The position numbers and the translations under genes were made by a program. This document shows, in pieces, positions 1-64,000 of a stretch of 64,000 bases of DNA (position 1 is its first letter; every line of letters starts with the position of its first letter). Below the pieces are notes generated by a model. That model worked only from the letters and a program-made list of their open reading frames with translations. It was not told where the DNA came from and did no database searches. This DNA comes from Planctomycetota bacterium (GTDB lineage: Bacteria > Planctomycetota > UBA1135 > UBA2386). The stretch covers positions 43,153 through 107,152 of the forward strand of contig JAPYTD010000004.1 in assembly GCA_029936315.1 (NCBI GenBank). The letters run 5' to 3'.

Positions 1-27
1 CTCGGGCCCCTTCTCTTGGGTCGCCCC

Positions 28-777
28 ATGAGTTCTCGTTCCGGATCCTGCATCGTCGTCGGCGCCTCGTCCGGCATTGGCCTCGCCATCGCTCGGCGAT
101 TGGCACATCTTGGCCGCAAGGTCGCACTGCTCGCCCGCCGCGAGGGCGAATTGATGGCGCAGGTGGCGTTGATCAACGAGGCCTTGTCATGCGAGGCTGC
201 GTTTGCCTATGTGCATGACGTGTCGGATGTGGACGCGGCCGAGGGGTTGTTCGCGAAGATCGAAACCGAACTCGGTCCGGTAGACGAACTGCACTACGTC
301 GCCGGAGTCATGCCGGACATCGAGCCTGATGAGTTCGACCTCGACAAGGATCGCCAGCAGGTCATCGTCAACATGCTCGGCTGCATTGCGTGGGGCAACG
401 CGGCGGCGCGTCGCTTTCTCGAACGCAAGGCCGGCACGATCGTCGGTGTGTCGTCGGTGGCGCAGGATCGCGGTCGCATCGGCCGGCCGGTCTACAACGC
501 GAGCAAGGCCGGCATGGATACGTACCTCGAAGCGCTGCGCAACCGCCTCTGGCGGCACGGCGTGCGTGTGACGACGATCCGTCCGGGATTCGTTGAGACG
601 CCGATGACGGCGGGCCTTCAGCTCAAGGGCGCGATCTCTGCCGATAGTGCTGCCGAACGGATCTTGAAGGCGACCGCCAAGCAGAAGGCGATCGTCTATG
701 TGCCGGGTAAGTGGCGCTTGATCATGACTGTGATCCGCACCATCCCTTCGTTTGTGTTTCGCAAGCTGTCGATCTGA
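28..777 (+). CDS. SDR family oxidoreductase, DprE2-like
   Basis: GASSGIG Rossmann motif, YNASK catalytic motif, RPGFVETPMT; adjacent to a DprE1-like gene. ATG at 28 chosen over TTG at 16. Confidence 0.85.
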   Translation: MSSRSGSCIVVGASSGIGLAIARRLAHLGRKVALLARREGELMAQVALINEALSCEAAFAYVHDVSDVDAAEGLFAKIETELGPVDELHYVAGVMPDIEPDEFDLDKDRQQVIVNMLGCIAWGNAAARRFLERKAGTIVGVSSVAQDRGRIGRPVYNASKAGMDTYLEALRNRLWRHGVRVTTIRPGFVETPMTAGLQLKGAISADSAAERILKATAKQKAIVYVPGKWRLIMTVIRTIPSFVFRKLSI

Positions 778-820
778 TTCGAAAGATTGCCAAGGCCACA
801 GCGTTGGTACGTAGCTCGCA

Positions 821-2275
821 ATGACGCCCACGACGCCCACCTCATCCTCAAGTCCGACGCCGTCCGTGCCGTTTCACGATGAAGCGGTCATGGGCTTTGG
901 CATGTCGGTAGGCGGGCAGGCCAAGGTCGCGCGGCCGACCACGGTCGAGCAGGTCGCGGATGTGTTTGCCGGCCTGCGGCGCGACGGTGGTTCGCTCGCG
1001 TTGCGTGGGGCAGGTTGCAGCTACGGCGATGCGTCGAACAACAACCACGGTCGCGTGCTCGATCTCACCGCGATGAATCGCATCCTGTCGTTTGATTCAC
1101 AAACCGGCATCGCCCAGTGCGAGCCAGGCGTGACGGTGCGGGACTTGTGGCGACGTTCGATCGCCAGTGGTTACTGGCCGCGTGTTGTCAGCGGCACGAT
1201 GGCCGTGTCGATGGGTGGCGCCGCGGCGATGAACATCCACGGCAAGAACAACTTCGCCTTGGGCTCGTTTGGCGAGTGCGTTCGTTCGTTCGAACTGATG
1301 ACGCCGGCTGGCGAGATCGTCAAGTGCTCGCGCGAGACCGAACCCGAATTGTTCCACGCCGCGATCAGTGGCTTTGGCATGCTCGGTTGCTTCACCAAAC
1401 TCGAGATCCAGACCAAGCGCGTGTACTCAGGTCGCCTGCGGGTCTACGGCATCGTCGCGCGCGACATCGAACACAACCTCGAGATCCTTGAGGACATGTG
1501 TGGCGAGGCCGATTACCTCGTGTCTTGGGTCGACCTGCAGGCGAAGGGCAAATCGCTCGGCCGCGGCTTGATGCATCGCGCCGATCAGATGAAGCCAGGC
1601 GAAGACCCGGATGGCTTGCGCTACTTCGACCCGTCGTTGCAGGATGTGCCGCCGAACCTGTTTGGCGTTGTGCCGAAGAGTTGGCTGTGGCCGGGCATGT
1701 GGTGCGCCGTGCACATGAAGCAGGTTGCGTTGGTCAACTGGCTGAAGTTCAGAGCCGGCTTCCGCGAGGAGCGCCACTCGCCGTATCTACAGACGCACGG
1801 TGCGTTCCATTTCCTGCTCGACTACGTGCCGCGCTGGCATTGGATGACCAAGCCGGGCGGCTTGATCCAGTTCCAACCGTTTATCCCGAAGAACGAAGGC
1901 GCGCGTGTCTTGCGCACGCTGATCGAGATGTGCCAAAAGAGTGGGCACGTTCCGTATCTCGGCGTGCTCAAGAAGCACAGGCCCGATCCGTTCTTGATGA
2001 CGCACGCGGTCGACGGCTACTCGATGGCGATGGATATCGCGGTCAGCAAGAACAAGAGCCGCCGCGAGTCGCTGTGGCGCCTGTGCCAGGAGATGGCGGA
2101 GGTCGTGCTCGCCGCCGGTGGTCGCTTCTACTACGCGAAGGATGCGGTGCTGCTTGAGTCGTCGTTCGCGCGCGTGCACGGCGACGAGACGACCAAGAAG
2201 TTCCGCGCATTGAAAGAGAAGTGGGATCCGCAGCGCATGCTGCAGACCGACCTGTCGCGTCGACTCGGCGTGTAG
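821..2275 (+). CDS. FAD-binding oxidoreductase, DprE1-like (decaprenylphosphoryl-ribose oxidase family)
   Basis: RGAGCSYGD, GGAAAMNIHGKN, GSFG and YYAKD motifs match the DprE1 family pattern. Confidence 0.85.
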   Translation: MTPTTPTSSSSPTPSVPFHDEAVMGFGMSVGGQAKVARPTTVEQVADVFAGLRRDGGSLALRGAGCSYGDASNNNHGRVLDLTAMNRILSFDSQTGIAQCEPGVTVRDLWRRSIASGYWPRVVSGTMAVSMGGAAAMNIHGKNNFALGSFGECVRSFELMTPAGEIVKCSRETEPELFHAAISGFGMLGCFTKLEIQTKRVYSGRLRVYGIVARDIEHNLEILEDMCGEADYLVSWVDLQAKGKSLGRGLMHRADQMKPGEDPDGLRYFDPSLQDVPPNLFGVVPKSWLWPGMWCAVHMKQVALVNWLKFRAGFREERHSPYLQTHGAFHFLLDYVPRWHWMTKPGGLIQFQPFIPKNEGARVLRTLIEMCQKSGHVPYLGVLKKHRPDPFLMTHAVDGYSMAMDIAVSKNKSRRESLWRLCQEMAEVVLAAGGRFYYAKDAVLLESSFARVHGDETTKKFRALKEKWDPQRMLQTDLSRRLGV

Positions 2276-2355
2276 AACGGGCTTGTGCCTCGGGCGAGGC
2301 GGTTGTGATGTTCGTTTGGCGAGGGCATGTCCATGCGCGCTATCGTAGGTGGACC

Positions 2356-3510
2356 ATGAAGGCCTTCTATGTTTCGGTGCTGTCAGTTTTGGCTGCCGTC
2401 TCGATTCCCGCCCAGCAACCCACGTTGTCTGAGGCGAAGTTCGACGAGTTGCGGGCGCTGCTGACGCCGGATCCGCAGACGATGTGGCGGCGCATTCCGT
2501 GGCGTGTCGAGTTGCTCGAGGCGCAGCGCGAAGCGGCCGCGCAGAACAAGCCGCTGTTCATCTGGGCGATGGATGGGCATCCACTCGGCTGCACTTGAAA
2601 CAACGGCGTGATCGATCGTGCATCGATCTTTGCCGACCAGCGCATGTTCGAGTTGTTGCGCACCAAGTTCATTCCTGTAGCGATCGATCAGGCTTACGAG
2701 CGCCGCCAGAAAGACGCCGAAGGTGAGTTCTATCGAAGTATCGCCTCGCAAGGTCCGCGCAAGAATTTCCAAGGCACGACCCAAGGCTTCTACGTCGCGA
2801 CGCCGGCGGGGGAGTTGCTGCTCTACAACAACAACCGCGATCCGGAGAAGGTGCTGCGCCTTACCAAGAAGGCGTCCGTGACGTTTGCTGCCAGCAAGAG
2901 TGCGAAGCGCGCAACCAAGCCCATCGCTTCTGGCAAGGTCGATGCGCGCTACAACCCCGTGCCGCCCGAAGGCGGTTTGGTGGTGCGGGTGCGCGCAAAG
3001 GTGTTGGGTGGATACGTTGCGACCAGCGACCGTTGGCGCAAGGCGATGCAGACGGCGTTGTCGCGCGACAACCTTTGGATCACGCAGAAGGAACACGCGG
3101 CGCTCGTTGCCGGCGAGCTACCCAAGAAGTTGATGCGACGGCTAACGCGTTTCCACCTCGTCGACAACACGCGCGGGGAGCCGCCGATGTGGCAGGACAA
3201 GGAAGTGCGCAAGATCGCATTCGAGCGTGATGGCAAGCGCATCCGCGGATCCGTTCTGCTCCGCACCGAGGATGGTAAGCGCGGCTACGTTGCGTCGATG
3301 CTCGGCTTCGTCGAGGTCGAGAAGGACGTGGTCACGCGCTTTGACCTGGTCGTCAACGGCGAGTTCTGGGGCGAAGGCCGCTACACGCGCAACGCACCGG
3401 CGGGGCGGTTTCCGTTCGCGGTGTCGCTTACTTTGGCGGACGGCAGTGATGTTGCGGATGCGATCCCGCCGCAGGCGTCACGTGGGTGGGTCGAAGGCTA
3501 CTTTCGCTGA
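2356..3510 (+). CDS. Exported thioredoxin-like selenoprotein candidate (C-T-U motif), 384 aa with TGA read-through
   Basis: ATG 2356 with signal peptide; ...KPLFIWAMDGHPLGCT-TGA(2596-2598)-NNGVIDRAS... continues in frame into track ORF 2608..3510; SECIS-like hairpin follows. Confidence 0.75.
2605..2634 (+). promoter_or_regulatory. Putative bacterial SECIS element
   Basis: GATCGAT(2610-16)/ATCGATC(2622-28) perfect 7-bp stem, loop CGTGC, lower GGC/GCC pairing; loop starts 18 nt after UGA. Confidence 0.65.
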
Positions 3511-3643
3511 GGGGTGCGACGACAGTGGTCGTGGCCTGATTGCATTGACCGAAGGCTTGGGCTCGGTGCAGTCTATTCGTGTTCTGCTGTTGAGGTGAGT
3601 TGCTGTAGCGTGAGCCATTGCTCAAGCCACAAGGCTCTCACGT

Positions 3644-4678
3644 ATGACCAAAGCAGCAGGACTGTCCCTAGGGCGGTTGACAATCGTCTTCGCCGGTTTC
3701 GTGATCATCGTTGCCGGCATGAAGGCGGCCGCGTCGATCGTCGTGCCACTGCTGTGTGCGCTGTTCCTGATGGTGTTGAGCCTGCCGGTCCTGCATTGGC
3801 TGCAACGACGCAAGCTGCCCGATGGCCTGGCGCTGTTGCTCGTGATCGGCGGCATAGTCATGACGGTCGTGCTCGTGCTGCTCGTGCTCGGATCGTCGTT
3901 CGCCGGCTTCCAGGATGATTGCGCTGGCTACGGCGAACGCCTGCAACAGGTCTATGGCGAAGCCAAGGAATGGCTGGGCGGCTACGTGGATGTCACGGAC
4001 AAGCTCGACAGTGCGATCGATCCACAGGTGCTCATGAGCTACGTCGGCAATGCCGTCGGGCAACTCGGCGGGCTGATGAGCAACGCCTTTGTCATCTTGT
4101 TGCTTGTCGCCTTCTTGCTCGCTGAGGCGAACAGCTTCGGCAAGAAGCTCGAGGCAGGATCGAAGGACCCTGCCGCAACCCGAGCGCGGCTGGAGGAGAT
4201 CGGCCGCGGCGTGACCAAGTACTTCTCGATCAAGACCGCCGTGAGCGGGCTGACTGGCGTGCTCGTCGGCATCGTGCTCGCGATTGCCGGTGTCGATTAC
4301 CCCGTGCTCTGGGGGTTCCTCGCGTTCTTGCTCAACTTCGTGCCGAGCATCGGTTCGATTCTGGCGGCCATCCCACCTGTGCTGCTCGCGATTGTGCAAC
4401 CGGAGTTGGGTGCGGGCACCGCCGTCGTCGTTGCGGTCTTCCTGCTCGCGATCAACCTCGTAGTTGGCACCGTGTTGGAGCCCCGCTTCATGGGACGCGG
4501 TCTCGATCTCTCGAGCCTCGTCGTGTTCTTGTCGCTGTTGTTTTGGGGCTGGGTGCTAGGGCCGGTCGGCATGCTGCTGTCGGTGCCATTGACCGCGACG
4601 GTGAAAATCATTCTCGAAGCGTTCGCCGAGGGGCGGCCAATCGCGCGCCTGCTGGGTTCGCACGTCGAACCGGCCTGA
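3644..4678 (+). CDS. AI-2E family transporter
   Basis: Multi-TM protein with LLNFVPSIGS, EPRFMGRGLDLS and GPVGMLLSVPLT motifs. Confidence 0.9.
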   Translation: MTKAAGLSLGRLTIVFAGFVIIVAGMKAAASIVVPLLCALFLMVLSLPVLHWLQRRKLPDGLALLLVIGGIVMTVVLVLLVLGSSFAGFQDDCAGYGERLQQVYGEAKEWLGGYVDVTDKLDSAIDPQVLMSYVGNAVGQLGGLMSNAFVILLLVAFLLAEANSFGKKLEAGSKDPAATRARLEEIGRGVTKYFSIKTAVSGLTGVLVGIVLAIAGVDYPVLWGFLAFLLNFVPSIGSILAAIPPVLLAIVQPELGAGTAVVVAVFLLAINLVVGTVLEPRFMGRGLDLSSLVVFLSLLFWGWVLGPVGMLLSVPLTATVKIILEAFAEGRPIARLLGSHVEPA

Positions 4679-4745
4679 TAAGGGGGGCTGGGCTCTCTCC
4701 CCAAGCCTCATTTGCACGTTCTAGGCCCTGTCTACCGCTCCGACC

Positions 4746-4774
4746 TTGTCGAAATGCTCCGTTCGGGCTATCCT
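4746..4774 (+). promoter_or_regulatory. Possible sigma70-type promoter upstream of the DEAD-box helicase
   Basis: TTGTCG-N17-TATCCT, about 310 nt upstream of the GTG at 5084. Confidence 0.35.
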
Positions 4775-5083
4775 GTTTGCGTCGGCAAGTGCCTGTATGG
4801 CATGGCCGTGCATCGAAACCCTCCATCCGGAACGGATTCCGGTCTCAAGTAGAGGCGACATTAGGTCGATGCCATTGCAGTTGTGCAGAAGCACAACACT
4901 TTGAGAGCTAGAGCCCTAGCGAGCCAGAAATGCGGCGGGTGGCGACCAGGTAGGTCGGCCCGTGCCATCGTGCATTGTTCAGTAAGAACGAGTAGCCGCA
5001 GGTAAGCAGAGTGGGGCACCCAAGATAACAACGAACGCGCAGCGCTTTGCCACTAACGGCGCCGCTGCCAAGAGAACAACTTA

Positions 5084-6310
5084 GTGAGTTTTGAATCCCT
5101 CGGACTGAACAAGTCCATCCTGCAGGGTGTGCGCGACGCCGGCTACGACAAGCCGACCGAGATCCAAGTGCATGCCATCCCCAAGATCCTTGCTGGCACT
5201 GAACTGATTGGCCTCGGCCAAACAGGTAGCGGCAAGACCGCAGCCTTCGGTTTGCCGATGCTGCATAACTTCACCGGTGGCGAACCCGGCCTTCGTGGCC
5301 TGATCATCGTGCCGACGCGCGAACTGTGTGTGCAAGTCGCCGAGAACCTGCGCGGCTATGCAAAGCACGCTGGCCTCAGCGTGTGCACCGCGTTCGGTGG
5401 CATTGACATTGCGATCCAAGAGTCCGCCTTCAAGCGCGGCCTGGATGTGTTGGTCGCTTGCCCCGGTCGATTGATCGATCACCTTGAGCGGCGCAACATC
5501 TCGCTTGAGAAGATCGAGATGGTCGTGCTCGACGAAGCGGACCGCATGCTCGACATGGGCTTCATGCCGCAGATTCGACGCGTGTTCCTTCGAATGCCAG
5601 ATGAGCGGCAGAACCTGCTGTTCTCAGCAACGCTGCCGAAGGAAGTTGAAGGCCTGGTCCACGACTTCCTGCCCAACGCTGAGCACGTGCAGATCGGTTC
5701 GCGCAGCCAATCGGTTAGCACGATTACGCATCGTTTCGCGGCGGTCCAAGTCGGTGACAAGCCCGACGCGCTCGAACGCCTGCTCCGTCGCGAGAGTGGC
5801 AAGGTGCTGGTGTTCTGCAACAAGAAGATCGGTTGCGAGAAGCTTGGCAGCATGCTGAAGCGCCGTGGCATGCCGGCGGATTCGATCCACGGCGACAAGA
5901 GTGCCGAAGCGCGGCACATGTGCCTTGGCGCGTTCTCGCGCGGCAAGACTCGCATCTTGATTGCCACCGACGTTGCCGGTCGCGGCATCGATGTCGACGA
6001 CGTTGCGTTGGTCGTCAACTACGACTTTCCGTTGGTGCTTGAGGACTACGTGCACCGCACCGGTCGCACCGGTCGCGCCGGCAAGACCGGTCGCGCGGTG
6101 TCGTTTGTTGCTCCCTCGGAGAAGCGTCTCTACGAAGCCGTCAAGGCGCACCTCGCCGGCAAGGAAGTGAAGAACGCGCCGGCCGCGCCGGGTCGCGGCT
6201 ACGGCATGCCGAAGGGTCGTGGTGATCGGAAGCCGCGTGGCCGCAGTGATGGTGGGCGACCTGCAGGTGGCAGGGGTCGTGGTCGCGCGACGGCTGGCGC
6301 GCCCTACTAG
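5084..6310 (+). CDS. DEAD/DEAH-box RNA helicase (RhlE-like)
   Basis: Q motif, GQTGSGKT, PTREL, DEAD, SAT, ATDVAGRG, HRTGRTGRAG; R/G-rich tail. Confidence 0.95.
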   Translation: MSFESLGLNKSILQGVRDAGYDKPTEIQVHAIPKILAGTELIGLGQTGSGKTAAFGLPMLHNFTGGEPGLRGLIIVPTRELCVQVAENLRGYAKHAGLSVCTAFGGIDIAIQESAFKRGLDVLVACPGRLIDHLERRNISLEKIEMVVLDEADRMLDMGFMPQIRRVFLRMPDERQNLLFSATLPKEVEGLVHDFLPNAEHVQIGSRSQSVSTITHRFAAVQVGDKPDALERLLRRESGKVLVFCNKKIGCEKLGSMLKRRGMPADSIHGDKSAEARHMCLGAFSRGKTRILIATDVAGRGIDVDDVALVVNYDFPLVLEDYVHRTGRTGRAGKTGRAVSFVAPSEKRLYEAVKAHLAGKEVKNAPAAPGRGYGMPKGRGDRKPRGRSDGGRPAGGRGRGRATAGAPY

Positions 6311-6365
6311 CCCACGATCATCGATCGCACGATTGCGAACGTTCACCGTGGTCTACGAGAACTAG

Positions 6366-6409
6366 CCGAAGAGGTTAGTTCTCGTCCCGGCACCGTATGA
6401 GCACCCTTG
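6366..6409 (-). repeat. Dispersed ~44-bp repeat, copy A
   Basis: Minus strand CAAGGGTGCTCATACGGTGCCGGGACGAGAACTAACCTCTTCGG; aligns by eye with copies at 23814, 29743, 49580 and 63737. Confidence 0.8.
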
Positions 6410-6441
6410 CGCGTCCATGATCGGCGCCATGCAAAGGGGTA

Positions 6442-6754
6442 TTGCAACGGGACTACGGTGCGTCAGGGGACCAGTTGCAGCGCATCGTCGCTTCGTGGCA
6501 AGGTCTTGAGCCGGCGACTGCCGCACAGGCACACCTGACACGCTTTGCCGCTTGCCGCGGACGAGAAGATCGCGCGCGAAGTTGGTGCGCGCAGGGTTTA
6601 CGACTCCTTGCGCCAGGGTGTCGACACGAGCAAGCCGGTCAAGCGCCGCAAGCTGCTGAAGCAGCTTGGGGCTTTTGCCAAGAACACCGAGTACGAAGGC
6701 ACCTATGCCGTCAAACTCGCCCTGATTGAATACAACCGGTTGGGCTTGCGCTGA
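6442..6754 (+). pseudogene. Possible 5'-truncated, frameshifted gene remnant
   Basis: Coding-like LQRDYGASGDQLQRIVASWQ...HLTR in one frame, then LPLAADEKIAREV...EYNRLGLR* in the next frame near 6544; no good start. Confidence 0.35.
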
Positions 6755-7513
6755 CTAGCCGAGGATCGCCTTGGCGGTCGCGGCTGGGTCACTCGCCTGC
6801 ACCAAAGAACGAAACACGTCGTCGAGGTGTTCGTGCGCACCCTTGCCCGCCTGTTCACGCAGCTCGGCTGCAGACCCACACGCGAGCAGCTTGCCCTTGT
6901 CGAGAACGGCGATGCGGTCGGCGGTGTTCTCGACGACGTCGAGCATGTGGCTGCAGTGCAGCACCGCACCGCCGCGCGCGGCGAACTCATGCATCAGCTG
7001 TTTGACGATCAGCGTGGTTGTGACGTCGAGGCCAGAGAGCGGCTCGTCAAACACCAACAGCTTCGGGTCGGTTAGCAGCGCGGCTGAGATCGAAACCTTC
7101 TGCAGCATGCCCTTGCTGAACGCGACCATCGGCTCGTCTTTGCGGTCGAGAATGTCGAAGCCGCGCAGGAACCGTTCGCCGCGGTCTGCGACCACTGCGT
7201 CGTCGAGATCGAACAATCTGCCCTTGAGCAGCAGGAACTCCCACGGCGTCAGGGTCTCGTGCAAGCGGGCGACTTCCGGCAAGTAACCGACCAGGCGGCG
7301 GGCCGACGCGTCCGTCAAGGCATCGGCGCCGTCGATCTGCACGGAGCCCTGGTCCGGTTTGAGCAGGCCGACCAGGCATTTCACGGTGGTCGTCTTGCCA
7401 GCGCCGTTTGGCCCGAGCAGCGCCAGGATTTCGCCCGAGGCGATGCTCAGGTCGAGCCCATCCAGAGCGACGAAATTGCCGTAGGTCTTGCGCAGGTTGG
7501 CGATTGCCAGCAT
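6755..7513 (-). CDS. ABC transporter ATP-binding protein
   Basis: GPNGAGKTT Walker A, FSKGMLQK signature, LVFDEP Walker B, H-loop CSH. Confidence 0.95.
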   Translation of the reverse strand: MLAIANLRKTYGNFVALDGLDLSIASGEILALLGPNGAGKTTTVKCLVGLLKPDQGSVQIDGADALTDASARRLVGYLPEVARLHETLTPWEFLLLKGRLFDLDDAVVADRGERFLRGFDILDRKDEPMVAFSKGMLQKVSISAALLTDPKLLVFDEPLSGLDVTTTLIVKQLMHEFAARGGAVLHCSHMLDVVENTADRIAVLDKGKLLACGSAAELREQAGKGAHEHLDDVFRSLVQASDPAATAKAILG

Positions 7514-7666
7514 GGGGCCATCTTGGCAGTAGGTTGGGCGAACGGCCAGTGTTGTGGTGGCTTCTCGGTGGGTGAGCGGGCTGCGGCAGGGATTTGTCAG
7601 AAGTTGTACTGGCGAACTTCCTTCCTGCTGAACCTGACCGGTTCGGGTATCGTTCGCCGCCCCAAC

Positions 7667-8380
7667 GTGCGTACTTCTTCGCTACTTGTGTCGATTGCCG
7701 TCCACGGAGCCGCGGTAGCAACCGTGGTCGGGTTCGGTGCGTACGCGCTGCAGAGCCAGCACCGGCCGTTGGCGCATCTTGAGATTCGGCACCAGCAGGC
7801 CAGCTCCCTGGCGCCCCAGCGCACGCTGCCAGATCCCGATGTCGTGCCGGAGCAGTTGGTTGAGCACGTCGTTGTGAACGACGTCCGAGTCGATGAGCAG
7901 ACGGATGAGCAGACGGATGAGTCGGCGGATGAGCAGGCGATTGCCTCGGCCACCGTCGATGACCGCATGTTGTCGCCATCCGAGGTGTTGCAGGGTGTCA
8001 CGCTTGAGCGGGTGAAGGTGCCTTCGCCGGTCGTGCCAGCCAAGTCGCACGAGCCGCAGCCGGCCCCGGCGGTCGTGCCGAAGCTCAGCGAACCGCAGGT
8101 GTTCATGCAGGCGCAACGTTCGGACAACGTCGAACCGGTCTACCCGGCGCGTGAGCGTCGTCAGATGCGCGAGGGACTGGTCGTCGTGCGCATTGTGGTT
8201 TCGACGGATGGTTCGGTCGAGCACGCGTCGCTGTTGACGCCGTCTCGCTACAAGGGCTTCAACCAGTCGGCTTTGGCTGCGGCGCGCAAGTGGACGTTCG
8301 CGCCGGCGACTCGAGGTGGGGTCGCGGTCAAGAGCGAGACCGACATCGAAGTCGAGTTTCGCCTGACGGACGATCGCTAG
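7667..8380 (+). CDS. TonB family energy transducer
   Basis: N-terminal TM SIAVHG, Pro/acidic linker, C-terminal PVYP..EG.VVV....G.V..A...AA..W.FAPA domain. GTG 7667 is the likely start. Confidence 0.85.
   Translation: MRTSSLLVSIAVHGAAVATVVGFGAYALQSQHRPLAHLEIRHQQASSLAPQRTLPDPDVVPEQLVEHVVVNDVRVDEQTDEQTDESADEQAIASATVDDRMLSPSEVLQGVTLERVKVPSPVVPAKSHEPQPAPAVVPKLSEPQVFMQAQRSDNVEPVYPARERRQMREGLVVVRIVVSTDGSVEHASLLTPSRYKGFNQSALAAARKWTFAPATRGGVAVKSETDIEVEFRLTDDR
7892..7939 (+). repeat. Four imperfect 12-bp tandem repeats inside the TonB linker (DEQT DEQT DESA DEQA)
   Basis: GATGAGCAGACG x2, GATGAGTCGGCG, GATGAGCAGGCG. Confidence 0.85.
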
Positions 8381-8426
8381 GTTCTCGGGTTAGCCGCCTA
8401 CAGGAACGGCCCTGCTCGAACGGCCG

Positions 8427-9641
8427 CTATTCGAACGGTACATTGAGTTCCGCGAGGATCGCATCGAGTCGTCCATACATGCGTTCCCAGCGCCATTCTT
8501 GCCGGACCCACTTCGCGGCGGCCAGACCATCGCGGCGGGCGACTTCCGGATCGGCAAACCACTTCGCGACGGCTTCGACGGTCGCGGCAACGCCGTCGGC
8601 GACGACCAACGAGTTTTGTGGGACATTACCGAGGCCTTGCGATGCCTGCGGTGAGGCAACCGTCGGCAAGGCCATGCTCATTGCTTCGAGCACTTTGTTT
8701 TGTACGCCGCGAGCGAGTCGTAACGGGGCAATCGCGACCGAAGCCTTGTCGAAGTATGGCGGCGTTGTCTCGACGCGGCCGGTGACGGTGATGCCGTCGA
8801 GCTCGCCGAGTGCTGTGACCGCCGCCGTTGGCTTGCTACCAACGATCAGCAACCGGGCATCCGGAAAGCGCTTGCGCAGCGTTGGCCAGCAGCTCTTGGC
8901 AAACCAGCAAACGCCGTCGATGTTCGGTTCGTAGTCCATCACGCCCGTGAAGATCGCAGTCTGCGGGTGGCGTTCGGCTTCGCTCTGCGACTGAAAGTGC
9001 TCGATGTCGACACCGTTTGGCAACACATCCGGCACGACACCAGGGATCAGCTCCAGGAACAATTTGCGTTCGACTTCACTGACGACGAACGACCGCGAAA
9101 ACGTGCGTGCCACTTCGGCTTCGAACGCGAGCAGTCGCTTGGCTTCGCGGCCGTAGATCCACTTGCCGAGCGGTCCACTGACCGTTGCGTACTGGCGCCA
9201 CTTGTCAGAATCGAGTTCGGCGAACTGCATGACCTTGGCTCCGGCCGCTGGCCGCATTGCGTATTGGGCCATCGAAGACGAGTACACGTAGACAAGATCA
9301 GGCGGAGTCTCGCACCAGCGGGTCACCGCCCGCTGCAATTCCGCGTTCCGGAAGAATGGCAGCGTCAGGGGCTCACCCGTAAGCAGTCCGCGCAAACTGG
9401 CCAACTTGGCGGTGCGGCGCGACAGCCTCGGGGCCACGACCTCGGCGCAGCGTTCGCGCAAGAAGGTGACTGCCTTGGCGTCGCGGTCCTCTTCCTGAAA
9501 GCAACCGATGCAAACTTCGGCACCTCGTGCCAGTAGGTGTTGCAAGAAGTGCCAGGTCGTAATGCGGTCGCCGCGGTCCGGTGGCCATGGCACTCGTTGG
9601 CACAAAAAGACGACTCGGGGTTTGGCTTGAGGGTTTCGCAC
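8427..9641 (-). CDS. GT4 glycosyltransferase (resembles the PEP-CTERM/exosortase-associated sugar transferase type)
   Basis: RVPWPPDRGDRI, ELDSDKWRQYA, FTGVMDYEPN, RGVQNKVLEAM. GTG 9641 is the inferred start. Confidence 0.85.
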   Translation of the reverse strand: MRNPQAKPRVVFLCQRVPWPPDRGDRITTWHFLQHLLARGAEVCIGCFQEEDRDAKAVTFLRERCAEVVAPRLSRRTAKLASLRGLLTGEPLTLPFFRNAELQRAVTRWCETPPDLVYVYSSSMAQYAMRPAAGAKVMQFAELDSDKWRQYATVSGPLGKWIYGREAKRLLAFEAEVARTFSRSFVVSEVERKLFLELIPGVVPDVLPNGVDIEHFQSQSEAERHPQTAIFTGVMDYEPNIDGVCWFAKSCWPTLRKRFPDARLLIVGSKPTAAVTALGELDGITVTGRVETTPPYFDKASVAIAPLRLARGVQNKVLEAMSMALPTVASPQASQGLGNVPQNSLVVADGVAATVEAVAKWFADPEVARRDGLAAAKWVRQEWRWERMYGRLDAILAELNVPFE

Positions 9642-9726
9642 GCGAGGTTGCTGGACGGAAGGTGTTCCCGGTAACAGCGTCAAGGTTGCGACTCGTGGCC
9701 CCCGATACAAGAGGCGGAGCGACTGT

Positions 9727-10599
9727 ATGCCAGACACTACGAGTTCAGCTGCAAACATCCTGACCCTGGGCAACAGCACGATTGACCTGCCGACGATGCC
9801 GGAGGTCTTGATCAAGCTGAATGAAATCATGGCGGATCCCGAAACTTCGGTGGCGGATGTCGCAAAAGTTGTGTCGGCGGACCCGGCGGTTTCGGCCAAC
9901 ATCCTTCGTATCGTCAACTCGGCCTACTACGGCCTGCAAGTGCGCGTTGCGTCGGTCAGCCTCGCCATCTCGGTGATGGGCTTCAACATGACCAAGAAGG
10001 TCGCGTTGAAGGCGGCCGTGTTTTCATCGTTCGGCCAACGTCGCGCGAAGATTCAGCACTTCGATCCGACGTCGTTCTGGAAGCACGCGGTCTACACGGG
10101 CGTGGCTGCTCGCGCGATGTCGCAGAGTTCGAGGCAGTTTGCCGACATGCACCCCGAGGATGCTTACATTGCAGGCCTGCTGCATGATATTGGCAAGATC
10201 ATCATGATGGAGAAGTCGACCCCACAGTATCTGGCGATGCTGCGTAAGTCGGCGCAGTCCGGTCGTTCCGAAGATGAGGTCGAACTGGAAGACTTCGGCT
10301 ACACGCACGCCGACGTCGGTTCCGTTCTGGCTATCAAGTGGTCCTTGCCTGAGGATCTTGCGACCGCCATCCGTTATCACCACGCCCCCGCGCGTGATCC
10401 ATTCCATCGCTCCCTATCGTCACTCATTCACCTCGCCGATCAATTGGCGTGGCGGGCCCAGATGCCATCAACGTTGGGTACGACGATTGCTCCGCTGGAT
10501 CACGAGGTCTACGACCAGATTGGCCTCAGTCCTGAGCAAGTCGAAGAACTGCTGCCGCAGATTCACGACGACTTCGCAGCTTCCGAGTTGCCCTGGTAG
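9727..10599 (+). CDS. HDOD domain-containing protein
   Basis: DLPTMP, DPAVSANILRIVNSAYY, AGLLHDIGK, E...GYTHADVG, AIRYHH. Confidence 0.9.
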   Translation: MPDTTSSAANILTLGNSTIDLPTMPEVLIKLNEIMADPETSVADVAKVVSADPAVSANILRIVNSAYYGLQVRVASVSLAISVMGFNMTKKVALKAAVFSSFGQRRAKIQHFDPTSFWKHAVYTGVAARAMSQSSRQFADMHPEDAYIAGLLHDIGKIIMMEKSTPQYLAMLRKSAQSGRSEDEVELEDFGYTHADVGSVLAIKWSLPEDLATAIRYHHAPARDPFHRSLSSLIHLADQLAWRAQMPSTLGTTIAPLDHEVYDQIGLSPEQVEELLPQIHDDFAASELPW

Positions 10600-10629
10600 T
10601 TCGGTCACCGCTCGAGTGGTGAGGTAGCC

Positions 10630-12060
10630 ATGAACTTCCGGCGGTGGGTCGTATTCACGTTCCTGATCCATGCCCTGGTTGTCATCGTCGACAAGGGCGG
10701 TGGTCTCATCCTCTACCTGCTGACTGCCGAGCGCGCCTCAGAACACGGCAAGTCGGGCATTGCGGCCTCGCTACCGTTCATCCTCGGGGCGCTCGCAAAC
10801 CTTGGCTTGGCTACGGCGCTCGTCTACTTTGTGCGACGCGACAAGGTCAAACCGCAAATCGCGTTTGAGACGTCGATGTGGGTGGCGCTCGTCTGGGGCA
10901 CCATCGTCGCTGTTGCGGCCGGGGTCTTCACTCTTGTGGTGTTGCCGTGGATCAATCCGGCTTGGCAGCTTGACTGGTTTGGCGTGGTACCGATTTGCGC
11001 TGTCATTCCGTTCTTGCTGATGGCGAGCTACGCCAACAGCACGCAGCTCGCAACCGAACGCATCAAGGGCTACGGCATGGTGCACCTGGCCACCTCGGTC
11101 AGCTTCTTGCCCGCGTTCTTCCTGCTGTTCTACTTGCTCGGTGGTTCGGTCGTCGGTGGCGATGTGCCGCTCGCGGTGGCGTGGGGCCGGCTGGTATCGA
11201 CCGTTCTTGTTGCTGTGTTGGCGGTGTGGTTGGTGCGCAAGGTTGTGACGATCCGGTTGCGGGTCAACCGAGAGTACCTTGGTGCTGCCGTGCGATACGG
11301 ATGGCGCGCCAACCTGACGTCGACACTGACTTACCTGAACCATCGCATCGACCTGGTGGTTCTGGGAGTCGTCTACGCCAGCTTCCTCGTGGATTCAGGG
11401 ACGGAGTGGGAAGCCGCGAAGAACCTGGCTGGCGAGCAGGTTGCCTACTACTCGATGGCGGTCACGTTCGCTGAGTTGGTTTGGCACTTCCCGGAGGCGA
11501 TGCGGGATCTGTTCTTCTCGAAGGTCGCTGGTAGTTCTCACGAACAGGCTCGCAAGCTCACGCCTGTGTTGTCGCGATTGGGCCTGTTGTTGTCGTTGGT
11601 TGGGGCGTCCGTCATCGTGTTGGTGATCGATCCGACGATGGCAGCGATCACTTGGGCTGCGAAGGGCGACAGTTCGATCTGGTATGACAATTGGAGCGAG
11701 CCTGTGCGGTCGTGCCTGTGGCTCCTTGTCCCGGGCACAGTTGGCTTCACGGTATCCAAAGTCCTGCAAGCGGACTTGGCGGCGCGCGATCATCTGCAAA
11801 CATGCATCAACGCCCAGGTCACCATCTTGGTCGTGATGCTGGGTCTCGACATCTGGTTGATACCGGAATACGGCTGCGCGGGCGCCGCTGTAGCCTCGAC
11901 CGCTGCCTACATCATTGGCACAATCTGGACCCTGTGGGCCTACAGTGCCCAGACCGGCGTGCGCATCTGGGAGTGCTTGTGCGTGCAGCGTTCGGACTTT
12001 GGCTACATTCGTGACATCCTGGCCGCTGTGATCAACAAGCTACGCCGCAAAGGATCATGA
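10630..12060 (+). CDS. Oligosaccharide flippase (Wzx/MATE-like)
   Basis: Multi-TM; NHRIDLVVLG, YYSMAV, IPEYGCAGAAVAS. Confidence 0.85.
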   Translation: MNFRRWVVFTFLIHALVVIVDKGGGLILYLLTAERASEHGKSGIAASLPFILGALANLGLATALVYFVRRDKVKPQIAFETSMWVALVWGTIVAVAAGVFTLVVLPWINPAWQLDWFGVVPICAVIPFLLMASYANSTQLATERIKGYGMVHLATSVSFLPAFFLLFYLLGGSVVGGDVPLAVAWGRLVSTVLVAVLAVWLVRKVVTIRLRVNREYLGAAVRYGWRANLTSTLTYLNHRIDLVVLGVVYASFLVDSGTEWEAAKNLAGEQVAYYSMAVTFAELVWHFPEAMRDLFFSKVAGSSHEQARKLTPVLSRLGLLLSLVGASVIVLVIDPTMAAITWAAKGDSSIWYDNWSEPVRSCLWLLVPGTVGFTVSKVLQADLAARDHLQTCINAQVTILVVMLGLDIWLIPEYGCAGAAVASTAAYIIGTIWTLWAYSAQTGVRIWECLCVQRSDFGYIRDILAAVINKLRRKGS

Positions 12061-12929
12061 CCCGCACTGCACCAGTGACTGTCATTGTGCCGGCGTTCAA
12101 CGCTGCGCCGTTTCTTGGGATGACTCTCGAGGCGCTGCAGTCGCAAACGCAAGTGCCTGAGCAGATCATTCTCATTGATGATGGCTCGACGGACGACACC
12201 GCCGCCATCGCCGAGCGCATGGGGGTGAAGGTTGTGCAGCAGGAACGCAAGGGACCGGGGGCATCTCGCAACCGCGGCCTCGAGTTGGCGGAGACGAAGT
12301 TTGTCGCGTTCTGCGATGCCGATGACTGGTACGTGCCCGACAAACTTGAGCGCGCCGTCGACATGCTGGAGAAGCTCGGTGCATCGTGCGCGTGTACTGA
12401 TGCCTGGATCGTGCGCGATGACCAAATCGAGGGTCGCAAGAACGAACCGCGGTCTGTTCCGAGTGTGCTGACGCTGGAGTACCTGCTGGCTAGCAATCCA
12501 ATCGTCTGCAGCACCGTCGTTGCTCGCCGTGATGCGGTTGAGCAGGCGGGTGGTTTCGACGAAGCCGAAGACCTGATCGCCACTGAGGACTACGACCTGT
12601 GGCTGCGCATGGCGGCCACAGAACCGGTTGCCTACTCGTCGCGGCCGATGACGTTCTATCGCGTGCACGCTGCGAGCCTGTCGGCGAACACGAGGTTCAT
12701 GCGAGGCATTGAGAAGATCCTGGAGCGCGTCGCCAAGCAGCATGAAGGCGAGGCGCACTTCCAAAACCTGATCAAACGACGTCGCGCCGGTGTTCGCCTG
12801 GATCTAGCGTGGGACTTGATTAGCGACGGCCGTCCGGAAGAGGCGCGCAAGGTGATTCGCGAGGCGCAAAATCTGGCGCCGACCTGGAAGGGCTTCAGGA
12901 TGCGGCTGCGTTCGTACTTTAAGCGATGA
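12057..12929 (+). CDS. GT2 glycosyltransferase
   Basis: VIVPAFN, IDDGSTD, GPGASRNRG, FCDADD, EDYDLWLR; ATGA overlap with the flippase. Confidence 0.92.
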   Translation: MTRTAPVTVIVPAFNAAPFLGMTLEALQSQTQVPEQIILIDDGSTDDTAAIAERMGVKVVQQERKGPGASRNRGLELAETKFVAFCDADDWYVPDKLERAVDMLEKLGASCACTDAWIVRDDQIEGRKNEPRSVPSVLTLEYLLASNPIVCSTVVARRDAVEQAGGFDEAEDLIATEDYDLWLRMAATEPVAYSSRPMTFYRVHAASLSANTRFMRGIEKILERVAKQHEGEAHFQNLIKRRRAGVRLDLAWDLISDGRPEEARKVIREAQNLAPTWKGFRMRLRSYFKR

Positions 12930-13714
12930 CTGTGACACGACCACTGCTTGGCGTGGTGCATCTAGGTGCGCTGCCGTCCGCGAGCCATCACGATTCGATG
13001 GCGAAGGTGCTGGCTGGTGCGCTCGAAGACGCGATGGCGTACGCCAACGCCGACTTCGATGGTCTCGTTATTGAGAACTTTGGTGATGCACCGTTCCATC
13101 GCGGCACCGTTGACGATCCTGTGCCGCCGGATGTGCCAGCTGCGTTGGCCGTGGCCGCGGATCGGATCGTGCAGAAGACCGGCTTGCCGATTGCTATCAA
13201 CTGTCTGCGCAACGATGGCATCGCAGCACTCGGGGTTGCGTCGGTCGTGGCCGCTCATTGGGTTCGCGTCAACGTGCTGACTGGCGCCTACGTCACCGAC
13301 CAGGGTTTGATCGCGGGCGATGCGGCTAGGTTGGCCGGGTATCGCCGGCAGCTGCGCGTGCAGACGAGCCTGCTCGCCGATTTCATGGTGAAGCACGCCA
13401 AGCCGTTGGTCGAGTTTGATGTGGCCGCGGCCGCTCGCGACCTGGCGGAGCGATCTGGTGCGGATGGCTTGGTGTTGTCCGGATCTCGGACGGGTCAGCC
13501 GGTCGATGTCGAACTCTTGCACACTGTGCGGCAAGCCGTGGGTGCGTTTCCGATCTGGATTGGCTCTGGCCTCAATCCAGACAACGCCAAGGAGTTGTGG
13601 CCGCGCTGCAACGGCGCGATCGTCGGGACGTGGTGCAAGGTTGGCGGCAAGTCGAGCAACGCGGTCGACCCGGAGCGCGCAGCGATTCTGCGTGCTGCCT
13701 GCGTACCCGGGTAA
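12926..13714 (+). CDS. BtpA/SgcQ family protein
   Basis: GVVHLGALP, IENFGDAPF, INCLRND, VKHA, ADGLVLSG.TG, IGSG, IVGT. Confidence 0.9.
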   Translation: MTVTRPLLGVVHLGALPSASHHDSMAKVLAGALEDAMAYANADFDGLVIENFGDAPFHRGTVDDPVPPDVPAALAVAADRIVQKTGLPIAINCLRNDGIAALGVASVVAAHWVRVNVLTGAYVTDQGLIAGDAARLAGYRRQLRVQTSLLADFMVKHAKPLVEFDVAAAARDLAERSGADGLVLSGSRTGQPVDVELLHTVRQAVGAFPIWIGSGLNPDNAKELWPRCNGAIVGTWCKVGGKSSNAVDPERAAILRAACVPG

Positions 13715-13726
13715 GGCAGGGGGCTA

Positions 13727-14761
13727 TTGGATGCCGAAAAGACCTTAGTGAAGGTTTTGTTGCTGACTCCATCGCCGACCCATTTGCACCTGGGTGGCAT
13801 TGCCACGGTCAACCGCTACCGCGAAGGGCTGCAGGGTTGCGGCCACTTGTGTGAGTTGTTCGGTGGCACGAGTGAAGGCGGCTTGAAGCAGTCGCTCGAA
13901 GGCACGATTGGTAGGTTTAACCCGGATATCATTCACGCGCATGACGCGTTGCGCTGCGGCATGTACCTGCTCGGTTCTCGGACCCCGTGGGTTATCTCCC
14001 TGAGCGGCGAGGACCTGCACTGCGACGCGCTCGACCCGGTCCATGGGCCGATGGTCTGTGAAGTCATTCGCCGAGCGAATCGTGTGTTGGTGCCGAGCGA
14101 GCAGGCGGCATTGGTTGTCGAAGAACGTGTGCCCGAAGCCATCGGCAAGATCGATGTCGTTGCCCGCGCGGCCGTCAAGTTGCCGACCAGTGGCACCGAC
14201 CTGCGCCGTTCGCTTGGCATTCCTCGACAGCGATTCTTGGTGTTCTTGCCGGGTGGACTGCGGCCCATCAAAGGTCAGCACCGGGCAATTTCGGTGATCA
14301 GCCTGCTGCGCGCCGCCGGCGCTGACATAGAGATGATTCTCGCGGGGCCTGAGCAAGATCCGGCCTACGCCGGTGAGTTGCGTGAGTTGTGCAAGCAACA
14401 GACTGCCGTGCGCGTGCTACCGGCGCTCGCGAAGGAACGCATGGGGGCCGCCTATCTCGACGCCGATGTCGTGCTCAATACCTCGCTCAGCGAAGGCGCT
14501 GCGCCAACGATTCTGGAAGCCGGCATCTTGGGTCGGCCAGTGATCGCATCCGACGTTCCTGGCAATCGCGAGTTGATCCGGCATAAGGAGACGGGCCTGC
14601 TGTTCCAGAACGAAGACGAGATGGCGAAGCAGATCCTCGCACTCTGTCGCAACCGTTCGGCGGCGGGCTCGCTTGGCGTTCGCATCCGCGAAGACTTCGG
14701 TCGTCGATTTGATGTCGAGCGCGAGATTCGTTCGCTGCTGTCGGCGTACGCGGCTGCCTAG
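13727..14761 (+). CDS. GT4 glycosyltransferase
   Basis: GLRPIKG, ADVVLNTSLSEG, ILEA.ILGRPVIASDVPGN. Confidence 0.88.
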   Translation: MDAEKTLVKVLLLTPSPTHLHLGGIATVNRYREGLQGCGHLCELFGGTSEGGLKQSLEGTIGRFNPDIIHAHDALRCGMYLLGSRTPWVISLSGEDLHCDALDPVHGPMVCEVIRRANRVLVPSEQAALVVEERVPEAIGKIDVVARAAVKLPTSGTDLRRSLGIPRQRFLVFLPGGLRPIKGQHRAISVISLLRAAGADIEMILAGPEQDPAYAGELRELCKQQTAVRVLPALAKERMGAAYLDADVVLNTSLSEGAAPTILEAGILGRPVIASDVPGNRELIRHKETGLLFQNEDEMAKQILALCRNRSAAGSLGVRIREDFGRRFDVEREIRSLLSAYAAA

Positions 14762-14938
14762 TTGTTTTTGGTTGTGGACCGCGCGGGCGTTGTGCGTGCG
14801 CTTTGCTCATTACTTGCGCAAGTGCTGCCTGCACGTCGTTGGCGCCAAACGGTTTGCGCAACATCGCCGTATGCCTGGATTGACTCCTAGCTGCGGACCA
14901 GCGCAGCAGCCAATTGGGCCCTGGGTCAGTTTCGGCCT

Positions 14939-16537
14939 CTAGGCATCATCAGGCAGCCTAGGCACTGGCGTCGTTTCGCCGGCTTCCTCGCTAGCCTCGC
15001 TCTGCTCATCGTCGTCGGGTTCTGGACGGTCCGCAGCGGGCGCGAACTTCTCAAAGATGTCGTGGAGTCGCTCCGCTTGCCAGGTCAACGCCGTCTGGAA
15101 CTCTTCGCTGATCTTCTCGCGCGTCGCCGACCGTAAGCGCGGCGTGCGCGCCTTCTGGAGGGCCTCGTAGCGGTAATTCGCGTCCAGCGCTTTGAGCTTG
15201 TCGCCGCTAGAATCGTCGAGCAGCGTACTGACAACGCCGCGGAAGTCAGAGTAGGTCAACAATTTGGGATCGAAGACGCCTGCCTCAAGCAGTTGCATCA
15301 TGTCGAGATGATCAAAGCCCAGCAGCATGCGCACGCTGGCCTTCTCATCCGGCACCGAATCAAGCATCGAACGCAGTTCGCGGATCGCTTCACTGCGCCA
15401 GCACATGATCGTGCCGCCGACTTCGATGTGTCGCGTCAGGCTCTTGATGAATGGGCCGCGCGGGTCGCTGCGATCCACTTGGGCCCACGAAACGTCTTCG
15501 ACGCGACCGTCTTCGTAGACTGTCTTGACGGCCCATGCGTACGGCGCCAGCTGCCATGGGCGCTGTTGGTGAAAGCGCGGCAACGGCTCGGTGACCGCGG
15601 CGATCGCGACGAAGTGCAGCGGCATCGTGCAGCCGTAGAGTTCTTCGGCCAAGAATGGCTCGATGATGCGTTCCTGCGATTGCATGCAAGCGAGTGTGCG
15701 GCGTTGGCGGAAGGTCAGGCCTTCGCGCGTGCCATCGAGGCTCATCAGTTCCTCGATGCCTTCCTTGTGCATCTCGATCTCTTGCTGGCGCGTCAGTTCC
15801 GGCAATTGATGTAACGGCAGTTTGGGCGCGTCCTTCAGGCAGCGTGCGACGTGCGGACACGGGAACGGGTTCTTGCAGAACGTTCCCATCGGCAGCTCGA
15901 GCACACTCTCGTTGGCGATGGCGACGCGAAAGTTCTTGATGCGCCGCATGGCATTCGGCACCTGCTTCTGCACCTTGGCCGTGACGTCCGCGCTGCGCAG
16001 CAGCTGCATGGGCGGGAAGTCCTCGCCTTCGGTGTGCGAGTACTTCGGGTTGAGGTGCAGCAAGTAGGCGGTCTTCAGCTTCAGGTCGCATTGCTCCAAC
16101 ACCGTCGCCTGCAAGGCAAGGTCGTTGATGTAGCGATACTTCACCTTGGTGCCGGACTTGATCTCAAACAAGTCGACCTGCTTTTCGTTGGTCTCCTTAT
16201 TGTGGTGCACGATCAGGATGTCGCATTGTACTTCGACCCCGTTCGCAATGAACGCGGCGTCGAACAACACAGGCGTGTCCTTGGCGAGCAGCTCCGCGGT
16301 TTGCTTCGCAGCTGCCTCGGCTCCCTCGGCGTCGACAACGACTCCCATTGGGAACGCCGTGCGCGCTAGTTCGCGCAACTCATCACCAACCCGCGACATC
16401 TCCTGCCTGCTAGCGGAGACCGACTCCTTGGTTGGTTCGTGGATATCAAGCCACAGTCGTTTGTGGCATTGCAGCCCGGCCTCGAACAAATGCTTGTCGA
16501 GATTCTTGGGGCCATTTGGCTTGGCGGACTTCTTCAA
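14939..16537 (-). CDS. DUF2779-like protein (Cas4-like PD-(D/E)XK nuclease N-terminal domain plus RNase H-like C-terminal domain)
   Basis: GLQCHKRLWL, CDIL...EIKS, DLALQ, C..P.PCP....C, LHQLP. Confidence 0.75.
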   Translation of the reverse strand: MKKSAKPNGPKNLDKHLFEAGLQCHKRLWLDIHEPTKESVSASRQEMSRVGDELRELARTAFPMGVVVDAEGAEAAAKQTAELLAKDTPVLFDAAFIANGVEVQCDILIVHHNKETNEKQVDLFEIKSGTKVKYRYINDLALQATVLEQCDLKLKTAYLLHLNPKYSHTEGEDFPPMQLLRSADVTAKVQKQVPNAMRRIKNFRVAIANESVLELPMGTFCKNPFPCPHVARCLKDAPKLPLHQLPELTRQQEIEMHKEGIEELMSLDGTREGLTFRQRRTLACMQSQERIIEPFLAEELYGCTMPLHFVAIAAVTEPLPRFHQQRPWQLAPYAWAVKTVYEDGRVEDVSWAQVDRSDPRGPFIKSLTRHIEVGGTIMCWRSEAIRELRSMLDSVPDEKASVRMLLGFDHLDMMQLLEAGVFDPKLLTYSDFRGVVSTLLDDSSGDKLKALDANYRYEALQKARTPRLRSATREKISEEFQTALTWQAERLHDIFEKFAPAADRPEPDDDEQSEASEEAGETTPVPRLPDDA

Positions 16538-16604
16538 AATGGTGGGGGTGGACGAGATGCCTGGCGCTCGGGCCGTAGCAGTGTAACGCTGGCGCTTTGC
16601 AGTC

Positions 16605-17342
16605 TCAACGCCGCGAGCGCGTGTGGCGGTATAGCAATAGCAGAACCAAGCCTACGGCGCCTCCGACCAGGATGGGAGTCCACAAGCGGTCGGCGAGGGT
16701 GGCGGGCTCATCGGGCACCCTGGCGAAGGTCAGTGTGTCAAGCCACCGGCGGAACTCAGGTTGCCATTGGGCGAATCGTTCCGGCGCGCAGCTGAACGAC
16801 AGTGTGATCTGTTGCTGGCCGGTCGGTGCATGCACGTCGAATGACTGGAAGCGGTCGTTGCCCTTGCCGACGCTGGACCGGGTCGCGACGATGCACTCGA
16901 CGTGCTGGGTGCCGATCTTCTCCCGCCCAACGGAGCCCACTTCGTGCGTGACGCCGGTGCGAGTGGTCTGTTCGCGCCAGTGGTTGCGAACGGTTTCCTC
17001 GACGCCGTCCTCGATATACCACTCGTCACGTTGCTCGACGACGTAGAGCCACGGACCGCGGAAGTCCCCGGCCAGCCACTGCTCAATAGGGCCCACTGCG
17101 TAGAAGTGGCTCGGTTGGGCCAGTCGCAGCAGCGCCGGCGAGTCCTCGTTCTCGCTGAGCTCGATGGCCTCATTGGGGGCTATCTGGCGCCAACCCGTTG
17201 GCAGATCGATCTGGTAGGTGCGATTGAAGTTCTTGAACGTCGCTAAGGACGAAACGGGATTCTGGCCAGCTGGGCTTTGGCCATTTGCAGAGTGGATGGC
17301 GGCGAGGCAGAGAGCCAGCGCCGCTACAAGCCGGACGAGCAT
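16605..17342 (-). CDS. Hypothetical exported protein with C-terminal TM anchor and basic tail
   Basis: Signal peptide; C-terminus VPDEP...ILVGGAVGLVLLLLYRHTRSRR. Confidence 0.7.
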   Translation of the reverse strand: MLVRLVAALALCLAAIHSANGQSPAGQNPVSSLATFKNFNRTYQIDLPTGWRQIAPNEAIELSENEDSPALLRLAQPSHFYAVGPIEQWLAGDFRGPWLYVVEQRDEWYIEDGVEETVRNHWREQTTRTGVTHEVGSVGREKIGTQHVECIVATRSSVGKGNDRFQSFDVHAPTGQQQITLSFSCAPERFAQWQPEFRRWLDTLTFARVPDEPATLADRLWTPILVGGAVGLVLLLLYRHTRSRR

Positions 17343-17517
17343 GCGCCCATCATTGCGGAATCGCCGCAACCGACGCAATGACTAGTCGTCGCCCCGAGTC
17401 AGGATGGGCGCCCATTTTTTTGAGTTGGCTGTCAGGAGCCGTGGGTTGGGCGAATCTGGAGAGCATCACCACAACCCATTCGTTCAGGAGGCGATGCGCC
17501 AATCCGGCGATCGATAC

Positions 17518-17859
17518 CTAGTTGCAGAGGTGCTCGGGCATGTCGATGACGTAGCCGAGGTAACTGTGCGAACTGGCGACAACCGGGGTGAGCAGCAAGC
17601 CGGTGCAGCGGTACTGCGCGACGATGACCGGCACGGATTCGCCGCGGCCAGGGCGATACCCAAAGTGCGCCGTTGGCGAGCGATGCTGGGGCGTGAACAT
17701 GCGCCACATCGGCCAGTTCGGCGCACCGGTGCAGCCGAGCGGTAACGGACTCGCCGTGGAACTGGCTGCCACCTGTGTTGAACCGGAGTGGTAGCAGAAG
17801 GTCTGTGCTGCGATGGCCTGGACTAGGAGTGCGACTAGCAGGTGTCTTTGGATCGCCAT
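17518..17859 (-). CDS. Small secreted hypothetical protein with 4 Cys (113 aa)
   Basis: Signal peptide MAIQRHLLVALLVQAIAA-Q; fills the gap between co-oriented genes. Confidence 0.55.
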   Translation of the reverse strand: MAIQRHLLVALLVQAIAAQTFCYHSGSTQVAASSTASPLPLGCTGAPNWPMWRMFTPQHRSPTAHFGYRPGRGESVPVIVAQYRCTGLLLTPVVASSHSYLGYVIDMPEHLCN

Positions 17860-17946
17860 GGAGTCAGTGGCCCGCAGCTCGACAGAACGGGCCGATAAAA
17901 CAAACGGCAATGACCTTCCGCAACGGCCACAGTCCCTTGCTGGCGG

Positions 17947-19848
17947 TTACTCGTCGACGGCCAGCGGCACCGGGCAGTCCCACAGTTCGCTCAGCGCGCG
18001 TACTAGATCGATCTCGTCCGGATCGAGGTAGCCGTCGTGGGCGGCAACCTCGGCGCACGCGGTGATCAAGTTGCGCTTGCCGAATGGTGACATGCGCGCG
18101 AGCCTTGCGATCGCATCATCCAGATGTTGCGGCTTGGCCTGTTGCTGGCTGCTCATCTTGACGTTTGACAGTGACAGCGCAGTCTTGCCACGGGCGAATG
18201 CGGCCTCGGCCTTTTCGTCGTCCCCACCTCCGCCTGCGTGCGCGATGACCGACAGCACCAGGGCTGCATGATCGGCGCACTGTTGCAGCGACAACGGGCG
18301 GCCGCGCGGTTGCACATTCTGTTCGCCGGTTGTGCGCACGTGTCGTTCGAGCGACTTGATCAGCGCAAACTCGAACGGCGACAGGTGCTCATCAGCCATC
18401 GCCAAATCGCGAGCGATCTTGCGCAGCTTTTGGCGCTCCGCGTTGGCCAGGCTGCGCAGCGCTGGCATCGTCAGTTCGATCAGCGGCAGACGCAGTCGAC
18501 GATCCAGCTTCTCGATTTCGCGATAGCACGCCTGGGTGTCGTGCGCGATGGCAGGGTTGTCCGCGGTCGCGTTCGTGAGCAGGTGCAATTGCTTGTCGCG
18601 CGCGGTCCGATCTTGGTCGAGCAGCAACGCGTAGACGAGGCATGGGGCACGGCCCGGTTCGTGCGCGGCGACGGTCAGGTCGAGCGGCAGTGACTCGAGC
18701 AGGTCGTGCGCCGCGGCAACGTGGCGCGGTTGTGGGTCGCCAACGGTGGCGAGCAACTTGCCGGGAGTCGTGCTGCCGGCGAGGCCCGCAACGGCACCGC
18801 CTGCGAACTGTGCGGCAACTGATGTTTCGGCGACGGCTTGGGTGAGCGTTCCATCAGTTTCGATGTGCTTGAGGAAGCCGGGTAGCACGCGTTCGATGCG
18901 TTGTTCGAGTGGTGGGTGGGTGGCCATTGCGCTGCCAAGCCGCGAAACCCCATCCGCGAACATCATGTGGCTGGCTTCTTCGGCGTGTGCATTTTTGACC
19001 TTGGCAGTCAGGCCGCCGATCTTGGCCAGCGCCATGCCGATGCCGCGCGGGTTGCGTGTGTACTGCACTGCCGCGGCGTCGGCCAGATACTCACGTTGGC
19101 GCGATACCGCCGCCTGGATCATGCGCGCGAAGAACACCCCGACGAAGCCGATTACGATCAGGGCAAGGCCGAAGAACATGATGCTCTGGCCGCCGTTGTT
19201 CTTGCTCCGGGAGCGATAGCCGCCGCTGTAGAAGCCCCCCTGCAGCAGAATGCGGCCGATGACTGCGATGCAGATGATGCCGTACAGCGTGCCCATTAGC
19301 CGGATGTTCAGGCGCATGTCGCCATGGAACACGTGGCTGAACTCGTGGGCGATGACGCCTTGCAGCTCATCACGCGTGAAAGCCTCGAGGCTGCCTCGCG
19401 TCACGGCGATCGCGGCATCGGATGGCGACCAGCCAGCGGCGAAGGCGTTGATGCCTTGCTCGTTGTCCATCACGAACACGTCGGGCACGGGCACGCCGGA
19501 TGCGATCGCCATCTCTTCGACGACATTGCGCAGCATGCGTTCCTTTGGATCCTTCGTGTCGAACTCGATTCTGCGACCACCGAGCATTTCGGCGACGGTG
19601 CTGCCACCGCTGCGCAGCTGTGCTGTCTTGAACAGCATCGCGCCACCGACAATGAGGATGACGACCCCGGCGACCGCGCCGAGCACTGGCCAGTCAATCA
19701 GATCGTTGTGACCGGTCTTGGCCACGATCAAGGTGGTCTTCGCGGCGATGTAGATGAGAGTGATGATGCACAGCACCGCAGCGAGGAAGAGCCACACGAG
19801 CCGTCCCGATGCTTTGCGTGCCTGATCTTGATGTCCGAAGAAGTCCAT
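17947..19848 (-). CDS. M48 family metallopeptidase (HtpX-like, long form)
   Basis: NVVEEMAIASG, INAFAAG, HEFSH (HExxH), SRQREYLADA, THPPL. Confidence 0.92.
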   Translation of the reverse strand: MDFFGHQDQARKASGRLVWLFLAAVLCIITLIYIAAKTTLIVAKTGHNDLIDWPVLGAVAGVVILIVGGAMLFKTAQLRSGGSTVAEMLGGRRIEFDTKDPKERMLRNVVEEMAIASGVPVPDVFVMDNEQGINAFAAGWSPSDAAIAVTRGSLEAFTRDELQGVIAHEFSHVFHGDMRLNIRLMGTLYGIICIAVIGRILLQGGFYSGGYRSRSKNNGGQSIMFFGLALIVIGFVGVFFARMIQAAVSRQREYLADAAAVQYTRNPRGIGMALAKIGGLTAKVKNAHAEEASHMMFADGVSRLGSAMATHPPLEQRIERVLPGFLKHIETDGTLTQAVAETSVAAQFAGGAVAGLAGSTTPGKLLATVGDPQPRHVAAAHDLLESLPLDLTVAAHEPGRAPCLVYALLLDQDRTARDKQLHLLTNATADNPAIAHDTQACYREIEKLDRRLRLPLIELTMPALRSLANAERQKLRKIARDLAMADEHLSPFEFALIKSLERHVRTTGEQNVQPRGRPLSLQQCADHAALVLSVIAHAGGGGDDEKAEAAFARGKTALSLSNVKMSSQQQAKPQHLDDAIARLARMSPFGKRNLITACAEVAAHDGYLDPDEIDLVRALSELWDCPVPLAVDE

Positions 19849-19853
19849 TCTCG

Positions 19854-20489
19854 TTATTCGCCCTCGAGTTCGAACAGCGTTACGCCTGCTCGACGACTGC
19901 AGAACACACCGCCGCCGCAGTTCTGAAAGTGTTTGCCCAATCGCTTCCGGTAGAAGGATCCCGATCGCAGGTGCACGTCACCGTCGGTGACCGTCTGGTC
20001 GCAGTTTTCTTGCCAATCCAATTCGGTCAAAGCTTCGAGATACATCGCGCCGGTGCTCCATCGTGCCAGGTTGCCGAGCGCCGTTGCTGCGGCGCGGTCG
20101 CCAAGATATTGCAGCACGCCCTGACAGATGACGAGATCGAATCGCGCGCGGCCAAGTTCTGCCTTGGGATCGAGGGTGACGATCGAACCTTGGTGCCAAC
20201 CGAACTGTTGGCACAGGTGCTCACTGTACTCGACGCCATAGTAGCGTGCCGTTGGCCACAGCTCCTTGCCGGCTGTCTGCCAGTGGCCAACGCCACAGCC
20301 GATATCGAGGATCGTGTGCACGTCGATCTGGAGGTATTGCAGATACGCGGCCACAAATGATGCCAGTCGGCGAATCTCCGTACTGTCGCTGACCCGCGTG
20401 TCTTTGTCGTTGTAGTAACGCCGGTAGTAGTCGGCACCGAACGACTTGCGTTCGGGTGATTGGCGCTTGGTAGCTTTCGACTTTGCCAT
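19854..20489 (-). CDS. Class I SAM-dependent methyltransferase
   Basis: ILDIGCGVG, FDLVICQGVLQY. Start MAKSK at 20489. Confidence 0.85.
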   Translation of the reverse strand: MAKSKATKRQSPERKSFGADYYRRYYNDKDTRVSDSTEIRRLASFVAAYLQYLQIDVHTILDIGCGVGHWQTAGKELWPTARYYGVEYSEHLCQQFGWHQGSIVTLDPKAELGRARFDLVICQGVLQYLGDRAAATALGNLARWSTGAMYLEALTELDWQENCDQTVTDGDVHLRSGSFYRKRLGKHFQNCGGGVFCSRRAGVTLFELEGE

Positions 20490-20640
20490 GGATTGCTTCC
20501 GGGCAATCGTCGCGTGACGCGGCCGATAGCGCCACGCGAAAGAATGGCGTCTGAATAGCCGATGTATGGCCAGTAGATGGTTTGCAGCCAGGGAGCGGGC
20601 CATTGTGGCAGTTCGCCAGGGGGGCAGAGGTCCCCTGACA

Positions 20641-20668
20641 TTGCTGAACCTAGTTGCATGGCTACAAT
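20641..20668 (+). promoter_or_regulatory. Possible infA promoter
   Basis: TTGCTG-N16-TACAAT; GGAGG RBS at 20678-20682. Confidence 0.4.
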
Positions 20669-20686
20669 TTCTCGTCCGGAGGCTAT

Positions 20687-20902
20687 GTGGCCAAAGAAGA
20701 TGCAATTGTGATGGAAGGCACGGTCGTGGAGACCCTTGCCAACACGAAGTTCAAGATCCAGATCGACGGCGGTCACTTCGTGCTCGCTCACATCTCCGGC
20801 AAGATGCGCAAGCACTGGATCCGCATCATCCCAGGCGATCGTGTCACGGTGGAACTGTCCCCGTACGATCTGTCGCGCGGCCGAATCACCTACCGCGGTT
20901 AG
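20687..20902 (+). CDS. infA: Translation initiation factor IF-1
   Basis: [45 protein letters not shown]; GTG start. Confidence 0.97.
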
Positions 20903-20912
20903 CATTGCGAGC

Positions 20913-21407
20913 GTGACAACCGCTCATTCTATCCGTCAGGCGCGCCCTGGCGACGAGCCGCACATCGCGCGCTTCATTCGGGACCTTGCGCGCTACGAGC
21001 GTTTGGAACACCAACTCGACCTCAGTGAAGCTCGCCTGACCGTGCACCTGTTCGGCGACTCACCCGTGTGTTCGGCGTTGCTGGTGGAACACGATGGTCA
21101 GCCAGTGGGCTTCGCACTGTTCTTCACCAGCTACTCGACGTTCTGGTGCAAGCCCTGCCTGTTTTTGGAAGACCTCTACGTTGACCCTGAGTATCGCGGC
21201 CATGGCTATGGCCTGGCACTGTTGCGCGCGTTGGCAGCCGAAGCGATCGAGCGCGATTGCCCGCGCCTGGACTGGCACGTTCTCGATTGGAACCAGCTCG
21301 CGATCGACTTCTACGAGCGACAGGGTGCGACCGTGTTGGCGGACTGGCGTACGTGCCGATTCGAAGGCGATGCGTTGCGCAACATGGCTTCGCCACCTGC
21401 AACGTAA
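20913..21407 (+). CDS. GNAT N-acetyltransferase (SSAT-like)
   Basis: LFLEDLYV.PEYRG.GYG, VLDWNQLAIDFYE. Confidence 0.92.
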   Translation: MTTAHSIRQARPGDEPHIARFIRDLARYERLEHQLDLSEARLTVHLFGDSPVCSALLVEHDGQPVGFALFFTSYSTFWCKPCLFLEDLYVDPEYRGHGYGLALLRALAAEAIERDCPRLDWHVLDWNQLAIDFYERQGATVLADWRTCRFEGDALRNMASPPAT

Positions 21408-21816
21408 CGTTGTCCGTGCGGTACAAGCAGCCGGCTCGCGCGTGCATCAGGACTACCTGAGGGCATCGGCGACAGATCTGACGACTATCATGGATGCGTC
21501 GTCAACATCGGTCGCGAGAGTTGCATGGGCGCGAGCCGGGGTTGGTGAGCCAGCGGTGCCTATGGCGTCGCTAGCTCGGTTTTGGTGGGTAACCTGGATT
21601 CCATTCGACTCCTTGTGTTGTGCACTGAGATCGACCGGAGGTTGGGCAGGAAGAACCTGCTCGACCACTGTGTTCATACCTAGCGCGTCGCCCCCCTTTC
21701 GAAAACCCCCTAGGCACGGCTCGGCTGTGCTCGAGGGATCGTAAGTGCGATGCGATGGCGTGAAGAAGTTTGCAAGTTTGTTCGCGTGCTCCAGTTGGCA
21801 AGAGCGCTCTACGTAC

Positions 21817-23082
21817 CTAGTTGCCTGCGACTTTGTTGAGCCAGACACGCCACGGTTCGTCAAACTGCTCGATCGGTTTGCCCATGACGCGATCAAACGT
21901 TGTGCTGCTGTCGCCTTGTCGATCCGCCAGCACCGTGCGGATGTAGTTCAAGAACGCCGGGCGCGTCTTATCCTTCTTCTTGGTGTCGTCGAGTAGCCAC
22001 GTCGTGAACATCGACGCAGCGCTCCAATTGACTCCGGTCGCCGTGTCGTCGGTCAGGTAGAAGCTGCCATACATCGGCAGATGGATGAGGTGCGTCAACC
22101 GATACCCGCGGCCCAGAGCTCCGATCGCAAGCATGTCCATCTTTCTTGGTTTGCCGGGTAATGCGAAACCCGAAGGCCCTTGCATGATCTGCTGCATGTG
22201 CATGCCGAGACCGACTTCCACCCAGGCGCAGACGCGGTCGCGACTGTTCTGCTGGTTGACCTGTCCAATCATTGTGCGATACAGCAGCCCCTGCGTGCCG
22301 AGGAAGAACAAGTCGTTCGGGCGCTCCGGTGTGGGGCCGGAATAGAACGTGCGGCCGAGGTCCGCGTGCGGTGGGGGTTCGAAGTATGGCCTTGGTCGGA
22401 AGCCCCACTTCGGAAACTCAGTGGGGTTGCGATAGGTCTGGATCTCGATCGGCTTGAGGACTTCGGCCAATTCAAGGTCCTTGCCGAACTGCTCGAACCA
22501 TGTCACAGCTAGTTGCTCAAGATCAAACAGCGCGCGCACGTTGAGCAGCAGGCTCGTGTCGCAGCGCAGCGCGAAGCGTTCCCCGGCTACTCGGAACGGG
22601 CGATTGAGCATCGTTTTCTGCAGCTTGGCCAGCGTTTGCATCTTGTTGCCATTGGGCCACAGCCACGCCTTGCCACGCTTGCGATGGCCGAGGAAGCGAT
22701 GCATGTTCTCGTCGGTAGCGTCTTGCAGCACGAGTTCCATCGCTTGCAGTCGCGCCATGTTCTCCAGGCCCTGGCTGTGAGCCCAGTCGACGAGGTAGCC
22801 CAGAGCACGCTTTGAGTTCTGGTGTTGGTGGCGACGCTTGAAGAACTTGACCATCTTGTCGGCGACGAGTTCCTTCTTGGCGATTTGCGCCACGTCGACG
22901 CGGATCCGTTTGCCGCCCTGTAGGATGGTCCATTGATCGGCGGTGTACTGCGAGCGCACGCGACCCTCGACGACGCGGCCGTTGGACAGAGTAATCCGGT
23001 CACGGAGGTCGTTTTGCGCGGGCAGCATCGCCAGCAGACCGAGGGAACAAGCAGTTCCGAGCAAGAACGGGTTCTTGGCCAT
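21817..23082 (-). CDS. Secreted hypothetical protein
   Basis: 421-aa ORF with signal peptide and genome-typical codon usage; no family recognised. Confidence 0.75.
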   Translation of the reverse strand: MAKNPFLLGTACSLGLLAMLPAQNDLRDRITLSNGRVVEGRVRSQYTADQWTILQGGKRIRVDVAQIAKKELVADKMVKFFKRRHQHQNSKRALGYLVDWAHSQGLENMARLQAMELVLQDATDENMHRFLGHRKRGKAWLWPNGNKMQTLAKLQKTMLNRPFRVAGERFALRCDTSLLLNVRALFDLEQLAVTWFEQFGKDLELAEVLKPIEIQTYRNPTEFPKWGFRPRPYFEPPPHADLGRTFYSGPTPERPNDLFFLGTQGLLYRTMIGQVNQQNSRDRVCAWVEVGLGMHMQQIMQGPSGFALPGKPRKMDMLAIGALGRGYRLTHLIHLPMYGSFYLTDDTATGVNWSAASMFTTWLLDDTKKKDKTRPAFLNYIRTVLADRQGDSSTTFDRVMGKPIEQFDEPWRVWLNKVAGN

Positions 23083-23119
23083 GTAATGATCGTAGCCTGC
23101 GAAGGTTGATGGTAACGGT

Positions 23120-23824
23120 ATGAGTCACCCCTCCCGAAGCTTGCTGTACATGAGATGGGAAGATCTCCTGTTCCTGCATTGGCCCATCGATCCCGATGTG
23201 TTGCGCCCACACATCCCGCCGCAACTCGAAGTCGACACGTTTGACGGCCAGGCCTGGATTGGCGTCGTACCATTCTTGATGGCGTCGACCCGGTTCCGTT
23301 TCTTGCCTGCGATTCCAACCGCTACCCGCTTTCTTGAATGCAATCTGCGCACCTACGTGCGCGATGCAAGCGGCCGCGCGGGAGTCTGGTTCTTCAGCCT
23401 GGATGCCGAAAGCCGTCTCGCAGTAGCCGGCGCCCGACTCGGCTACGGCTTGCCCTACTTCAAGGCCAAGATGCACTGCGAACACCTTGGCAACCGCGTG
23501 CACTACACGACGCAAAGATCCGACCAACGTGCGCCGCCAGCAACGTTCGAAGCCACCTGGCATTCCGTCGGCCCCGCCAAACCCGCTGCCCCCGCAACGC
23601 TCGAGCACTTCCTTGCTGAGCGCTACTGCCTCTACACCCAGTGCCGCGGGCAACTCCTACGCGGCGACATCGAACACGCCCCCTGGCAACTAGCCCCCGC
23701 CAAAGTCGACATCCACCAACTCGACATGACCCAACTCCTAGCCCACTCCCTATCGACCCCCCCAACCTCCGCCCTAACTGCCCACCCCCTAACCGTCACC
23801 GCCAAGGAGTTTGTAGGGTGCTAG
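23120..23824 (+). CDS. YqjF/DUF2071 family protein
   Basis: WEDLLFLHWP, ECNLRTYV, GVWFFSLDA, FLAERY.LY, H.PWQL. Confidence 0.9.
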   Translation: MSHPSRSLLYMRWEDLLFLHWPIDPDVLRPHIPPQLEVDTFDGQAWIGVVPFLMASTRFRFLPAIPTATRFLECNLRTYVRDASGRAGVWFFSLDAESRLAVAGARLGYGLPYFKAKMHCEHLGNRVHYTTQRSDQRAPPATFEATWHSVGPAKPAAPATLEHFLAERYCLYTQCRGQLLRGDIEHAPWQLAPAKVDIHQLDMTQLLAHSLSTPPTSALTAHPLTVTAKEFVGC

Positions 23825-23852
23825 TACGGTGCCAGGATTAGAAATCCTCTTC
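23814..23852 (+). repeat. Dispersed repeat, copy B (supplies the yqjF stop codon)
   Basis: TAGGGTGCTAGTACGGTGCCAGGATTAGAAATCCTCTTC. Confidence 0.7.
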
Positions 23853-23911
23853 ACGACTCGGCTGACTACTACGGTTTGGGCCGGTCAAACACATCATCGC
23901 TCATTGGGATC

Positions 23912-25555
23912 CTACCGCGGTGCGAGCAAGCGTCGGTAGTTCCTGTCGCCAACCCAGAACCCGAGTGTCGCAACGAGCAGCCCATACAGAACGGCTGCGC
24001 CCAGAACCCAAGGCAGCCACTCCTCGACCTGGTACGAGGTGATGCGATTGCGCCGCACGTAGGTCGTCAATTGCAGCCACAGATAGAACGCGGGCATCAG
24101 CGCGAGCTGAAACATCGTCACCATGATCATCGCGGCGATGAAGCTTTTGCCACCTTGCAGGATCTGGCCTTCGGCATCGGGTTGCATCAATCGCGGCCAC
24201 GTGCCAACGATCGCGACGATGCCTAGAGCAACCAGAGTTCCCGCCAACGCGATGCCCAAGAACCAAAGCATCGAAGGCAGGTCGACATCGAGCGTTAGCG
24301 TGCCAGCAACGGCGACCAAGAGCAGTGGCCACATCAAGAACGTTGCGATCGCCTGCAGTTTGCCCCGCAGAATCCACCCGGGCTTCGCCGGCGATGCCAT
24401 GTACAACGGCCACTGCGTGCCGTCCCACAAGGCGAGTCGGCCCATGTGCGCGTAGAGCACGAGCAGGACGGCGAGAAACCACCACGTCAGAAGCGCTGCG
24501 ATGTCGCGCGCTTCATGCGCGATGCGGTTGTGGCTGAGGATGTTGCCAACCAGCACGCGCTCCTTGGCCAATACGAATACCAACACCGCAAACAGCAAGA
24601 ACCCAATCAGTGCGCTGGGTTGCTGTAGGACCTGGGCGAACTCCTTTTTGCGCACGTTGCTGGCGAGCGACGTCGGCCAACGGTGGTTGCTGCGGCGCCA
24701 CATCGGGCGATCGGATTCCATGTAGCGCTCGTGCGCGCGTGCGTGCACAGAGGCGCCAAACCCGAACAACAACAGCGCGCCAGCGATCCACGATAGCACC
24801 GGCAAGAAGTGCTCCACGGCCAATGTTCGGTTGCAGGCGTGGGCGAGCATCGTTGCGGCAGCGTTGACCGTCATCGGCATGCGTTCGGCGAGGTCCGTAG
24901 TGGCCACAACTTCTTCGATGCGGTCGTTCCCCGTTGTGAACAAATTCAGTAGCAGCCAGATCGTGAATGCGACCGATGCGAGCGCGGCGACGATCGACAA
25001 GATCAGCCGCAGCCAGCGGCCGGCGAGGAAGCGCACCATCAGAATCTGCACCGCTAGCAGTGTTGCTAACAGCGGCACGGTGCACGTGATGATCGCGACT
25101 GGGATTAGCGCATACGCTGACCAAGGAGCTGGGCTGCGCTGCATGACAGCAACGACAAATGGCGCAGCGAGAGCCGACGACCAGATCGTCGACAAGAACA
25201 CCGCGCGCACGAATATCTGCAAGGGTCCGGCAAAGCTCGCGATTGGAGCTTGCCGCCACAGCATCAGTTCGGGCGTTTCGAACAACTGCTTTTGCGCCGT
25301 CGCAAGTCCGAGCCACGTCGCCACCATTGGGCACGTCATCAAGCCGTAGCCGAGCAATCGTGGCAGGGTCGCTTCGCCGTTGAGTTCGCCGACGAGGCGT
25401 AGCAGTCGTTGGTCGCTGACGATCGCGTTTGCGAGCCACCACGACATCAGCGACAACATGCCGAGTCCGATCATCATGCCGATCGTGATGCGGCGGCCCT
25501 GAGCGGTCGTCGGCAGGTTTCTTAACGTGCGTAGATCGGCGAGGAACAGACTCAT
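23912..25555 (-). CDS. Putative ABC exporter permease
   Basis: Multi-TM with two homologous-looking halves; ATGA overlap with the ABC ATPase. Confidence 0.75.
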   Translation of the reverse strand: MSLFLADLRTLRNLPTTAQGRRITIGMMIGLGMLSLMSWWLANAIVSDQRLLRLVGELNGEATLPRLLGYGLMTCPMVATWLGLATAQKQLFETPELMLWRQAPIASFAGPLQIFVRAVFLSTIWSSALAAPFVVAVMQRSPAPWSAYALIPVAIITCTVPLLATLLAVQILMVRFLAGRWLRLILSIVAALASVAFTIWLLLNLFTTGNDRIEEVVATTDLAERMPMTVNAAATMLAHACNRTLAVEHFLPVLSWIAGALLLFGFGASVHARAHERYMESDRPMWRRSNHRWPTSLASNVRKKEFAQVLQQPSALIGFLLFAVLVFVLAKERVLVGNILSHNRIAHEARDIAALLTWWFLAVLLVLYAHMGRLALWDGTQWPLYMASPAKPGWILRGKLQAIATFLMWPLLLVAVAGTLTLDVDLPSMLWFLGIALAGTLVALGIVAIVGTWPRLMQPDAEGQILQGGKSFIAAMIMVTMFQLALMPAFYLWLQLTTYVRRNRITSYQVEEWLPWVLGAAVLYGLLVATLGFWVGDRNYRRLLAPR

Positions 25556-26364
25556 GCCGAAGCGCCATCTCCATCGGTCGTGTCGTTGCTGGCGGGATCT
25601 TCCGTCAGCGTCAGGAACACGTCCTCAAGCGACTGGTTGCCGTTTTGGGCACGAAGCTCGGCAACCGTTCCCTCGGCGCGCAGCCGGCCCTTTGCGAGGA
25701 TGCCGACGCGGTCGCATATCTGCTCAGTGATGTCGAGCACGTGCGTGCTGAACAAAACCGTCGTGCCTGATTCGACCTCGGCGCGCAGCAGATCCTTGAG
25801 TCGCTTGGTGCTGCCTGGATCGAGCCCGGTCGTTGGCTCGTCGAGCAACAACACCTCTGGCCCCGTCGCGAGAACGGCCGCCAGGTGCGCCTTCTTGCGC
25901 ATGCCGTGCGAGTAGCTCTTGCACAAGTCGTCCGCCGTGTCGCTCATGTGTAGGAGGTCAAGCAGGCGGTCCGAGCGTTCGTCGCGCACCTTGCGTTCGA
26001 CCTTCCACATGCTGGCGACCAGCGCGATGTACTGCCGCCCGGTCAGATAGTCGTATAGCGGCGGCGTATCCGGAACGAAGCCGAGGCGCATCTTCAGTGC
26101 GCGTGAGTCCGCGGCATGAGTGAGTCCGGCGATGCGCGCTTCGCCGCTGCTGGGTCGCAGCAAGCCGGCAAGCAATCGCAACGTTGTGGTCTTGCCGGCG
26201 CCGTTTTGTCCGAGGAATCCATACAGTTCACCTATATGCACGCGTAGGTCGAGGTCTTGCACCGCCCACTTGCCGCCAAACTCTCGCCCGAGTCCGGCAG
26301 TCTCGATGCTGTAGCCACGCGTTGTCGTCGCTGCCGAGCCAAGGTGTTGTGGGATGTCCGTCAT
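25552..26364 (-). CDS. ABC transporter ATP-binding protein
   Basis: GQNGAGKTT, YSHGMRKK, LLDEP, STH; start MTDIP overlaps the xth stop. Confidence 0.93.
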   Translation of the reverse strand: MTDIPQHLGSAATTTRGYSIETAGLGREFGGKWAVQDLDLRVHIGELYGFLGQNGAGKTTTLRLLAGLLRPSSGEARIAGLTHAADSRALKMRLGFVPDTPPLYDYLTGRQYIALVASMWKVERKVRDERSDRLLDLLHMSDTADDLCKSYSHGMRKKAHLAAVLATGPEVLLLDEPTTGLDPGSTKRLKDLLRAEVESGTTVLFSTHVLDITEQICDRVGILAKGRLRAEGTVAELRAQNGNQSLEDVFLTLTEDPASNDTTDGDGASA

Positions 26365-27140
26365 ACGTCGCCATCCGCGTAGATCGCCGTGACCGGAACA
26401 TGGTCGCTGGGGCTCTTCTTGCTGCGTTCGTTCTTGTGCACGATCACATCGGTGCATCGCACAGCTGCACTCTTCGACGACAACACATAGTCGATGCGCA
26501 ACCCGTCATCCTTGACTGCCGAGCCGCCGGTGTAGTGCCACCACGTGTAGATGCCGGCTTCGTCGTGATGCGTTCGGAAGCTGTCCTCAAGTCCGAATGC
26601 CATTACGTTGCGCATCGCGTCGCGTTCTTTGTCGGAGCAGAGGATGCGGCCGCGCCACCAATCGGGGTCGTGTACATCACGGTCATCGCGAGTGATGTTG
26701 AAGTCACCGACCACGGCGATGTCCTTGTCTGCGGCAAATTGCGTGTCGAGGTAGGTGCGCAGTCGGCGCAGCCAGTCGAGTTTGAAGTCGTACTTTTCTG
26801 CGCCGACTTCTTGCCCGTTGACGACGTAGAGGTTGAGAATGCGAAAGCCGTTGACGGTCGCGGCGATGACGCGCTTGTCCGCGTCCGGCGGGTCGTCGGG
26901 CATGCCCATCACGACGTCTTCGATCTCGTGCGCCGCCAGGATTGCGACCCCATTGTATCCCTTCTGCCCCGAGAACGTCACGTCGTAGCCGGCGTCCTCA
27001 AGCAGCTCCAGCGGGAACAGGTCGTCGACGACCTTGGTCTCCTGCAGGCACAGCACATCGGGTTCGTGCTCACGCAAGAAGTCGATGATGTGCGTAAGTC
27101 GGGCACGGATGCCATTGACGTTCCAGGTAGTGATTTTCAT
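26361..27140 (-). CDS. xth: Exodeoxyribonuclease III / AP endonuclease
   Basis: TWNVNGIRAR, CLQETK, GYNGVA, GDFN, GLRIDY, SDHVP. Confidence 0.95.
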   Translation of the reverse strand: MKITTWNVNGIRARLTHIIDFLREHEPDVLCLQETKVVDDLFPLELLEDAGYDVTFSGQKGYNGVAILAAHEIEDVVMGMPDDPPDADKRVIAATVNGFRILNLYVVNGQEVGAEKYDFKLDWLRRLRTYLDTQFAADKDIAVVGDFNITRDDRDVHDPDWWRGRILCSDKERDAMRNVMAFGLEDSFRTHHDEAGIYTWWHYTGGSAVKDDGLRIDYVLSSKSAAVRCTDVIVHKNERSKKSPSDHVPVTAIYADGDV

Positions 27141-27276
27141 ACGGACCGGTTGCATTCAAGCGCTGCGGCGCCGCAGCGAAAGAGTTGCCCCAATGAAACT
27201 GTGCTGCACGCAGGGTGGAATGTTCGGGTTTTGGCCCGTGCTTGCCGAGGCTCGCCGGGAGCTGTCTGATTGTGGC

Positions 27277-28518
27277 ATGCGTTCGATTGCATTGCTGCTT
27301 TCCCTCTCCTGGTTAGGTTCCTGCGCCGTTGGGCCGCGAATCCTCGCGACCAACAACGACACAGTGCACTCGGTGTCCGCGGTTGCGGACGCGGTCATCG
27401 ATGCCGATGTCGTGGTACTCGGCGAACTGCACCGCACTCCTGACGTGCACCGCACGCATCACGAGTTGATCGCGGCAATGTATGCGCGGCGGTCCAACAT
27501 GGTGATTGCCATGGAGATGTTTGAGCGCGATGTGCAGAACGTTCTGCTGCAGTACCTCAGCGGCGTGATCGATGAAGGAACCTTCCGCGCGGCGGCGCGC
27601 CCCTGGCCTGACTACGCGCGGGACTATCGGCCGGTTATCGAGTTCGCGAAGAAGAACCAGATCATTGTGCTCGCGGCCAACGCGCCGCGGCCGTTGGCCA
27701 GCAAGGCCGCCAAAGAAGGTCTTTCGTCGGTGATGGGCGATGCCAACCTCGCGCGCGAAACGACCTCTCCGCAAGACGAATACTGGGATGCGTTCTGCGA
27801 GATGATGGATGGTCACGCGGGCATGCTTGGCCCGGGTGGCGTGGAACGCTACTACGCGTCGCAATGCCTCAAGGACGACACGATGGCCGAAGCCATCACG
27901 GATTACCTGAGCAGGCGTCGCAAGCAGGGCGATCGACCGCTGGCCGTTCTGATTTGTGGGCGAGCCCACAGTGATTATGGCCGCGGCACAGTGGCTCGCA
28001 TCAAGAGCCGCTCGCCGGACCTCAACGTGCGCATCCTGTCGGCTGAGACGGTCGACGACCTGAGCACGGGCCTCTACGAATCACCCCGCGACGTCGCCGA
28101 CTACGTGATCGTAACGCGCGCACCAGTTCCCAAAGCGAAGGCGATGCCGAAGGCCACGACCAAGGATTCGGTGGTCGCCCAACACGAGGCAGGCTCCAAC
28201 TCGAACTTGCCGACGGAAAACCCGGAGGGTATGCGCCCGGCTTTGGGCTTCATGCCCAACTACGGCGGTGCCGAGGTGGAAGGGGTCGGCGTTGGTCCCG
28301 TCACTGAGGGTAGTCCCGCCGAGAGCGCCGGGATCAAGGAGGGTGACGTCATCGTTGCGCTTAGGGGCATCCCGACGCCGGACATCGAGATATACACGGA
28401 GATTCTGGACGAGCAGATTATCGGCCACACCATCACGGTGCGCGTGCACAAGGCCGATGCCGAGGGGGATGCCGAGGTCGACCTGCAGGTCAAGGTCGGC
28501 AGCCGGGCAGGCCGTTAG
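27277..28518 (+). CDS. ChaN-family lipoprotein with C-terminal PDZ domain
   Basis: Lipobox LGSC, VLGELH, MEMFERD.Q, ANAPR, D.TMAE.I, G..H; PDZ LGFMP...SPAE.AGIKEGDVI. Confidence 0.8.
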   Translation: MRSIALLLSLSWLGSCAVGPRILATNNDTVHSVSAVADAVIDADVVVLGELHRTPDVHRTHHELIAAMYARRSNMVIAMEMFERDVQNVLLQYLSGVIDEGTFRAAARPWPDYARDYRPVIEFAKKNQIIVLAANAPRPLASKAAKEGLSSVMGDANLARETTSPQDEYWDAFCEMMDGHAGMLGPGGVERYYASQCLKDDTMAEAITDYLSRRRKQGDRPLAVLICGRAHSDYGRGTVARIKSRSPDLNVRILSAETVDDLSTGLYESPRDVADYVIVTRAPVPKAKAMPKATTKDSVVAQHEAGSNSNLPTENPEGMRPALGFMPNYGGAEVEGVGVGPVTEGSPAESAGIKEGDVIVALRGIPTPDIEIYTEILDEQIIGHTITVRVHKADAEGDAEVDLQVKVGSRAGR

Positions 28519-28667
28519 GCCAGGGGCCATGCCAGTCTTCTCGAATCGTTGTTTTCTTGCTGGCTTGGCCTAGCCGGGCAGTGCACCTCTGGCGAAATCC
28601 AGCCGCTTCGCTATCTTGTTTGCCCTCCAAACTGGGGCATGAGCCCCAGACAGTGAGATTCTGAACT

Positions 28668-29735
28668 GTGAGCGATACCCTGCAAATCAGCGAAATCCCG
28701 GTCGAAGGCTACGAGCGAGTCGTTCGTGGCGTCGATCCCGAAACAGGCCTGCACGCGTTTGTCGCTGTGCACGACACGACACTTGGGCCAGCCCTGGGTG
28801 GCTTGCGTATGTGGAACTACGCGTCCGAAGAGGACGCGTTGTTCGATGTGCGGCGGCTGGCTAAGGGCATGAGCTACAAGTCAGCCGTGGCCCATACGGG
28901 TCTCGGCGGCGGCAAGGCTGTCATCATCGGTGACGCCAAGTTGATCAAGTCGGATGAGCTTTACCTCGGCGTTGGGCGCCTCGTGGATTCGCTCGGAGGT
29001 CTCTACACGACGGCCGAAGACGTCAACACGACCATCGCCGACCTTGAGATTGTTCGTCGCGCAACCAAGTATGTCAGCGGTCTGTCGCGTGAGAGTGGCG
29101 GCAGTGGCAACCCGTCGTCGTACACTGCATACGGTGTCTACCTCGGCGTTCGCGCCGCGTTGGGATGGGCCTTCGACAACGATGACCCAAAGGGCCGCAC
29201 GATTGCGATCCAAGGTGTCGGCGCCGTTGGTGGTGCGCTTGCCGAGCGTCTCTCCGAAGCTGGCGCGATCGTCTACGCAGCTGACCGCAATCAGGCGCGT
29301 CTCGATGATCTGACCGAGAAGTTCGGCGTCAAGCAGATCGCGGCGGACGAGATATTGAAGATGGAATGCGACCTGCTCGCGCCATGCGCTCTCGGTGGCA
29401 TTCTCAACGACGAGACGATCCCGCAACTGTGCACGAAGGTCGTCGCTGGCGCCGCCAACAACCTCCTGCTCAAGCCGGAGCACGGCAAGTCACTCAACGA
29501 TCGCGGCATCCTCTACGCGCCCGACTACGTCATCAACGCTGGTGGCATCGTCAACGTCTCTGTCGAGTTCCACGAAGGCGGCTACAATGAAGTAGTCGCT
29601 CTCCGCAAGATCGAGCGCATCCCGCAAGCGCTGAAGGAACTCTGGACCATCGCCAAGGAAGAGAACATCCCGCCGAGCGACGCCGCCGACAGTCTCGCCC
29701 AGCGCATCATCGCCGAAGGCCACGCCACGGCGTAG
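28668..29735 (+). CDS. Glu/Leu/Phe/Val dehydrogenase (leucine dehydrogenase-like)
   Basis: LGPALGG.R, GGGKAVI, AEDVNT, QG.GAVG, GAANN, PDYVINAGG. Confidence 0.93.
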   Translation: MSDTLQISEIPVEGYERVVRGVDPETGLHAFVAVHDTTLGPALGGLRMWNYASEEDALFDVRRLAKGMSYKSAVAHTGLGGGKAVIIGDAKLIKSDELYLGVGRLVDSLGGLYTTAEDVNTTIADLEIVRRATKYVSGLSRESGGSGNPSSYTAYGVYLGVRAALGWAFDNDDPKGRTIAIQGVGAVGGALAERLSEAGAIVYAADRNQARLDDLTEKFGVKQIAADEILKMECDLLAPCALGGILNDETIPQLCTKVVAGAANNLLLKPEHGKSLNDRGILYAPDYVINAGGIVNVSVEFHEGGYNEVVALRKIERIPQALKELWTIAKEENIPPSDAADSLAQRIIAEGHATA

Positions 29736-29742
29736 CCCCCGC

Positions 29743-29785
29743 GAGAGTGCCATAACGGTGCCGGGACTAGGATCATCCTCTTCGG
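29743..29785 (+). repeat. Dispersed repeat, copy C
   Basis: GAGAGTGCCATAACGGTGCCGGGACTAGGATCATCCTCTTCGG, between convergent genes. Confidence 0.8.
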
Positions 29786-30937
29786 CTACCGACGGGCTGC
29801 TGCTTCGCGGTACGCGGCGAGCACCCCGGACGCGGTCTTCGCCCAGGTTAGTTCGCGAGCACGTCTAATGGCTGCGTCTCTGATGCTCGGCCAGGCCGGA
29901 ACGTAATTGTCTACAGCGTCGACGATGGCAGTCGCCATCGAGTCGAGGTCGTGGGGGTCAAAGTAGCGCGCATGCTCACCGCCGGCTTCGGGCATCGCGG
30001 ATGTGTTGCTGGTCACGATTGGAGTGCCGAGTGCGAGCGACTCCGTCACCGGGATGCCCCAGCCTTCGACGATGCTCGGATAGATGCACAGGTCGGCACC
30101 GGCGTAGACCGCGATCATGTCGACCTGGCTCAGGTAAGGCAGGAAGCGAACGTGGTCGAGCACACCTGCCTTCTCCGCCCGTTCTTTGAAGCGGTCGATG
30201 TTGTTGCCGAGGCCGGAGATCAACAGTAGGTGGGGGAGGTCGGTTCGTCGTTCGCGTGCGAGAGCAAACGCCTCGATCATGCGACCGGTGTTCTTGCGTT
30301 CGAGCCCGGCGCCAATTGCGAACATGTATTGGCGGCCTTCGGCATATTCTTCGCGCGCTCGGTCGCCGGCGCCGTCGGGGGCCCCCTTCAGCACTTCGGG
30401 GTGCAGACCGTTGAGCGACAAGCGCACCTTGCCCGGATCGCATTGGAAGCGTTCGCAAATGTCGCGCTTACTCCATTCGCTGACGGTCAAGATTACGCTC
30501 GCGTCGCGCACGACCCGTTGCGTCACTTTGCGTGCGTATTGAATGAACGGATCGTCGAGGTCATCTGGATACCACGTGACGATGACGTCGTGCAAGGACA
30601 CGACCATCGGCGGTCCCTTCCACAAAGGCCACCGTGGCGGCAGTGTGTTGTAGGTGCCGTGGTAGACGTCGAGCTTGTCGCGTCGAATGCGCCAAGGCAT
30701 CTGCAGCCGTTCCCAAGTGTGGAAGCGCCCGCCCGGTATGTCGGTGTGAACCGACTTCTGATTGGCTGCCAGCTGGAACGTATTCTTCGCGTCCGCTGGC
30801 AACTTCCGTTGGTGATACAGAAGGAACTCGTCGTCCGCGGCGAGTGTTGCGAACTCGCGAGTGAGGTGTCGGACGTAGAGTCCGATGCCCCGAGGCTGAG
30901 GGCGAAACCCCTCGCGTGCGTCGATGCCAATGCGCAT
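29786..30937 (-). CDS. GT4 glycosyltransferase (MtfB-like)
   Basis: MRIGID, GIGLY, LHDVI, RKN, YPSIVEGWGIP..ES.A.GTP. Confidence 0.9.
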   Translation of the reverse strand: MRIGIDAREGFRPQPRGIGLYVRHLTREFATLAADDEFLLYHQRKLPADAKNTFQLAANQKSVHTDIPGGRFHTWERLQMPWRIRRDKLDVYHGTYNTLPPRWPLWKGPPMVVSLHDVIVTWYPDDLDDPFIQYARKVTQRVVRDASVILTVSEWSKRDICERFQCDPGKVRLSLNGLHPEVLKGAPDGAGDRAREEYAEGRQYMFAIGAGLERKNTGRMIEAFALARERRTDLPHLLLISGLGNNIDRFKERAEKAGVLDHVRFLPYLSQVDMIAVYAGADLCIYPSIVEGWGIPVTESLALGTPIVTSNTSAMPEAGGEHARYFDPHDLDSMATAIVDAVDNYVPAWPSIRDAAIRRARELTWAKTASGVLAAYREAAARR

Positions 30938-30981
30938 GAGTGAAAGAAAAGGACGGAAGGTGATCCGCGGCGTGACCTTAC

Positions 30982-31884
30982 CTAATCCGGTAGCCGAGTC
31001 ATTACTTCCGGTCCATCTTCGCTGATGAAGATCGTGTGCTCGAACTGCGCGATACGCACGCCGGGCTTTTCGCACAGTGGCGGATAGCCGTCGATCAACT
31101 TCTTCTTGGTGAGGATCTTGATGGCTTCTTCGCAACGCTTGTCGCTGCCTAGCCAGCGCACCAGGTCGCGTCGAGCGAACGGCAGTCGTTCACTTTCTTG
31201 CATGGCGTCGATGATGTCCTTTGGCAGGCTGTCCTTGGGCCGAACATCGCGACGCAGCATGAATACTTCGCCCTTGCCATCCTCGGCGATCATGCCTTTG
31301 CCGTCACTCGCGAACGGCTCACAAGCGATGGTCTGATTGGCACGCAGTCGCGCAGCCTTGGGGTCGTCGTAGTTCGGGACCGAGGGCGCGCAGTGGATCG
31401 TGTAGCGCGAGACTCCGTGGCCGCACAGGTTGCGAACGGGTTGGAATCCGAGTTGCGTGATGGTGGACTCAACCGTGCGGCCGATCTCGGTCAGCGAGAC
31501 GCCAGGACCCATCAACGCGATTGCGTTTTCCAGCGCCATCTTGCTCGACATGAGCAGCAGCGAGTCATCGCCGTCGCGCAGATCGACCGTGGTGGCATTG
31601 TCCGTGACCCAGCCATCGACATGCGTGCCGCAGTCGAGCTTGATGATGTCGCCGGCTTGCACTTCGGTCGAGTCACCGGGGGGCGAGCAGTAGTGCGCGG
31701 CAATGTGGTTGCGCGACGTCTGCGCCGGGAAGGCTGGTTCGCCACCCATCTCGCGGATCTTGGCCTCGACCGCCAATTGCACGTCTTCGAGCTTTGTGCC
31801 AGGCGTGATCATCTTGCGGCCATGCGCGAGCGCGGTGGCACTGATGCGGCCGGACGTGCGCAGCTTCTCAAGGTCGATCTTCAC
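30982..31884 (-). CDS. map: Methionine aminopeptidase, type II
   Basis: Metal ligands KLDCG.HVDGW.TD, GH, EPF, QFEHT, plus a helical insert ending in YPPL.E. Confidence 0.88.
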   Translation of the reverse strand: MKIDLEKLRTSGRISATALAHGRKMITPGTKLEDVQLAVEAKIREMGGEPAFPAQTSRNHIAAHYCSPPGDSTEVQAGDIIKLDCGTHVDGWVTDNATTVDLRDGDDSLLLMSSKMALENAIALMGPGVSLTEIGRTVESTITQLGFQPVRNLCGHGVSRYTIHCAPSVPNYDDPKAARLRANQTIACEPFASDGKGMIAEDGKGEVFMLRRDVRPKDSLPKDIIDAMQESERLPFARRDLVRWLGSDKRCEEAIKILTKKKLIDGYPPLCEKPGVRIAQFEHTIFISEDGPEVMTRLPD

Positions 31885-33068
31885 TTGAGTACGCCCAGGT
31901 CTTTGCCGACCTTTGTGAACGCAGCGACGGCGGTCTCGAGTTGCGGGATTTCGTGGGCGGCGCTGATCTGCACGCGGATGCGGGCCTTGCCCTTCGGCAC
32001 CACCGGGAAGCAGAAGCCGATCACGTAGACGCCTTCGTCCATCATCCGTGACGCCATCGTCACGGCGAGCTTGGCATCGCCGAGCATGATGGGGCAGATG
32101 GGGTGATCGCCCGGCACGATGTCGAACCCAGCGGCCGTCATCGCTTCGCGGAAGAACTTGGTGTTGCTCTCCAGCTTGTCGCGCAGCGCGGTCGTTGCCG
32201 ACAGCTTGTCAATGCACGCGATGGTTGCGCCAACGATTGCGGGCGCGAGTGTGTTGGAAAACAGGTATGGGCGCGCGCGGTTGCGCAGCAGGTCGACGAC
32301 TTCCTTCGGTCCCGCCGTGAAGCCGCCCGAGGCGCCGCCGAGCGCCTTGCCGAAGGTCGAGTTGACGATGTCGACGCGGTCCTGCACACCGTGGTATTCG
32401 GGAGTGCCGCGACCCGTTGGGCCAAAGAACCCCGATGCGTGGCTGTCGTCGACAACGACCATCGCCTCGTACTTGTCGGCCAGTTCGCAGATCGCAGGCA
32501 GGTTCGCGATGAAGCCGTCCATCGAGAACACCCCATCGGTCACGATCATGCGGGTGCGGCAGTCCTGCGAATCCTTCAGGTGCTGTTCGAGCTCCTGCAT
32601 GTTGTTGTTCGCATAGCGAAGGCGCCGCGACTTGGTTAGCCGAATGCCGTCAATGATCGAAGCGTGGTTGAGCGAGTCACTGATGATCGCATCGTCCGGA
32701 CCCATCAGGATCTCGAACAAGCCGCCGTTCGCATCCCAGCACGATGAGTAGAGGATCGTGTCTTCCAGTCCGAGGAACGAACTGATCTTCCCTTCGAGCA
32801 CCTTGTGCGGTTTTTGCGTGCCGCAGATGAAGCGAACGCTTGCCAGACCAAGGCCGTTTTGGTCGATCGCCGTCTTCGCCGCATCGCGTAGATCCATGTC
32901 CGCCGCGAGTCCGAGGTAGTTGTTGGCACACAGGCACAACACTTCCTTGCCGTTGGCCTTGATGACGGCTCCCTGTGGGCTCTGGAGCACGCGCTCCTCC
33001 TTCCACAAGCCGGCTTCACGGATGTCAGCGAGCTCCTGCTGCAGGCGTTCCTTGACGTTGTTGAACAT
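31881..33068 (-). CDS. kbl: Glycine C-acetyltransferase (2-amino-3-ketobutyrate CoA ligase)
   Basis: CANNYLGL, SVRFICGTQ, NHASIIDG, DDSHA, TFGKALGGASGG, RIRVQISAAH. Confidence 0.97.
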   Translation of the reverse strand: MFNNVKERLQQELADIREAGLWKEERVLQSPQGAVIKANGKEVLCLCANNYLGLAADMDLRDAAKTAIDQNGLGLASVRFICGTQKPHKVLEGKISSFLGLEDTILYSSCWDANGGLFEILMGPDDAIISDSLNHASIIDGIRLTKSRRLRYANNNMQELEQHLKDSQDCRTRMIVTDGVFSMDGFIANLPAICELADKYEAMVVVDDSHASGFFGPTGRGTPEYHGVQDRVDIVNSTFGKALGGASGGFTAGPKEVVDLLRNRARPYLFSNTLAPAIVGATIACIDKLSATTALRDKLESNTKFFREAMTAAGFDIVPGDHPICPIMLGDAKLAVTMASRMMDEGVYVIGFCFPVVPKGKARIRVQISAAHEIPQLETAVAAFTKVGKDLGVLK

Positions 33069-33164
33069 AGGCCGGAAGTAGGTACCCGTTGGGGCGCGTT
33101 TGCGCCAGAAACTCTCGGCTCCCGGTGGGGTGGGGCCGATGGGTGCCGAGTTCCGGACAGCGAC

Positions 33165-33230
33165 TTAGAAGGTGCCGAAGGTCACGGTCAGGGCATTCGA
33201 GGACGACACCTCGAGCACGCTGGCTTGGAG
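33165..33230 (-). pseudogene. Orphan C-terminal gene stump
   Basis: LQASVLEVSSSNALTVTFGTF* with coding-like codons and no start; lies 3' of the next gene's stop in another frame. Confidence 0.3.
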
Positions 33231-33286
33231 CGGGGCGCGAGTTGGTCGTGCGCTTGCGCGCGATGTAGCCGTTCTGTCCGGAGCTG

Positions 33287-34366
33287 CTATTGGAAGCGGA
33301 GCGCGTAGAGGTCCGTCAGGCTCATCTCGCCGTCGATCTGTACCACGCCCACTTGCATGCGCAAGCGCGCTCCTGACAACAGCGGGTTGTTGGGGGCTGC
33401 GAGCACGAGGTCGAGGTTGCTGCTGTTGATGTAGGTCATCGTCATCAACGCCGTTGGCGCGATGCGCAGGAAGCCACCGTTTGAGAAGAGCGACGGCAAC
33501 ACGACACTGAGGTCGACGTCAATCGGAGGTGTGGGAGTGCCCGGTGGCTCGATTGTCATCGCACACACACCAGCAACCGCGGCGGGCAGTGGTGTTCCTG
33601 AGATCAGGATCAAGTCTTGGCGAAACGCGCGCAAGTGCACCGGTGACTGCACGCTGGCGCTGCTCGACATGTTGTCGAGAATCCAGCGGCTGCAGCTGCC
33701 CAGAAACCCAGTCGACTGACTGCCGAAGTTGCCCTGCGTTCCTGTGCACGTGCTGGTAAGCCCTCCCGCGATCCATGCGATGGTCGCCGGCGGCGTGCCG
33801 GGCAGCGTTGCGTACGGGAAGAAGCTGACCATGTCGCACGGTTGCAGGATGTGGTTGGCAAACGGCGGCAACTCAAGCACGGCGTTGACGGTGGCGTTAG
33901 TTGCATAACGCGCCCCGGTGATCTCAAGGTCCTGGTTGCCGAACGCCGTCGACGTTGCGCGCGGAATCACCGGGCTTGGTGGGCGACCTGTCTCCAGCGT
34001 GTCGTCCGCCATTGCCATCATGTAGCGGCCCTTTGGCAGATACTGGGGAGCCAGGCCAGAGAAGTTGATGGCCCAACTGTTGACTGCGTAGACGTTGGGC
34101 AACGACCACTTGGCGGCTTGCAGGTTGGGTTGTTGATCGGCGAGCAGCGACATCCACTGCGCGTTCATGTCGTAGGCCCACGCATGTGTCTGGCTAGGAT
34201 TCGGCTCGATCCAGATGCCATCCGGCGCCTTGACCTCGACTTCGAACACGACGAGGTCCGCGTTGGTTGCGGTCGGGTCCAGCGGATTGCCCAGAGTCAG
34301 CGCGGTTGGGGTCAACTGCGCAACTGCGGCCGCGCACAGCACAAGCGGGGAGAGGACGCGAATCAT
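33287..34366 (-). CDS. Secreted hypothetical protein
   Basis: Signal peptide ending AVA-Q; beta-rich C-terminal segment PNNPLLSG.RL..Q. Confidence 0.75.
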   Translation of the reverse strand: MIRVLSPLVLCAAAVAQLTPTALTLGNPLDPTATNADLVVFEVEVKAPDGIWIEPNPSQTHAWAYDMNAQWMSLLADQQPNLQAAKWSLPNVYAVNSWAINFSGLAPQYLPKGRYMMAMADDTLETGRPPSPVIPRATSTAFGNQDLEITGARYATNATVNAVLELPPFANHILQPCDMVSFFPYATLPGTPPATIAWIAGGLTSTCTGTQGNFGSQSTGFLGSCSRWILDNMSSSASVQSPVHLRAFRQDLILISGTPLPAAVAGVCAMTIEPPGTPTPPIDVDLSVVLPSLFSNGGFLRIAPTALMTMTYINSSNLDLVLAAPNNPLLSGARLRMQVGVVQIDGEMSLTDLYALRFQ

Positions 34367-34661
34367 CGGATGCTCTTTTGGCGACGAGCCGGATTGGCTT
34401 GCCGGGGCCTCAGTGTTTTACCCGTGGAGCACGAACTCGTGTTCCGTGCAAATACTTGTGCCGCGGGCAACCTATGGCGACCACAACTTTCGGTAGTTAG
34501 CAATTCGCATTGCGGCGTAAGTGCCCGGCGGGTGCGCCTAAGAGGATGGTGTTTGTCCCGGCACCGTAATGGCAGGCTACAAACGTCTTTGTGCCACGCG
34601 ATGGTGGGGCTGGTCCTTTGGCTTCAAACGCCACAAGCCCCTGTTATCCAAGGAGAGTTCC

Positions 34662-34990
34662 ATGAAGTCCGCACTCATTATTCCGTTTGCCGCGATCGTG
34701 GGTTCTGCAGCCGCCGTTGGCCAAGGGATCACCATCACAGCGGTTGTGCAGACCGATCTCGTCGTGATGGCCAACAATGCGACCGGAGCACCGGCGAGTA
34801 CAGGAGTGAGCGTCGGCACGGATGTGTCGAACGGCTTGCAGCTGACCGCGCAACAAACGGGCGCCTACTCGACCATCGACGTCATGCCTGGCCAGCAGGT
34901 TGGGCAGTCCAGGAGCTTTGGCTTGTCGACGGTTGCCGCCACTACGGGCGGCACGCTGGGTGTCAGTGCTGGCAGTGGCCTGGCCGCTAG
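34662..34990 (+). pseudogene. Probably 3'-truncated secreted-protein gene
   Basis: AGGAG RBS, ATG 34662, signal peptide, T/G/S-rich body. The frame runs into the tdh 3' end and reads antisense to it until 35099. Confidence 0.5.
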
Positions 34991-36060
34991 CCCAGCTTGT
35001 GCGGGTAGAGCACGACCTTCTGCTCAAGGCCTTGCTCGAAGCGGCCCAGCCCCTTGCCGAAATCATCGATCGACATCTCGGCTGTCACCAGGTGGGTGAC
35101 GTCGAGGCCTTGCTTGAGCAGGTCCAGCATCTGATCCCACGTGCGGAACATCTCGCGGCCAATGACCGCGTGCATCGTCAGGCCCTTGAAGATGAAGTTC
35201 TTCGAGAAGCCCTCGATCGAGACCGCGTCGCCCTTGGGTAGGCCAAGGTTGACGATGTGGCCGGCGGGGCGCGTCATCACAATGGCGTTGTTGATGCCGA
35301 TGGGATGACCGGAGATCTCGAGCGTGACATCGACGCCGCCATTGGTGGCATCAACGATCGTTTGCACCGGCTTCTCACGCCCGTCGACGATCGTGACCTG
35401 GTCGGTCAAGCCGCGGCGGATGACCCATGCACGGGCGCGGGCGAGTGCCTTGTCGGCAACATCGACGACGAACACGTGGCTCGCCTTGACGAACGTCGCG
35501 ACTTCGCCGCACATTGCGCCGATCGGGCCAAAGCCAATGATCGCGACCGTCTTGCCAGCGACTGGCACCTTCATCGTCGTGTGCACGGCGTTGCCGAGCG
35601 GGTCGAGGATCGCGGCAACTTGCAATGGCAGGTCCTTCGGCAGCTTGACGACGTTGCCCGCGGACACGACTACGTACTCGGCGAACGCGCCGTCGAGGTT
35701 GATGCCGCGGATGCGCGCCGTCGCGCAAGCGTGGAACGCCTTGTTGCGGCACGCCGGGCACTCACCGCAGATCTCGTGCATCTCGGCACTCGCGTACGTT
35801 CCGAGCGGATAGTCCTTCTCGTCGACGCCGTCGCCCAACTTGTCGATGTGACCGCAGAACTCGTGACCGAGAGTCACCGGCGGCGCAATCAGTGCAGTCA
35901 TCGATGGGTCACCGCTGCAGATGTGTACATCCGTACCGCAGATCCCGGCGGCGGCGACCTTGAGGCGCACTTCGCCCGGGCCGGGTTCTGGAAACTTGAG
36001 ATCCGTCCGCAACCGATACTGGCCTGGGGACGTTAGCTGCACACCCTTCATCGACGTCAT
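34987..36060 (-). CDS. tdh: L-threonine 3-dehydrogenase
   Basis: GICGTDVHI, GHEFCG, structural Zn C..C..C...C, DPLGNAVHT, G.GPIG; kbl nearby. Confidence 0.88.
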   Translation of the reverse strand: MTSMKGVQLTSPGQYRLRTDLKFPEPGPGEVRLKVAAAGICGTDVHICSGDPSMTALIAPPVTLGHEFCGHIDKLGDGVDEKDYPLGTYASAEMHEICGECPACRNKAFHACATARIRGINLDGAFAEYVVVSAGNVVKLPKDLPLQVAAILDPLGNAVHTTMKVPVAGKTVAIIGFGPIGAMCGEVATFVKASHVFVVDVADKALARARAWVIRRGLTDQVTIVDGREKPVQTIVDATNGGVDVTLEISGHPIGINNAIVMTRPAGHIVNLGLPKGDAVSIEGFSKNFIFKGLTMHAVIGREMFRTWDQMLDLLKQGLDVTHLVTAEMSIDDFGKGLGRFEQGLEQKVVLYPHKLG

Positions 36061-36160
36061 GTTTGAATAGTCCCGCCGGTGGCGGGCGGCGTATTCTGCG
36101 GATACAACGCAGTTAGCGCCACAAAGGAGATTCCTGAACACACGAACGACACGCGGCTTC

Positions 36161-36574
36161 TTGGCCTTGGGCTCCTTACTCCTCGCCGGAGTTCTGCTCA
36201 TTTCGTGCCAGACCACCAGGATCGTGCCGCCCGACTACTCGGCGCGTCCGGTCGTCATGCTCGAGCGCTGGCAGGTGGAGGCCGAGGGTGCCGTGCTCGG
36301 ATCGGTCACCAAATACGAGATTCGTGATTCGAAGGGCCCGCTGCAGTTCTTCCGGGTGACCGACCAGAATGGGCGTTGGTTGGGCCACGCGACCGCCAAG
36401 GGGCGGTTTTCGCGTCGCGTGCCGTTCCAGGAAGAGGAACAGGATCTGGGCCTGCTGGCGATGGAACGCGGTGTCGCACAGTTGTTCGAGGCGACTGCGA
36501 CGGTGCAATTGAAGCCGGTGCCAACCGAGGCGGACTGGCGGCGCCAGCCGAAGCTGCAACAAGACAAGCGCTGA
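36161..36574 (+). CDS. Hypothetical lipoprotein
   Basis: Lipobox LISC; an alternative CTG start at 36134 follows an AAGGAG RBS. Confidence 0.7.
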   Translation: MALGSLLLAGVLLISCQTTRIVPPDYSARPVVMLERWQVEAEGAVLGSVTKYEIRDSKGPLQFFRVTDQNGRWLGHATAKGRFSRRVPFQEEEQDLGLLAMERGVAQLFEATATVQLKPVPTEADWRRQPKLQQDKR

Positions 36575-36602
36575 GAGTCGAAGCGCTCTACAGTCACGCG
36601 CA

Positions 36603-37070
36603 ATGAACGAACTTGCGAGTCGAACTGTCGACGAGAGCCGCGTCGAAATGACGGAAATCATCATGCCGAATGATGGCAACCCGCTTGGCAACGCGATGGG
36701 CGGTCGCGTCATGCACTGGATTGACGTCTGCGCTGCGGTTTGCGCTGGCCGTCACGCGCGCACACCGGTCGTCACTGCCAGTGTCGACAACGTCGACTTC
36801 CACAACCCGGTTCCCGTCGGCAGCGTCATCGTGTTGCTTGCCTCGGTCAATTTCACCGGGCGCACCTCGATGGAGATCGGCGTCAAGGTTTGGCAAGAAG
36901 AGCGCCTAACCGGCGATCGCAAGCATGTCGTCTCGGCCTACCTGACGTTTGTGTCGCTAGACCCAGAAACCCGCAAGCCTCGTCCAGTGCCCGCAATCGA
37001 GCCAAAGACCGAGAATGAGAAGCGTCGCTGCAAGGAAGCGGCAGCGCGACGAAAAGCGCGTCTGTCTTAG
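36603..37070 (+). CDS. Acyl-CoA thioesterase (hotdog fold, YciA-like)
   Basis: N..GNAMGG.VMHWID, VVTASVD...F..PV.VG, TGRTSMEI.V. Confidence 0.92.
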   Translation: MNELASRTVDESRVEMTEIIMPNDGNPLGNAMGGRVMHWIDVCAAVCAGRHARTPVVTASVDNVDFHNPVPVGSVIVLLASVNFTGRTSMEIGVKVWQEERLTGDRKHVVSAYLTFVSLDPETRKPRPVPAIEPKTENEKRRCKEAAARRKARLS

Positions 37071-37077
37071 GCTGCCT

Positions 37078-37530
37078 TCAGAACCATTCTGGAACCATTT
37101 CCGGATCGAGCCCCATCGACTGCAGGATCAACTGCTGCACGTACTCAGGATCGATTGAAAACTCCTTCAGAGTCTCGTAGCACGATCCGGCCTTGATCGA
37201 GAGCACGGCCAAGGCGAGGTGCTCTGGCAGCACGCTCTTGCTGCCGAGTTGTTGCGCGGCGTCCTTGGCGCGACCGAAGGCGGTGCGGCAGTGACGGTTC
37301 CACGGACCATCCGGCTCATCCGGCTCGCGTGGCAGACTGTTCACGTAGCCGGAGAACATGTCCGGGTCGACGTTGAGGTCCAAGAAGATGTGGTGCAGGC
37401 ACGTGCTCTGATCGATGCTCAGGCCGTAGATCAAATGACCAGTCGCAACCGACTCATCGTTGAGCTGCTGGGCCAGTTCTTCGGCCTTCTGCGTGGCCAG
37501 GATGCTCTTGTCGCTGAAGTCCTCGAACAT
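37078..37530 (-). CDS. Stand-alone Clp N-terminal domain protein (150 aa)
   Basis: Two Clp-N repeats (A...A..L....V.TGHL..GL; A...A..LG...V.PEHL.LA.L); no AAA domain. Confidence 0.8.
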   Translation of the reverse strand: MFEDFSDKSILATQKAEELAQQLNDESVATGHLIYGLSIDQSTCLHHIFLDLNVDPDMFSGYVNSLPREPDEPDGPWNRHCRTAFGRAKDAAQQLGSKSVLPEHLALAVLSIKAGSCYETLKEFSIDPEYVQQLILQSMGLDPEMVPEWF

Positions 37531-37599
37531 AGGGGCGGAAGAGAGTAGCGATCTCTGGGACTTTCCGCCACGGGCTACCTGGCGAGAACGGCGTATGAT

Positions 37600-38862
37600 G
37601 TGGCTGTGGCCAGCTCCCCCAGCACGATCCGCACGATCCTGCACGCCGATATGGACGCCTTCTATGCGGCCATTGAGCAGCGTGATCGGCCAGAACTGCG
37701 CGGGTTGCCGGTCATCATCGGGGGCTACGGCCCTCGCCAGGTCGTCAGCACGGCCAGCTACGAGGCCCGAAAGTTTGGGGTTCATTCGGCTATGCCAGGC
37801 CGTCGGGCCCAACAGCTGTGCCCGCAGGGCATCTTCGTCGTGCCGCGAATGGAGGCCTATGCGGAGGTCTCAAGCCAGATTCAGGCGGTGTTCGAGCAGT
37901 TCACGGATCAGGTCGAGCCGCTGTCGCTGGACGAGGCCTTCTTGGATGTGACCGGTAGCCTGGCGCTGTTTGGCGATGGCAAGACGATCGCTGAGCGCAT
38001 CCGGAGCGAGGTCCTGGAGCGCACCGAACTGGTGGTGTCGGTTGGCGTGGCGACGAGCAAATACGTCGCCAAGGTGGCGAGTGATCTAGACAAGCCGAAT
38101 GGCCTGGTCGTGGTGCCGCCGGGAGAAGAGCGTGCCTTCTTGGCCGACTTGCCGCTGTCGCGTTTGTGGGGGGTTGGGCCATCGACGCGAGCGACGCTCG
38201 AACGCGCCGGCCTGCGATCGATCCGCGACGTGCAGTCCCGTTCGCGTCAGCAACTGGTCGAAGCATTTGGGGGCCACCTTGGCGAGCACTTGTATGTGCT
38301 TGCCAACGGCCTCGATGCACGTCCAGTCATCAGCGAGCGCGCTGCCAAATCAATCGGACACGAGATGACCTTCGCCGAAGATCTACGCAGTGTGGATGAT
38401 GTCAAAGGCATCCTGCTGCAGCTCGCTGAGATGGTTGGGCGACGGCTGCGACGTGCAGGGCAACGTGCAAGTGTGATTCGGCTGAAGCTGCGCCATCCGC
38501 CGTTCGAAACCAAGTCACGCCAGAAGAAGGTCGATGCAACGGCGGACGACCTCGAGATCTATCGAATAGCGACTGCGTTGCTGATGAGCGCGTGGGATCA
38601 ACGAACGCCGGTGCGGTTGCTGGGTGTCACTGGTGCGAGTCTCCTCGACGAAGGCTCACAGCAAGCCGCACCGCGACCAACCCAGCCGTCCCTGTTTGTC
38701 GCCGAAGAAACTGCCCCCGACCCAGCGGCCAATAAAGAGCAACGTGATCGTCTGCTAGCGGCAATGGATGCGATCCGCGATCGCCATGGCGAAGATGCAG
38801 TTCGTCACGCAGGCCAACGCCGCACGAGCAATCTATGGGGTCCAGAACGTGCAAACGAGTAG
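37600..38862 (+). CDS. dinB: DNA polymerase IV
   Basis: ILHADMDAFYAAIE, STASYEAR.FGV.SAMP, SLDEAF, AKVASD..KPNG, KSIGHE.TF. Confidence 0.96.
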   Translation: MAVASSPSTIRTILHADMDAFYAAIEQRDRPELRGLPVIIGGYGPRQVVSTASYEARKFGVHSAMPGRRAQQLCPQGIFVVPRMEAYAEVSSQIQAVFEQFTDQVEPLSLDEAFLDVTGSLALFGDGKTIAERIRSEVLERTELVVSVGVATSKYVAKVASDLDKPNGLVVVPPGEERAFLADLPLSRLWGVGPSTRATLERAGLRSIRDVQSRSRQQLVEAFGGHLGEHLYVLANGLDARPVISERAAKSIGHEMTFAEDLRSVDDVKGILLQLAEMVGRRLRRAGQRASVIRLKLRHPPFETKSRQKKVDATADDLEIYRIATALLMSAWDQRTPVRLLGVTGASLLDEGSQQAAPRPTQPSLFVAEETAPDPAANKEQRDRLLAAMDAIRDRHGEDAVRHAGQRRTSNLWGPERANE

Positions 38863-38865
38863 CCA

Positions 38866-38920
38866 CCGAAGAGCACTGTTTTCTAAGACCGAGTCTCTTA
38901 GATCGATACTCTTAGATCGA
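38866..38920. repeat. Degenerate copy of the dispersed repeat plus a 12-bp direct repeat duplicating the bcp 3' end
   Basis: Minus strand TAAGAGACTCGGTCTTAGAAAACAGTGCTCTTCGG; CTCTTAGATCGA at 38895 and at 38909. Confidence 0.45.
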
Positions 38921-39349
38921 GGCGAGTACCTCTTGCGGGTGCTCGGCAGGTTTGACGGTGTCGAACACCTTGCGGACTTTGCCGTCGGTGTCGATCACAA
39001 TTGTGATGCGCTTTGCATTGCCTGAGCCATCTGCGCGGATGGCATCGCAGGCGGCGCCGAGTTGCTTGTCGGAGTCGCACAGCAGGGCAAAGGGGAAGTC
39101 GAACTTCTGGCGGAACGCGCGGTTCTCGTCGACGGTGTCGAACGACACACCACAGATCACAGCGTTCTTGGCGTCAAACTCGGGCTTCAAATCACGGAAG
39201 CCCTGACCTTCGAGCGTTCAACCGGGCGTATCGGCTTTGGGGTAGAACCACAACACCAACGTCTTGCCGGCGAAGTCGGCGAGGGTGCGCGTGTTGCCTT
39301 CGTCGTCGAGTACGGAGAAGTCAGGGGCCGGCGATCCGGGTTGCAGCAT
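38912..39349 (-). CDS. bcp: BCP-type peroxiredoxin, selenocysteine at the peroxidatic position
   Basis: FYPKADTPG-TGA(39220-39218)-TLEGQGFRD...GVSFD...FPFALLCD...KRIT; joins two track ORFs in frame. Confidence 0.88.
39176..39207 (-). promoter_or_regulatory. Putative SECIS element of bcp
   Basis: Minus strand GTCA-GGGCTTC-CGTGATTT-GAAGCCC-GAGTT-TGAC: perfect 7-bp stem, loop 21 nt after UGA. Confidence 0.7.
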
Positions 39350-39363
39350 GTGTGCACGATACG

Positions 39364-40434
39364 TTAGCGAAGCGCCTCGAGCCATGCTGTGCCGAAGCGC
39401 TCGTCCGGTTCTAGGTAGTGGCCTTCGCTCCATTCGTTGAGTGAGGCGATCAAGACCAGCGGATCGTCGACTGCCGTTGGCGAACGAAAAGCGCGCGCTC
39501 GATGCACGGCCGCGGCGAACAGTTCGGGGTGTTCGCCGGTGATGACGGGCGACCACGGATACTTGTCCGGTCGCTTGTTGCCAAAGTCGGCGCCGCGTGG
39601 GCTCGCATCCCAACCGGGCGCGATCGCCGGCATGTAGGGTAGCCCCGACGTGTCGGCAAACGACTGCCACTCACCTGCGCGCAGTTCGGCGTAGTGGCGA
39701 TAGTCCTGTTCGAACGGGCCCTTCCAGTCCGGCAGCAACACGTAGTGCGTGACGCTGTCGAAGCCGATGTCGCGCACCAGCGGCAGCACGTCCTGGTTGG
39801 GTTCAATCGCTGCGAGGTGCAGGTCTCGGTGGCCGTGGTCTCGCAACCAACGTCTGGCTGCCGAGATGGCTGCGCGTGCACCGGCGATGCCGAGTTCTTG
39901 CACGAAGAACGTCGAGTCGTAGATCGACAGGTAGCTGCGGCCCTCGACGGTGACGTAGTTTTGGCGGTGGAAGTAGTTGTTCGCGAGCATCGCGACGAAC
40001 TGCACGAAGTCGTCCTGATCGCTCGGCACGGCTCGCGAGGGATCGATGACTGGCGCGTCAGTTCGCCTTACGGGCAACACGCGTCGCGGCATGCGGTTGG
40101 CCCACATGCAGGCGAAGGGCAACCGTTCACTGTATGCGGAACCGAGGAAGCCCTGATCGAGGCCCACTTCGAAGACTCGTTTGCCGCGACACCAGAACAC
40201 GCCGAATACAAACGCATCGACGCCGTGCTCGTGCGCCAATGTGATGCGCTTGCCGAACTCGATCGGGTCGCGGTCGTCGTATTCGCCGAGCAGCGGCACC
40301 TTCGGTTGCGCGTGGCCTTCGAATCGCGGTTGGCAATTGCGCACCAGTTCCCACTCGGTGAAGCCCGGATGGAACGCCTCGTCGCGCTCGGCAATGGCAT
40401 GCCAACCGGTGTAAACGTATGCCGCCGTGCGCAT
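39364..40434 (-). CDS. Glycoside hydrolase family 99-like / WbsX-like protein
   Basis: W.LV....P.F.GH.QP..P..G.YD, LA.EHG.DAF, F..MWAN, PGWD.SPR, SLNEWSEG.YLEPD. Confidence 0.85.
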   Translation of the reverse strand: MRTAAYVYTGWHAIAERDEAFHPGFTEWELVRNCQPRFEGHAQPKVPLLGEYDDRDPIEFGKRITLAHEHGVDAFVFGVFWCRGKRVFEVGLDQGFLGSAYSERLPFACMWANRMPRRVLPVRRTDAPVIDPSRAVPSDQDDFVQFVAMLANNYFHRQNYVTVEGRSYLSIYDSTFFVQELGIAGARAAISAARRWLRDHGHRDLHLAAIEPNQDVLPLVRDIGFDSVTHYVLLPDWKGPFEQDYRHYAELRAGEWQSFADTSGLPYMPAIAPGWDASPRGADFGNKRPDKYPWSPVITGEHPELFAAAVHRARAFRSPTAVDDPLVLIASLNEWSEGHYLEPDERFGTAWLEALR

Positions 40435-40816
40435 GGAGCCATGACAGCAGTTGCGCGAACGATGTCGAGAGGTTGTTGGCGGAACCAGTAGGCTGTGCGT
40501 TTTCCTCCATACCTCAAGAACCTGGTGCCGACTGCTGACCTTGCTGCCTTTCGCGCGCTGCTGCCTTGGTGAGATCCGCAGGAGGCCAAGGCCTCTCTGG
40601 AGCGCGCGGCCGAGCGCTACCGCAAGATGCCCGAGGTGCACGATTGGCTGCGGGAGATTGTCGATGACGCCCGCGAGCGCCTGGGAATGCCGCCGGAAGA
40701 CTGGTAGCCGAGCGAATCCCTGATGCCACCGGCCGTGCCATTCCGCCCAAGAGGCTTTGGTCAAAAAAGCTGTGAGACGTGTCCCAGGGCACCTTCGACG
40801 CGACAATAGGCCAACT

Positions 40817-41365
40817 GTGGAACCTCGCGATTTGTTCGAGATCTTGATGCGTGAGCACATCGATTCGGTGCGCGCGTTCTTGTTGGCTTCGCTGCGAGAT
40901 TCGATGACGGTAGAGGACCTCGTACAGGAGACGTTCTTGACGGCCTGGAAGGTTCTTGATCGCTACGACCGGCAGCTTCCGTTTGGTCCGTGGGTGCGCG
41001 GCATAGCCGCCAAGTTGGTGCTGAATCATCGCCGCAAGGTCGGCCGCAATCGCGTGCACTACTGCGATGACGAACTGCTCGGCCGCATCGAAGGCGGCAT
41101 CGGTGCGATCAGCAAGCTCAATGGCGACACGTTTGACGAGAAGATCGACGCGCTGCGAGGTTGTCTTGGTCGGCTGACTGGACCGCAGCGCGATGCGATT
41201 CGTCTGCACTACGAGAACGGATTGCACTGCAAGGAGATCGCCGAACGACTCGGGATTGGATTTGAATCAGTGAAGAAGCACCTGCAGCGCGGCCGAACGC
41301 AGCTGCACCGGTGCCTCTCGTCAAAGATCGAAGCGACCGACCGTCGCTTGGGGAGTGCGCAATGA
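40817..41365 (+). CDS. ECF RNA polymerase sigma factor
   Basis: EDLVQETFLTAW, FGPWVRGIA, region 4 EIAERLGI....VK..L.R.R. Confidence 0.92.
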   Translation: MEPRDLFEILMREHIDSVRAFLLASLRDSMTVEDLVQETFLTAWKVLDRYDRQLPFGPWVRGIAAKLVLNHRRKVGRNRVHYCDDELLGRIEGGIGAISKLNGDTFDEKIDALRGCLGRLTGPQRDAIRLHYENGLHCKEIAERLGIGFESVKKHLQRGRTQLHRCLSSKIEATDRRLGSAQ

Positions 41366-42291
41366 GTAACGAGCACGACAACTCCAATTGTAGCAATTGG
41401 CACGAACTGGACGACACGCTGGCCGATGGCCCGAGCCCCGCTGATGTGCCAGAAGAAGCGCGCGAGTGGCTCGCTGAGCAGCGTGTCATGCACGGCTTGT
41501 TGCGTGCAGTTCATACGGTCGACGCCTCGGCACGCGAAGCGCGGGTTGCCTCGGTGATGGAGAGCATCGACCGGCGCGCAGCTGTTGGTTTCCGTCGTCA
41601 ATGGCTCACGGTCGCGCTGGCGGCGTCGGTCATGGCGACCATCGGAATCTGGTTTGCCTTGCCGTCGTCGTTGCCGACTGCCGAGGCCGCGATGGCGCGC
41701 GCTGTGGACCAACTCGCTCGCAACCTCGATCGTCACTACCACGTGCGTTTGAGCACTGCCGGCCGCAGGCGTTCCGAACGCGTCTACAACGAGTTCGACC
41801 TGATCGCTCGTCCGGGGATGCGCTTCTTGATCGAGGGGCGGTTCAAGTTTGGCAAGCTACGTTTGGCCGGTGGTCGGGTCGGTTGTGACGGCGAGACCAT
41901 CTGGCTAGAAGACAAGAACGGCCGTAACCGCCGTTCGGGTCGACTTGCCGATCGTGGGGAGTTACTCGAAGGCCTCGGCGACATTCTCGACATTGGCTAC
42001 CTCGACCTCCACTCGTTGGTCGAGAAGTTGCCGACCGGGTTCATCATGCGCGTCGTGGATCGCTCGACGGATTCCGAGGGTAGGCAGCAACTACACATCA
42101 AGGCTCGGCGACGTCGCACTGCCGGGGCCATCAAGGTGCGCAACGCCGAGCTGATCGTCGACGAACTGACCGGCATGGTGAAGAGCATCGATGCGGAAGT
42201 CTTCGTGGTCAGTAGTGGATTGCGGCACGTCGTCGTCGAATACCGCGGCCAACCCGAGCCTGGTTCCGTGGACTATTCGCGTCCTTGGTAA
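41362..42291 (+). CDS. Putative anti-sigma factor (single TM, periplasmic domain)
   Basis: ATGA overlap with the ECF sigma; one TM at about aa 85-105. Confidence 0.7.
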   Translation: MSNEHDNSNCSNWHELDDTLADGPSPADVPEEAREWLAEQRVMHGLLRAVHTVDASAREARVASVMESIDRRAAVGFRRQWLTVALAASVMATIGIWFALPSSLPTAEAAMARAVDQLARNLDRHYHVRLSTAGRRRSERVYNEFDLIARPGMRFLIEGRFKFGKLRLAGGRVGCDGETIWLEDKNGRNRRSGRLADRGELLEGLGDILDIGYLDLHSLVEKLPTGFIMRVVDRSTDSEGRQQLHIKARRRRTAGAIKVRNAELIVDELTGMVKSIDAEVFVVSSGLRHVVVEYRGQPEPGSVDYSRPW

Positions 42292-42389
42292 GCACGCTTA
42301 GCTGTCAAGCGGGTGCGGTAACGCGCCATCTCGAGCCAAATACTCGGCGCGCAATAGCAGCACTATTCGTTGCTCTTGCCAGACAGCCC

Positions 42390-42417
42390 GTGACGAGGGG
42401 CCGTGCGTTCCTACAAT
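42390..42417 (+). promoter_or_regulatory. Possible promoter for the 1211-aa gene
   Basis: GTGACG-N16-TACAAT. Confidence 0.3.
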
Positions 42418-42441
42418 CCCGGCCCGCATTGAGCGGACCGC

Positions 42442-45400
42442 ATGACGCAGACGCCCAAAGTACCTGACCAGACTATCCTGCGCGGATTGTTGCAGGAAAC
42501 CGCAACGGATCCGGCGGCGGCAGCGCGCGAACTGTCGCGTGAGCGGGAGCGTTTGCAGGCGGACAGCGATTTGGGCGCTGAGTTGCTCGGTCACGAGCAG
42601 CGCTGGCTCGAAGGGTTTCTCAAGACTGGTTCGGCCGAGTTGCACGCGGACCTGCTTTCAGTTCGTCGCGACTGGTTGGCGTTGCGCATTCGGCATATGG
42701 CGGTGGCCAAGGTCGACCCATCCTTGCTGCTGGACCTCGCCGAGGCACAGGCGATGGCTCGGGTTGCCAAGGAGGCCGAACTCGAAGCGCAGTGCCGAGA
42801 GGCGATCGATCGCGGCGTCGGCACCTTGTCCGAAAAATCGGTGGTCGGCACAGCTGTCGCCGAACGCTTCGCCCTGCTGACGACGGCAATCGAAGAGCTG
42901 GCGATCGAGCAGCAGGTCGAGTTGATGCGTTGCACCGGCAAATTGCTGGGGCGCATGGCGGAAAAAACCGGCTCGCGCCGTTGCCTAAATCTGGGCAAGC
43001 GACTGTTGCGCGCCGCCGATGACCGCGTGCTCGCTGGCCGCCTCGAACGTCGTCTTGGTCGCCGTGGCGTCTCGGTGCTGGAGACGACCAACTTCGTATT
43101 GCTACTCGTTGTGCTCGTCACGTTGGTGATTGAGGCGGTGGTGGACCTGACGCCGACGCAAGCACATGTCTTTCGCTGGGTCGACGCGATCGCGTGCCTG
43201 TTCTTCATCGCCGACTTCATCTTCGAGTTGGCGCTGCATCCTTCCAGGTGGTCGTGGTTCTGGCGGAACGCGCTGACCGATCTGGTTCCGGCCATTCCGT
43301 CGGTGTTGTTCTTGTGGCCGACCGCGGCCATGGGCGCCGCGACCGACAACTTGCTGGTGCTGCGCATGTTGCGCCTGTTGCGGGTGACGTGGGCGGCGCG
43401 CTACGTGCAGGCGTTGCGACCGCTGCTAAGGGCGGCACGGCTGTTGTTGTTCTTGGTGCGCGGCCTCGATGGCCTGGCCTCGCGGTTTGCCCAGATCCTC
43501 AACCGCGAGTTCGTGTTCGTGCCCGCGGCGGCCGAAGTCAATCGCTCGATCGAGGAGGATGACCTGCGCGACGTTCTGCATGCGTCGATGCGTCGCGAGC
43601 ATGAGTTGGTTGAGTTGCTGCAACGCGACGAACGGCGGGCGATGTTGATTGAGCGGGTCTCGGCGGCGCGCGAAGCGATGGGAGTATTGCAGCCCGCCGA
43701 GTTGGCCAACACGGCGCATCAGCCGGGCGCGCGCGATGTCGCGATTGGCGATGCAATCGAGTTTCTGTGGACGTTGCGCACGCAGGATATCGGTCGCTAC
43801 ATAAAGAAAGGCGACGTGGAAGCGCTGGATCGCGTTGTCCGTGTGATGTCGGCGATGCCGGTTCGTTGGTTGCCGTTCGTCAGTCGGCTTGCCGTGCATC
43901 CGCTACCGTCGACTCCAGAAGAGCGCATCGTCGAACTCGGCCGCCGCGTCGCCGATTGGGTCGAATCGTGGCACGGTCGAATGCTGTTCTTTGCAGACCT
44001 GCATGGCATCGTGACGGGGCCGCAGATTCTCGACCGGGTTGCCTCGGCAATCGTCAAAGCGACGCAACGGCCGGCCGTGCGACTGCTGTTGTTCGGCGGA
44101 GTGTTGTTGGGCTTCAACCAGTTGCTGCTCGGTACCTGGTTGGGCGACAAACTTGGGCCGATCCTTGATTCGATTGTCGGGTTGCCGTTGGTGCTGCTGG
44201 GCAGCTTCTGCCTGGTGTTCTTGGCCCTAGGGCATTGGCTTAAGCGGCTCGCCGGGCAGGCGTCGGATACCTACCGCCTGACCAGCGAAGCGCACTTCAT
44301 CTCGCAGTTGGAGCGCGTGCAGTCTCGGTACGAACAGGAAGACATCGACTTCTTGAGCGAGCGCGTGTTCGGCGATCCGACGAACCGACGCCATGCTCGC
44401 GAGATGCTCGTGCAGCAGTTGCGCAGTGCGCGCACCGGCGTGCCATTGGGCAATGACGATGTGCCCAACCACGTGGCGTTGGAGTGCAACCACACGGCGC
44501 TTCTGTATCTGCACTTCTTGGATGGGGCGCCGTTGCACATCAGCGACGTCAAGACCACCGAGCAACTGCTCGCCAACCAATCGCTCGAGAACTTGCGGCG
44601 CGAGTTCTTGCGCATCAGTGGCCGCGAGAAACGGCGGTTGCGCAAGCTCAAACTCGACGACGGCACGCTGCTAAGGGGTCCCTACCTGTGGTTCCGATTC
44701 ATCACGGAGAGCATCGCGGTCGAATCTGCGAAGCGCATTACTGGCTACAACAACTTCTGTGTGCCGCTGGCGCAGCGCGACTACGTGGACTCAGTCGCGC
44801 TTGAGAACATGGAGCGCTGGCTCCGTCGCCGGCGGGATCCGCGCGGCGGCCGTACTTCCAAGGACCGCAAGAAGGACGAGGTCGTCACCGAATACCCGAC
44901 CACGGAGTTTACGGCGCTCGATTTCCTTGGCGGTGATCCAGAGCGCGACCGTCACCTTGCGGCGGTGTTTGGCGAGGATGTGCTCGATGTTGTGCAGTTC
45001 GATCGCCGCACGATGGTGCGCGAGATCTTTGGTACCCGCCCGGTCAATCATCTCCCCAAGCACGAACGCAGCTTCAACCCGCTGCGGTTCTACGAGAAGC
45101 GCTTGTCGCACGGTCGCATCCTGTTGGCGCCGCTGCTGCTCGTGTGGCGTTTCTTCCGCACGATCGGTTGGGTTGTTGGCAAGGTGCGCCTGATCGTGCG
45201 CGAAGTGCTCGACCCCGAGGTTGCCATGCAGCGCCGGGAGATTGGCGAAGCACCGTTCGCTGTGGCGCTACGCAAGATCCATCGCATGAAGGCGCCGGGC
45301 TTGCTCGAGGCCATTCGCATGCGTCTGCGCATCGATCCGGCCTATTCGGGTGCGCCGATCGGTTGGACGCCGGATGCGGCCGAACTACAGGAGCCCGAGA

Positions 45401-46077
45401 TCGAACGTGATCTGCGCTTCCTGCATCTGCGCGAACGTGAGGCCGTTCAAATGCGCGATGACGCCGAGCAGGTGCGGCGTAATGTTGCCGCCTTGCATGC
45501 CATCGTTGGGTGGTTACCGCCGCTACACTTGCAAAGCCAAGGCGAGCCCGACCGTGAACGCCGCCGCGCTGGCGAGTTGGCGGTAACCTGTGCATGGATC
45601 TCCAACAAGGATGATGTGCGCACGTTGATGTCTGCTGAGCGGTGGCGCATCGAAGTGATCCCCGCATTGCTGGATCTCGATAAGAAGCCGTCGTGGACGA
45701 ATCGCTTGTTGGGTGCCGTTGTTGGGGTGTTCGTCAAGCACCCGGTCGACCTCTGGTTCGAACGGCATGGTGGCGAACTGTCGAAGAAGGTGCGCGTCTC
45801 ATTGCGTGCGGGCTATTCGAGTAACTATCGCTTCACTCGCGACGTTGTCGATGCGTGGCACCGCTTGCCAGCCGACGCTACGCCAGCGGATCGGGCTATC
45901 GAAACCTTGCAGCATGTGTATCGACATGGCCCCGCAGTGCGTCGCGATATCCTGGCGCTACGCGCGGTGCAGTCGCTTGCCGTGCTCGATGTTCGCAACT
46001 ACCGCGACCTCGTGTTCCGCATTGGCGACTACGAGAGTGACGGCGAAGATCCCGAACTGGGCAGGGCCCTGCCGTGA
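42442..46077 (+). CDS. Large membrane protein with an ion-transport (voltage-sensor-like S1-S4) module and no pore
   Basis: S1 FVLLLVVLVTLVIE, S2 WVDAIACLFFIADFIFE, S3 DLVPAIP, S4 LRMLRLLR; a second TM hairpin near aa 545-600. Confidence 0.8.
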   Translation: MTQTPKVPDQTILRGLLQETATDPAAAARELSRERERLQADSDLGAELLGHEQRWLEGFLKTGSAELHADLLSVRRDWLALRIRHMAVAKVDPSLLLDLAEAQAMARVAKEAELEAQCREAIDRGVGTLSEKSVVGTAVAERFALLTTAIEELAIEQQVELMRCTGKLLGRMAEKTGSRRCLNLGKRLLRAADDRVLAGRLERRLGRRGVSVLETTNFVLLLVVLVTLVIEAVVDLTPTQAHVFRWVDAIACLFFIADFIFELALHPSRWSWFWRNALTDLVPAIPSVLFLWPTAAMGAATDNLLVLRMLRLLRVTWAARYVQALRPLLRAARLLLFLVRGLDGLASRFAQILNREFVFVPAAAEVNRSIEEDDLRDVLHASMRREHELVELLQRDERRAMLIERVSAAREAMGVLQPAELANTAHQPGARDVAIGDAIEFLWTLRTQDIGRYIKKGDVEALDRVVRVMSAMPVRWLPFVSRLAVHPLPSTPEERIVELGRRVADWVESWHGRMLFFADLHGIVTGPQILDRVASAIVKATQRPAVRLLLFGGVLLGFNQLLLGTWLGDKLGPILDSIVGLPLVLLGSFCLVFLALGHWLKRLAGQASDTYRLTSEAHFISQLERVQSRYEQEDIDFLSERVFGDPTNRRHAREMLVQQLRSARTGVPLGNDDVPNHVALECNHTALLYLHFLDGAPLHISDVKTTEQLLANQSLENLRREFLRISGREKRRLRKLKLDDGTLLRGPYLWFRFITESIAVESAKRITGYNNFCVPLAQRDYVDSVALENMERWLRRRRDPRGGRTSKDRKKDEVVTEYPTTEFTALDFLGGDPERDRHLAAVFGEDVLDVVQFDRRTMVREIFGTRPVNHLPKHERSFNPLRFYEKRLSHGRILLAPLLLVWRFFRTIGWVVGKVRLIVREVLDPEVAMQRREIGEAPFAVALRKIHRMKAPGLLEAIRMRLRIDPAYSGAPIGWTPDAAELQEPEIERDLRFLHLREREAVQMRDDAEQVRRNVAALHAIVGWLPPLHLQSQGEPDRERRRAGELAVTCAWISNKDDVRTLMSAERWRIEVIPALLDLDKKPSWTNRLLGAVVGVFVKHPVDLWFERHGGELSKKVRVSLRAGYSSNYRFTRDVVDAWHRLPADATPADRAIETLQHVYRHGPAVRRDILALRAVQSLAVLDVRNYRDLVFRIGDYESDGEDPELGRALP

Positions 46078-47192
46078 GCGATCGCGATCGCCGCGCCCTG
46101 TTGTGGCTGTGTTGCGCCGGTATCTGCTGGCGGTGGTTCGTTGGGATTCGAGCACCACTGCCGGGAGTCGACGCATGTCGCGACCTCTGGCTTGCCGAGC
46201 AACTGGTAGGCGGCAACTTCACGGCCGTGTTCGATCGAGCCCTCGAACCGCTCTATGCGTTGTTGCTCGCGCCAGCCTTGGCGTTCGGAGCATCGCCGTT
46301 TGCCGCCACCCAAGTGGTCGCCAGCCTGTTGGGCGGCCTCGTCGTCGTGCCAGCAGCATTGGCCGCCGAACGCATGCGTGAAGGCGCAGGCGTCTCAGCA
46401 GCGGCGGTTTCGATGGTTGCGGCGGGGCCGGTTGTGGCCGCTGGTGCGGGAGCCGCGACGGCAATGTTCACGTTGTTGTCCGCGTGTTGCCTTTGGGCGT
46501 TCGCAACCAGGCGCCTGGTCTTGAGTGGGGTGCTGCTGCTGGTCGTTGTCGCGAGCGGTACCGACCAGATCGCTTCGATGCCGCAGGCTACATGGCACGA
46601 GCTGCGCCTCGGGGTTGGGTCTGCCGTGCTATTGATGCCGCTACTGTTGTTGTCCCCGCGGTCGCGCCTATTTGGTCTGCTGGTTGGTGTGCAACTGGTA
46701 CTCGTCGCAATCGCCTGGTTGCTCGATGCGTGGACGAGTTTCTTGCCCTTGTACTCGCCGTTGCTCGCCGTGCTTGTTGGCCTCGGTTTGGCACGGTTGC
46801 CGGTTCGGCTGCGTGATGTGTTGCTCAGCGTCATCGTGGCGATCGAATGCCATGCGGCGTGGACGTTGGGAGAACCCGAGGCTGCCGTCATCGAACGTGT
46901 GTTGCCGCAGTACCTGATTCGTCGTCTGCACGCCGAGGGCGACATCGTGCTCTCGAACCTGCCGCGCGTCCGGTGGTCGGCCGGCCAAAATCCGAGTTCT
47001 GCGACCCATTCCTATGTCGATGCGCTGCGCGATGACAAGGTGGCCAGCATCATCATGACTGCGGGCGAAGCCAAGGATGCTTCGTTGCGCGCCTTGCTGG
47101 CAGCGAAGTTTGAGCGGGCCCCGGTGCCGACGGACATCGCGGAGTTGTTATTGCAGCGCAGCTTGCACGTGTTGCGCAGACGACACCAGTAG
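46074..47192 (+). CDS. Multi-TM membrane protein, possibly GT-C/ArnT-like
   Basis: GTGA overlap with the previous gene; D...DL.LAE.L..G...EPLY.LL early-loop pattern. Confidence 0.55.
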   Translation: MSDRDRRALLWLCCAGICWRWFVGIRAPLPGVDACRDLWLAEQLVGGNFTAVFDRALEPLYALLLAPALAFGASPFAATQVVASLLGGLVVVPAALAAERMREGAGVSAAAVSMVAAGPVVAAGAGAATAMFTLLSACCLWAFATRRLVLSGVLLLVVVASGTDQIASMPQATWHELRLGVGSAVLLMPLLLLSPRSRLFGLLVGVQLVLVAIAWLLDAWTSFLPLYSPLLAVLVGLGLARLPVRLRDVLLSVIVAIECHAAWTLGEPEAAVIERVLPQYLIRRLHAEGDIVLSNLPRVRWSAGQNPSSATHSYVDALRDDKVASIIMTAGEAKDASLRALLAAKFERAPVPTDIAELLLQRSLHVLRRRHQ

Positions 47193-47313
47193 AGGCTTGT
47201 GCGGAGGCGAGACATGGTCGATGCCGGGTGCAGTTGGGGGCGTATCCCCGGCACCCAGATCCCCGTGAACCAGAGCCCCGACCCCAGTCACACACACCCG
47301 CCTTCCTAGGGCG

Positions 47314-48234
47314 CTAGCGTTGGTCACGGCTGACGATGATGACGCCGATCACGATCAGCGCGCCGCCGCCCCACTGGATCGGTTCCAGTTGGTCGCCCTG
47401 AAACGCCCATCCCGCGAATGCGGCGAACAACGGTTGCAGGGCAAACAACAAGGCGAGGTGCGTCGGCGAAATCTTGTGCTGCACCTTCGCCTGTACGCCG
47501 ATTGCGATGCCGGTCGCGAGCGCGCCTAGATAGAAGAAGGACCACAGCAGCGACGCTGTCCAAACGACCGGTCCGCCGTCGACGCTGATGCCGCTGACGA
47601 GCAGTGTGCCAGCGATGGCGATGACGCTGGTGAACGCAAGTTGCCAGAACGTGAACGGTGCGATTGCCAGGCGACTGCCGTAGTGCGAGAGCAGTAGAAT
47701 GTGCGCCGCGAAGCCGATCGCCGAGCCGACCTGTAGCAGGATTCCGCGTATGGTGTTGTGCTGCACGACCTGTGCTTGCAGCGCGTCGGTTGCCGCGGGG
47801 TTTGGGTCGCCACTCAGGCAGAGCACAATGATGCCGGTCAGTCCGAACGCCAGGCCGATCACGGCGAGCTTGCCGATGCGAGCGCCGAAGCAGAAGTGAC
47901 CACCGACGGCGACCAGCAAGACGATCAAGCCGGTGACGAAACCGCCCATCGATGCGGTCGTTTCGCGCACGCCATACATCTGCAGAAAGTACGGCACGGC
48001 CAGGGCCATCCCGGCGAGTAGGCCAGGGCCGAGCGTGCCTCGCCGTTGTTCTCGCGCCGTGCACAGGAAGAACGGCAGCACGCACAGCGCGCCAATGATG
48101 AAGCGTGACGAGACCAGCGCAAACGGCGTCACCGACTCCATCGCGACCTTTGAGACCACGAAACTGCCCGCCCAGATTGCGATCAGGGTCGTCATCAGGG
48201 CGTGCGGAACGAAGGTCTTGCCGGTCGTTGGCAT
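47314..48234 (-). CDS. DMT/EamA family transporter
   Basis: IWAGSFVVSK, SRF.IGAL, two EamA repeats, LQPLFAA..GW. Confidence 0.92.
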   Translation of the reverse strand: MPTTGKTFVPHALMTTLIAIWAGSFVVSKVAMESVTPFALVSSRFIIGALCVLPFFLCTAREQRRGTLGPGLLAGMALAVPYFLQMYGVRETTASMGGFVTGLIVLLVAVGGHFCFGARIGKLAVIGLAFGLTGIIVLCLSGDPNPAATDALQAQVVQHNTIRGILLQVGSAIGFAAHILLLSHYGSRLAIAPFTFWQLAFTSVIAIAGTLLVSGISVDGGPVVWTASLLWSFFYLGALATGIAIGVQAKVQHKISPTHLALLFALQPLFAAFAGWAFQGDQLEPIQWGGGALIVIGVIIVSRDQR

Positions 48235-48335
48235 AGGCGCGAGCACCATAGTGGGGCAGGTGTCTCGGAACACAACTGTCGTGAATGTCGCGGCGACTTC
48301 TGGCTTCCGCGCCGGCAACCCCGTAATCAGCGGCG

Positions 48336-49592
48336 ATGCTCTGGCGCCTCCTCGGACTGCAGGACTCGACGAAAGCAGAACGCTCGGCGACGTTCTGGGT
48401 CGCGGTGATGGCGTTCGCGACCTTGGCCAGCACGTTTGTGTTGCGGCCAATTCGCGGTCAGTTCGGAGTGTCCATGGGTGTTGAAGGCATGCCGGAGCTG
48501 TACAGCCTGACGCTGTTGGCGACGGTCCTGATGGTCGTGCCGTTTTGGAGTTTGGCCAATCGCATGCCGAGCCGGCGGTTCGTGGCCGTTGCCCTACACA
48601 CAGGTGTCGCCGCCTTGCTAGCGGTGGCCCTTGGGCTGTGGTGGGTTGGCGACTACCAATGGCAACAGGATCCGTGGATCGGCAAGTTGTTCTGGGGTGG
48701 CTTCTCGGCGCTCAACGTGGCGTTGCCGGCCTTGGTCTGGATCCACGCCGTCGAACACTTCAGCAAGAACCAGGGCAAACGCCTGTTCGGGTTGCTTTCG
48801 GTTGGCGCCACTCTCGGCGCGATGGTGGGGTCGAAGATCACTTCGATGGCGTCGTCTGAATGGGGTTTGCCCAACTGGACGATGGCGGTCGTTGCGGCGG
48901 CGTTGCTGGGGCTTGCCTACTACGCGTTTCTGAAATCGCGGCGGCCCTGTTCGCAACTCGAGGGTCGCGATACCAGCCAGCAAGTAGCGACCGGTGGCAT
49001 CCTTCAAGGTCTGCGCATTGTCGTGCGCGATCGCCGCGCCATGCAGATCGCGATCTACATGATGCTCGTAGGCTTCGTCGCGACCGCGTTCGAAGCGGGG
49101 CAGACGGAGTTGGTCGGTGCCGAATTGCATCGCGCTTGGGAACAGCAGACGTTCCTCGCGAACGTAGGCGTCTACGGCAATGGCCTCGTGTTGGTGCTGC
49201 AGTTGCTTTGCACGGGTCGCCTGATGACGCGCATGGCGCCGATGGCCCTGTTGTCGTCGTTGCCGGTCGTGTCGATCATCGGCCTCGTGCTATATGCCGT
49301 CGCCCCAACCGCTGGCGTCATCTTTGTCCTGCAAGTCGTGCGCCGCGGCGCCAACTACGCGATCGAGAAACCCGCCCGCGAAGTGCTCTACACGCCGCTC
49401 GATCTCGCGACCAAGCACAAGGTCAAGTTCTTGCTCGACACCTTCGCGCTGCGCCTTGGCGATCTCGCCGGAGCCTTTGCGCAAGTGTGGCTACGCCAAA
49501 TAGGATTGGGCGTCAGCGGCATCGTCACCATCACCATCGCCTTTGCCTTGGTCTGGATCGCAATCGCCTACCTATTAGGCCGAAGAGGTTAG
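48336..49592 (+). CDS. NTP/NDP exchange (Npt/TLC-like) MFS transporter
   Basis: LRPIR, FS..QGKRLFG...GA..G...G, RR..NYA..KPARE.LYTPL....K.K.K..LD...R.GD. Confidence 0.8.
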   Translation: MLWRLLGLQDSTKAERSATFWVAVMAFATLASTFVLRPIRGQFGVSMGVEGMPELYSLTLLATVLMVVPFWSLANRMPSRRFVAVALHTGVAALLAVALGLWWVGDYQWQQDPWIGKLFWGGFSALNVALPALVWIHAVEHFSKNQGKRLFGLLSVGATLGAMVGSKITSMASSEWGLPNWTMAVVAAALLGLAYYAFLKSRRPCSQLEGRDTSQQVATGGILQGLRIVVRDRRAMQIAIYMMLVGFVATAFEAGQTELVGAELHRAWEQQTFLANVGVYGNGLVLVLQLLCTGRLMTRMAPMALLSSLPVVSIIGLVLYAVAPTAGVIFVLQVVRRGANYAIEKPAREVLYTPLDLATKHKVKFLLDTFALRLGDLAGAFAQVWLRQIGLGVSGIVTITIAFALVWIAIAYLLGRRG

Positions 49593-49612
49593 TGCCGTAC
49601 GAGCACTCTTAG
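49580..49612 (-). repeat. Dispersed repeat, copy D (internally deleted)
   Basis: CTAAGAGTGCTCGTACGG-C-ACTAACCTCTTCGG; 18 nt identical to copy E and 14 nt identical to copy A; overlaps both convergent stop codons. Confidence 0.75.
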
Positions 49613-50739
49613 TGGAGTTCGTAGCGGAGCCATCGGCACTCGATGGGGCCGTTGCGGACCGGGAACTTGCGGCTGGTTCGTAGGCCGAGGTAACGCGTTA
49701 GTTCTGGCGCGCCACAGAGTACGTGCGCTTGGGCTCCGTTGCATTGTTGGTGTAGGAAGTTGCCAAGCGATTGCCAGGAGTCGACCAGCGATGGGTCGTC
49801 GGGTTGCAGGCGTTCTCCATATGGCGGGTTGGTGACGACCATCGCTGGCTTGAACGGTGGCACGTAGTCGCGCGTATCGCCGAAGTTGAGTTCGATCTTG
49901 CCTCGTAGGCCGGCGCTCTTGATTGCGATCTTCGAGATCGCGATGGCGCCTTCGTGGTTGTCGTTGCCGGCGAGTCTTGGGCAGTGGTCTTGGCCGGCGG
50001 TGGCGCGCGCTTCGGCTTCATCAAATACAGACTGCCACGCGTTCTGATCGGTGTCCTTCCAGCGTTCGAACGCGAATGCACGACCTAGCCCCGGCGCGCG
50101 ATCCATCGCCAACCACGCCGCCTCGATCAGGAACGTGCTTGAGCCGCACATCGGGTCGACGAGCGGCGACTTCGGATCCCATTCACTGAGTTGGATCAAA
50201 CCGGCCGCCAGCGACTCGTTGAGCGGGCTCTTGTGTTGCACTTCGTGGTAGCCGCGCTTGTGCAGCGGCTCGCCACCGAGTTCGCGATAAAGGATCGCCT
50301 CATCGTTGTGCAGCACCAGCTTGATCGGCAGGTCCGGTCGATCGCGTTCGACGTTGGGGCGAATGCCATCGAAGTGGCGGAACTGGTCGCAGATCGCGTC
50401 CTTGGCGACGAGCACGGGGAAGCGGGTGTCGTTGGCCCAGCTGTCTCGCACCGAACCGTCAATTGCGAGTGTGCCCGTGGCGTCGATGAACAGCGACCAG
50501 TCGACTGTCGATGTCAGGTCGTAGAGCTCTTCGCGGTCGCGCGCTGGTCCGCGTACGAGCTCTTCTTGCACGCGAATGCCGGATCGCAGCCACAGGCACG
50601 CCTTGTAGGCGACGTCCGGTTCACTCGAGAACGCGCACGCCCCGCGCCGGATGTCGACGTTTCGGGCGCCGAGTTCGCGCAGTTCGTAGGCGAGTACCTC
50701 TTCGAGGCCGAGCGTGCAGGCGACGTAGTAGTTGCCCAA
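49609..50739 (-). CDS. THUMP-domain RNA methyltransferase (RlmL N-terminal-like)
   Basis: GLEEVL..EL, LHKRGY, PLNESLAA, DPMCGS.T.LIEAA, VTNPPYGER. Confidence 0.92.
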   Translation of the reverse strand: MGNYYVACTLGLEEVLAYELRELGARNVDIRRGACAFSSEPDVAYKACLWLRSGIRVQEELVRGPARDREELYDLTSTVDWSLFIDATGTLAIDGSVRDSWANDTRFPVLVAKDAICDQFRHFDGIRPNVERDRPDLPIKLVLHNDEAILYRELGGEPLHKRGYHEVQHKSPLNESLAAGLIQLSEWDPKSPLVDPMCGSSTFLIEAAWLAMDRAPGLGRAFAFERWKDTDQNAWQSVFDEAEARATAGQDHCPRLAGNDNHEGAIAISKIAIKSAGLRGKIELNFGDTRDYVPPFKPAMVVTNPPYGERLQPDDPSLVDSWQSLGNFLHQQCNGAQAHVLCGAPELTRYLGLRTSRKFPVRNGPIECRWLRYELH

Positions 50740-50740
50740 C

Positions 50741-52000
50741 TCAGGAGTCCTTTGGCGCCGGCCCGGCAGCCTTGGCGAAGTCGTCGGCGAAGCACGACAG
50801 CGCGCTGATCACCGGCGCGGCCGCCATTTCGATCAGCGAGCAGTCGCCCTTCTTGCGTGAGAACGTGGCGAGCTTGCTCATCTTCGCGTCGTAGCCCGGA
50901 CCCTTGCCAGCCTGCACGGCTTTGAGAATGTGCACGAACTGATTGGTCTCCATGCGGCACGGTGGGCATTTGCCGCACTGTTCCTTCATGAAGAACTCGG
51001 CGATCTCCAAGGTCAATGCCACGACGTCGGTGGTCTCATCGACAATGCGCACGCCGCCACAACCAGGCGAAGTGCCGAGTGGCTGCAGGGTCTCGTACGC
51101 GATCGGCACGTCGAGGTGGGCGCCATCGAGAAACGCCGCCGACATCGCTGGCAAGATTGCGCGAACCGTACGGCCATGCTTGAGTCCGCCACCGCAGCCT
51201 TCGATCAGTTCGCGGTAGGTTGCACCAAACGGCAGTTCGTAGACGCCGGGCTTCTCGACCTGATCGCCGAGTGTAAACAGCAGCGTGCCCTTGCTGTCTT
51301 CTGTTCCGATCGCTGCGAACGCCGCGCCACTGTTGCGCGCGATCCACGCGACGTGCGCCAGGGTCTCGGTGTTGTTGACCGTCGTCGGTTTGCCGAACAG
51401 TCCCGCTTCTCCTGGGAACGGCGGCTTCTTGCGCGGTTTGGCAGGTTCGCCTTCGATCGCGTTCAGTGCCGCGGTCTCTTCGCCGGCGACATAGGTCGTT
51501 GGGCCGCAGTGGATCGCAATCGGAAACGGCAGCAGTCCGGCTTCGTTCGCTTCACCCAGCGCCATCTCGGCGCTGGCACGCGGACCGCGCATATCTTCGA
51601 TCAGGTACAGGTAGCCCTTCGTCGCACCGGTCGCGAGCCCGGCCAGTGCGAGTCCTTCGACGACCGCATGTGGATGGTGTTCGACCAGGTAACGATCCTT
51701 GTTGCTGCCGGGTTCGTGTTCGCCGCCATTGGCCACGATGTACTTCTCGGTCCCCGCCGCATCCGCCGCCAACTGCCACTTCCGGATCGTCGGAAACGCG
51801 GCGCCACCGCGGCCGCGCAGTCCCGATGCGGCAACCTGATCGCGCAGCCACGCGGGGCCCTTTTCCTGGGCAATGGCCAACCCGTCGTAGCCACCGCGGG
51901 CGCGGTAGTCGGCGAGGCCTTCGGGTTCGTCGGAAGAACGGTTGGCAAGCAAGAGGGCGGGCGATGGCACGCAACGGATCCTATGGCCGTCGCCGTCCAT
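50741..52000 (-). CDS. Stand-alone NuoF-like flavoprotein (FMN, [4Fe-4S])
   Basis: SGLRGRGGAAFPT, EHEPGSNKD, YVAGEETA, GLFGKPT.VNN.ET, CGKCPPCR...C. Start at 52000 or 51970. Confidence 0.9.
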   Translation of the reverse strand: MDGDGHRIRCVPSPALLLANRSSDEPEGLADYRARGGYDGLAIAQEKGPAWLRDQVAASGLRGRGGAAFPTIRKWQLAADAAGTEKYIVANGGEHEPGSNKDRYLVEHHPHAVVEGLALAGLATGATKGYLYLIEDMRGPRASAEMALGEANEAGLLPFPIAIHCGPTTYVAGEETAALNAIEGEPAKPRKKPPFPGEAGLFGKPTTVNNTETLAHVAWIARNSGAAFAAIGTEDSKGTLLFTLGDQVEKPGVYELPFGATYRELIEGCGGGLKHGRTVRAILPAMSAAFLDGAHLDVPIAYETLQPLGTSPGCGGVRIVDETTDVVALTLEIAEFFMKEQCGKCPPCRMETNQFVHILKAVQAGKGPGYDAKMSKLATFSRKKGDCSLIEMAAAPVISALSCFADDFAKAAGPAPKDS

Positions 52001-52023
52001 ACGCGAGGTTGGGGCAACCCAGG

Positions 52024-52107
52024 GGCCACATGATCTATGTCGACCAGGAGGCGCATGAGCAGCTGGTTGCCGATCTGCGCACGTGGTTTGACCTGCGGCT
52101 TCGATAG
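52024..52107 (+). pseudogene. C-terminal stump resembling a serine carboxypeptidase (S10) end
   Basis: GHMIYVDQEAHEQLVADLRTWFDLRLR* resembles the GHM-x-Y catalytic His tail. Confidence 0.4.
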
Positions 52108-52118
52108 GGCGCGGCAAT

Positions 52119-52229
52119 CTAGTCGATAGTCAGCGGCTTCTCGCAATGCGGGCAGTGCGTCATCGTTTCCGGCACGCCGGTTGCGCGTTGACTGCGCGCT
52201 TGTTTGCGGGCGCGGCCGAGTTCCTCCAT
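52119..52229 (-). CDS. Small ORF (36 aa) with CPHC motif
   Basis: MEELGRARKQARSQRATGVPETMTHCPHCEKPLTID*; below the track cutoff; could be a stump. Confidence 0.35.
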   Translation of the reverse strand: MEELGRARKQARSQRATGVPETMTHCPHCEKPLTID

Positions 52230-52416
52230 GAACGCGCCGCCTTAGCAGAGCGCAGGGTCACGCCCGCATCCTACGCCGCGGAGCATTGTCATCGGTGTAA
52301 CAGAAACGGGGATCTGTGTTAGTCCGGTTGTCAGCACGCGAGGGCGGGGTCATGCTGTTGGGCCCAACGGCCACTACGTCGGTGCCCGTATGCCATCTTA
52401 TTCAGAGACACCAAAC

Positions 52417-53532
52417 ATGAGAATTGCTCTCGTCCTGGCAGGCTCCTTGTTGCTCGGCTCTGTGGCCGCACAAGAAACTGCTACTCCCAAACCCCAGGAA
52501 CCGGCGAAAGCCAGTGCCGCCGAGTGCATGCAGCAGATCCAAGACCTGCAGCAGAAGGCAATCACCGATTGGCGCGCCGACAGGAAGCAAGCGGCCGAAG
52601 CCGCGAAGGGCCCTGCCACTGGCAAGCCGGTCAAGGCGATGCGCATGCGTCCCGACTTCGGTCCGGTCACGAAGATGGCCACCCGGTTCGCGAAGCAGTT
52701 CGCCGGCAGCGATGATGCCGTGCCGTTCTTGATGATGGTCGTGCAGATGAGCCCTGACAAAACGGCGCAGAAAGCCAGCATCGAGGAGATGCTCAAGTCG
52801 CACATCGACAGCCCCGAGCTCGCGCAGATGGGTGGCATGCTTGAGTACCTGCCGCGCATGATCGACGAGGACTTTGCCAAGTCGACGACGAAGCGCATGC
52901 TCAGCAGCAAGAACGCGGACGTGCGCGGTTGGGCTCTCTACGCCACGCACAAGCCCGCGATCGAGAAGGCGGACCGTGAAGGCGAAGACTACGCTGCCGC
53001 CAAGAAGGCACTGCTCGCCGCATGCGAAGATGTCGAAGACCAGCGTCTCGCCAAGCAGATGCGCGGTGCGATCGATCTACGCGAGAAGTACGGCATCGGT
53101 TGCGTTGCCCCCGACATCGCCGGCATCGACCTCGACGGCGTCGAGTTCAAGCTGTCCGACTACAAGGGCAAGGTCATCTTCTTGGACTTCTGGGGCGATT
53201 GGTGAGGCCCATGCCGGGCCATGTACCCACACGAGCGGTCGCTCGTGGAAGAAATGAAGGACAAGCCATTTGCTCTGATTGGCGTCAACAGTGATCAAAC
53301 GATTGAGCGCGCCAAGAAGGCCATCGCCGACAACAACCTCAACTGGCGCAGCTTCCAGAACAAGGGGAACGACGGTGAGATCTCCAAGGATTGGGCTGTG
53401 CAGGGTTGGCCGACGGTGGTCATCCTCGATCGCGAGATGAAGATCCACTACCGCGGTCACGATGGCGAAGCGGCAACGAAGGTTGCGGAAGCACTCGTCG
53501 CCAAGATGACCGGCGGCCAAGAGAAGAAGTAG
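52417..53532 (+). CDS. Exported TlpA/thioredoxin-like selenoprotein (U-G-P-C)
   Basis: APDI.G.DLDG.EFKLSDYKGKVIFLDFWGDW-TGA(53203-05)-GPCRAMYPHE...IGVNSD...WAVQGWPT; joins two track ORFs in frame. Confidence 0.9.
53228..53248 (+). promoter_or_regulatory. Putative SECIS element of the TlpA-like gene
   Basis: CACGAGC-GGTC-GCTCGTG perfect 7-bp stem, loop 31 nt after UGA; a second hairpin GGCCC/GGGCC at 53206-53220. Confidence 0.65.
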
Positions 53533-53938
53533 CTGTTGCGGGTGCCCTTCGGCACCAGTCACCAGGCACCAAGCAACAACGACAGCGGCAAGCGCGGCGC
53601 CGGCAGCATTGGCTGCAGGACGTCGCGTTTGCATGTACGCCCGCTCAAGTTTTCTGAAGTGCCCCGGTTGCCGGGCGATGCGTTCGCATGGCTTTGAGAC
53701 CCTTGCGAGCATGCCGCTCCGCTACCTGTGGCTTGAGGACTTGCCCGAACTTCCCGAGGCATTGCGAACGGTTGTGTCCGGGGGCCTGCCCAGATTCGGC
53801 TCGCAGCCATGGTTGGCTGTGGGGCAACCCCCGAAACGGCGCCGAACCTGAGCAAGGTGCGTGCTCCCGCATATGCCACCCACTAAGATCTCTCGACCAA
53901 ACGCTCGCAGCCGCGCAGCACACACGTAGACAACTCCA

Positions 53939-55588
53939 ATGCAATTCACTCCCGTAATCCCATTTACCTTGGCGCTGTTGGCGCTCGGAACGAGTCTCCC
54001 CAAGTCAACGAACCGCCCCGACGAGGGCATGTGGCTGTTCAGCGCTTTGCCGCTGAAGATCCTGAAGGAGAAGTACGACTTCGAGCCCACCAAGAAGTGG
54101 CTCGATCACGTGCGTCTCGGCTCGGTGCGTTTTGACACCGGTGGCTCGGGTTCGTTTGTCTCGCCGAACGGGTTGGTCATGACCAACCACCACGTTGCGC
54201 TGTCGACTATCCAGAAGATCTCGACGCCCGAGAAGGATTGGGTCGAGCCGGGCTTCAGCTCGCGCATCTACGGCAGCGAAGTTCACGGTAAGGACCTGGT
54301 GCTGCGCCAGCTCATCGACGTCAAGGATGTCACGGCCGAGGTGCTCAAGGTCAAGGCCGATAAGGGCGACGTAGAAGAGAAGCTCACCGAACTCGCCGCC
54401 GCGCACTCCGACAAGGAGAAGCATCTCGATGCGCAGCCGGTGCCGCTCTACGACGGCAACCAGTACCACCTCTACATCTACCACGTCTACGACGACGTGC
54501 GTCTCGTCTTTGCACCGGCCAAGCAGGTCGCGTTCTACGGTGGCGACTACGACAACTTCACCTACCCGCGCTGGTGTCTCGATTTCGCGTTCTTCCGCGT
54601 CTACGAAGATGACAAGCCGATCGACTCGTCGAAGTGGTTCTTCAAGTTCGAGCCGAAGGGTGCCAAGACGGATGATCTGGTGTTCGTGTCGGGCCACCCG
54701 GGCGGCACCGAGCGTTCGTTGACCTACGAAGAGATGGTCATGCACCGCGATTTGTGGGTGCCCGAAGTCGTCAAACTGCTGACCAACAACTGCAAGATCA
54801 TCAAGCAGCGCATGGAGCAGAGCGAAGAAGCCGCGTTCCGCCTGCGCGATCAGTACTTTGGCCAGATGAACAGCCTCAAGGCCTTCACCGGTCACCTGAA
54901 CGGTTTACTCGACGAGAAGCGCATGGACATCGTCAAGGCTCGCGACGCGGCCCTGGTCGAAAAGTCTGGCAAGGAAGAGACCAAGGCGGCCTTCGCCGAG
55001 ATCGCCAAGAAGATGGAAGCGCTCCTAGCCGAGGACCTCGGGAAGTCCGACTTCCGCAAGATGCGTGGTGCCATGGCCAAGGCTACCGAGGCCTGCTCGG
55101 ACGCCAAGACGACCATCAACGACGCGCGCTTCGAGGCCTACGGTGCCGCCAACTACCCGGACGCGACGTTCACGCTGCGCCTGACCTACGGCACGGTGAA
55201 GGGCTACGAGGCTGGCACCACCAAGGTCGCGCCGAAGACGACCGTGCACGGCCTGTACGAGCGCAACGCCGCCTTCGACAACGAGCATCCGTTCGATCTG
55301 CCGAAGCAGTGGCTTGACGCCAAGGGCAAGCTTGACTGGAACACGCCGTACAACTTCGTTTGCACGTGCGACATCATTGGCGGCAACTCGGGCAGTCCGA
55401 TCCTTGATCGAGACGCCAACGTCGTTGGCCTGGTCTTCGATGGCAACATCGAGTCGCTGCCGGGCAACTACTGGTTCGACGAAGAAGTCAACCGCACAGT
55501 CGGCGTGCACACGGGCATCATTGTCGAGTCCCTAGCCAAGGTTTACGAAGAGAAGGGTCTCGTCAAAGAGTTGATGGGCACCAAGTAA
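53939..55588 (+). CDS. S46 family dipeptidyl peptidase (short form)
   Basis: DEGMW, GGSGSFVS, TNHH, DNF.YPR..LDF.FFR, YPDA.FTLRL.YG, DIIGGNSGSP. Confidence 0.93.
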   Translation: MQFTPVIPFTLALLALGTSLPKSTNRPDEGMWLFSALPLKILKEKYDFEPTKKWLDHVRLGSVRFDTGGSGSFVSPNGLVMTNHHVALSTIQKISTPEKDWVEPGFSSRIYGSEVHGKDLVLRQLIDVKDVTAEVLKVKADKGDVEEKLTELAAAHSDKEKHLDAQPVPLYDGNQYHLYIYHVYDDVRLVFAPAKQVAFYGGDYDNFTYPRWCLDFAFFRVYEDDKPIDSSKWFFKFEPKGAKTDDLVFVSGHPGGTERSLTYEEMVMHRDLWVPEVVKLLTNNCKIIKQRMEQSEEAAFRLRDQYFGQMNSLKAFTGHLNGLLDEKRMDIVKARDAALVEKSGKEETKAAFAEIAKKMEALLAEDLGKSDFRKMRGAMAKATEACSDAKTTINDARFEAYGAANYPDATFTLRLTYGTVKGYEAGTTKVAPKTTVHGLYERNAAFDNEHPFDLPKQWLDAKGKLDWNTPYNFVCTCDIIGGNSGSPILDRDANVVGLVFDGNIESLPGNYWFDEEVNRTVGVHTGIIVESLAKVYEEKGLVKELMGTK

Positions 55589-55740
55589 GCTCGGCTTGCT
55601 TGAGAGGACTGGAGGCGGTCGCCGGGCGTAGAAGGCTCGCACCGCCGCAACACGCAGTGGCATTCGAAATCGACGTGCTGGCAGGGGGAGTCACCTCTGT
55701 GCTGACTGCAACGCAAGATACAAAACTGAAGGTACAGAAT

Positions 55741-56922
55741 ATGGCAATCGAAGTGAAGCAGGGCGTGGTGATGGCGTCGTCGTTGACGTTGGCGGTCGTG
55801 GCGGGAGTGATTACTTGGCAGACGATGACGCAAACGGAGACGGCGAATGCTGGGCAGACCGTGACGCTGAATGCCGACGCAGAGGGCGATCAGTTGCTCG
55901 CGGCGGAGAACAGCGACCTGCGCGATCGCATCGCAACATTGGAACAAGAGAACCGGGCGTTGCGCGGTGGCGTTGAGCGGCAGCAGGCGCCGACGGTCAA
56001 CCCAGAAACCGTCGCCGACGAGCCGCCGCCAGCAGTTGGCATGGCGTTCTCCGATCCGCGCTTTGCCGATGTCTTGTCGAAAATCGACTGGGCCAAGATG
56101 GGCGAGATTACGCATGAGATGAGTCCGGTGCTGGCCGAACTCGTGGCGGCGATGACCGAGGAAGGCGCGGAGATTCCGATGGAGTTGGCCATCAAGGTGC
56201 AGCAGCTCAACTCGCAACTGCTTGGGATGATCCCGGCCTTGATGGAGGCGGGCGTGCCAGGCTTTGGCGCCAACGGCAGCTACACGCATCCGCTGGTGGT
56301 CGCCAATACGGTGGCCAATACGCTGCAGGCAGCCGGCCAGGCAATGACGGCGGATCAGAAGAGCCGGTTGTCGAGCCTCGTAGGCATGTTCTCCGCCGAG
56401 GCACAATCGATCGCAGATTCGACCCACGACTTGACGCTCGATCAGTTGCTGGCCGATAGCGAGATGAAGGAGCGCTTCTTCAATGAGATGAAGGGCTCTT
56501 TGACGGCCGATCAGAGTAGCGCCCTCTACCCGGCTGGCAGCACCGACTACGAAGGTGGCAGCTTGTTCCATTCGGGTGTGATGATGCGTCCCTACATGAA
56601 GCCGATTGCCGTCAAGAACGCGGCGGAGTTTGCCAGCAAGGTGTCGAGCAACCTCAGCGACAAGCTTGGCCTCAGTGACGCGACGGCGAAGCGGGTTCAC
56701 GACATCATCGCCCGCGCCAGTCAGGCAGCAGAACTCTGGCAGCACCCCGCCGAGACGGCCGAGATGTCGCAGGCGCACTTCATCCGTTCGGGTCGCAGCA
56801 TGGCCGCGCTGCGCAACCAGGTGATCTGGATGCGGCAGATCCGCCAGCTACCCGGCCTGACCGCCGAGCAACGCAAGAAGCTTGGCGAGTTTTCACGCAT
56901 CCTGGTGCCGCTGCCGCTGTAG
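55741..56922 (+). CDS. Hypothetical membrane-anchored helical protein with coiled coil
   Basis: N-terminal TM, then a heptad segment LRDRIATLEQENRAL; no family recognised. Confidence 0.7.
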   Translation: MAIEVKQGVVMASSLTLAVVAGVITWQTMTQTETANAGQTVTLNADAEGDQLLAAENSDLRDRIATLEQENRALRGGVERQQAPTVNPETVADEPPPAVGMAFSDPRFADVLSKIDWAKMGEITHEMSPVLAELVAAMTEEGAEIPMELAIKVQQLNSQLLGMIPALMEAGVPGFGANGSYTHPLVVANTVANTLQAAGQAMTADQKSRLSSLVGMFSAEAQSIADSTHDLTLDQLLADSEMKERFFNEMKGSLTADQSSALYPAGSTDYEGGSLFHSGVMMRPYMKPIAVKNAAEFASKVSSNLSDKLGLSDATAKRVHDIIARASQAAELWQHPAETAEMSQAHFIRSGRSMAALRNQVIWMRQIRQLPGLTAEQRKKLGEFSRILVPLPL

Positions 56923-56946
56923 TTGCGGCAGCAGTCGCCAGCGACG

Positions 56947-57033
56947 CTACGGCGTCAGTGTGACCCAGTTGACGCTGCGGTTCGACGTGACGAAGTTCGT
57001 GAAGGTCGCGTCGACCGTGATGCTGTCGCCAAA
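56947..57033 (-). pseudogene. Orphan C-terminal stump
   Basis: FGDSITVDATFTNFVTSNRSVNWVTLTP* with high GC3 and no start. Confidence 0.3.
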
Positions 57034-57095
57034 GCGAGCGTTGGGGCGGCGCGGGACATTACGGACATCGCAGCCCAATCGGCAGATTCGCGTCC

Positions 57096-58268
57096 GTGCA
57101 GCATCAAGATCTGTGGGCTACGCTGGCCAACGTGAGTAGCGAACAGCGTTCGGGGTTGCGTCGGTGGTTGGTGGCAGGGTCCCTCGCGGTGATCCTGCTC
57201 AGCCTGACGCTGCCTGCAACATGGGTGGAAGCTGCGTATTGCCGCGGCGTGTTTCCATGGATTCAGTCGGTGATGGTGCCGGTCTCCGGTGCCATCGATT
57301 GGCCGTTGATGGGCACCGTGCTCGTGTTGCTGTCGGTGGTGATGCCCGTGCTCGTGTGGCGACGCTGGCGGCGAGGTCGCGCAGCAGGCCGCAAGAGAAC
57401 GACGCTTTGGCTTGCCGGTGGTCTGCGCACGTTGCGAACCGCCATCTATGTCTACGCCACGTTCGTGGCCCTGTGGGGCCTCGGCTACCACCGCATCCCG
57501 ATCGAAGATCGTTGGCAGTTGATCCAAGGTGAACTCGAGTACGGCGACGTGCGTGACGTGCAGTTGCGCTTGTTGGCGATCCTGCATCGCGACGCGTCGG
57601 CGCCATCGACTCCCGTGCATGAAGCTCGGGCGTGGCAAGCGATCGCCGAGGCAGAGCGCAAGATGGTGATCGAGTTGGAGGGGTGGTCACCGTCCTTGCC
57701 GGCCCACATCAAACATCCGCCCGAAGGCAGCTTGATGGCGATCGGTATCTACGGCGTGGTCTCACCGTTTACGATGGAGGCCAACGTCGACCCAGCGCTG
57801 CCGATGCCGATGCGTCTGGCCATCAGTGGCCACGAGTTGGCCCACATCCTCGGCTACTGCGGGGAAGCCGATGCGAATCTCGTGAGCTTTCTAGCTGGTT
57901 TGCGTGCTGAGGATCCATTGGCTCGCTACGGCACCGCGCTGTCGATGATCCGCTACGCCAGTTCGTGGCGACACTTCAAGGATTCGATGTGGCTGAATGA
58001 CAATCTGCCCCAGCGCGCCAAGGATGACCTCGCGGAGTTGCGCAAGATCCGCAAGAAGCACACCGTCGCGATCGCATCCAGGATTATGACGGCGATGAAT
58101 GACACCTATCTCAAGGCACAGGATGTGTCGTTGGGCACCGACGACTACGAACGCGGCTTCACGCTGTTCGTGCACGCGTTCAAGCGCGGGATGGTTGTGA
58201 TGCCGGAGCCTTTCGCGATGCTCCGAGAGCCAGCAGGGGAGAAAGGCGGCGGGGGCGAGGACAAGTAG
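57096..58268 (+). CDS. DUF3810-like membrane protein with HExxH motif
   Basis: LWGLGY.R.P, G..SPFT.EANV, HELAH..G...EADAN..S.LA. Confidence 0.8.
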   Translation: MQHQDLWATLANVSSEQRSGLRRWLVAGSLAVILLSLTLPATWVEAAYCRGVFPWIQSVMVPVSGAIDWPLMGTVLVLLSVVMPVLVWRRWRRGRAAGRKRTTLWLAGGLRTLRTAIYVYATFVALWGLGYHRIPIEDRWQLIQGELEYGDVRDVQLRLLAILHRDASAPSTPVHEARAWQAIAEAERKMVIELEGWSPSLPAHIKHPPEGSLMAIGIYGVVSPFTMEANVDPALPMPMRLAISGHELAHILGYCGEADANLVSFLAGLRAEDPLARYGTALSMIRYASSWRHFKDSMWLNDNLPQRAKDDLAELRKIRKKHTVAIASRIMTAMNDTYLKAQDVSLGTDDYERGFTLFVHAFKRGMVVMPEPFAMLREPAGEKGGGGEDK

Positions 58269-58294
58269 TTGTCCTCGATTCGTTGCTCACTGTC

Positions 58295-58630
58295 CTAGTA
58301 AGGGCTGTCGAGCATGTCCCAGATGATCTGTTCGACATCCGGTTCACACTTACCCGTCAGCCGCGCAACCGGCTCGCCCTCGCCCTTGATGTGACTTGCG
58401 ATCTCCGCCAAGTCGGCTTCGGTTACTTCACTGTAGAAGACCCTGTCGGGATACAGCGTGACGTTGATGCCCTGCTCGCAGGCGCCGAAGCACGGGTAGC
58501 GGCGGATCTTGATGCGCTCCTCGCCAGGATCGAATTCCTTGACGAGGTCGCGCAGCTTATCGAACAAATCGCCACTGCCCCGTTCGGTGCAGTCGCCGCC
58601 TTCGCAGACGTAACAGAGTCGGTTGGTCAT
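58295..58630 (-). CDS. Thioredoxin-like [2Fe-2S] ferredoxin (NuoE C-terminal type)
   Basis: YVCEGGDC...G...CFGACEQG.NV..YPD..FY..V. Confidence 0.88.
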   Translation of the reverse strand: MTNRLCYVCEGGDCTERGSGDLFDKLRDLVKEFDPGEERIKIRRYPCFGACEQGINVTLYPDRVFYSEVTEADLAEIASHIKGEGEPVARLTGKCEPDVEQIIWDMLDSPY

Positions 58631-58716
58631 CAGGCTAAGGTGTTTGCATGGCAGTCAGACTGGCCAGCTTCGCGAACGCGAAGCTCAGGATCGCCATAGA
58701 CGGCCAGCGGTTCAAG

Positions 58717-58730
58717 ACATCCGCGGATGT
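58717..58730 (-). terminator. Palindromic hairpin just downstream of boxB (possible terminator or processing site)
   Basis: ACATCCGCGGATGT perfect palindrome; only a weak U-tract. Confidence 0.3.
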
Positions 58731-58757
58731 TGCTTTAGCGCGTTGTAGCGAGCCGGA

Positions 58758-60176
58758 CTAGTGGAACTGCACGTATTCGAAGTCGATCGGCTGGTCGTTC
58801 GGGCCCTTCTGTGGCGGCGCGATGTAGTTCGCGAACTTGCCGGGCTCGGTGACCTTGACCATGCACGAAGTCACATACTCGCGGTCGGCCGCGGTCGGCA
58901 ACCAAGTCGTGTGCATCTTGGTCCAGGTCGCTTCGTCGATGATCTCGCCTTCCGGGTTGAACTTGTAGCCAGCGCAGACGCCCTGGTTGCGGTTGAACTT
59001 CCGGTTGGGCAGCTTGATCACTTGGTCGATGCCTAGCTTCTTCAGTTCGCGGTTCCAACGGCTGACGATGCGCGTGCAATCAGCGATGTAGGCGTCTTGT
59101 AGGACCGAGTTCATCGCGCGGCGAAGCGGGATCTCCTTGGTCTCAACCTTGCCGTCATCGGTTGGCACTTCGAGTTTGTAGCCAATGTTGAGCGCCTTCG
59201 GATCCTTGTAGATGCCATCGCTCTCGCGGTAGCGCCCCTTCAGGCCCGTGGCGAAGGCTTCGGCCGCGTTGGTTGAGTCTTCGCCTCCGAACAGGTCCAT
59301 CGAGCCGGTGAACCAGAAGTTCACGTAGCGTTGGATGATCTCAAGCGGGATGGCGCCGACCGTCTTCGGGTCCTTGCCTTCGGCCATCAGTTCGCCGGTG
59401 CGCTTGATGATGCGGCCGACGCCGTTCTCACCGGTTTGCAGGTGGTAGGCCTCTTCGGCGAGCATGAACTGCGTCGTGCGCGCGAGCGGGTCAAAGCTCG
59501 ATTCGGCGAGCGATGCCAACTGATACTTGCCGTCACGATCCATGAAGGCCGTGAAGCAGAAGAAGTCGAGCCAGTTGTCGACCGGGTAGTTGAACGCCTC
59601 GAGGATGCGCGGGTTGTCTTCGTCACCACTGTGACGCTCAAGCAGTGCTTCGGCTTCGTCGCGGCCGTCGGCGCCGAAGTGCGTTTGCAGCAGGTAGACC
59701 ATCGCCCACAGGTGCCGCCCTTCCTCGACGTTGACTTGGAATAACGAGCGCAGGTCGTAGAGCGACGGGCAGCAGTGGCCGAGCATGCGTTGCTGCTCAA
59801 CCGACGCCGGCTCGGTGTCACCTTGCGTCACGATCAGGCGGCGTAGGCGGTTGCGGTGCTCACCGGGCACGTCTTGCCAGCAAGTCTCGCCGATGTTGTC
59901 ACCGAAGTGGATCTTGCGATCGCTCGGGCCTTCCGCGAGGAAGATGCCCCAGCGGTAGTCCGGCATCTTCACGTAGTCGAAGTGTGCCCAGCCACCTTGG
60001 CCGACACCGATCGCGGTGCGCAGGTAGATGTCGTGTTGGTTGAAGTCCGACGGGCCGATGTTCTGCCACCATTCGAGGAACTTCGGTTGCCACTTTTCGA
60101 GCGCCATAGTCAGGCGCTTGTTATCGCGGAGTCCAACGTTGTTGGGGATCTTGGCTTCGAGGTCGACGTTGCTCAT
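58758..60176 (-). CDS. boxB: Benzoyl-CoA 2,3-epoxidase subunit B
   Basis: IPNNV.L, ALEKWQP, VKMPDYRWGI, QGDTEPASVEQQ, EEGRHLWAM, DRDGKYQL, EEAYH, DLFG.E.STNA; 472 aa. Confidence 0.95.
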   Translation of the reverse strand: MSNVDLEAKIPNNVGLRDNKRLTMALEKWQPKFLEWWQNIGPSDFNQHDIYLRTAIGVGQGGWAHFDYVKMPDYRWGIFLAEGPSDRKIHFGDNIGETCWQDVPGEHRNRLRRLIVTQGDTEPASVEQQRMLGHCCPSLYDLRSLFQVNVEEGRHLWAMVYLLQTHFGADGRDEAEALLERHSGDEDNPRILEAFNYPVDNWLDFFCFTAFMDRDGKYQLASLAESSFDPLARTTQFMLAEEAYHLQTGENGVGRIIKRTGELMAEGKDPKTVGAIPLEIIQRYVNFWFTGSMDLFGGEDSTNAAEAFATGLKGRYRESDGIYKDPKALNIGYKLEVPTDDGKVETKEIPLRRAMNSVLQDAYIADCTRIVSRWNRELKKLGIDQVIKLPNRKFNRNQGVCAGYKFNPEGEIIDEATWTKMHTTWLPTAADREYVTSCMVKVTEPGKFANYIAPPQKGPNDQPIDFEYVQFH

Positions 60177-60180
60177 GGTG

Positions 60181-61803
60181 TTAAGTCCTTCTCCAGTCGA
60201 ACTGGGCACCCTCTGGTGCGCCGTAGCGTGACAGTGCACCGGTCTCGCCGGTGGCATTCGGGCGAATGAAGATCCAGTTCTGCCACGCACTGAGGCGGCC
60301 GAAGATCTTGCTGTCGCAGTTCTCGGCGCCGCCAAAGCGCAGCGACGCTTCCATGCCCGTGAGGGCGTCGGGAGACATCGAGACGCGTTCTTCGAGCGCG
60401 ATGCGCAGGTCGTCTTCCCAGTCGACCGGGTCCAGCAAGTAGGTGCACATGCCCTGTTCTTCGATCTCCGGCGCGATCATCGTTGGCGTTTCCTTGGCGA
60501 GCTTTTCGGCTTGCTCCGGCGTCGCGAGGAAGCGGTTGTGCAGGCGAGTGAGGCCGTGGCTCATCGGCAGTGCGCCGTCGCTGAGCGGGCCGACGATCAT
60601 CTCGGTCTTGTCGCCATCGTAGGCGTAGATGCGATCGCTCGACATCGACAGCTCGAGGAACGCGCCGGCGGCGCATGCCTCTTCATCGACCAGCGCGTAA
60701 GTCGAACGGGCCATCAGGTCGAAGCGGCGGCAAACGCGCGCCATCAGCAGGATGATCTCGTTGCAGAGCCAGTGGTCCTTGTTGGCGACCAGGTCCTTCT
60801 CGACCTGAATCAGTGCGTCGCGGTTGCCGCGCGTCTGCAGCACGACCATGCCGCACTCTTCGTGGTCGAAGCGCAGTTGCAGCAGCGCGTCGTCGAGTTC
60901 GCGCCAAGCCTTGATTGCCCAGGTGTTGCAGCCTGCGGCTTCGTAAGCCTCGCCGTGCTTCGGTTGATCGCCCTCGGGTCCCTTGATGGTGATCGTCGCG
61001 ACGCGCTTCTCGTCTTCGATGACTACTTGCACGTGCTCGTAGGAGTAACCGGTGTCGGTCCTTTCGGCGTTGATCGCATCGAGCGTGATGCCGTTGCCCG
61101 TTGGCCGCTTCGACTCGGCCGCCAACTCCTTGGCGCGCGTTTCGATCGCCGCATGGAACTTCGACTTCGGCCAGATGGCGTCGACGAAGTTCCACTTGAG
61201 CGCCTTCTTGCCGCGCAGACCTTCGGCCATCGTGCAGAACACGTCGGCGAGGTCGCGGCGCACCTTGCGCTTGTCGACGATGCGGGTCAGGCCACCGGTG
61301 CCGGGCAGCACGCCGAGCAGTGGCACTTCCGGCAGCGACACGGCCGAGTTGTTGTCGTTGACGAGGTGGATCTCATCGCACGCGAGCGCGAGTTCGTAGC
61401 CACCGCCAGCGCACGCCGCGTTGATTGCGCAGATCGACTTGACGCCTGAGTTGCGACTGTAGTCCTCAAGGCTGAGACGCGTTTCGTTCGTGAACTTGCA
61501 GAAGTTCACTTTGAACGGATGCGTGCTGCTCTTCAGCATCAGGATGTTCGCGCCGGCGCAGAAGGCTCGTTCTTGGCCACTGCCCACGACCAACGTCTTC
61601 ACCGACGGGTGCTCAAACCGCAGCCGCGAAACGGCGTCGGCGAGCTCCATGTCGACCCCGAGGTCGTAGCTGTTGAGCTTGAGTTCGTAGCCTTCCTTGA
61701 AGGGGAAGTCGGAGTTGACGTTCATGCGCAGGTGCGCGATGTCGCCATCGATTTGCAGCTCCCAGTGGTGGTAGCTGTCCGGGTGTCGGTTGAAGTCGGT
61801 CAT
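60181..61803 (-). CDS. boxC: 2,3-epoxybenzoyl-CoA dihydrolase
   Basis: Y.LKLNSYDLGVD.ELADA, FCAGANI, FCKFTNETR, GGGYELALACD, SLPEVPLL.VLPGTGG, SPDALTGMEA, LSAWQNWIF.RPNA, FDW.R. Confidence 0.95.
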   Translation of the reverse strand: MTDFNRHPDSYHHWELQIDGDIAHLRMNVNSDFPFKEGYELKLNSYDLGVDMELADAVSRLRFEHPSVKTLVVGSGQERAFCAGANILMLKSSTHPFKVNFCKFTNETRLSLEDYSRNSGVKSICAINAACAGGGYELALACDEIHLVNDNNSAVSLPEVPLLGVLPGTGGLTRIVDKRKVRRDLADVFCTMAEGLRGKKALKWNFVDAIWPKSKFHAAIETRAKELAAESKRPTGNGITLDAINAERTDTGYSYEHVQVVIEDEKRVATITIKGPEGDQPKHGEAYEAAGCNTWAIKAWRELDDALLQLRFDHEECGMVVLQTRGNRDALIQVEKDLVANKDHWLCNEIILLMARVCRRFDLMARSTYALVDEEACAAGAFLELSMSSDRIYAYDGDKTEMIVGPLSDGALPMSHGLTRLHNRFLATPEQAEKLAKETPTMIAPEIEEQGMCTYLLDPVDWEDDLRIALEERVSMSPDALTGMEASLRFGGAENCDSKIFGRLSAWQNWIFIRPNATGETGALSRYGAPEGAQFDWRRT

Positions 61804-61906
61804 GCAGGTGGCGAATCAGAAAGCCTCAGTCGAAGGGCGAACAGTGTTGTGTTCGCTGCAATCGCGAGCAAGCAAGATATCGCACACTCCTGGCGGATAG
61901 TCAGGC

Positions 61907-61937
61907 AATATAATGCATGCCCAATAGAATGCATGCC
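61907..61937 (-). promoter_or_regulatory. Putative boxC promoter/operator with TGCA-containing direct repeats
   Basis: AATGCATGCC at 61912 and 61928 (16-nt period) abutting a TATATT -10-like hexamer on the minus strand. Confidence 0.5.
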
Positions 61938-62006
61938 ATGTAAGGCAGGCCATTGACGAGACGCGCCGCCGAGGTGCGCAGGCGAACACGCCATGGTGCT
62001 AGCGGC

Positions 62007-63251
62007 TCAGATTGCGCGCGCAGCGACGTAGTTCCAGCTGGTCCCCGCACCGAACGCAAGCAGGAGCACATTGTGGCCGCGCTCAAGAGGCGCGACGACA
62101 ACTCGCTCGCTGCCCTTGACCAAGCGGCCCTCGCCATCGCGCTTGCCGACCGTCTCGTAGCTGGCGCTGCCTTGAAGGATGCGATCGAGCGCGATGCCAA
62201 CGCTTGCCGCCGAAGTGTTGCCGTGCTCTTGCAGCGTCAGGGCCATACGGTCGTAGGGGATGTGCAGTTGGTCGGCTAATTCTTGGACGAGCGCCATGTT
62301 GGCGCCGTGCGGCACGAACCGATCGATGCGGCTGCCGATCGCCATGCGCAGTTTGAGCGACGACTTGCGACCTTGTGCCGTCACTTGTGCGAACTCGTCA
62401 TCCGACACGAGACCGGCACGGTGCAGTGCCTCAAAGAACCCAGCACCTGGCACCACGCGACGCACGAAACGATAGACCTGTCGCCCAATCATCTGGAAGT
62501 GTTGGTTGGCACCGCCTTGTTGCGGATCGCGTAGACGTTCATACAGCGACTCGCGTGTCACACGCCCGGTCAGGGTTGCGGCATGTTCCATGTGTTGCTG
62601 CGGGTGGTTGCGAGTATCCAGCCCGCTGAACTGGTAGATCGACTCCCGGTCCGGCACGGTCTTCATGAACGAACCAAGGATCTCGAGGCTGGGCGTCTCG
62701 CGGCTGGTGTCCGGCTTGCGACTCGTGATGATGCACGCGGAGGCGCCGTCGCCGAGCAGCATGCAGTTGCGGTCGGTCCAGTCGACCATGCGGGTTGGCA
62801 CGTCGGCACCGATCACCAGCACCTGTTCACAGTTGCCGGACTTCACCATCGAAGCGGCCAGGATGATACTCGCCACGAGGCTTGCGCAGCCCTGCTGCAC
62901 ATCGAGGGACGTGGAATGCGGCATCGCATGACCGTGCTTCGCCAGTTCGCCTTGAATGATTGCTGCGCCAGCTGGATATGCGAACTGCGAAGTGTTGGTC
63001 GCCAGGATCACCATGTCGGTGTCCGTAGCGGCGACGTCGGCGCGTTCGAGCGCCTGGCATGCGGCGCGAAGGCCTAGGTCGGTCACGTGTTCATCGGCTT
63101 GTGCGACGTGACGCGAATCGATGCCCGTGTGTTCGCGAATCCACTCGGGGCTGGCATCCAGCCACGGCATTCCTGACACGAGCTGTTCGTTGGATAGCAC
63201 CTGCGCCGGCAGTGCAGTGCCGAAGGAGGTGATATAGACAGGGCGCGACAT
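62007..63251 (-). CDS. 3-oxoacyl-ACP synthase III (FabH-like) family protein
   Basis: WIREHTGI.SR, DVQQGCAS (Cys), LLGDGASA, FVPHGAN (His), HGNTSAASV (Asn), AFGAG.SW; 414 aa with inserts. Confidence 0.9.
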   Translation of the reverse strand: MSRPVYITSFGTALPAQVLSNEQLVSGMPWLDASPEWIREHTGIDSRHVAQADEHVTDLGLRAACQALERADVAATDTDMVILATNTSQFAYPAGAAIIQGELAKHGHAMPHSTSLDVQQGCASLVASIILAASMVKSGNCEQVLVIGADVPTRMVDWTDRNCMLLGDGASACIITSRKPDTSRETPSLEILGSFMKTVPDRESIYQFSGLDTRNHPQQHMEHAATLTGRVTRESLYERLRDPQQGGANQHFQMIGRQVYRFVRRVVPGAGFFEALHRAGLVSDDEFAQVTAQGRKSSLKLRMAIGSRIDRFVPHGANMALVQELADQLHIPYDRMALTLQEHGNTSAASVGIALDRILQGSASYETVGKRDGEGRLVKGSERVVVAPLERGHNVLLLAFGAGTSWNYVAARAI

Positions 63252-63518
63252 GTGGGCATCCTATCGCTGCAACCCGTGCAAAAATCCATAAGTCGATGCC
63301 CAGTTCTTCCAGGGATAACGTGCCTGGTCTGCTGAATCGTCGTTTCGAGCTTGTTTGCAGCGGGCAATCGCAGGTGCCAAGAACGTGCCAATTCACAAAT
63401 TCCATCGAGCGCGGCAAGTCGAGTTGGTGCCATTGTCCGAATCAGCCGGTCATCGGTTCGTTTGTAGGGTAGCTGCCATCGGTGTCCTCCTATTTGGAAA
63501 GGGTTAGGCCAGACGTCG

Positions 63519-63590
63519 GGGCACGCGGCGGACAAAGGTGGCGTGCTGGCGTTGACGCGCGAGCGGGCGTTGGAGCTGGCGCGGAAGTAG
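63519..63590 (+). pseudogene. Degenerate SDR-like fragment
   Basis: GHAADKGGVLALTRERALELARK* resembles the YxxxK helix YAASKGGVLALTR.LA.ELA. Confidence 0.3.
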
Positions 63591-63736
63591 ATGCGGGGAA
63601 ACGTCGGGTTGCCAGCGGAAGTGTGCACGCTGCTCTACGAGTCGTGGCTAGCCGCGCAGAATAACCCGGAACGACCGGCAGATTGTGTTGGGCGATGGGG
63701 GCTACACGCACCTCGCCTGGCGCGCGACGTGACGTG

Positions 63737-63781
63737 CGGAAGAGGATCATTCTTGTCCCGGTACCGTACGAGCACTCTTAG
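63737..63781 (-). repeat. Dispersed repeat, copy E
   Basis: CTAAGAGTGCTCGTACGGTACCGGGACAAGAATGATCCTCTTCCG; begins at the TAA of the upstream gene. Confidence 0.8.
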
Positions 63782-64000
63782 TTGCCGGTATAGGTGCGGC
63801 AGTAGTTGCTGGTGGTGAAGCCGAAGGTGTTGGCGGTGGGGTCCAGGCAGGCGTACTGGGAGTAGAAGAGGAAGCCGACTGCGTTTGCTGGCACGGCGAA
63901 CGGCAAGGTGGTGCCGCCAGTGGGGTCGAGGGTCGCGCCGGCGTTGAACAACAGATCGGTGTAGGCGAAGCAGCCGGGCATGTTGATGACCGAGAGGTCT
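63778..64000 (-). CDS. 3' end of a probable secreted protein (extends beyond the window)
   Basis: ...PFAVPANAVGFLFYSQYACLDPTANTFGFTTSNYCRTYTGN*. Confidence 0.7.
   Translation of the reverse strand, partial: DLSVINMPGCFAYTDLLFNAGATLDPTGGTTLPFAVPANAVGFLFYSQYACLDPTANTFGFTTSNYCRTYTGN

Follow-up and report, generated by a model that had tools for sequence, protein, structure and literature searches.

Do three in-frame TGA codons in a 64-kb stretch of DNA from a marine planctomycete (the whole of which we call the window) end their reading frames, or do they encode selenocysteine (Sec)? An earlier note on this DNA described three such codons, each followed by a perfect 7-bp stem, and the sites, the loops and the spacers of 18, 21 and 31 nt were all reproduced here. 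The genes, the predicted Sec codons and the candidate hairpins (SECIS elements) are as follows, with the evidence in parentheses.

2353..3510, plus strand: gene 1, thioredoxin-fold selenoprotein, predicted exported, 385 codons (translation, AF2 model)
2596-2598, plus strand: predicted Sec UGA of gene 1, motif GHPLGCT-U-NNG (translation and conservation)
2604..2635, plus strand: whole candidate SECIS of gene 1 (fold and 81-sequence alignment)
2610-2616 / 2622-2628, plus strand: its stem, GATCGAT/ATCGATC, with loop CGTGC at 2617-2621
38912..39349, minus strand: gene 2, cytoplasmic PrxQ/BCP-type peroxiredoxin, 145 aa (Pfam AhpC-TSA)
39220-39218, minus strand: predicted Sec UGA of gene 2, motif FYPKADTPG-U-T
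39182..39203, minus strand: whole candidate SECIS of gene 2 (fold and orthologue conservation)
39203-39197 / 39188-39182, minus strand: its stem, GGGCTTC/GAAGCCC, with loop CGTGATTT (RNA CGUGAUUU)
52390..53532, plus strand: gene 3, ResA/TlpA-like thioredoxin-fold selenoprotein, predicted exported, 380 aa (Pfam)
53203-53205, plus strand: predicted Sec UGA of gene 3, motif FWGDW-U-GPC
53230..53247, plus strand: whole candidate SECIS of gene 3 (fold, z = -2.95, and orthologue/paralogue identity)
53230-53236 / 53241-53247, plus strand: its stem, CACGAGC/GCTCGTG, with loop GGTC

The window very probably holds three independent selenoprotein genes in which UGA is read as Sec by the ordinary bacterial route, and all three TGAs appear to be Sec codons. 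The analysis shows the conservation of the TGAs, the Sec machinery of the genome, the hairpins and the selection on them at the RNA level, and the folds and families of the proteins.

TGA as stop and as probable Sec codon

TGA is an ordinary stop in this DNA. Long coding ORFs in the window end in TGA (17), TAG (19) or TAA (7), and across the genome TGA terminates about 36% of ordinary long ORFs. Because TGA is among the normal stops of the window, the recoding is site-specific, as the earlier note had held. No sel genes or tRNAs were found within the window, where the neighbors of genes 1 to 3 are unrelated housekeeping genes. The earlier note had also seen no selABCD there; it had asked for a search for selA, selB, selD and tRNA-Sec and had let its proposal depend on selB and tRNA-Sec. 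All four are present on other contigs, above curated cut-offs, with profile scores of 466 bits for selA, 343 bits for selB, 356 bits for selD and 69.7 bits for the tRNA-Sec, which has the anticodon TCA. The match of SelB to TIGR00475 covers practically the whole profile (1-578 of 581), and selD is itself Sec-containing, with U in SSSG-U-AAK.

A reassigned or leaky code, in which UGA is read as Trp, Cys or Gly, is extremely improbable in this genome. One public record (P0019) does give W at the site in a gene 1 orthologue, but it is a code-4 call, and the other homologues carry Cys and never Trp. That share of TGA-terminated ORFs, the full Sec machinery and a SECIS after each site also argue against it.

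In public annotation, gene callers report only the half that lies 3' of each TGA, which favors taking the TGAs as true stops and the ORF pairs as split genes, pseudogenes or assembly errors, but the probability of this is close to negligible. The TGA of gene 1 is retained at the same codon at 80 of 80 species loci, with frames intact on both sides. Those of genes 2 and 3 are kept, again with intact frames, in same-genus orthologues: exactly one TGA is present in the gene 2 orthologues, found in 13 of 14 genomes, and one in the gene 3 orthologue, taken as the best match, in each of the 14. It also occurs in some family- and order-level homologues of gene 2 and in almost every one of about 80 gene 3 homologues, paralogues included. 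Furthermore, Pfam domains cross the TGA in genes 2 and 3, and the site corresponds to the catalytic Cys of the fold.

Hairpins and the bacterial SECIS consensus

The consensus model for bacterial SECIS elements (bSECIS) of Zhang and Gladyshev, as summarized in PMC13188914, has a loop of 3-9 nt, a stem of 4-16 bp, 16-37 nt from UGA to loop, an MFE of ≤-7.5 kcal/mol, and a G at loop position 1 or 2, with G or U as the usual next base. At sites 1, 2 and 3, respectively, the loops are 5, 8 and 4 nt long with a G in those positions (CGUGC, CGUGAUUU and GGUC), the TGA-to-loop distance is 18, 21 and 31 nt, and the MFE of 50-nt segments is -15.6, -17.1 and -22.7 kcal/mol. All three stems were recovered by RNAfold, each with an upper stem of exactly 7 perfect pairs, and a lower stem is possible in gene 1, with 2604-2608 paired to 2631-2635. 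Every bSECIS constraint holds for the three window hairpins and for 29 of the 32 Sec sites tested genome-wide. Single-sequence folding z-scores were modest (-1.6, -1.9 and -2.95), and an Rfam search of the window at gathering thresholds gave no match. A second small hairpin directly 3' of the site-3 UGA (53206-53220) is missing from paralogues and was therefore taken as incidental.

The chance test sought a perfect stem of at least 7 bp, a loop of 3-9 nt with G in positions 1-2, and a distance of 16-37 nt. Of 711 TGAs that act as true stops of the genome's long coding ORFs, 18 (2.5%) are followed by such a hairpin, and the probability of finding it by chance at three of three sites is ~1.6e-5. 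Among candidate Sec sites the proportion is 56% with a perfect stem of at least 7 bp and 91% with relaxed criteria.

Conservation of the hairpins bears on whether they act as RNA. In the 81-sequence alignment of gene 1, two pairs show compensatory CG<->UA changes, and the covariation score was reached by 0 of 500 shuffles. The gene 2 hairpin is nucleotide-invariant across 12 orthologues save for one loop base, and that of gene 3 is identical in 12 orthologues and in the four paralogues of this genome; since both are invariant within the genus, this is conservation without compensatory change. Synonymous sites are nevertheless frozen within these two hairpins and variable outside them (Fisher P=0.003 for gene 2; for gene 3, 6 of 6 synonymous-capable codons invariant inside and 23 of 54 outside, P=0.009). 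It could be argued that Sec is inserted by a signal located elsewhere and that the stems are by-products of a conserved peptide, as they do encode conserved residues (e.g., HERSL and DRAS) and as genes 2 and 3 lack compensation. We regard this as very improbable: synonymous sites are constrained in genes 2 and 3, third codon positions of gene 1 carry synonymous double changes that preserve pairing, and about 29 further Sec sites show the same architecture behind unrelated peptides.

The earlier note had further suggested a lineage-specific SECIS, which the hairpin parameters, all within the published bacterial consensus, do not bear out. A variant recognized differently, e.g., through a CGUG loop, is very improbable. 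Such loops are common, opening 10 of about 35 loops in the genome, and CGUG(C/A) is retained in nearly all of the 81 gene 1 sequences; however, CGUGN simply puts G-U at loop positions 2 and 3, as in the published consensus, and the same genome also has GGUC (10 sites) and (A)GUU (7 sites) loops. The stem, loop and spacing ranges are all canonical, E. coli-type SelB/SECIS rules predict the sites, and SelB is matched over its whole profile. The E. coli fdhF apical loop is also GGUC.

We therefore keep to the known bacterial mechanism, whose standard bSECIS rules suffice to locate the sites. In this mechanism, the hairpin within the coding region just after UGA, with its loop starting G-U or G-G, would be bound by SelB-GTP-Sec-tRNA(Sec), and SelB, competing with RF2, would bring Sec to the UGA; selenium is presumably incorporated in this way at all three sites, where Sec would occupy the active-site position of a thioredoxin fold. 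As in E. coli fdhF-type SelB-dependent decoding, the hairpin lies directly after the UGA, and this genome differs only in primary sequence and in the host genes. A search of the genome for a formate dehydrogenase selenoprotein gave none.

The three proteins

In gene 1 the predicted Sec is codon 82, within WAMDGHPLG-C-T-U-NNG, and an ordinary TGA at 3508-3510 is the stop. It had no Pfam or NCBIfam match at E≤0.01. Close species carry C-T-U, and distant representatives carry Cys at the Sec position (C-T-C in P0131, P0133, P0155, P0158 and P0217). The AF2 model (pLDDT 90, pTM 0.88) would place the redox motif where strand 1 gives way to helix 1 in a thioredoxin-like fold. Its best PDB match is the Thioredox_DsbH domain of 7tkv (Foldseek probability 1.0, E 3.5e-4, 139 columns). 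The N-terminal domain superposes on 7tkv (Brucella Bab1_2064, Thioredox_DsbH/DUF255-type) and on AGR2, but at 16% identity and with no profile match; the motif is C-x-U rather than CxxC, and gene 1 adds a beta-rich C-terminal domain, for which the structure search gave no PDB match. Gene 1 is a thioredoxin-like protein with a C-x-U motif, probably exported and presumably an enzyme. More than 1,500 homologues exist, almost all called only 3' of the TGA in public data. Standard gene calling splits or truncates all three genes, and because the gene 1 family appears as N-terminally truncated "hypothetical proteins", its catalytic half is hidden from annotation.

In gene 2, the peroxidatic position (residue 44, T-P-G-U) would be Sec; it lies within Pfam AhpC-TSA (PF00578, 1.2e-31, residues 4-127), and PKADTPG-U fits the peroxidatic pattern P-x-x-x-T-x-x-C. 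It scores below both NCBIfam equivalog cut-offs (NF006960, 102.5 bits against 140; NF053650, 97.4 bits against 260) and is therefore a family-level, not an equivalog-level, BCP/PrxQ member. A Cys paralogue is present in the same genome (C34:15231-15656). Gene 2 encodes a cytoplasmic peroxiredoxin whose peroxidatic residue would be Sec and whose enzymatic role is presumed.

In gene 3, residue 272 would be Sec (W-U-G-P-C). Residues 236-362, which include the TGA, match Pfam AhpC-TSA, Redoxin and Thioredoxin_8 and follow an N-terminal domain of ~230 aa that matches no assigned family. A thioredoxin-fold redoxin domain, a CxxC-type motif and a signal-peptide-like N-terminus (MRIALVLAGSLLLGSVAAQE) place it with the ResA/TlpA-like proteins, although below the NCBIfam cut-offs (ResA, 69.5 bits against 170; TlpA, 49 against 230; WAxxUGC_long, 35 against 300). 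It shares the ResA-like fold and a W-preceded first-position Sec with NF041054 (ResA-like WAxxUGC motif-containing (seleno)protein), but with 35 bits against a cut-off of 300, the motif WGDW-U-GPC and a different architecture, it is not a member. Gene 3 is a ResA/TlpA-like thiol-disulfide oxidoreductase (UxxC), apparently exported and enzymatic. Genes 1 and 3 have predicted N-terminal signal peptides and gene 2 does not, in keeping with the at least two exported Sec enzymes of the earlier note.

Sec-containing PrxQ/BCP-type (TxxU) and UxxC redoxin kinds have been known since 2005, from the Sargasso Sea selenoproteome (PMC1088965). Gene 2 shares T-P-G-U in an AhpC/TSA domain with the TxxU proteins of that set, and gene 3 shares U-G-P-C and a redoxin/AhpC-TSA domain with its "Prx-like" or thiol-disulfide isomerase-like (UxxC) proteins. 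Gene 3 differs from the latter in its signal peptide, its 230-aa N-terminal domain and its five paralogues per genome. Genes 2 and 3 are likewise marine and bSECIS-bearing, but are here placed in one genome, so that the thioredoxin-fold selenoprotein families predominating in marine metagenomes can be assigned to a host organism.

The genome-wide selenoproteome

The genome-wide search for in-frame TGAs that the earlier note had proposed used an explicit hairpin pattern together with frame and codon scores, since a sequence-free stem with 2-3 informative loop bases is too uninformative for a 10-Mb covariance-model search. It was joined by an all-against-all blastp of 655 coding-potential peptides from a TGA-spanning set of 44,530. 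The hairpin and coding-frame filters gave 27 hits, 25 of them credible Sec genes, and two doubtful families were confirmed by TGA conservation in relatives. In total, the 4.98-Mb genome has about 35 Sec genes plus selD, with hairpins well above the true-stop background. The organism is thus unusually selenoprotein-rich, as had been supposed, against a threshold of at least 6 Sec genes (PMC5029168). No families for C-T-U (gene 1), C-x7-U-P-G-K, GFA-U-SALQ or YI-U-ICMDH were found in Pfam or NCBIfam. The genome is from an uncultured organism (metagenome-assembled, 92% complete, 2.5% contamination), and a few of the 35 Sec genes could belong to a contaminant, but orthologues of the three window genes are found in synteny throughout the genus.

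About three quarters of the Sec genes have signal-peptide-like N-termini, judged by eye (~26 of 35) and by a crude, under-calling script (18 of 35) rather than by a trained predictor. The host, a marine planctomycete with aerobic respiration, has a selenoproteome that is predicted to be mostly extracytoplasmic. Selenoprotein-rich bacteria are known among Thermodesulfobacteriota, Clostridia and Synergistota, with maxima of 57-63 genes (PMC5029168, PMC13188914, PMC13326102). This genome is likewise far over 6 genes, in the tier above 30; however, those lineages are mostly anaerobes with catabolic FDH, Grd and Hdr, whereas this host bears an oxidase and its Sec proteins are mainly exported thioredoxin-fold proteins. 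A large, mostly extracytoplasmic selenoproteome is possible in an oxidase-bearing, non-sulfate-reducing bacterium. Our literature search found no paper on planctomycete selenoproteome size. We suggest tentatively, at somewhat under an even chance, that this deep-sea genus, with a selenoproteome of at least 35 genes, about three quarters of them exported, is a lineage rich in selenoproteins that goes unmentioned in the reviews covered and maintains an extracytoplasmic selenium redox network. If so, these planctomycetes would join the selenoprotein-rich lineages, with selenium-based redox chemistry outside the cytoplasm. The protein kinds concerned are secreted thioredoxin-fold, HMA-like, FG-GAP and DsbD-like proteins rather than anaerobic catabolic enzymes.

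Clustering of the Sec genes was considered and rejected: the 36 genes form 4 pairs spaced by no more than 12 kb, where about 3 are expected, and 7 pairs spaced by no more than 25 kb, where the expectation is about 6.3. By our own arithmetic, 0.46 Sec genes are expected per 64 kb, with P(≥3) ~0.012 per window, or ~0.9 such windows per genome; three in one 64-kb window is chance at this density.

Recoding sites and their hairpins

The source genome is that of an uncultured organism (a MAG of 4.98 Mb, 92% complete), and the window lies on its contig C23 (43153-107152; 61.9% G+C). Three pairs of ORFs in the window fuse when an in-frame TGA is translated as selenocysteine (Sec, U), and each of these TGAs is followed by a 7-bp stem without a mismatch.

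Recoded genes of the window, with the distance from the TGA to the loop start
Gene 1: 2353-3510, + strand; TGA 2596-2598 in ...WAMDGHPLGCT-U-NNGV...; loop CGTGC, 18 nt 3' of the TGA
Gene 2: 39349-38912, - strand; TGA 39220-39218 in ...FYPKADTPG-U-TLEG...; loop CGTGATTT, 21 nt 3' of the TGA
Gene 3: 52390-53532, + strand; TGA 53203-53205 in ...FWGDW-U-GPCRAM...; loop GGTC, 31 nt 3' of the TGA

The read-throughs, perfect 7-bp stems, loops and spacers (18, 21 and 31 nt) described in the earlier note were matched exactly on re-examination, and a scan of the window found no further credible Sec site. The RNAfold minimum free energy (MFE) structure contains the stem at sites 1, 2 and 3 (-15.6, -17.1 and -22.7 kcal/mol, respectively), with modest z-scores in single-sequence folding (-1.6, -1.9 and -2.95). 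As a background, of 711 TGAs that act as true stops for long coding ORFs of the source genome, 18 (2.5%) are followed by a hairpin satisfying the same criteria.

Comparison with homologues shows that the hairpins of genes 1, 2 and 3 are under selection at the RNA level. The gene 1 alignment (n=81 sequences) has the conserved core UCGAC-CGUG(C/A)-GUCGA, in which two pairs change from CG to UA on both sides, both at synonymous third positions. Its covariation score or paired fraction was equalled by 0 of 500 shuffles, and sliding the 3' partner by up to 3 columns gave lower values for cells paired, two-sided changes and covariation. The hairpins of genes 2 and 3 are nucleotide-identical in genus-level orthologues, save one loop base in gene 2. 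Among codons for residues that all orthologues share, those that are also nucleotide-identical make up 5/6 in the hairpin versus 8/43 in the flanks for gene 2 (Fisher p = 0.003), and 6/6 versus 23/54 for gene 3 (Fisher p = 0.009).

The three sites satisfy all terms of the bacterial SECIS model in a 2026 review (PMC13188914): a loop of 3 to 9 nt with at least one G in positions 1-2 (mostly G, then G/U), a stem of 4 to 16 bp, an MFE of -7.5 kcal/mol or lower, and a distance of 16 to 37 nt from the UGA. Genome-wide, a model-fitting perfect stem of at least 7 bp is found at 18 of 32 candidate Sec sites and one of at least 5 bp at 27, and 29 qualify when G-U pairs are allowed; the loop classes are GGUC, CGUG(N) and (A)GUU. 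Since canonical SECIS elements occur in 87.4% of BSepDB entries, 29 of 32 is an ordinary proportion. The SelB protein, moreover, aligns to its NCBIfam model end to end. The suggestion of a lineage-specific SECIS is thus not upheld: the elements at sites 1 to 3 are canonical, and the mechanism is the known bacterial system.

A second, GC-rich hairpin of 5 bp (GGCCC-AUGCC-GGGCC, 53206-53220) lies immediately 3' of the site 3 UGA and is kept in gene 3 orthologues, with variation in the loop alone. It is missing from the gene 3 paralogue on contig C42 and is therefore probably a by-product of the G-P-C-R-A codons.

Selenocysteine codons and decoding machinery

The TGA of gene 1 occupies the same codon in each of the 80 species-level genomes retrieved, most of which are Planctomycetota and a few of which bear the label Verrucomicrobia; in the distant homologues P0131, P0133, P0155, P0158 and P0217 the C-T-U of close homologues is replaced by C-T-C. 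The best match to gene 3 in each of 14 same-genus genomes (57 to 79% identity) has exactly one TGA, as do nearly all of some 80 other homologues. For gene 2, orthologues in 13 of the 14 same-genus genomes have one TGA, and so do several homologues at the family or order level; other homologues have Cys and no TGA, among them a paralogue on contig C34 of the source genome. The TGAs of genes 2 and 3 fall inside Pfam AhpC-TSA and Redoxin domains, which continue unbroken across them.

The genome encodes a tRNA-Sec with anticodon TCA (69.7 bits, contig C144), selB (343 bits, C116), selA (466 bits) and selD (356 bits). selA adjoins selD on the same strand (C26:27594-29952), with selB and tRNA-Sec on other contigs, and selD is itself a selenoprotein gene (SSSG-U-AAK). 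The circumstance named in the earlier note as telling against recoding, a genome without selB or tRNA-Sec, thus does not apply. Together, the conserved TGAs, the machinery, the Cys homologues and the domains spanning the TGA identify the TGAs of genes 1, 2 and 3 as Sec codons. That recoding is site-specific also held, as TGA remains an ordinary stop: of the long coding ORFs, it closes about 36% in the genome as a whole and 17 of 43 in the window. Gene 1 itself stops at TGA (3508-3510), so in the same mRNA one UGA, with a SECIS, encodes Sec and another, lacking a SECIS, terminates translation.

Proteins encoded by the three genes

Gene 1 belongs to no family in Pfam or NCBIfam. Its homologues number more than 1,500, and the best 120 are, with one exception, fragments of 266 to 308 aa that start just after the TGA. 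The single "full-length" public record among them (P0019, 406 aa) has W at the Sec position, evidently from a code-4 gene call (TGA=Trp) on a planctomycete contig. An N-terminal signal peptide is encoded at all 80 loci. A confident AlphaFold model from 38 read-through sequences (pLDDT 90, pTM 0.88) predicts a thioredoxin-like fold for residues ~27-185, in which strand 1 and helix 1 flank C-T-U. In the PDB, the fold is matched best by the Thioredox_DsbH domain of 7tkv (probability 1.0), with AGR2 second; the C-terminal beta-rich domain had no significant match there. Gene 1 apparently represents an uncatalogued exported C-x-U thioredoxin-fold family, which is part of what is new here.

In distant relatives (P0152, P0158, P0193 and P0226) the gene 1 module is fused to membrane Ser/Thr kinases as their C-terminal and presumably extracytoplasmic part. 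The redox motif persists in some of these fusions (C-T-C in P0158) and is degenerate or lost in others. Such fusions hint that the fold serves in sensing or in binding a ligand.

Gene 2 encodes a PrxQ/BCP-type peroxiredoxin of 145 aa without a signal peptide, and its T-x-x-U motif is that of the Sargasso Sea Sec-peroxiredoxins (PMC1088965). Gene 3 encodes a ResA/TlpA-like U-x-x-C redoxin with a signal peptide and an N-terminal domain of ~230 aa without an assigned family. It resembles the NCBIfam WAxxUGC ResA-like selenoprotein, scoring far below the cut-off for that family (35 bits versus 300), and is one of five paralogues (on C23, C71, C107, C11 and C42) that all share the GGUC hairpin. As proposed, at least two of the Sec enzymes, those of genes 1 and 3, would be exported, judging from their signal peptides.

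The neighbours of the three genes are unrelated housekeeping genes (FAD oxidase, AI-2E transporter, DinB, WbsX glycosyltransferase, NuoF, RlmL and S46 peptidase). Elsewhere in the genus, genes 2 and 3 lie 15 to 21 kb from each other, which is a case of synteny and not of an operon. A total of ~36 genes in 4.98 Mb corresponds to an expectation of 0.46 for every 64 kb and to a probability of ~0.012 that a stretch of this size holds at least three; chance alone would give about one such stretch in each genome.

Selenoproteome and stop codons of the source genome

Four scans (log-odds of codon usage to either side of all in-frame TGAs; a paralogue search with U aligned to C or U; a hairpin-first search; and a hairpin tally with true-stop controls) agree on ~35 candidate Sec genes plus selD.

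Families among the candidate Sec proteins
ResA- or redoxin-like UxxC proteins: 6
Other thioredoxin-like proteins with UxxC, one of them a DsbD-like membrane protein: further members
Peroxiredoxins: 3
Deiodinase-like proteins: 3
SelW-like proteins: 2
AhpD-like proteins: 2
HMA-like proteins: 3
FG-GAP proteins with a U-C motif: 2
AhpC-TSA_2 protein: 1
Sec proteins without a family: several

The organism is selenoprotein-rich, as the earlier note proposed, given a threshold of 6 genes (PMC5029168). Because recorded maxima are 57 to 63 genes (PMC5029168, PMC13188914, PMC13326102), it belongs to the upper tier without being a record. The rich lineages named in those sources are Deltaproteobacteria, Clostridia and Synergistetes, mostly anaerobes; the source genome differs from them in kind in having a haem-copper oxidase. 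No Sec-formate dehydrogenase was found in it. The source genome comes from hydrothermal-vent, cold-seep and seawater metagenomes, and ~26 of the 35 Sec proteins have signal-peptide-like N-termini, judged by eye. This marine planctomycete thus appears to have an unusually large, mainly extracytoplasmic selenoproteome, also part of the new content.

The DsbD-like, HMA-like and FG-GAP genes lie at C137:52975, C35:23039, C118:15601, C160:34096, C8:60184 and C44:709. In the DsbD-like protein, Sec belongs to the C-terminal thioredoxin domain (FN-U-GSC). The HMA-like proteins, all three of them small, carry U within or close to the CxxC position that binds metal, and a U-C dipeptide occurs in both FG-GAP repeat proteins.

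Further Sec genes, at C4:45276, C10:699, C180:3510, C45:100657 and C72:81528, encode proteins that have a signal peptide and lack a Pfam family in the region of Sec. Their motifs are VPGMW-U-PGKQ (two paralogues), GFA-U-SALQ, YI-U-ICMDH (Pfam match limited to an N-terminal DsbD_N) and ELC-U-TNAR. For two of the least obvious candidates, C180:3510 and C45:100657, nearly every homologue has at least one TGA, down to 24% identity, the lone exception being a partial match.

Long coding ORFs in this genome (62% G+C) end in TAG (~50%) more often than in TGA (~36%) or TAA (~14%), and the window has 19 TAG, 17 TGA and 7 TAA stops. The TAG lead is contrary to the general rule, given in PMC10471768 and PMC9348620, that TGA is commoner than TAG and increases with GC. 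Any tie between the TAG lead and heavy use of UGA for Sec would be speculative. In 80 other planctomycetes, the loci examined often have TAG stops (34%), but TAG is not the leading stop at high GC.

Follow-up and report, generated by a model that had tools for sequence, protein, structure and literature searches.

The window analysed here is a 64,000-nt stretch of DNA from a Planctomycetota bacterium (GCA_029936315.1, JAPYTD010000004.1:43153-107152). Its minus strand carries boxC and boxB followed by the gene for a thioredoxin-like ferredoxin (fdx), all at the positions where a first-pass annotation had placed them, and a NuoF-like gene that lies 6.2 kb past the ferredoxin on the same strand. 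The locus comprises the following features.

61903..61937, minus strand: candidate BoxR operator upstream of boxC, with two GGCATGCATT repeats, the second of which opens a ATGCATTATATTGCCT box
60181..61803, minus strand: boxC, predicted 2,3-epoxybenzoyl-CoA dihydrolase, 540 aa (TIGR03222 and 50% identity to Mycetohabitans BoxC)
58758..60176, minus strand: boxB, predicted di-iron benzoyl-CoA 2,3-epoxidase, oxygenase component, 472 aa (TIGR03225 and a match to 3PER)
58631..58757, minus strand: boxB-ferredoxin spacer, 127 nt, with an 8-bp GC stem and UUCG loop
58295..58630, minus strand: fdx, BoxB-linked thioredoxin-like [2Fe-2S] ferredoxin, 111 aa (cysteine motif and match to the HydB N-terminal domain)
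52390..58268, plus strand: four genes outside the system, encoding an unknown protein of 271 aa, a peptidase S46, an unknown protein of 440 aa and a DUF3810 protein (Pfam and third-position GC)
50741..52000, minus strand: stand-alone NuoF-like FMN/[4Fe-4S] flavoprotein, 419 aa, proposed NAD(P)H-oxidising reductase (Pfam domains and motifs)

Two gene starts require revision. The boxB gene opens at 60176, with an ATG 10 nt beyond the boxC stop codon, and not at 60335. For the nuoF-like gene, the first-pass start at 52117 is an upstream TTG extension; the frames of orthologues open close to the ATG at 52000. Hairpins had been described between boxB and fdx. The 8-bp stem with its UUCG loop is present, but it has no T tract, a terminator scan of the spacer returns no terminator-like site, and the fold is no more stable than those of shuffled sequences (z -1.2). 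The same spacer ranges from -2 to 270 nt in 78 relatives, with a median of 70.

The genes that separate fdx from the nuoF-like gene are unrelated to the system, as first noted. All four are on the opposite strand, where their third-position GC is 0.77-0.85, and the block is missing from the compact box operons of relatives. The nuoF-like gene does stand apart from other nuo genes, with no nuoE- or nuoG-like gene nearby. All-against-all clustering of open reading frames from 81 loci finds nothing conserved besides boxC, boxB, fdx and nuoF, a result blurred by overlapping shadow frames in high-GC DNA.

Both Box enzymes resemble known Box proteins over their full lengths. BoxB scores 665.3 bits with TIGR03225 (curated equivalog cut-off 499.1; profile positions 1-471), is 57% identical to Mycetohabitans BoxB, and gives a full-length phmmer match to the solved BoxB structure 3PER (3per_A, E 2.4e-172), in addition to a weak match to PaaA. 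The residues aligned with E120, E150, H153, D211, E240 and H243 of 3per_A (3PER numbering) are all identical. These six positions, as counted in the alignment, are those of the di-iron ligands of BoxB. BoxC scores 711.0 bits with TIGR03222, against a cut-off of 712.3, across profile positions 2-547 of 548, and its 50% identity to the annotated Mycetohabitans BoxC likewise extends over the full length. Benzoyl-CoA is the probable substrate of the predicted BoxB. Its O2-dependent epoxidation by this enzyme has indirect support from the neighbouring boxC, a BoxR-like regulator and a BoxR-type operator.

In known box systems, the reductase of BoxB is BoxA (reviewed in PMC4498308). No BoxA-like gene had been seen in the window, and a profile search of the window and of the 92%-complete genome likewise finds none. 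The strongest TIGR03224 match in the genome, a generic Fer2-FNR protein, reaches 45 bits where the cut-off is 459, and tblastn with canonical BoxA yields only a 52-bit FNR-like match. As a positive control, the BoxA search recovers the protein encoded on Mycetohabitans plasmid pBRH01 at 682 bits. TIGR03224 finds nothing above its cut-off in an order-level set of 61 genomes (this genome and 60 relatives) or in a phylum-level set of 301 (this genome and 300 sampled across Planctomycetota). BoxB exceeds the TIGR03225 cut-off in 48 genomes of the former set and 94 of the latter. Canonical BoxA consists of an N-terminal 2x[4Fe-4S] domain and an FNR-like FAD/NADPH domain and is specific for NADPH. 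Neither the ferredoxin nor the NuoF-like protein has a domain in common with it.

The ferredoxin adopts a thioredoxin-like fold with four cluster cysteines. These occur as C9-x4-C14...C47-x3-C51 (CX4C...CX3C) and are invariant in 15 orthologues. Its AF2 model (pLDDT 84) has 1m2a, 1f37, 7q4v_B and 5abr as top Foldseek matches, each at probability 1.00. The first-pass label 'NuoE-like' is correct in part, the protein consisting of just the thioredoxin-like domain. The HydB N-terminal domain (E 2.5e-14) and Aquifex Fd4 are nearer to it than NuoE chains, for which the profile match is weak (E 3e-4). PF01257 gives 20.6 bits, short of its gathering threshold of 24.8, and aligns only over profile positions 68-144 of 145, because the N-terminal half of this NuoE-based model is absent from the ferredoxin. 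The 111-aa protein lacks what defines a NuoE, namely an N-terminal helical domain, a full PF01257 match and a place beside nuoF and nuoG. This genome does encode proteins of true NuoE type, 154 and 192 aa long, with scores of 164 and 137 bits. In complex I, the N-terminal domain of NuoE forms much of the contact with NuoF; its absence from the ferredoxin counts against a pairing with the NuoF-like protein.

The NuoF-like protein matches Complex1_51K (PF01512, 122 bits), SLBB (PF10531, 28.6 bits) and NADH_4Fe-4S (PF10589, 59 bits), all above gathering cut-offs. Conserved in it are the N3 cysteines (E. coli 351/354/357/398), the GRGGAAFP FMN motif and a GEE motif, the last a hint that NADH may be the nucleotide used. 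This protein is not NuoF proper, as it scores 333.7 bits with TIGR01959 against an equivalog cut-off of 558.65 and has no nuo neighbours. Two other NuoF paralogues, to which it is 37-38% identical, are encoded on other contigs in nuoEFG and fdsGBA-like clusters. Each of these has its own full-length NuoE plus a NuoG or FdhA partner, which leaves the box-linked copy as the unpaired one.

Both checks proposed in the first-pass annotation, for a boxA elsewhere and for co-occurrence of the two genes with boxB in relatives, come out in favour of its reading. Of 80 species loci, 79 have the ferredoxin gene immediately after boxB, and the remaining locus ends at a contig edge, so that fdx follows boxB in every one of the 79 loci where the contig permits a view. 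The linked ferredoxins are 60-96% identical, and the BoxBs associated with them form one clade (SH-aLRT 99). Some Planctomycetota have short BoxB-like genes, and weak ferredoxin matches in these genomes sit on other contigs.

A clean gap separates orthologues of the NuoF-like protein, which reach 403 bits or more, from paralogues, which stay at 300 bits or below; the distant orthologues were picked from a profile search whose alignment included canonical NuoF paralogues. In the order-level set, 39 of 43 ferredoxin-positive genomes carry an orthologue, and of the 18 ferredoxin-negative ones a single genome does (G024, 69% complete). The corresponding fractions for the phylum-level set are 7 of 8 ferredoxin-positive and 0 of 293 other genomes. 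The association of the pair with boxB reflects a single gain, retention and coordinated losses, so these counts are not independent events.

Gene order tells a similar story. Direct boxB-fdx-nuoF adjacency is found in five relatives and further metagenome contigs. Loci with nuoF directly adjacent, at spacers of 13-90 nt, are G019, G023, G042, G055, G059, G083, L122 and L124, and in twelve relatives the NuoF-like gene is no more than 4.3 kb away. Wherever fdx and nuoF share a contig, the two have the same orientation, with nuoF downstream. The planctomycete order is boxR-like / boxC-boxB-fdx-nuoF, compared with boxR-boxC-boxB-boxA in the canonical Mycetohabitans cluster. The pair fdx-nuoF thus occupies the slot filled by boxA in Burkholderiales.

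Regulatory sequences also link this locus to known box systems. The tandem ATGCAT motif upstream of boxC is unique in the 5-Mb genome, and close relatives share the operator box in the form aTGCAyTATAnTGCAT, in agreement with the consensus ATGCACTATAGTGCAT for betaproteobacterial BoxR (PMC6449761). Of 68 loci, 48 have a box of the form TGCA-N6-TGCA, with at most one mismatch, upstream of boxC, compared with a background of 11%. Upstream of displaced nuoF-like genes there are no exact matches and one near match in 16 loci, which is not above background. A regulator with HTH_3 and SKI domains, 34% identical to that of the Mycetohabitans cluster, is encoded on contig C78 rather than beside boxC. 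The genome therefore has both hallmarks of BoxR/BzdR control: an XRE helix-turn-helix joined to a shikimate-kinase-like domain, and a TGCA-N6-TGCA box at the box promoter.

The relationship between the ferredoxin and the NuoF-like protein is clearest from HydB-type chains, where the ferredoxin aligns to residues 8-95 and the NuoF-like protein to residues ~106-510. In the nearest outgroup (49% identity), a homologous 126-aa ferredoxin is encoded 25 nt upstream of the NuoF-like gene, and the pair adjoins genes for a 4Fe-4S protein and a molybdopterin oxidoreductase. In another outgroup (47% identity), the two proteins are apparently fused. By these alignments and gene arrangements, the ferredoxin and NuoF-like protein are one predicted module that corresponds to the N-terminal domain plus the core of HydB/HoxF-type proteins.

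We put at about two in three the probability that this two-protein diaphorase has replaced BoxA in the predicted benzoyl-CoA epoxidase system. The NuoF-like flavoprotein would oxidise NAD(P)H at its FMN and hand the electrons on singly, by way of its N3-type [4Fe-4S] cluster, to the [2Fe-2S] ferredoxin. This protein, probably a small dissociable carrier, would then reduce the di-iron centre of BoxB. BoxB would epoxidise benzoyl-CoA with O2, after which BoxC would open the ring. The ancestral layout was presumably boxR / boxC-boxB-fdx-nuoF, with unrelated genes later inserted between fdx and nuoF in the genus represented by the window. Gene identities, intact cofactor motifs, BoxA absence, synteny and co-occurrence are observed directly; we infer the direction and partners of electron transfer, the nucleotide used and benzoyl-CoA as the substrate. 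The proposed chain from NAD(P)H through the NuoF-like protein and ferredoxin to BoxB, first suggested from this window, is well supported by comparative genomics. Weighing against it are the 6.2 kb and four opposite-strand genes between fdx and nuoF in this window, the lack of a BoxR-type box above background at displaced nuoF-like genes, the lack of a benzoate-CoA ligase above its cut-off in the genome, and the many boxB-positive genomes with neither BoxA nor the module.

The ferredoxin might instead serve BoxB by itself, with a housekeeping reductase supplying its electrons and the NuoF-like protein being a frequent neighbour that has an unrelated role. A 408-aa protein with Fer2, FAD_binding_6 and NAD_binding_1 domains, the usual architecture of oxygenase reductases, is encoded on contig C144 and conserved across the order. 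However, its gene is present regardless of boxB (for example, in G057, which has none) and adjoins a pseudouridine synthase gene. The window's genus, in which nuoF is 4-30 kb from fdx and without a BoxR-type box, is more easily explained if the ferredoxin acts alone, and most boxB-positive Planctomycetota manage without the module. Such an arrangement does not account for NuoF-like orthologues being restricted, apart from G024, to ferredoxin-carrying genomes and abutting fdx in several families, or for the pair being kept or fused in outgroups too. We regard this explanation as unlikely. A different possibility is that BoxB needs no dedicated reductase and that the pair has a protective, assembly or regulatory function, such as redox sensing or holding the di-iron site in a reduced or repaired state. 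Box clusters devoid of a reductase are indeed the majority in the phylum. With all four cluster cysteines, the FMN motif and the N3 cysteines invariant, the pair looks like a functioning electron-transfer chain, and a repair or reactivation role would itself mean reducing BoxB. We consider this possibility quite improbable.

Formate released by BoxC provides another potential role. The ferredoxin and NuoF-like protein could belong, as its diaphorase, to an NAD-linked formate dehydrogenase that oxidises this product, as proposed for FdhBA of the Azoarcus box regulon. A COG1894 (NuoF-type) protein and a COG3383 formate dehydrogenase are listed as likely members of the Azoarcus BoxR regulon (PMC6449761), but Azoarcus also has boxA and the genome studied here does not. 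The molybdopterin oxidoreductase beside the nearest outgroup module and the weak recovery of formate dehydrogenase beta subunits by Foldseek with the ferredoxin model point in the same direction. The sequenced flanks of ~110 box loci (up to 8 kb on each side) nevertheless contain no molybdopterin, FdhA- or NuoG-like gene. Moreover, the sole FdhA-like gene of the genome is already accompanied on contig C55 by NuoE- and NuoF-like partners, and this trio occurs in relatives whatever their boxB or fdx status. A role in formate oxidation is therefore highly improbable, and we return to the module as a putative reductase of BoxB.

Several known systems resemble parts of this arrangement. The BoxABC system of Aromatoleum (Azoarcus) evansii and Burkholderiales has similar BoxB and BoxC proteins, the same regulator-boxC-boxB-reductase order, a BoxR-type regulator and a near-identical operator. 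Here, the proposed reductase is not BoxA but two proteins, a NuoF-type FMN/[4Fe-4S] flavoprotein and a [2Fe-2S] thioredoxin-like ferredoxin. Also in contrast, boxR, a boxD-like gene and nuoF are scattered in this genome, which has no benzoate-CoA ligase above cut-off. The best solved relatives of both proteins are largely the same chains, namely subunits of the HydB/HoxF/NfnB type (7q4v_B, 7t2r_B, 9n5u_B and 8oh5_B). The module differs from these in being split into two genes and in dispensing with the C-terminal 2x[4Fe-4S] domain. It has no HydA/HydC, NuoG or hydrogenase partner, and nothing suggests electron bifurcation.

NuoE-NuoF (Nqo2-Nqo1) of complex I shares the fold families, FMN motif, GEE motif and N3 cysteines of the pair. 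It is set apart by the helical domain missing from the ferredoxin, by the score of the NuoF-like protein below the equivalog cut-off, and by the presence of a separate, true nuoEFG in the genome. Free ferredoxins such as Aquifex aeolicus Fd4 (1f37/1m2a) and Azotobacter vinelandii FeSI (5abr) have the same size and fold (TM 0.65-0.75, 27-32% identity), but the first cysteine pair here is CX4C, as in HydB and NuoE, and the family is found only beside boxB. In Fd4 this pair is spaced more widely. Assignment as a formate dehydrogenase diaphorase (FdsB/FdsG or FdhB) was rejected as weak, with no molybdopterin subunit encoded with the module. PaaABCDE and the soluble di-iron multicomponent oxygenases offer a functional parallel, PaaABCDE also being a di-iron acyl-CoA epoxidase with a separate NAD(P)H-dependent electron chain. 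These systems use FNR-type reductases together with plant-type or Rieske ferredoxins (PaaE, MmoC). We know of no soluble di-iron oxygenase that has a complex-I-type flavoprotein as its reductase, and the module would, if the proposal is true, be the first oxygenase reductase of NuoF type known to us. A full-text literature search returned no paper on an fdx-NuoF module powering BoxB and none on box genes in Planctomycetota.

The module is one lineage's solution rather than that of the whole phylum. About 86 of the 94 boxB-positive genomes of the phylum-level set have neither BoxA nor the module, so that some other donor can evidently serve BoxB. Box clusters that have no ferredoxin (families f9 and f10, and also G027 and G041) carry no reductase; besides boxR and an aldehyde dehydrogenase gene, they hold unrelated genes only. 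A broader view has, in our judgement, odds slightly above even. A NuoF core with a detached thioredoxin-like [2Fe-2S] domain would be what reduces a soluble di-iron oxygenase in the cell, probably at the expense of NADH. It would thereby constitute a portable 'split HydB' diaphorase cassette that can be plugged into unrelated terminal enzymes, such as BoxB here and the molybdoenzyme of the nearest outgroup. It would follow that Planctomycetota as a whole run aerobic benzoyl-CoA degradation without BoxA, with another donor in most lineages.

To our knowledge, no benzoyl-CoA epoxidase other than BoxAB has been described biochemically. In annotation pipelines and pathway surveys, a missing boxA counts as a sign of an incomplete pathway. 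Its absence has been taken as an impediment to degradation by the box route (PMC10803450). Across the sampled Planctomycetota, boxCB occurs without boxA, and one large uncultured lineage has a dedicated two-gene putative reductase of a type not known for oxygenases. If this proposal is true, the criteria by which aerobic aromatic-acid degradation is called in metagenomes would change and the catalogue of electron-transfer partners for di-iron oxygenases would be wider. The pair would also be a compact reductase, possibly NADH-linked, that is usable with BoxB-type epoxidases.

The first-pass annotation described boxC and boxB followed on the same strand by a small ferredoxin gene and, some kilobases further on, by a NuoF-like gene beyond unrelated genes. 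Profile scores and the cysteine pattern of the ferredoxin, a thioredoxin-like [2Fe-2S] protein, bear out this arrangement, and all four genes lie on the minus strand.

Features of the box region in the window
61903-61937, minus strand: two GGCATGCATT repeats, 16 nt apart, upstream of boxC; the second opens a conserved box
60181-61803, minus strand: boxC (TIGR03222, 711.0 bits, 1.3 bits below the cut-off, with the whole profile covered)
ATG at 60176, ten bases past the boxC stop, minus strand: start of boxB (TIGR03225, 665 bits against a cut-off of 499)
58295-58630, minus strand: ferredoxin, 111 aa, four cysteines arranged C-x4-C...C-x3-C
between the ferredoxin and NuoF-like genes, plus strand: four genes called by third-position GC (unknown, peptidase S46, unknown, DUF3810)
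start near ATG 52000, 6.2 kb beyond the ferredoxin, minus strand: NuoF-like gene with Complex1_51K, SLBB and NADH_4Fe-4S domains

Orthologues move the start of the NuoF-like gene to this position from 52117, the site first proposed. The alignment of BoxB to the solved A. evansii protein (3PER, E 2.4e-172) covers the full length, and all six residues at the positions that we take to be the di-iron ligands are kept. A hairpin reported between boxB and the ferredoxin does exist, its 8-bp stem closed by a UUCG loop, but it lacks a T tract and folds no better than shuffled sequences, and a scan called no terminator in this interval.

An RlmL/THUMP-type RNA methyltransferase gene (49609-50739, minus strand) starts 2 nt inside the nuoF-like stop codon, and about 14 close relatives have a gene of this type after nuoF. 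Because of this overlap and shared order, the displaced nuoF-like gene in the window's genus is probably the first gene of an operon that includes a housekeeping gene. A FabH-like KAS III of 414 aa (62007-63251, minus strand) is encoded immediately upstream of the boxC promoter and is not kept beside boxC in relatives. An insertion in this protein is suggested by a 322-position FabH model, whose match spans residues 5-360, and by a related FabH model that aligns in two stretches. A 1211-aa open reading frame (42442-46077, plus strand) has no Pfam match.

BoxB is usually reduced by the NADPH-dependent BoxA, and the reported lack of a boxA gene in the window extends to the genome as assembled, which is 92% complete. 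The best match to the curated BoxA model scores 45 bits against a cut-off of 459 and is a generic Fer2-FAD-NAD reductase adjoining a pseudouridine synthase. With canonical BoxA as the query, tblastn reaches only 52 bits. Among 61 genomes of the order, this one included, none has BoxA above the cut-off and 48 have BoxB above its own; among 301 genomes of the phylum, again with this one, the corresponding counts are 0 and 94. The same search recovers BoxA at 682 bits from its positive control, the Mycetohabitans plasmid pBRH01, where the annotated order is regulator-boxC-boxB-boxA.

The ferredoxin is tightly linked to boxB. A profile search of the genome collection yielded 80 species-level loci, of which 79 are colinear for boxC, boxB and the ferredoxin gene, and the remaining one is cut at a contig edge. 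The spacer that separates boxB from the ferredoxin gene has a median length of 70 nt (range -2 to 270 nt), and the four cysteines are invariant. Four of the loci with this planctomycete-type gene order (L067, L068, L075 and L099) are deposited as Gordonia sp., Candidatus Kuenenia stuttgartiensis, Luminiphilus sp. and Candidatus Marinacidobacterales, probably through mis-binning or mislabelling of MAG contigs.

Orthologues of the NuoF-like protein (at least 49% identity and 403 bits) are well separated from complex-I and Fds-type paralogues, which score at most 300 bits. In six Planctomycetota genomes (G019, G023, G042, G055, G059 and G083) the orthologue lies directly behind the ferredoxin with spacers of 13-90 nt, and metagenome contigs L122 and L124 show the same arrangement with a 48% identical protein. 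Twelve relatives, five adjacent cases counted in, have it within 4.3 kb; in the window's own genus, 4-30 kb separate the two genes. Wherever both genes share a contig, the NuoF-like gene is downstream of the ferredoxin and on the same strand.

In the phylogenetic profiling proposed at the outset, both genes track boxB in relatives. At the order level, the NuoF-like gene is present in 39 of 43 genomes with the ferredoxin and in 1 of 18 without it (a 69%-complete genome), and at the phylum level in 7 of 8 and 0 of 293, respectively, although these counts are not independent events. All 70 ferredoxin-linked BoxB proteins form one clade in the BoxB tree (SH-aLRT 99), which indicates a single gain of the module followed by long retention and coordinated losses. 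Lineages that lost boxB have lost both genes too. Neither gene is present in one relative, G027, whose boxCB genes form a different cluster with an aldehyde dehydrogenase.

The two proteins resemble successive regions of one known chain. Among solved structures, the best match to the ferredoxin profile is the thioredoxin-like [2Fe-2S] domain at the N-terminus of HydB-type proteins (7q4v_B residues 8-95, E 2.5e-14); Aquifex Fd4 ranks next, and NuoE is reached only at E 3e-4. Fold comparison with an AlphaFold model (pLDDT 84) puts these proteins in the same order. For the NuoF-like protein, the best match is to residues ~106-510, the core region, in largely the same set of HydB/NfnB/HoxF-type chains. 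Taken together, the two genes therefore follow the domain order of a HydB-type protein minus the C-terminal ferredoxin domain.

The nearest NuoF-like outgroups that emerged from searching 1.84 billion representatives are 47-49% identical. In one of these (L133:6596-12125), a homologous 126-aa ferredoxin (E 1e-12) is encoded 25 nt upstream of the NuoF-like gene, and the neighbors are a Crp-family regulator, a 4Fe-4S protein and an 802-aa molybdopterin oxidoreductase, with TctABC and TauE transporters close by. The pair and the oxidoreductase may form an uncharacterised NAD-linked molybdoenzyme. In the other (L131:982-2583), the gene as called encodes a NuoF core preceded by a fused ferredoxin-like N-terminus. 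Judged from these gene arrangements, the module also occurs outside the box context and looks portable.

A box about 100 nt upstream of boxC, which close relatives share in the form aTGCAyTATAnTGCAT, is almost identical to the betaproteobacterial BoxR consensus, ATGCACTATAGTGCAT (PMC6449761), so operator recognition seems to be conserved between Planctomycetota and Betaproteobacteria. The 5-Mb genome has no second copy of the tandem ATGCAT-N10-ATGCAT at 61903-61937. When up to one mismatch is allowed, TGCA-N6-TGCA is present upstream of boxC at 48 of 68 loci, compared to an 11% background, and precedes only 1 of the 16 displaced nuoF-like genes. Distant relatives have a regulator of BoxR/BzdR architecture (an XRE helix-turn-helix plus a shikimate-kinase-like domain) transcribed divergently from boxC. 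In this genome, a BoxR-like homologue (HTH_3 plus SKI; C78:119092-119844) and a BoxD-like aldehyde dehydrogenase (C126:36682-38199), 52% identical to that of boxCB-aldehyde dehydrogenase clusters, each reside on a contig other than that of the window, among unrelated genes. No benzoate-CoA ligase exceeds the cut-off here (best 197 bits versus 375).

The best reading refines the one originally put forward. The NuoF-like flavoprotein would oxidize NAD(P)H, and electrons would pass from its [4Fe-4S] cluster through the small ferredoxin to the di-iron site of BoxB, with the pair occupying the genomic slot of boxA. We give this chain roughly two chances in three. The FMN motif, GEE motif and four N3 cysteines are retained in the NuoF-like protein; the second glutamate of GEE presumably corresponds to E. 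coli E183, a residue whose exchange allows complex I to use NADPH. Such intact cofactor ligands argue against a non-catalytic role for the pair. Counting against the chain are the single origin of the association, the failure to find a BoxR box at displaced nuoF genes, and the large majority of boxB-positive Planctomycetota in which both BoxA and the module are missing.

BoxB might instead be served by the ferredoxin alone, fed by a generic reductase, but the exclusive co-occurrence of the NuoF-like gene with the ferredoxin weakens this explanation. The pair could also be the diaphorase of a formate dehydrogenase, like the FdhBA proposed in Azoarcus box regulons (PMC6449761). This too is weakened, because no molybdopterin subunit was found in the sequenced flanks of any of ~110 box loci and the genome's only FdhA-like gene, which is distributed independently, has its own partners. 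Each of the two other NuoF paralogues in the genome is accompanied by a full-length NuoE and by NuoG or an FdhA-like partner. Many FdhA-like genes of the order contain one in-frame TGA, which fits selenocysteine-containing formate dehydrogenases.

The proposed NuoF-ferredoxin route would not be the only solution in the phylum. About 86 of the 94 boxB-positive Planctomycetota (for example, L026-L032) have neither BoxA nor the module, so some other donor can serve BoxB. Their clusters consist of boxR and boxC-boxB, with a BoxD-like aldehyde dehydrogenase next in at least G027 and G051, and no reductase is found nearby. Short BoxB-like genes (frames of ~400-430 aa, 170-200 bits on TIGR03225) occur in family f62 and several other Planctomycetota families, whose genomes have weak ferredoxin-like matches on different contigs.

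One survey took a missing boxA to mean an incomplete pathway (PMC10803450). Full-text literature searches found no description of the ferredoxin/NuoF module or of box genes in Planctomycetota.
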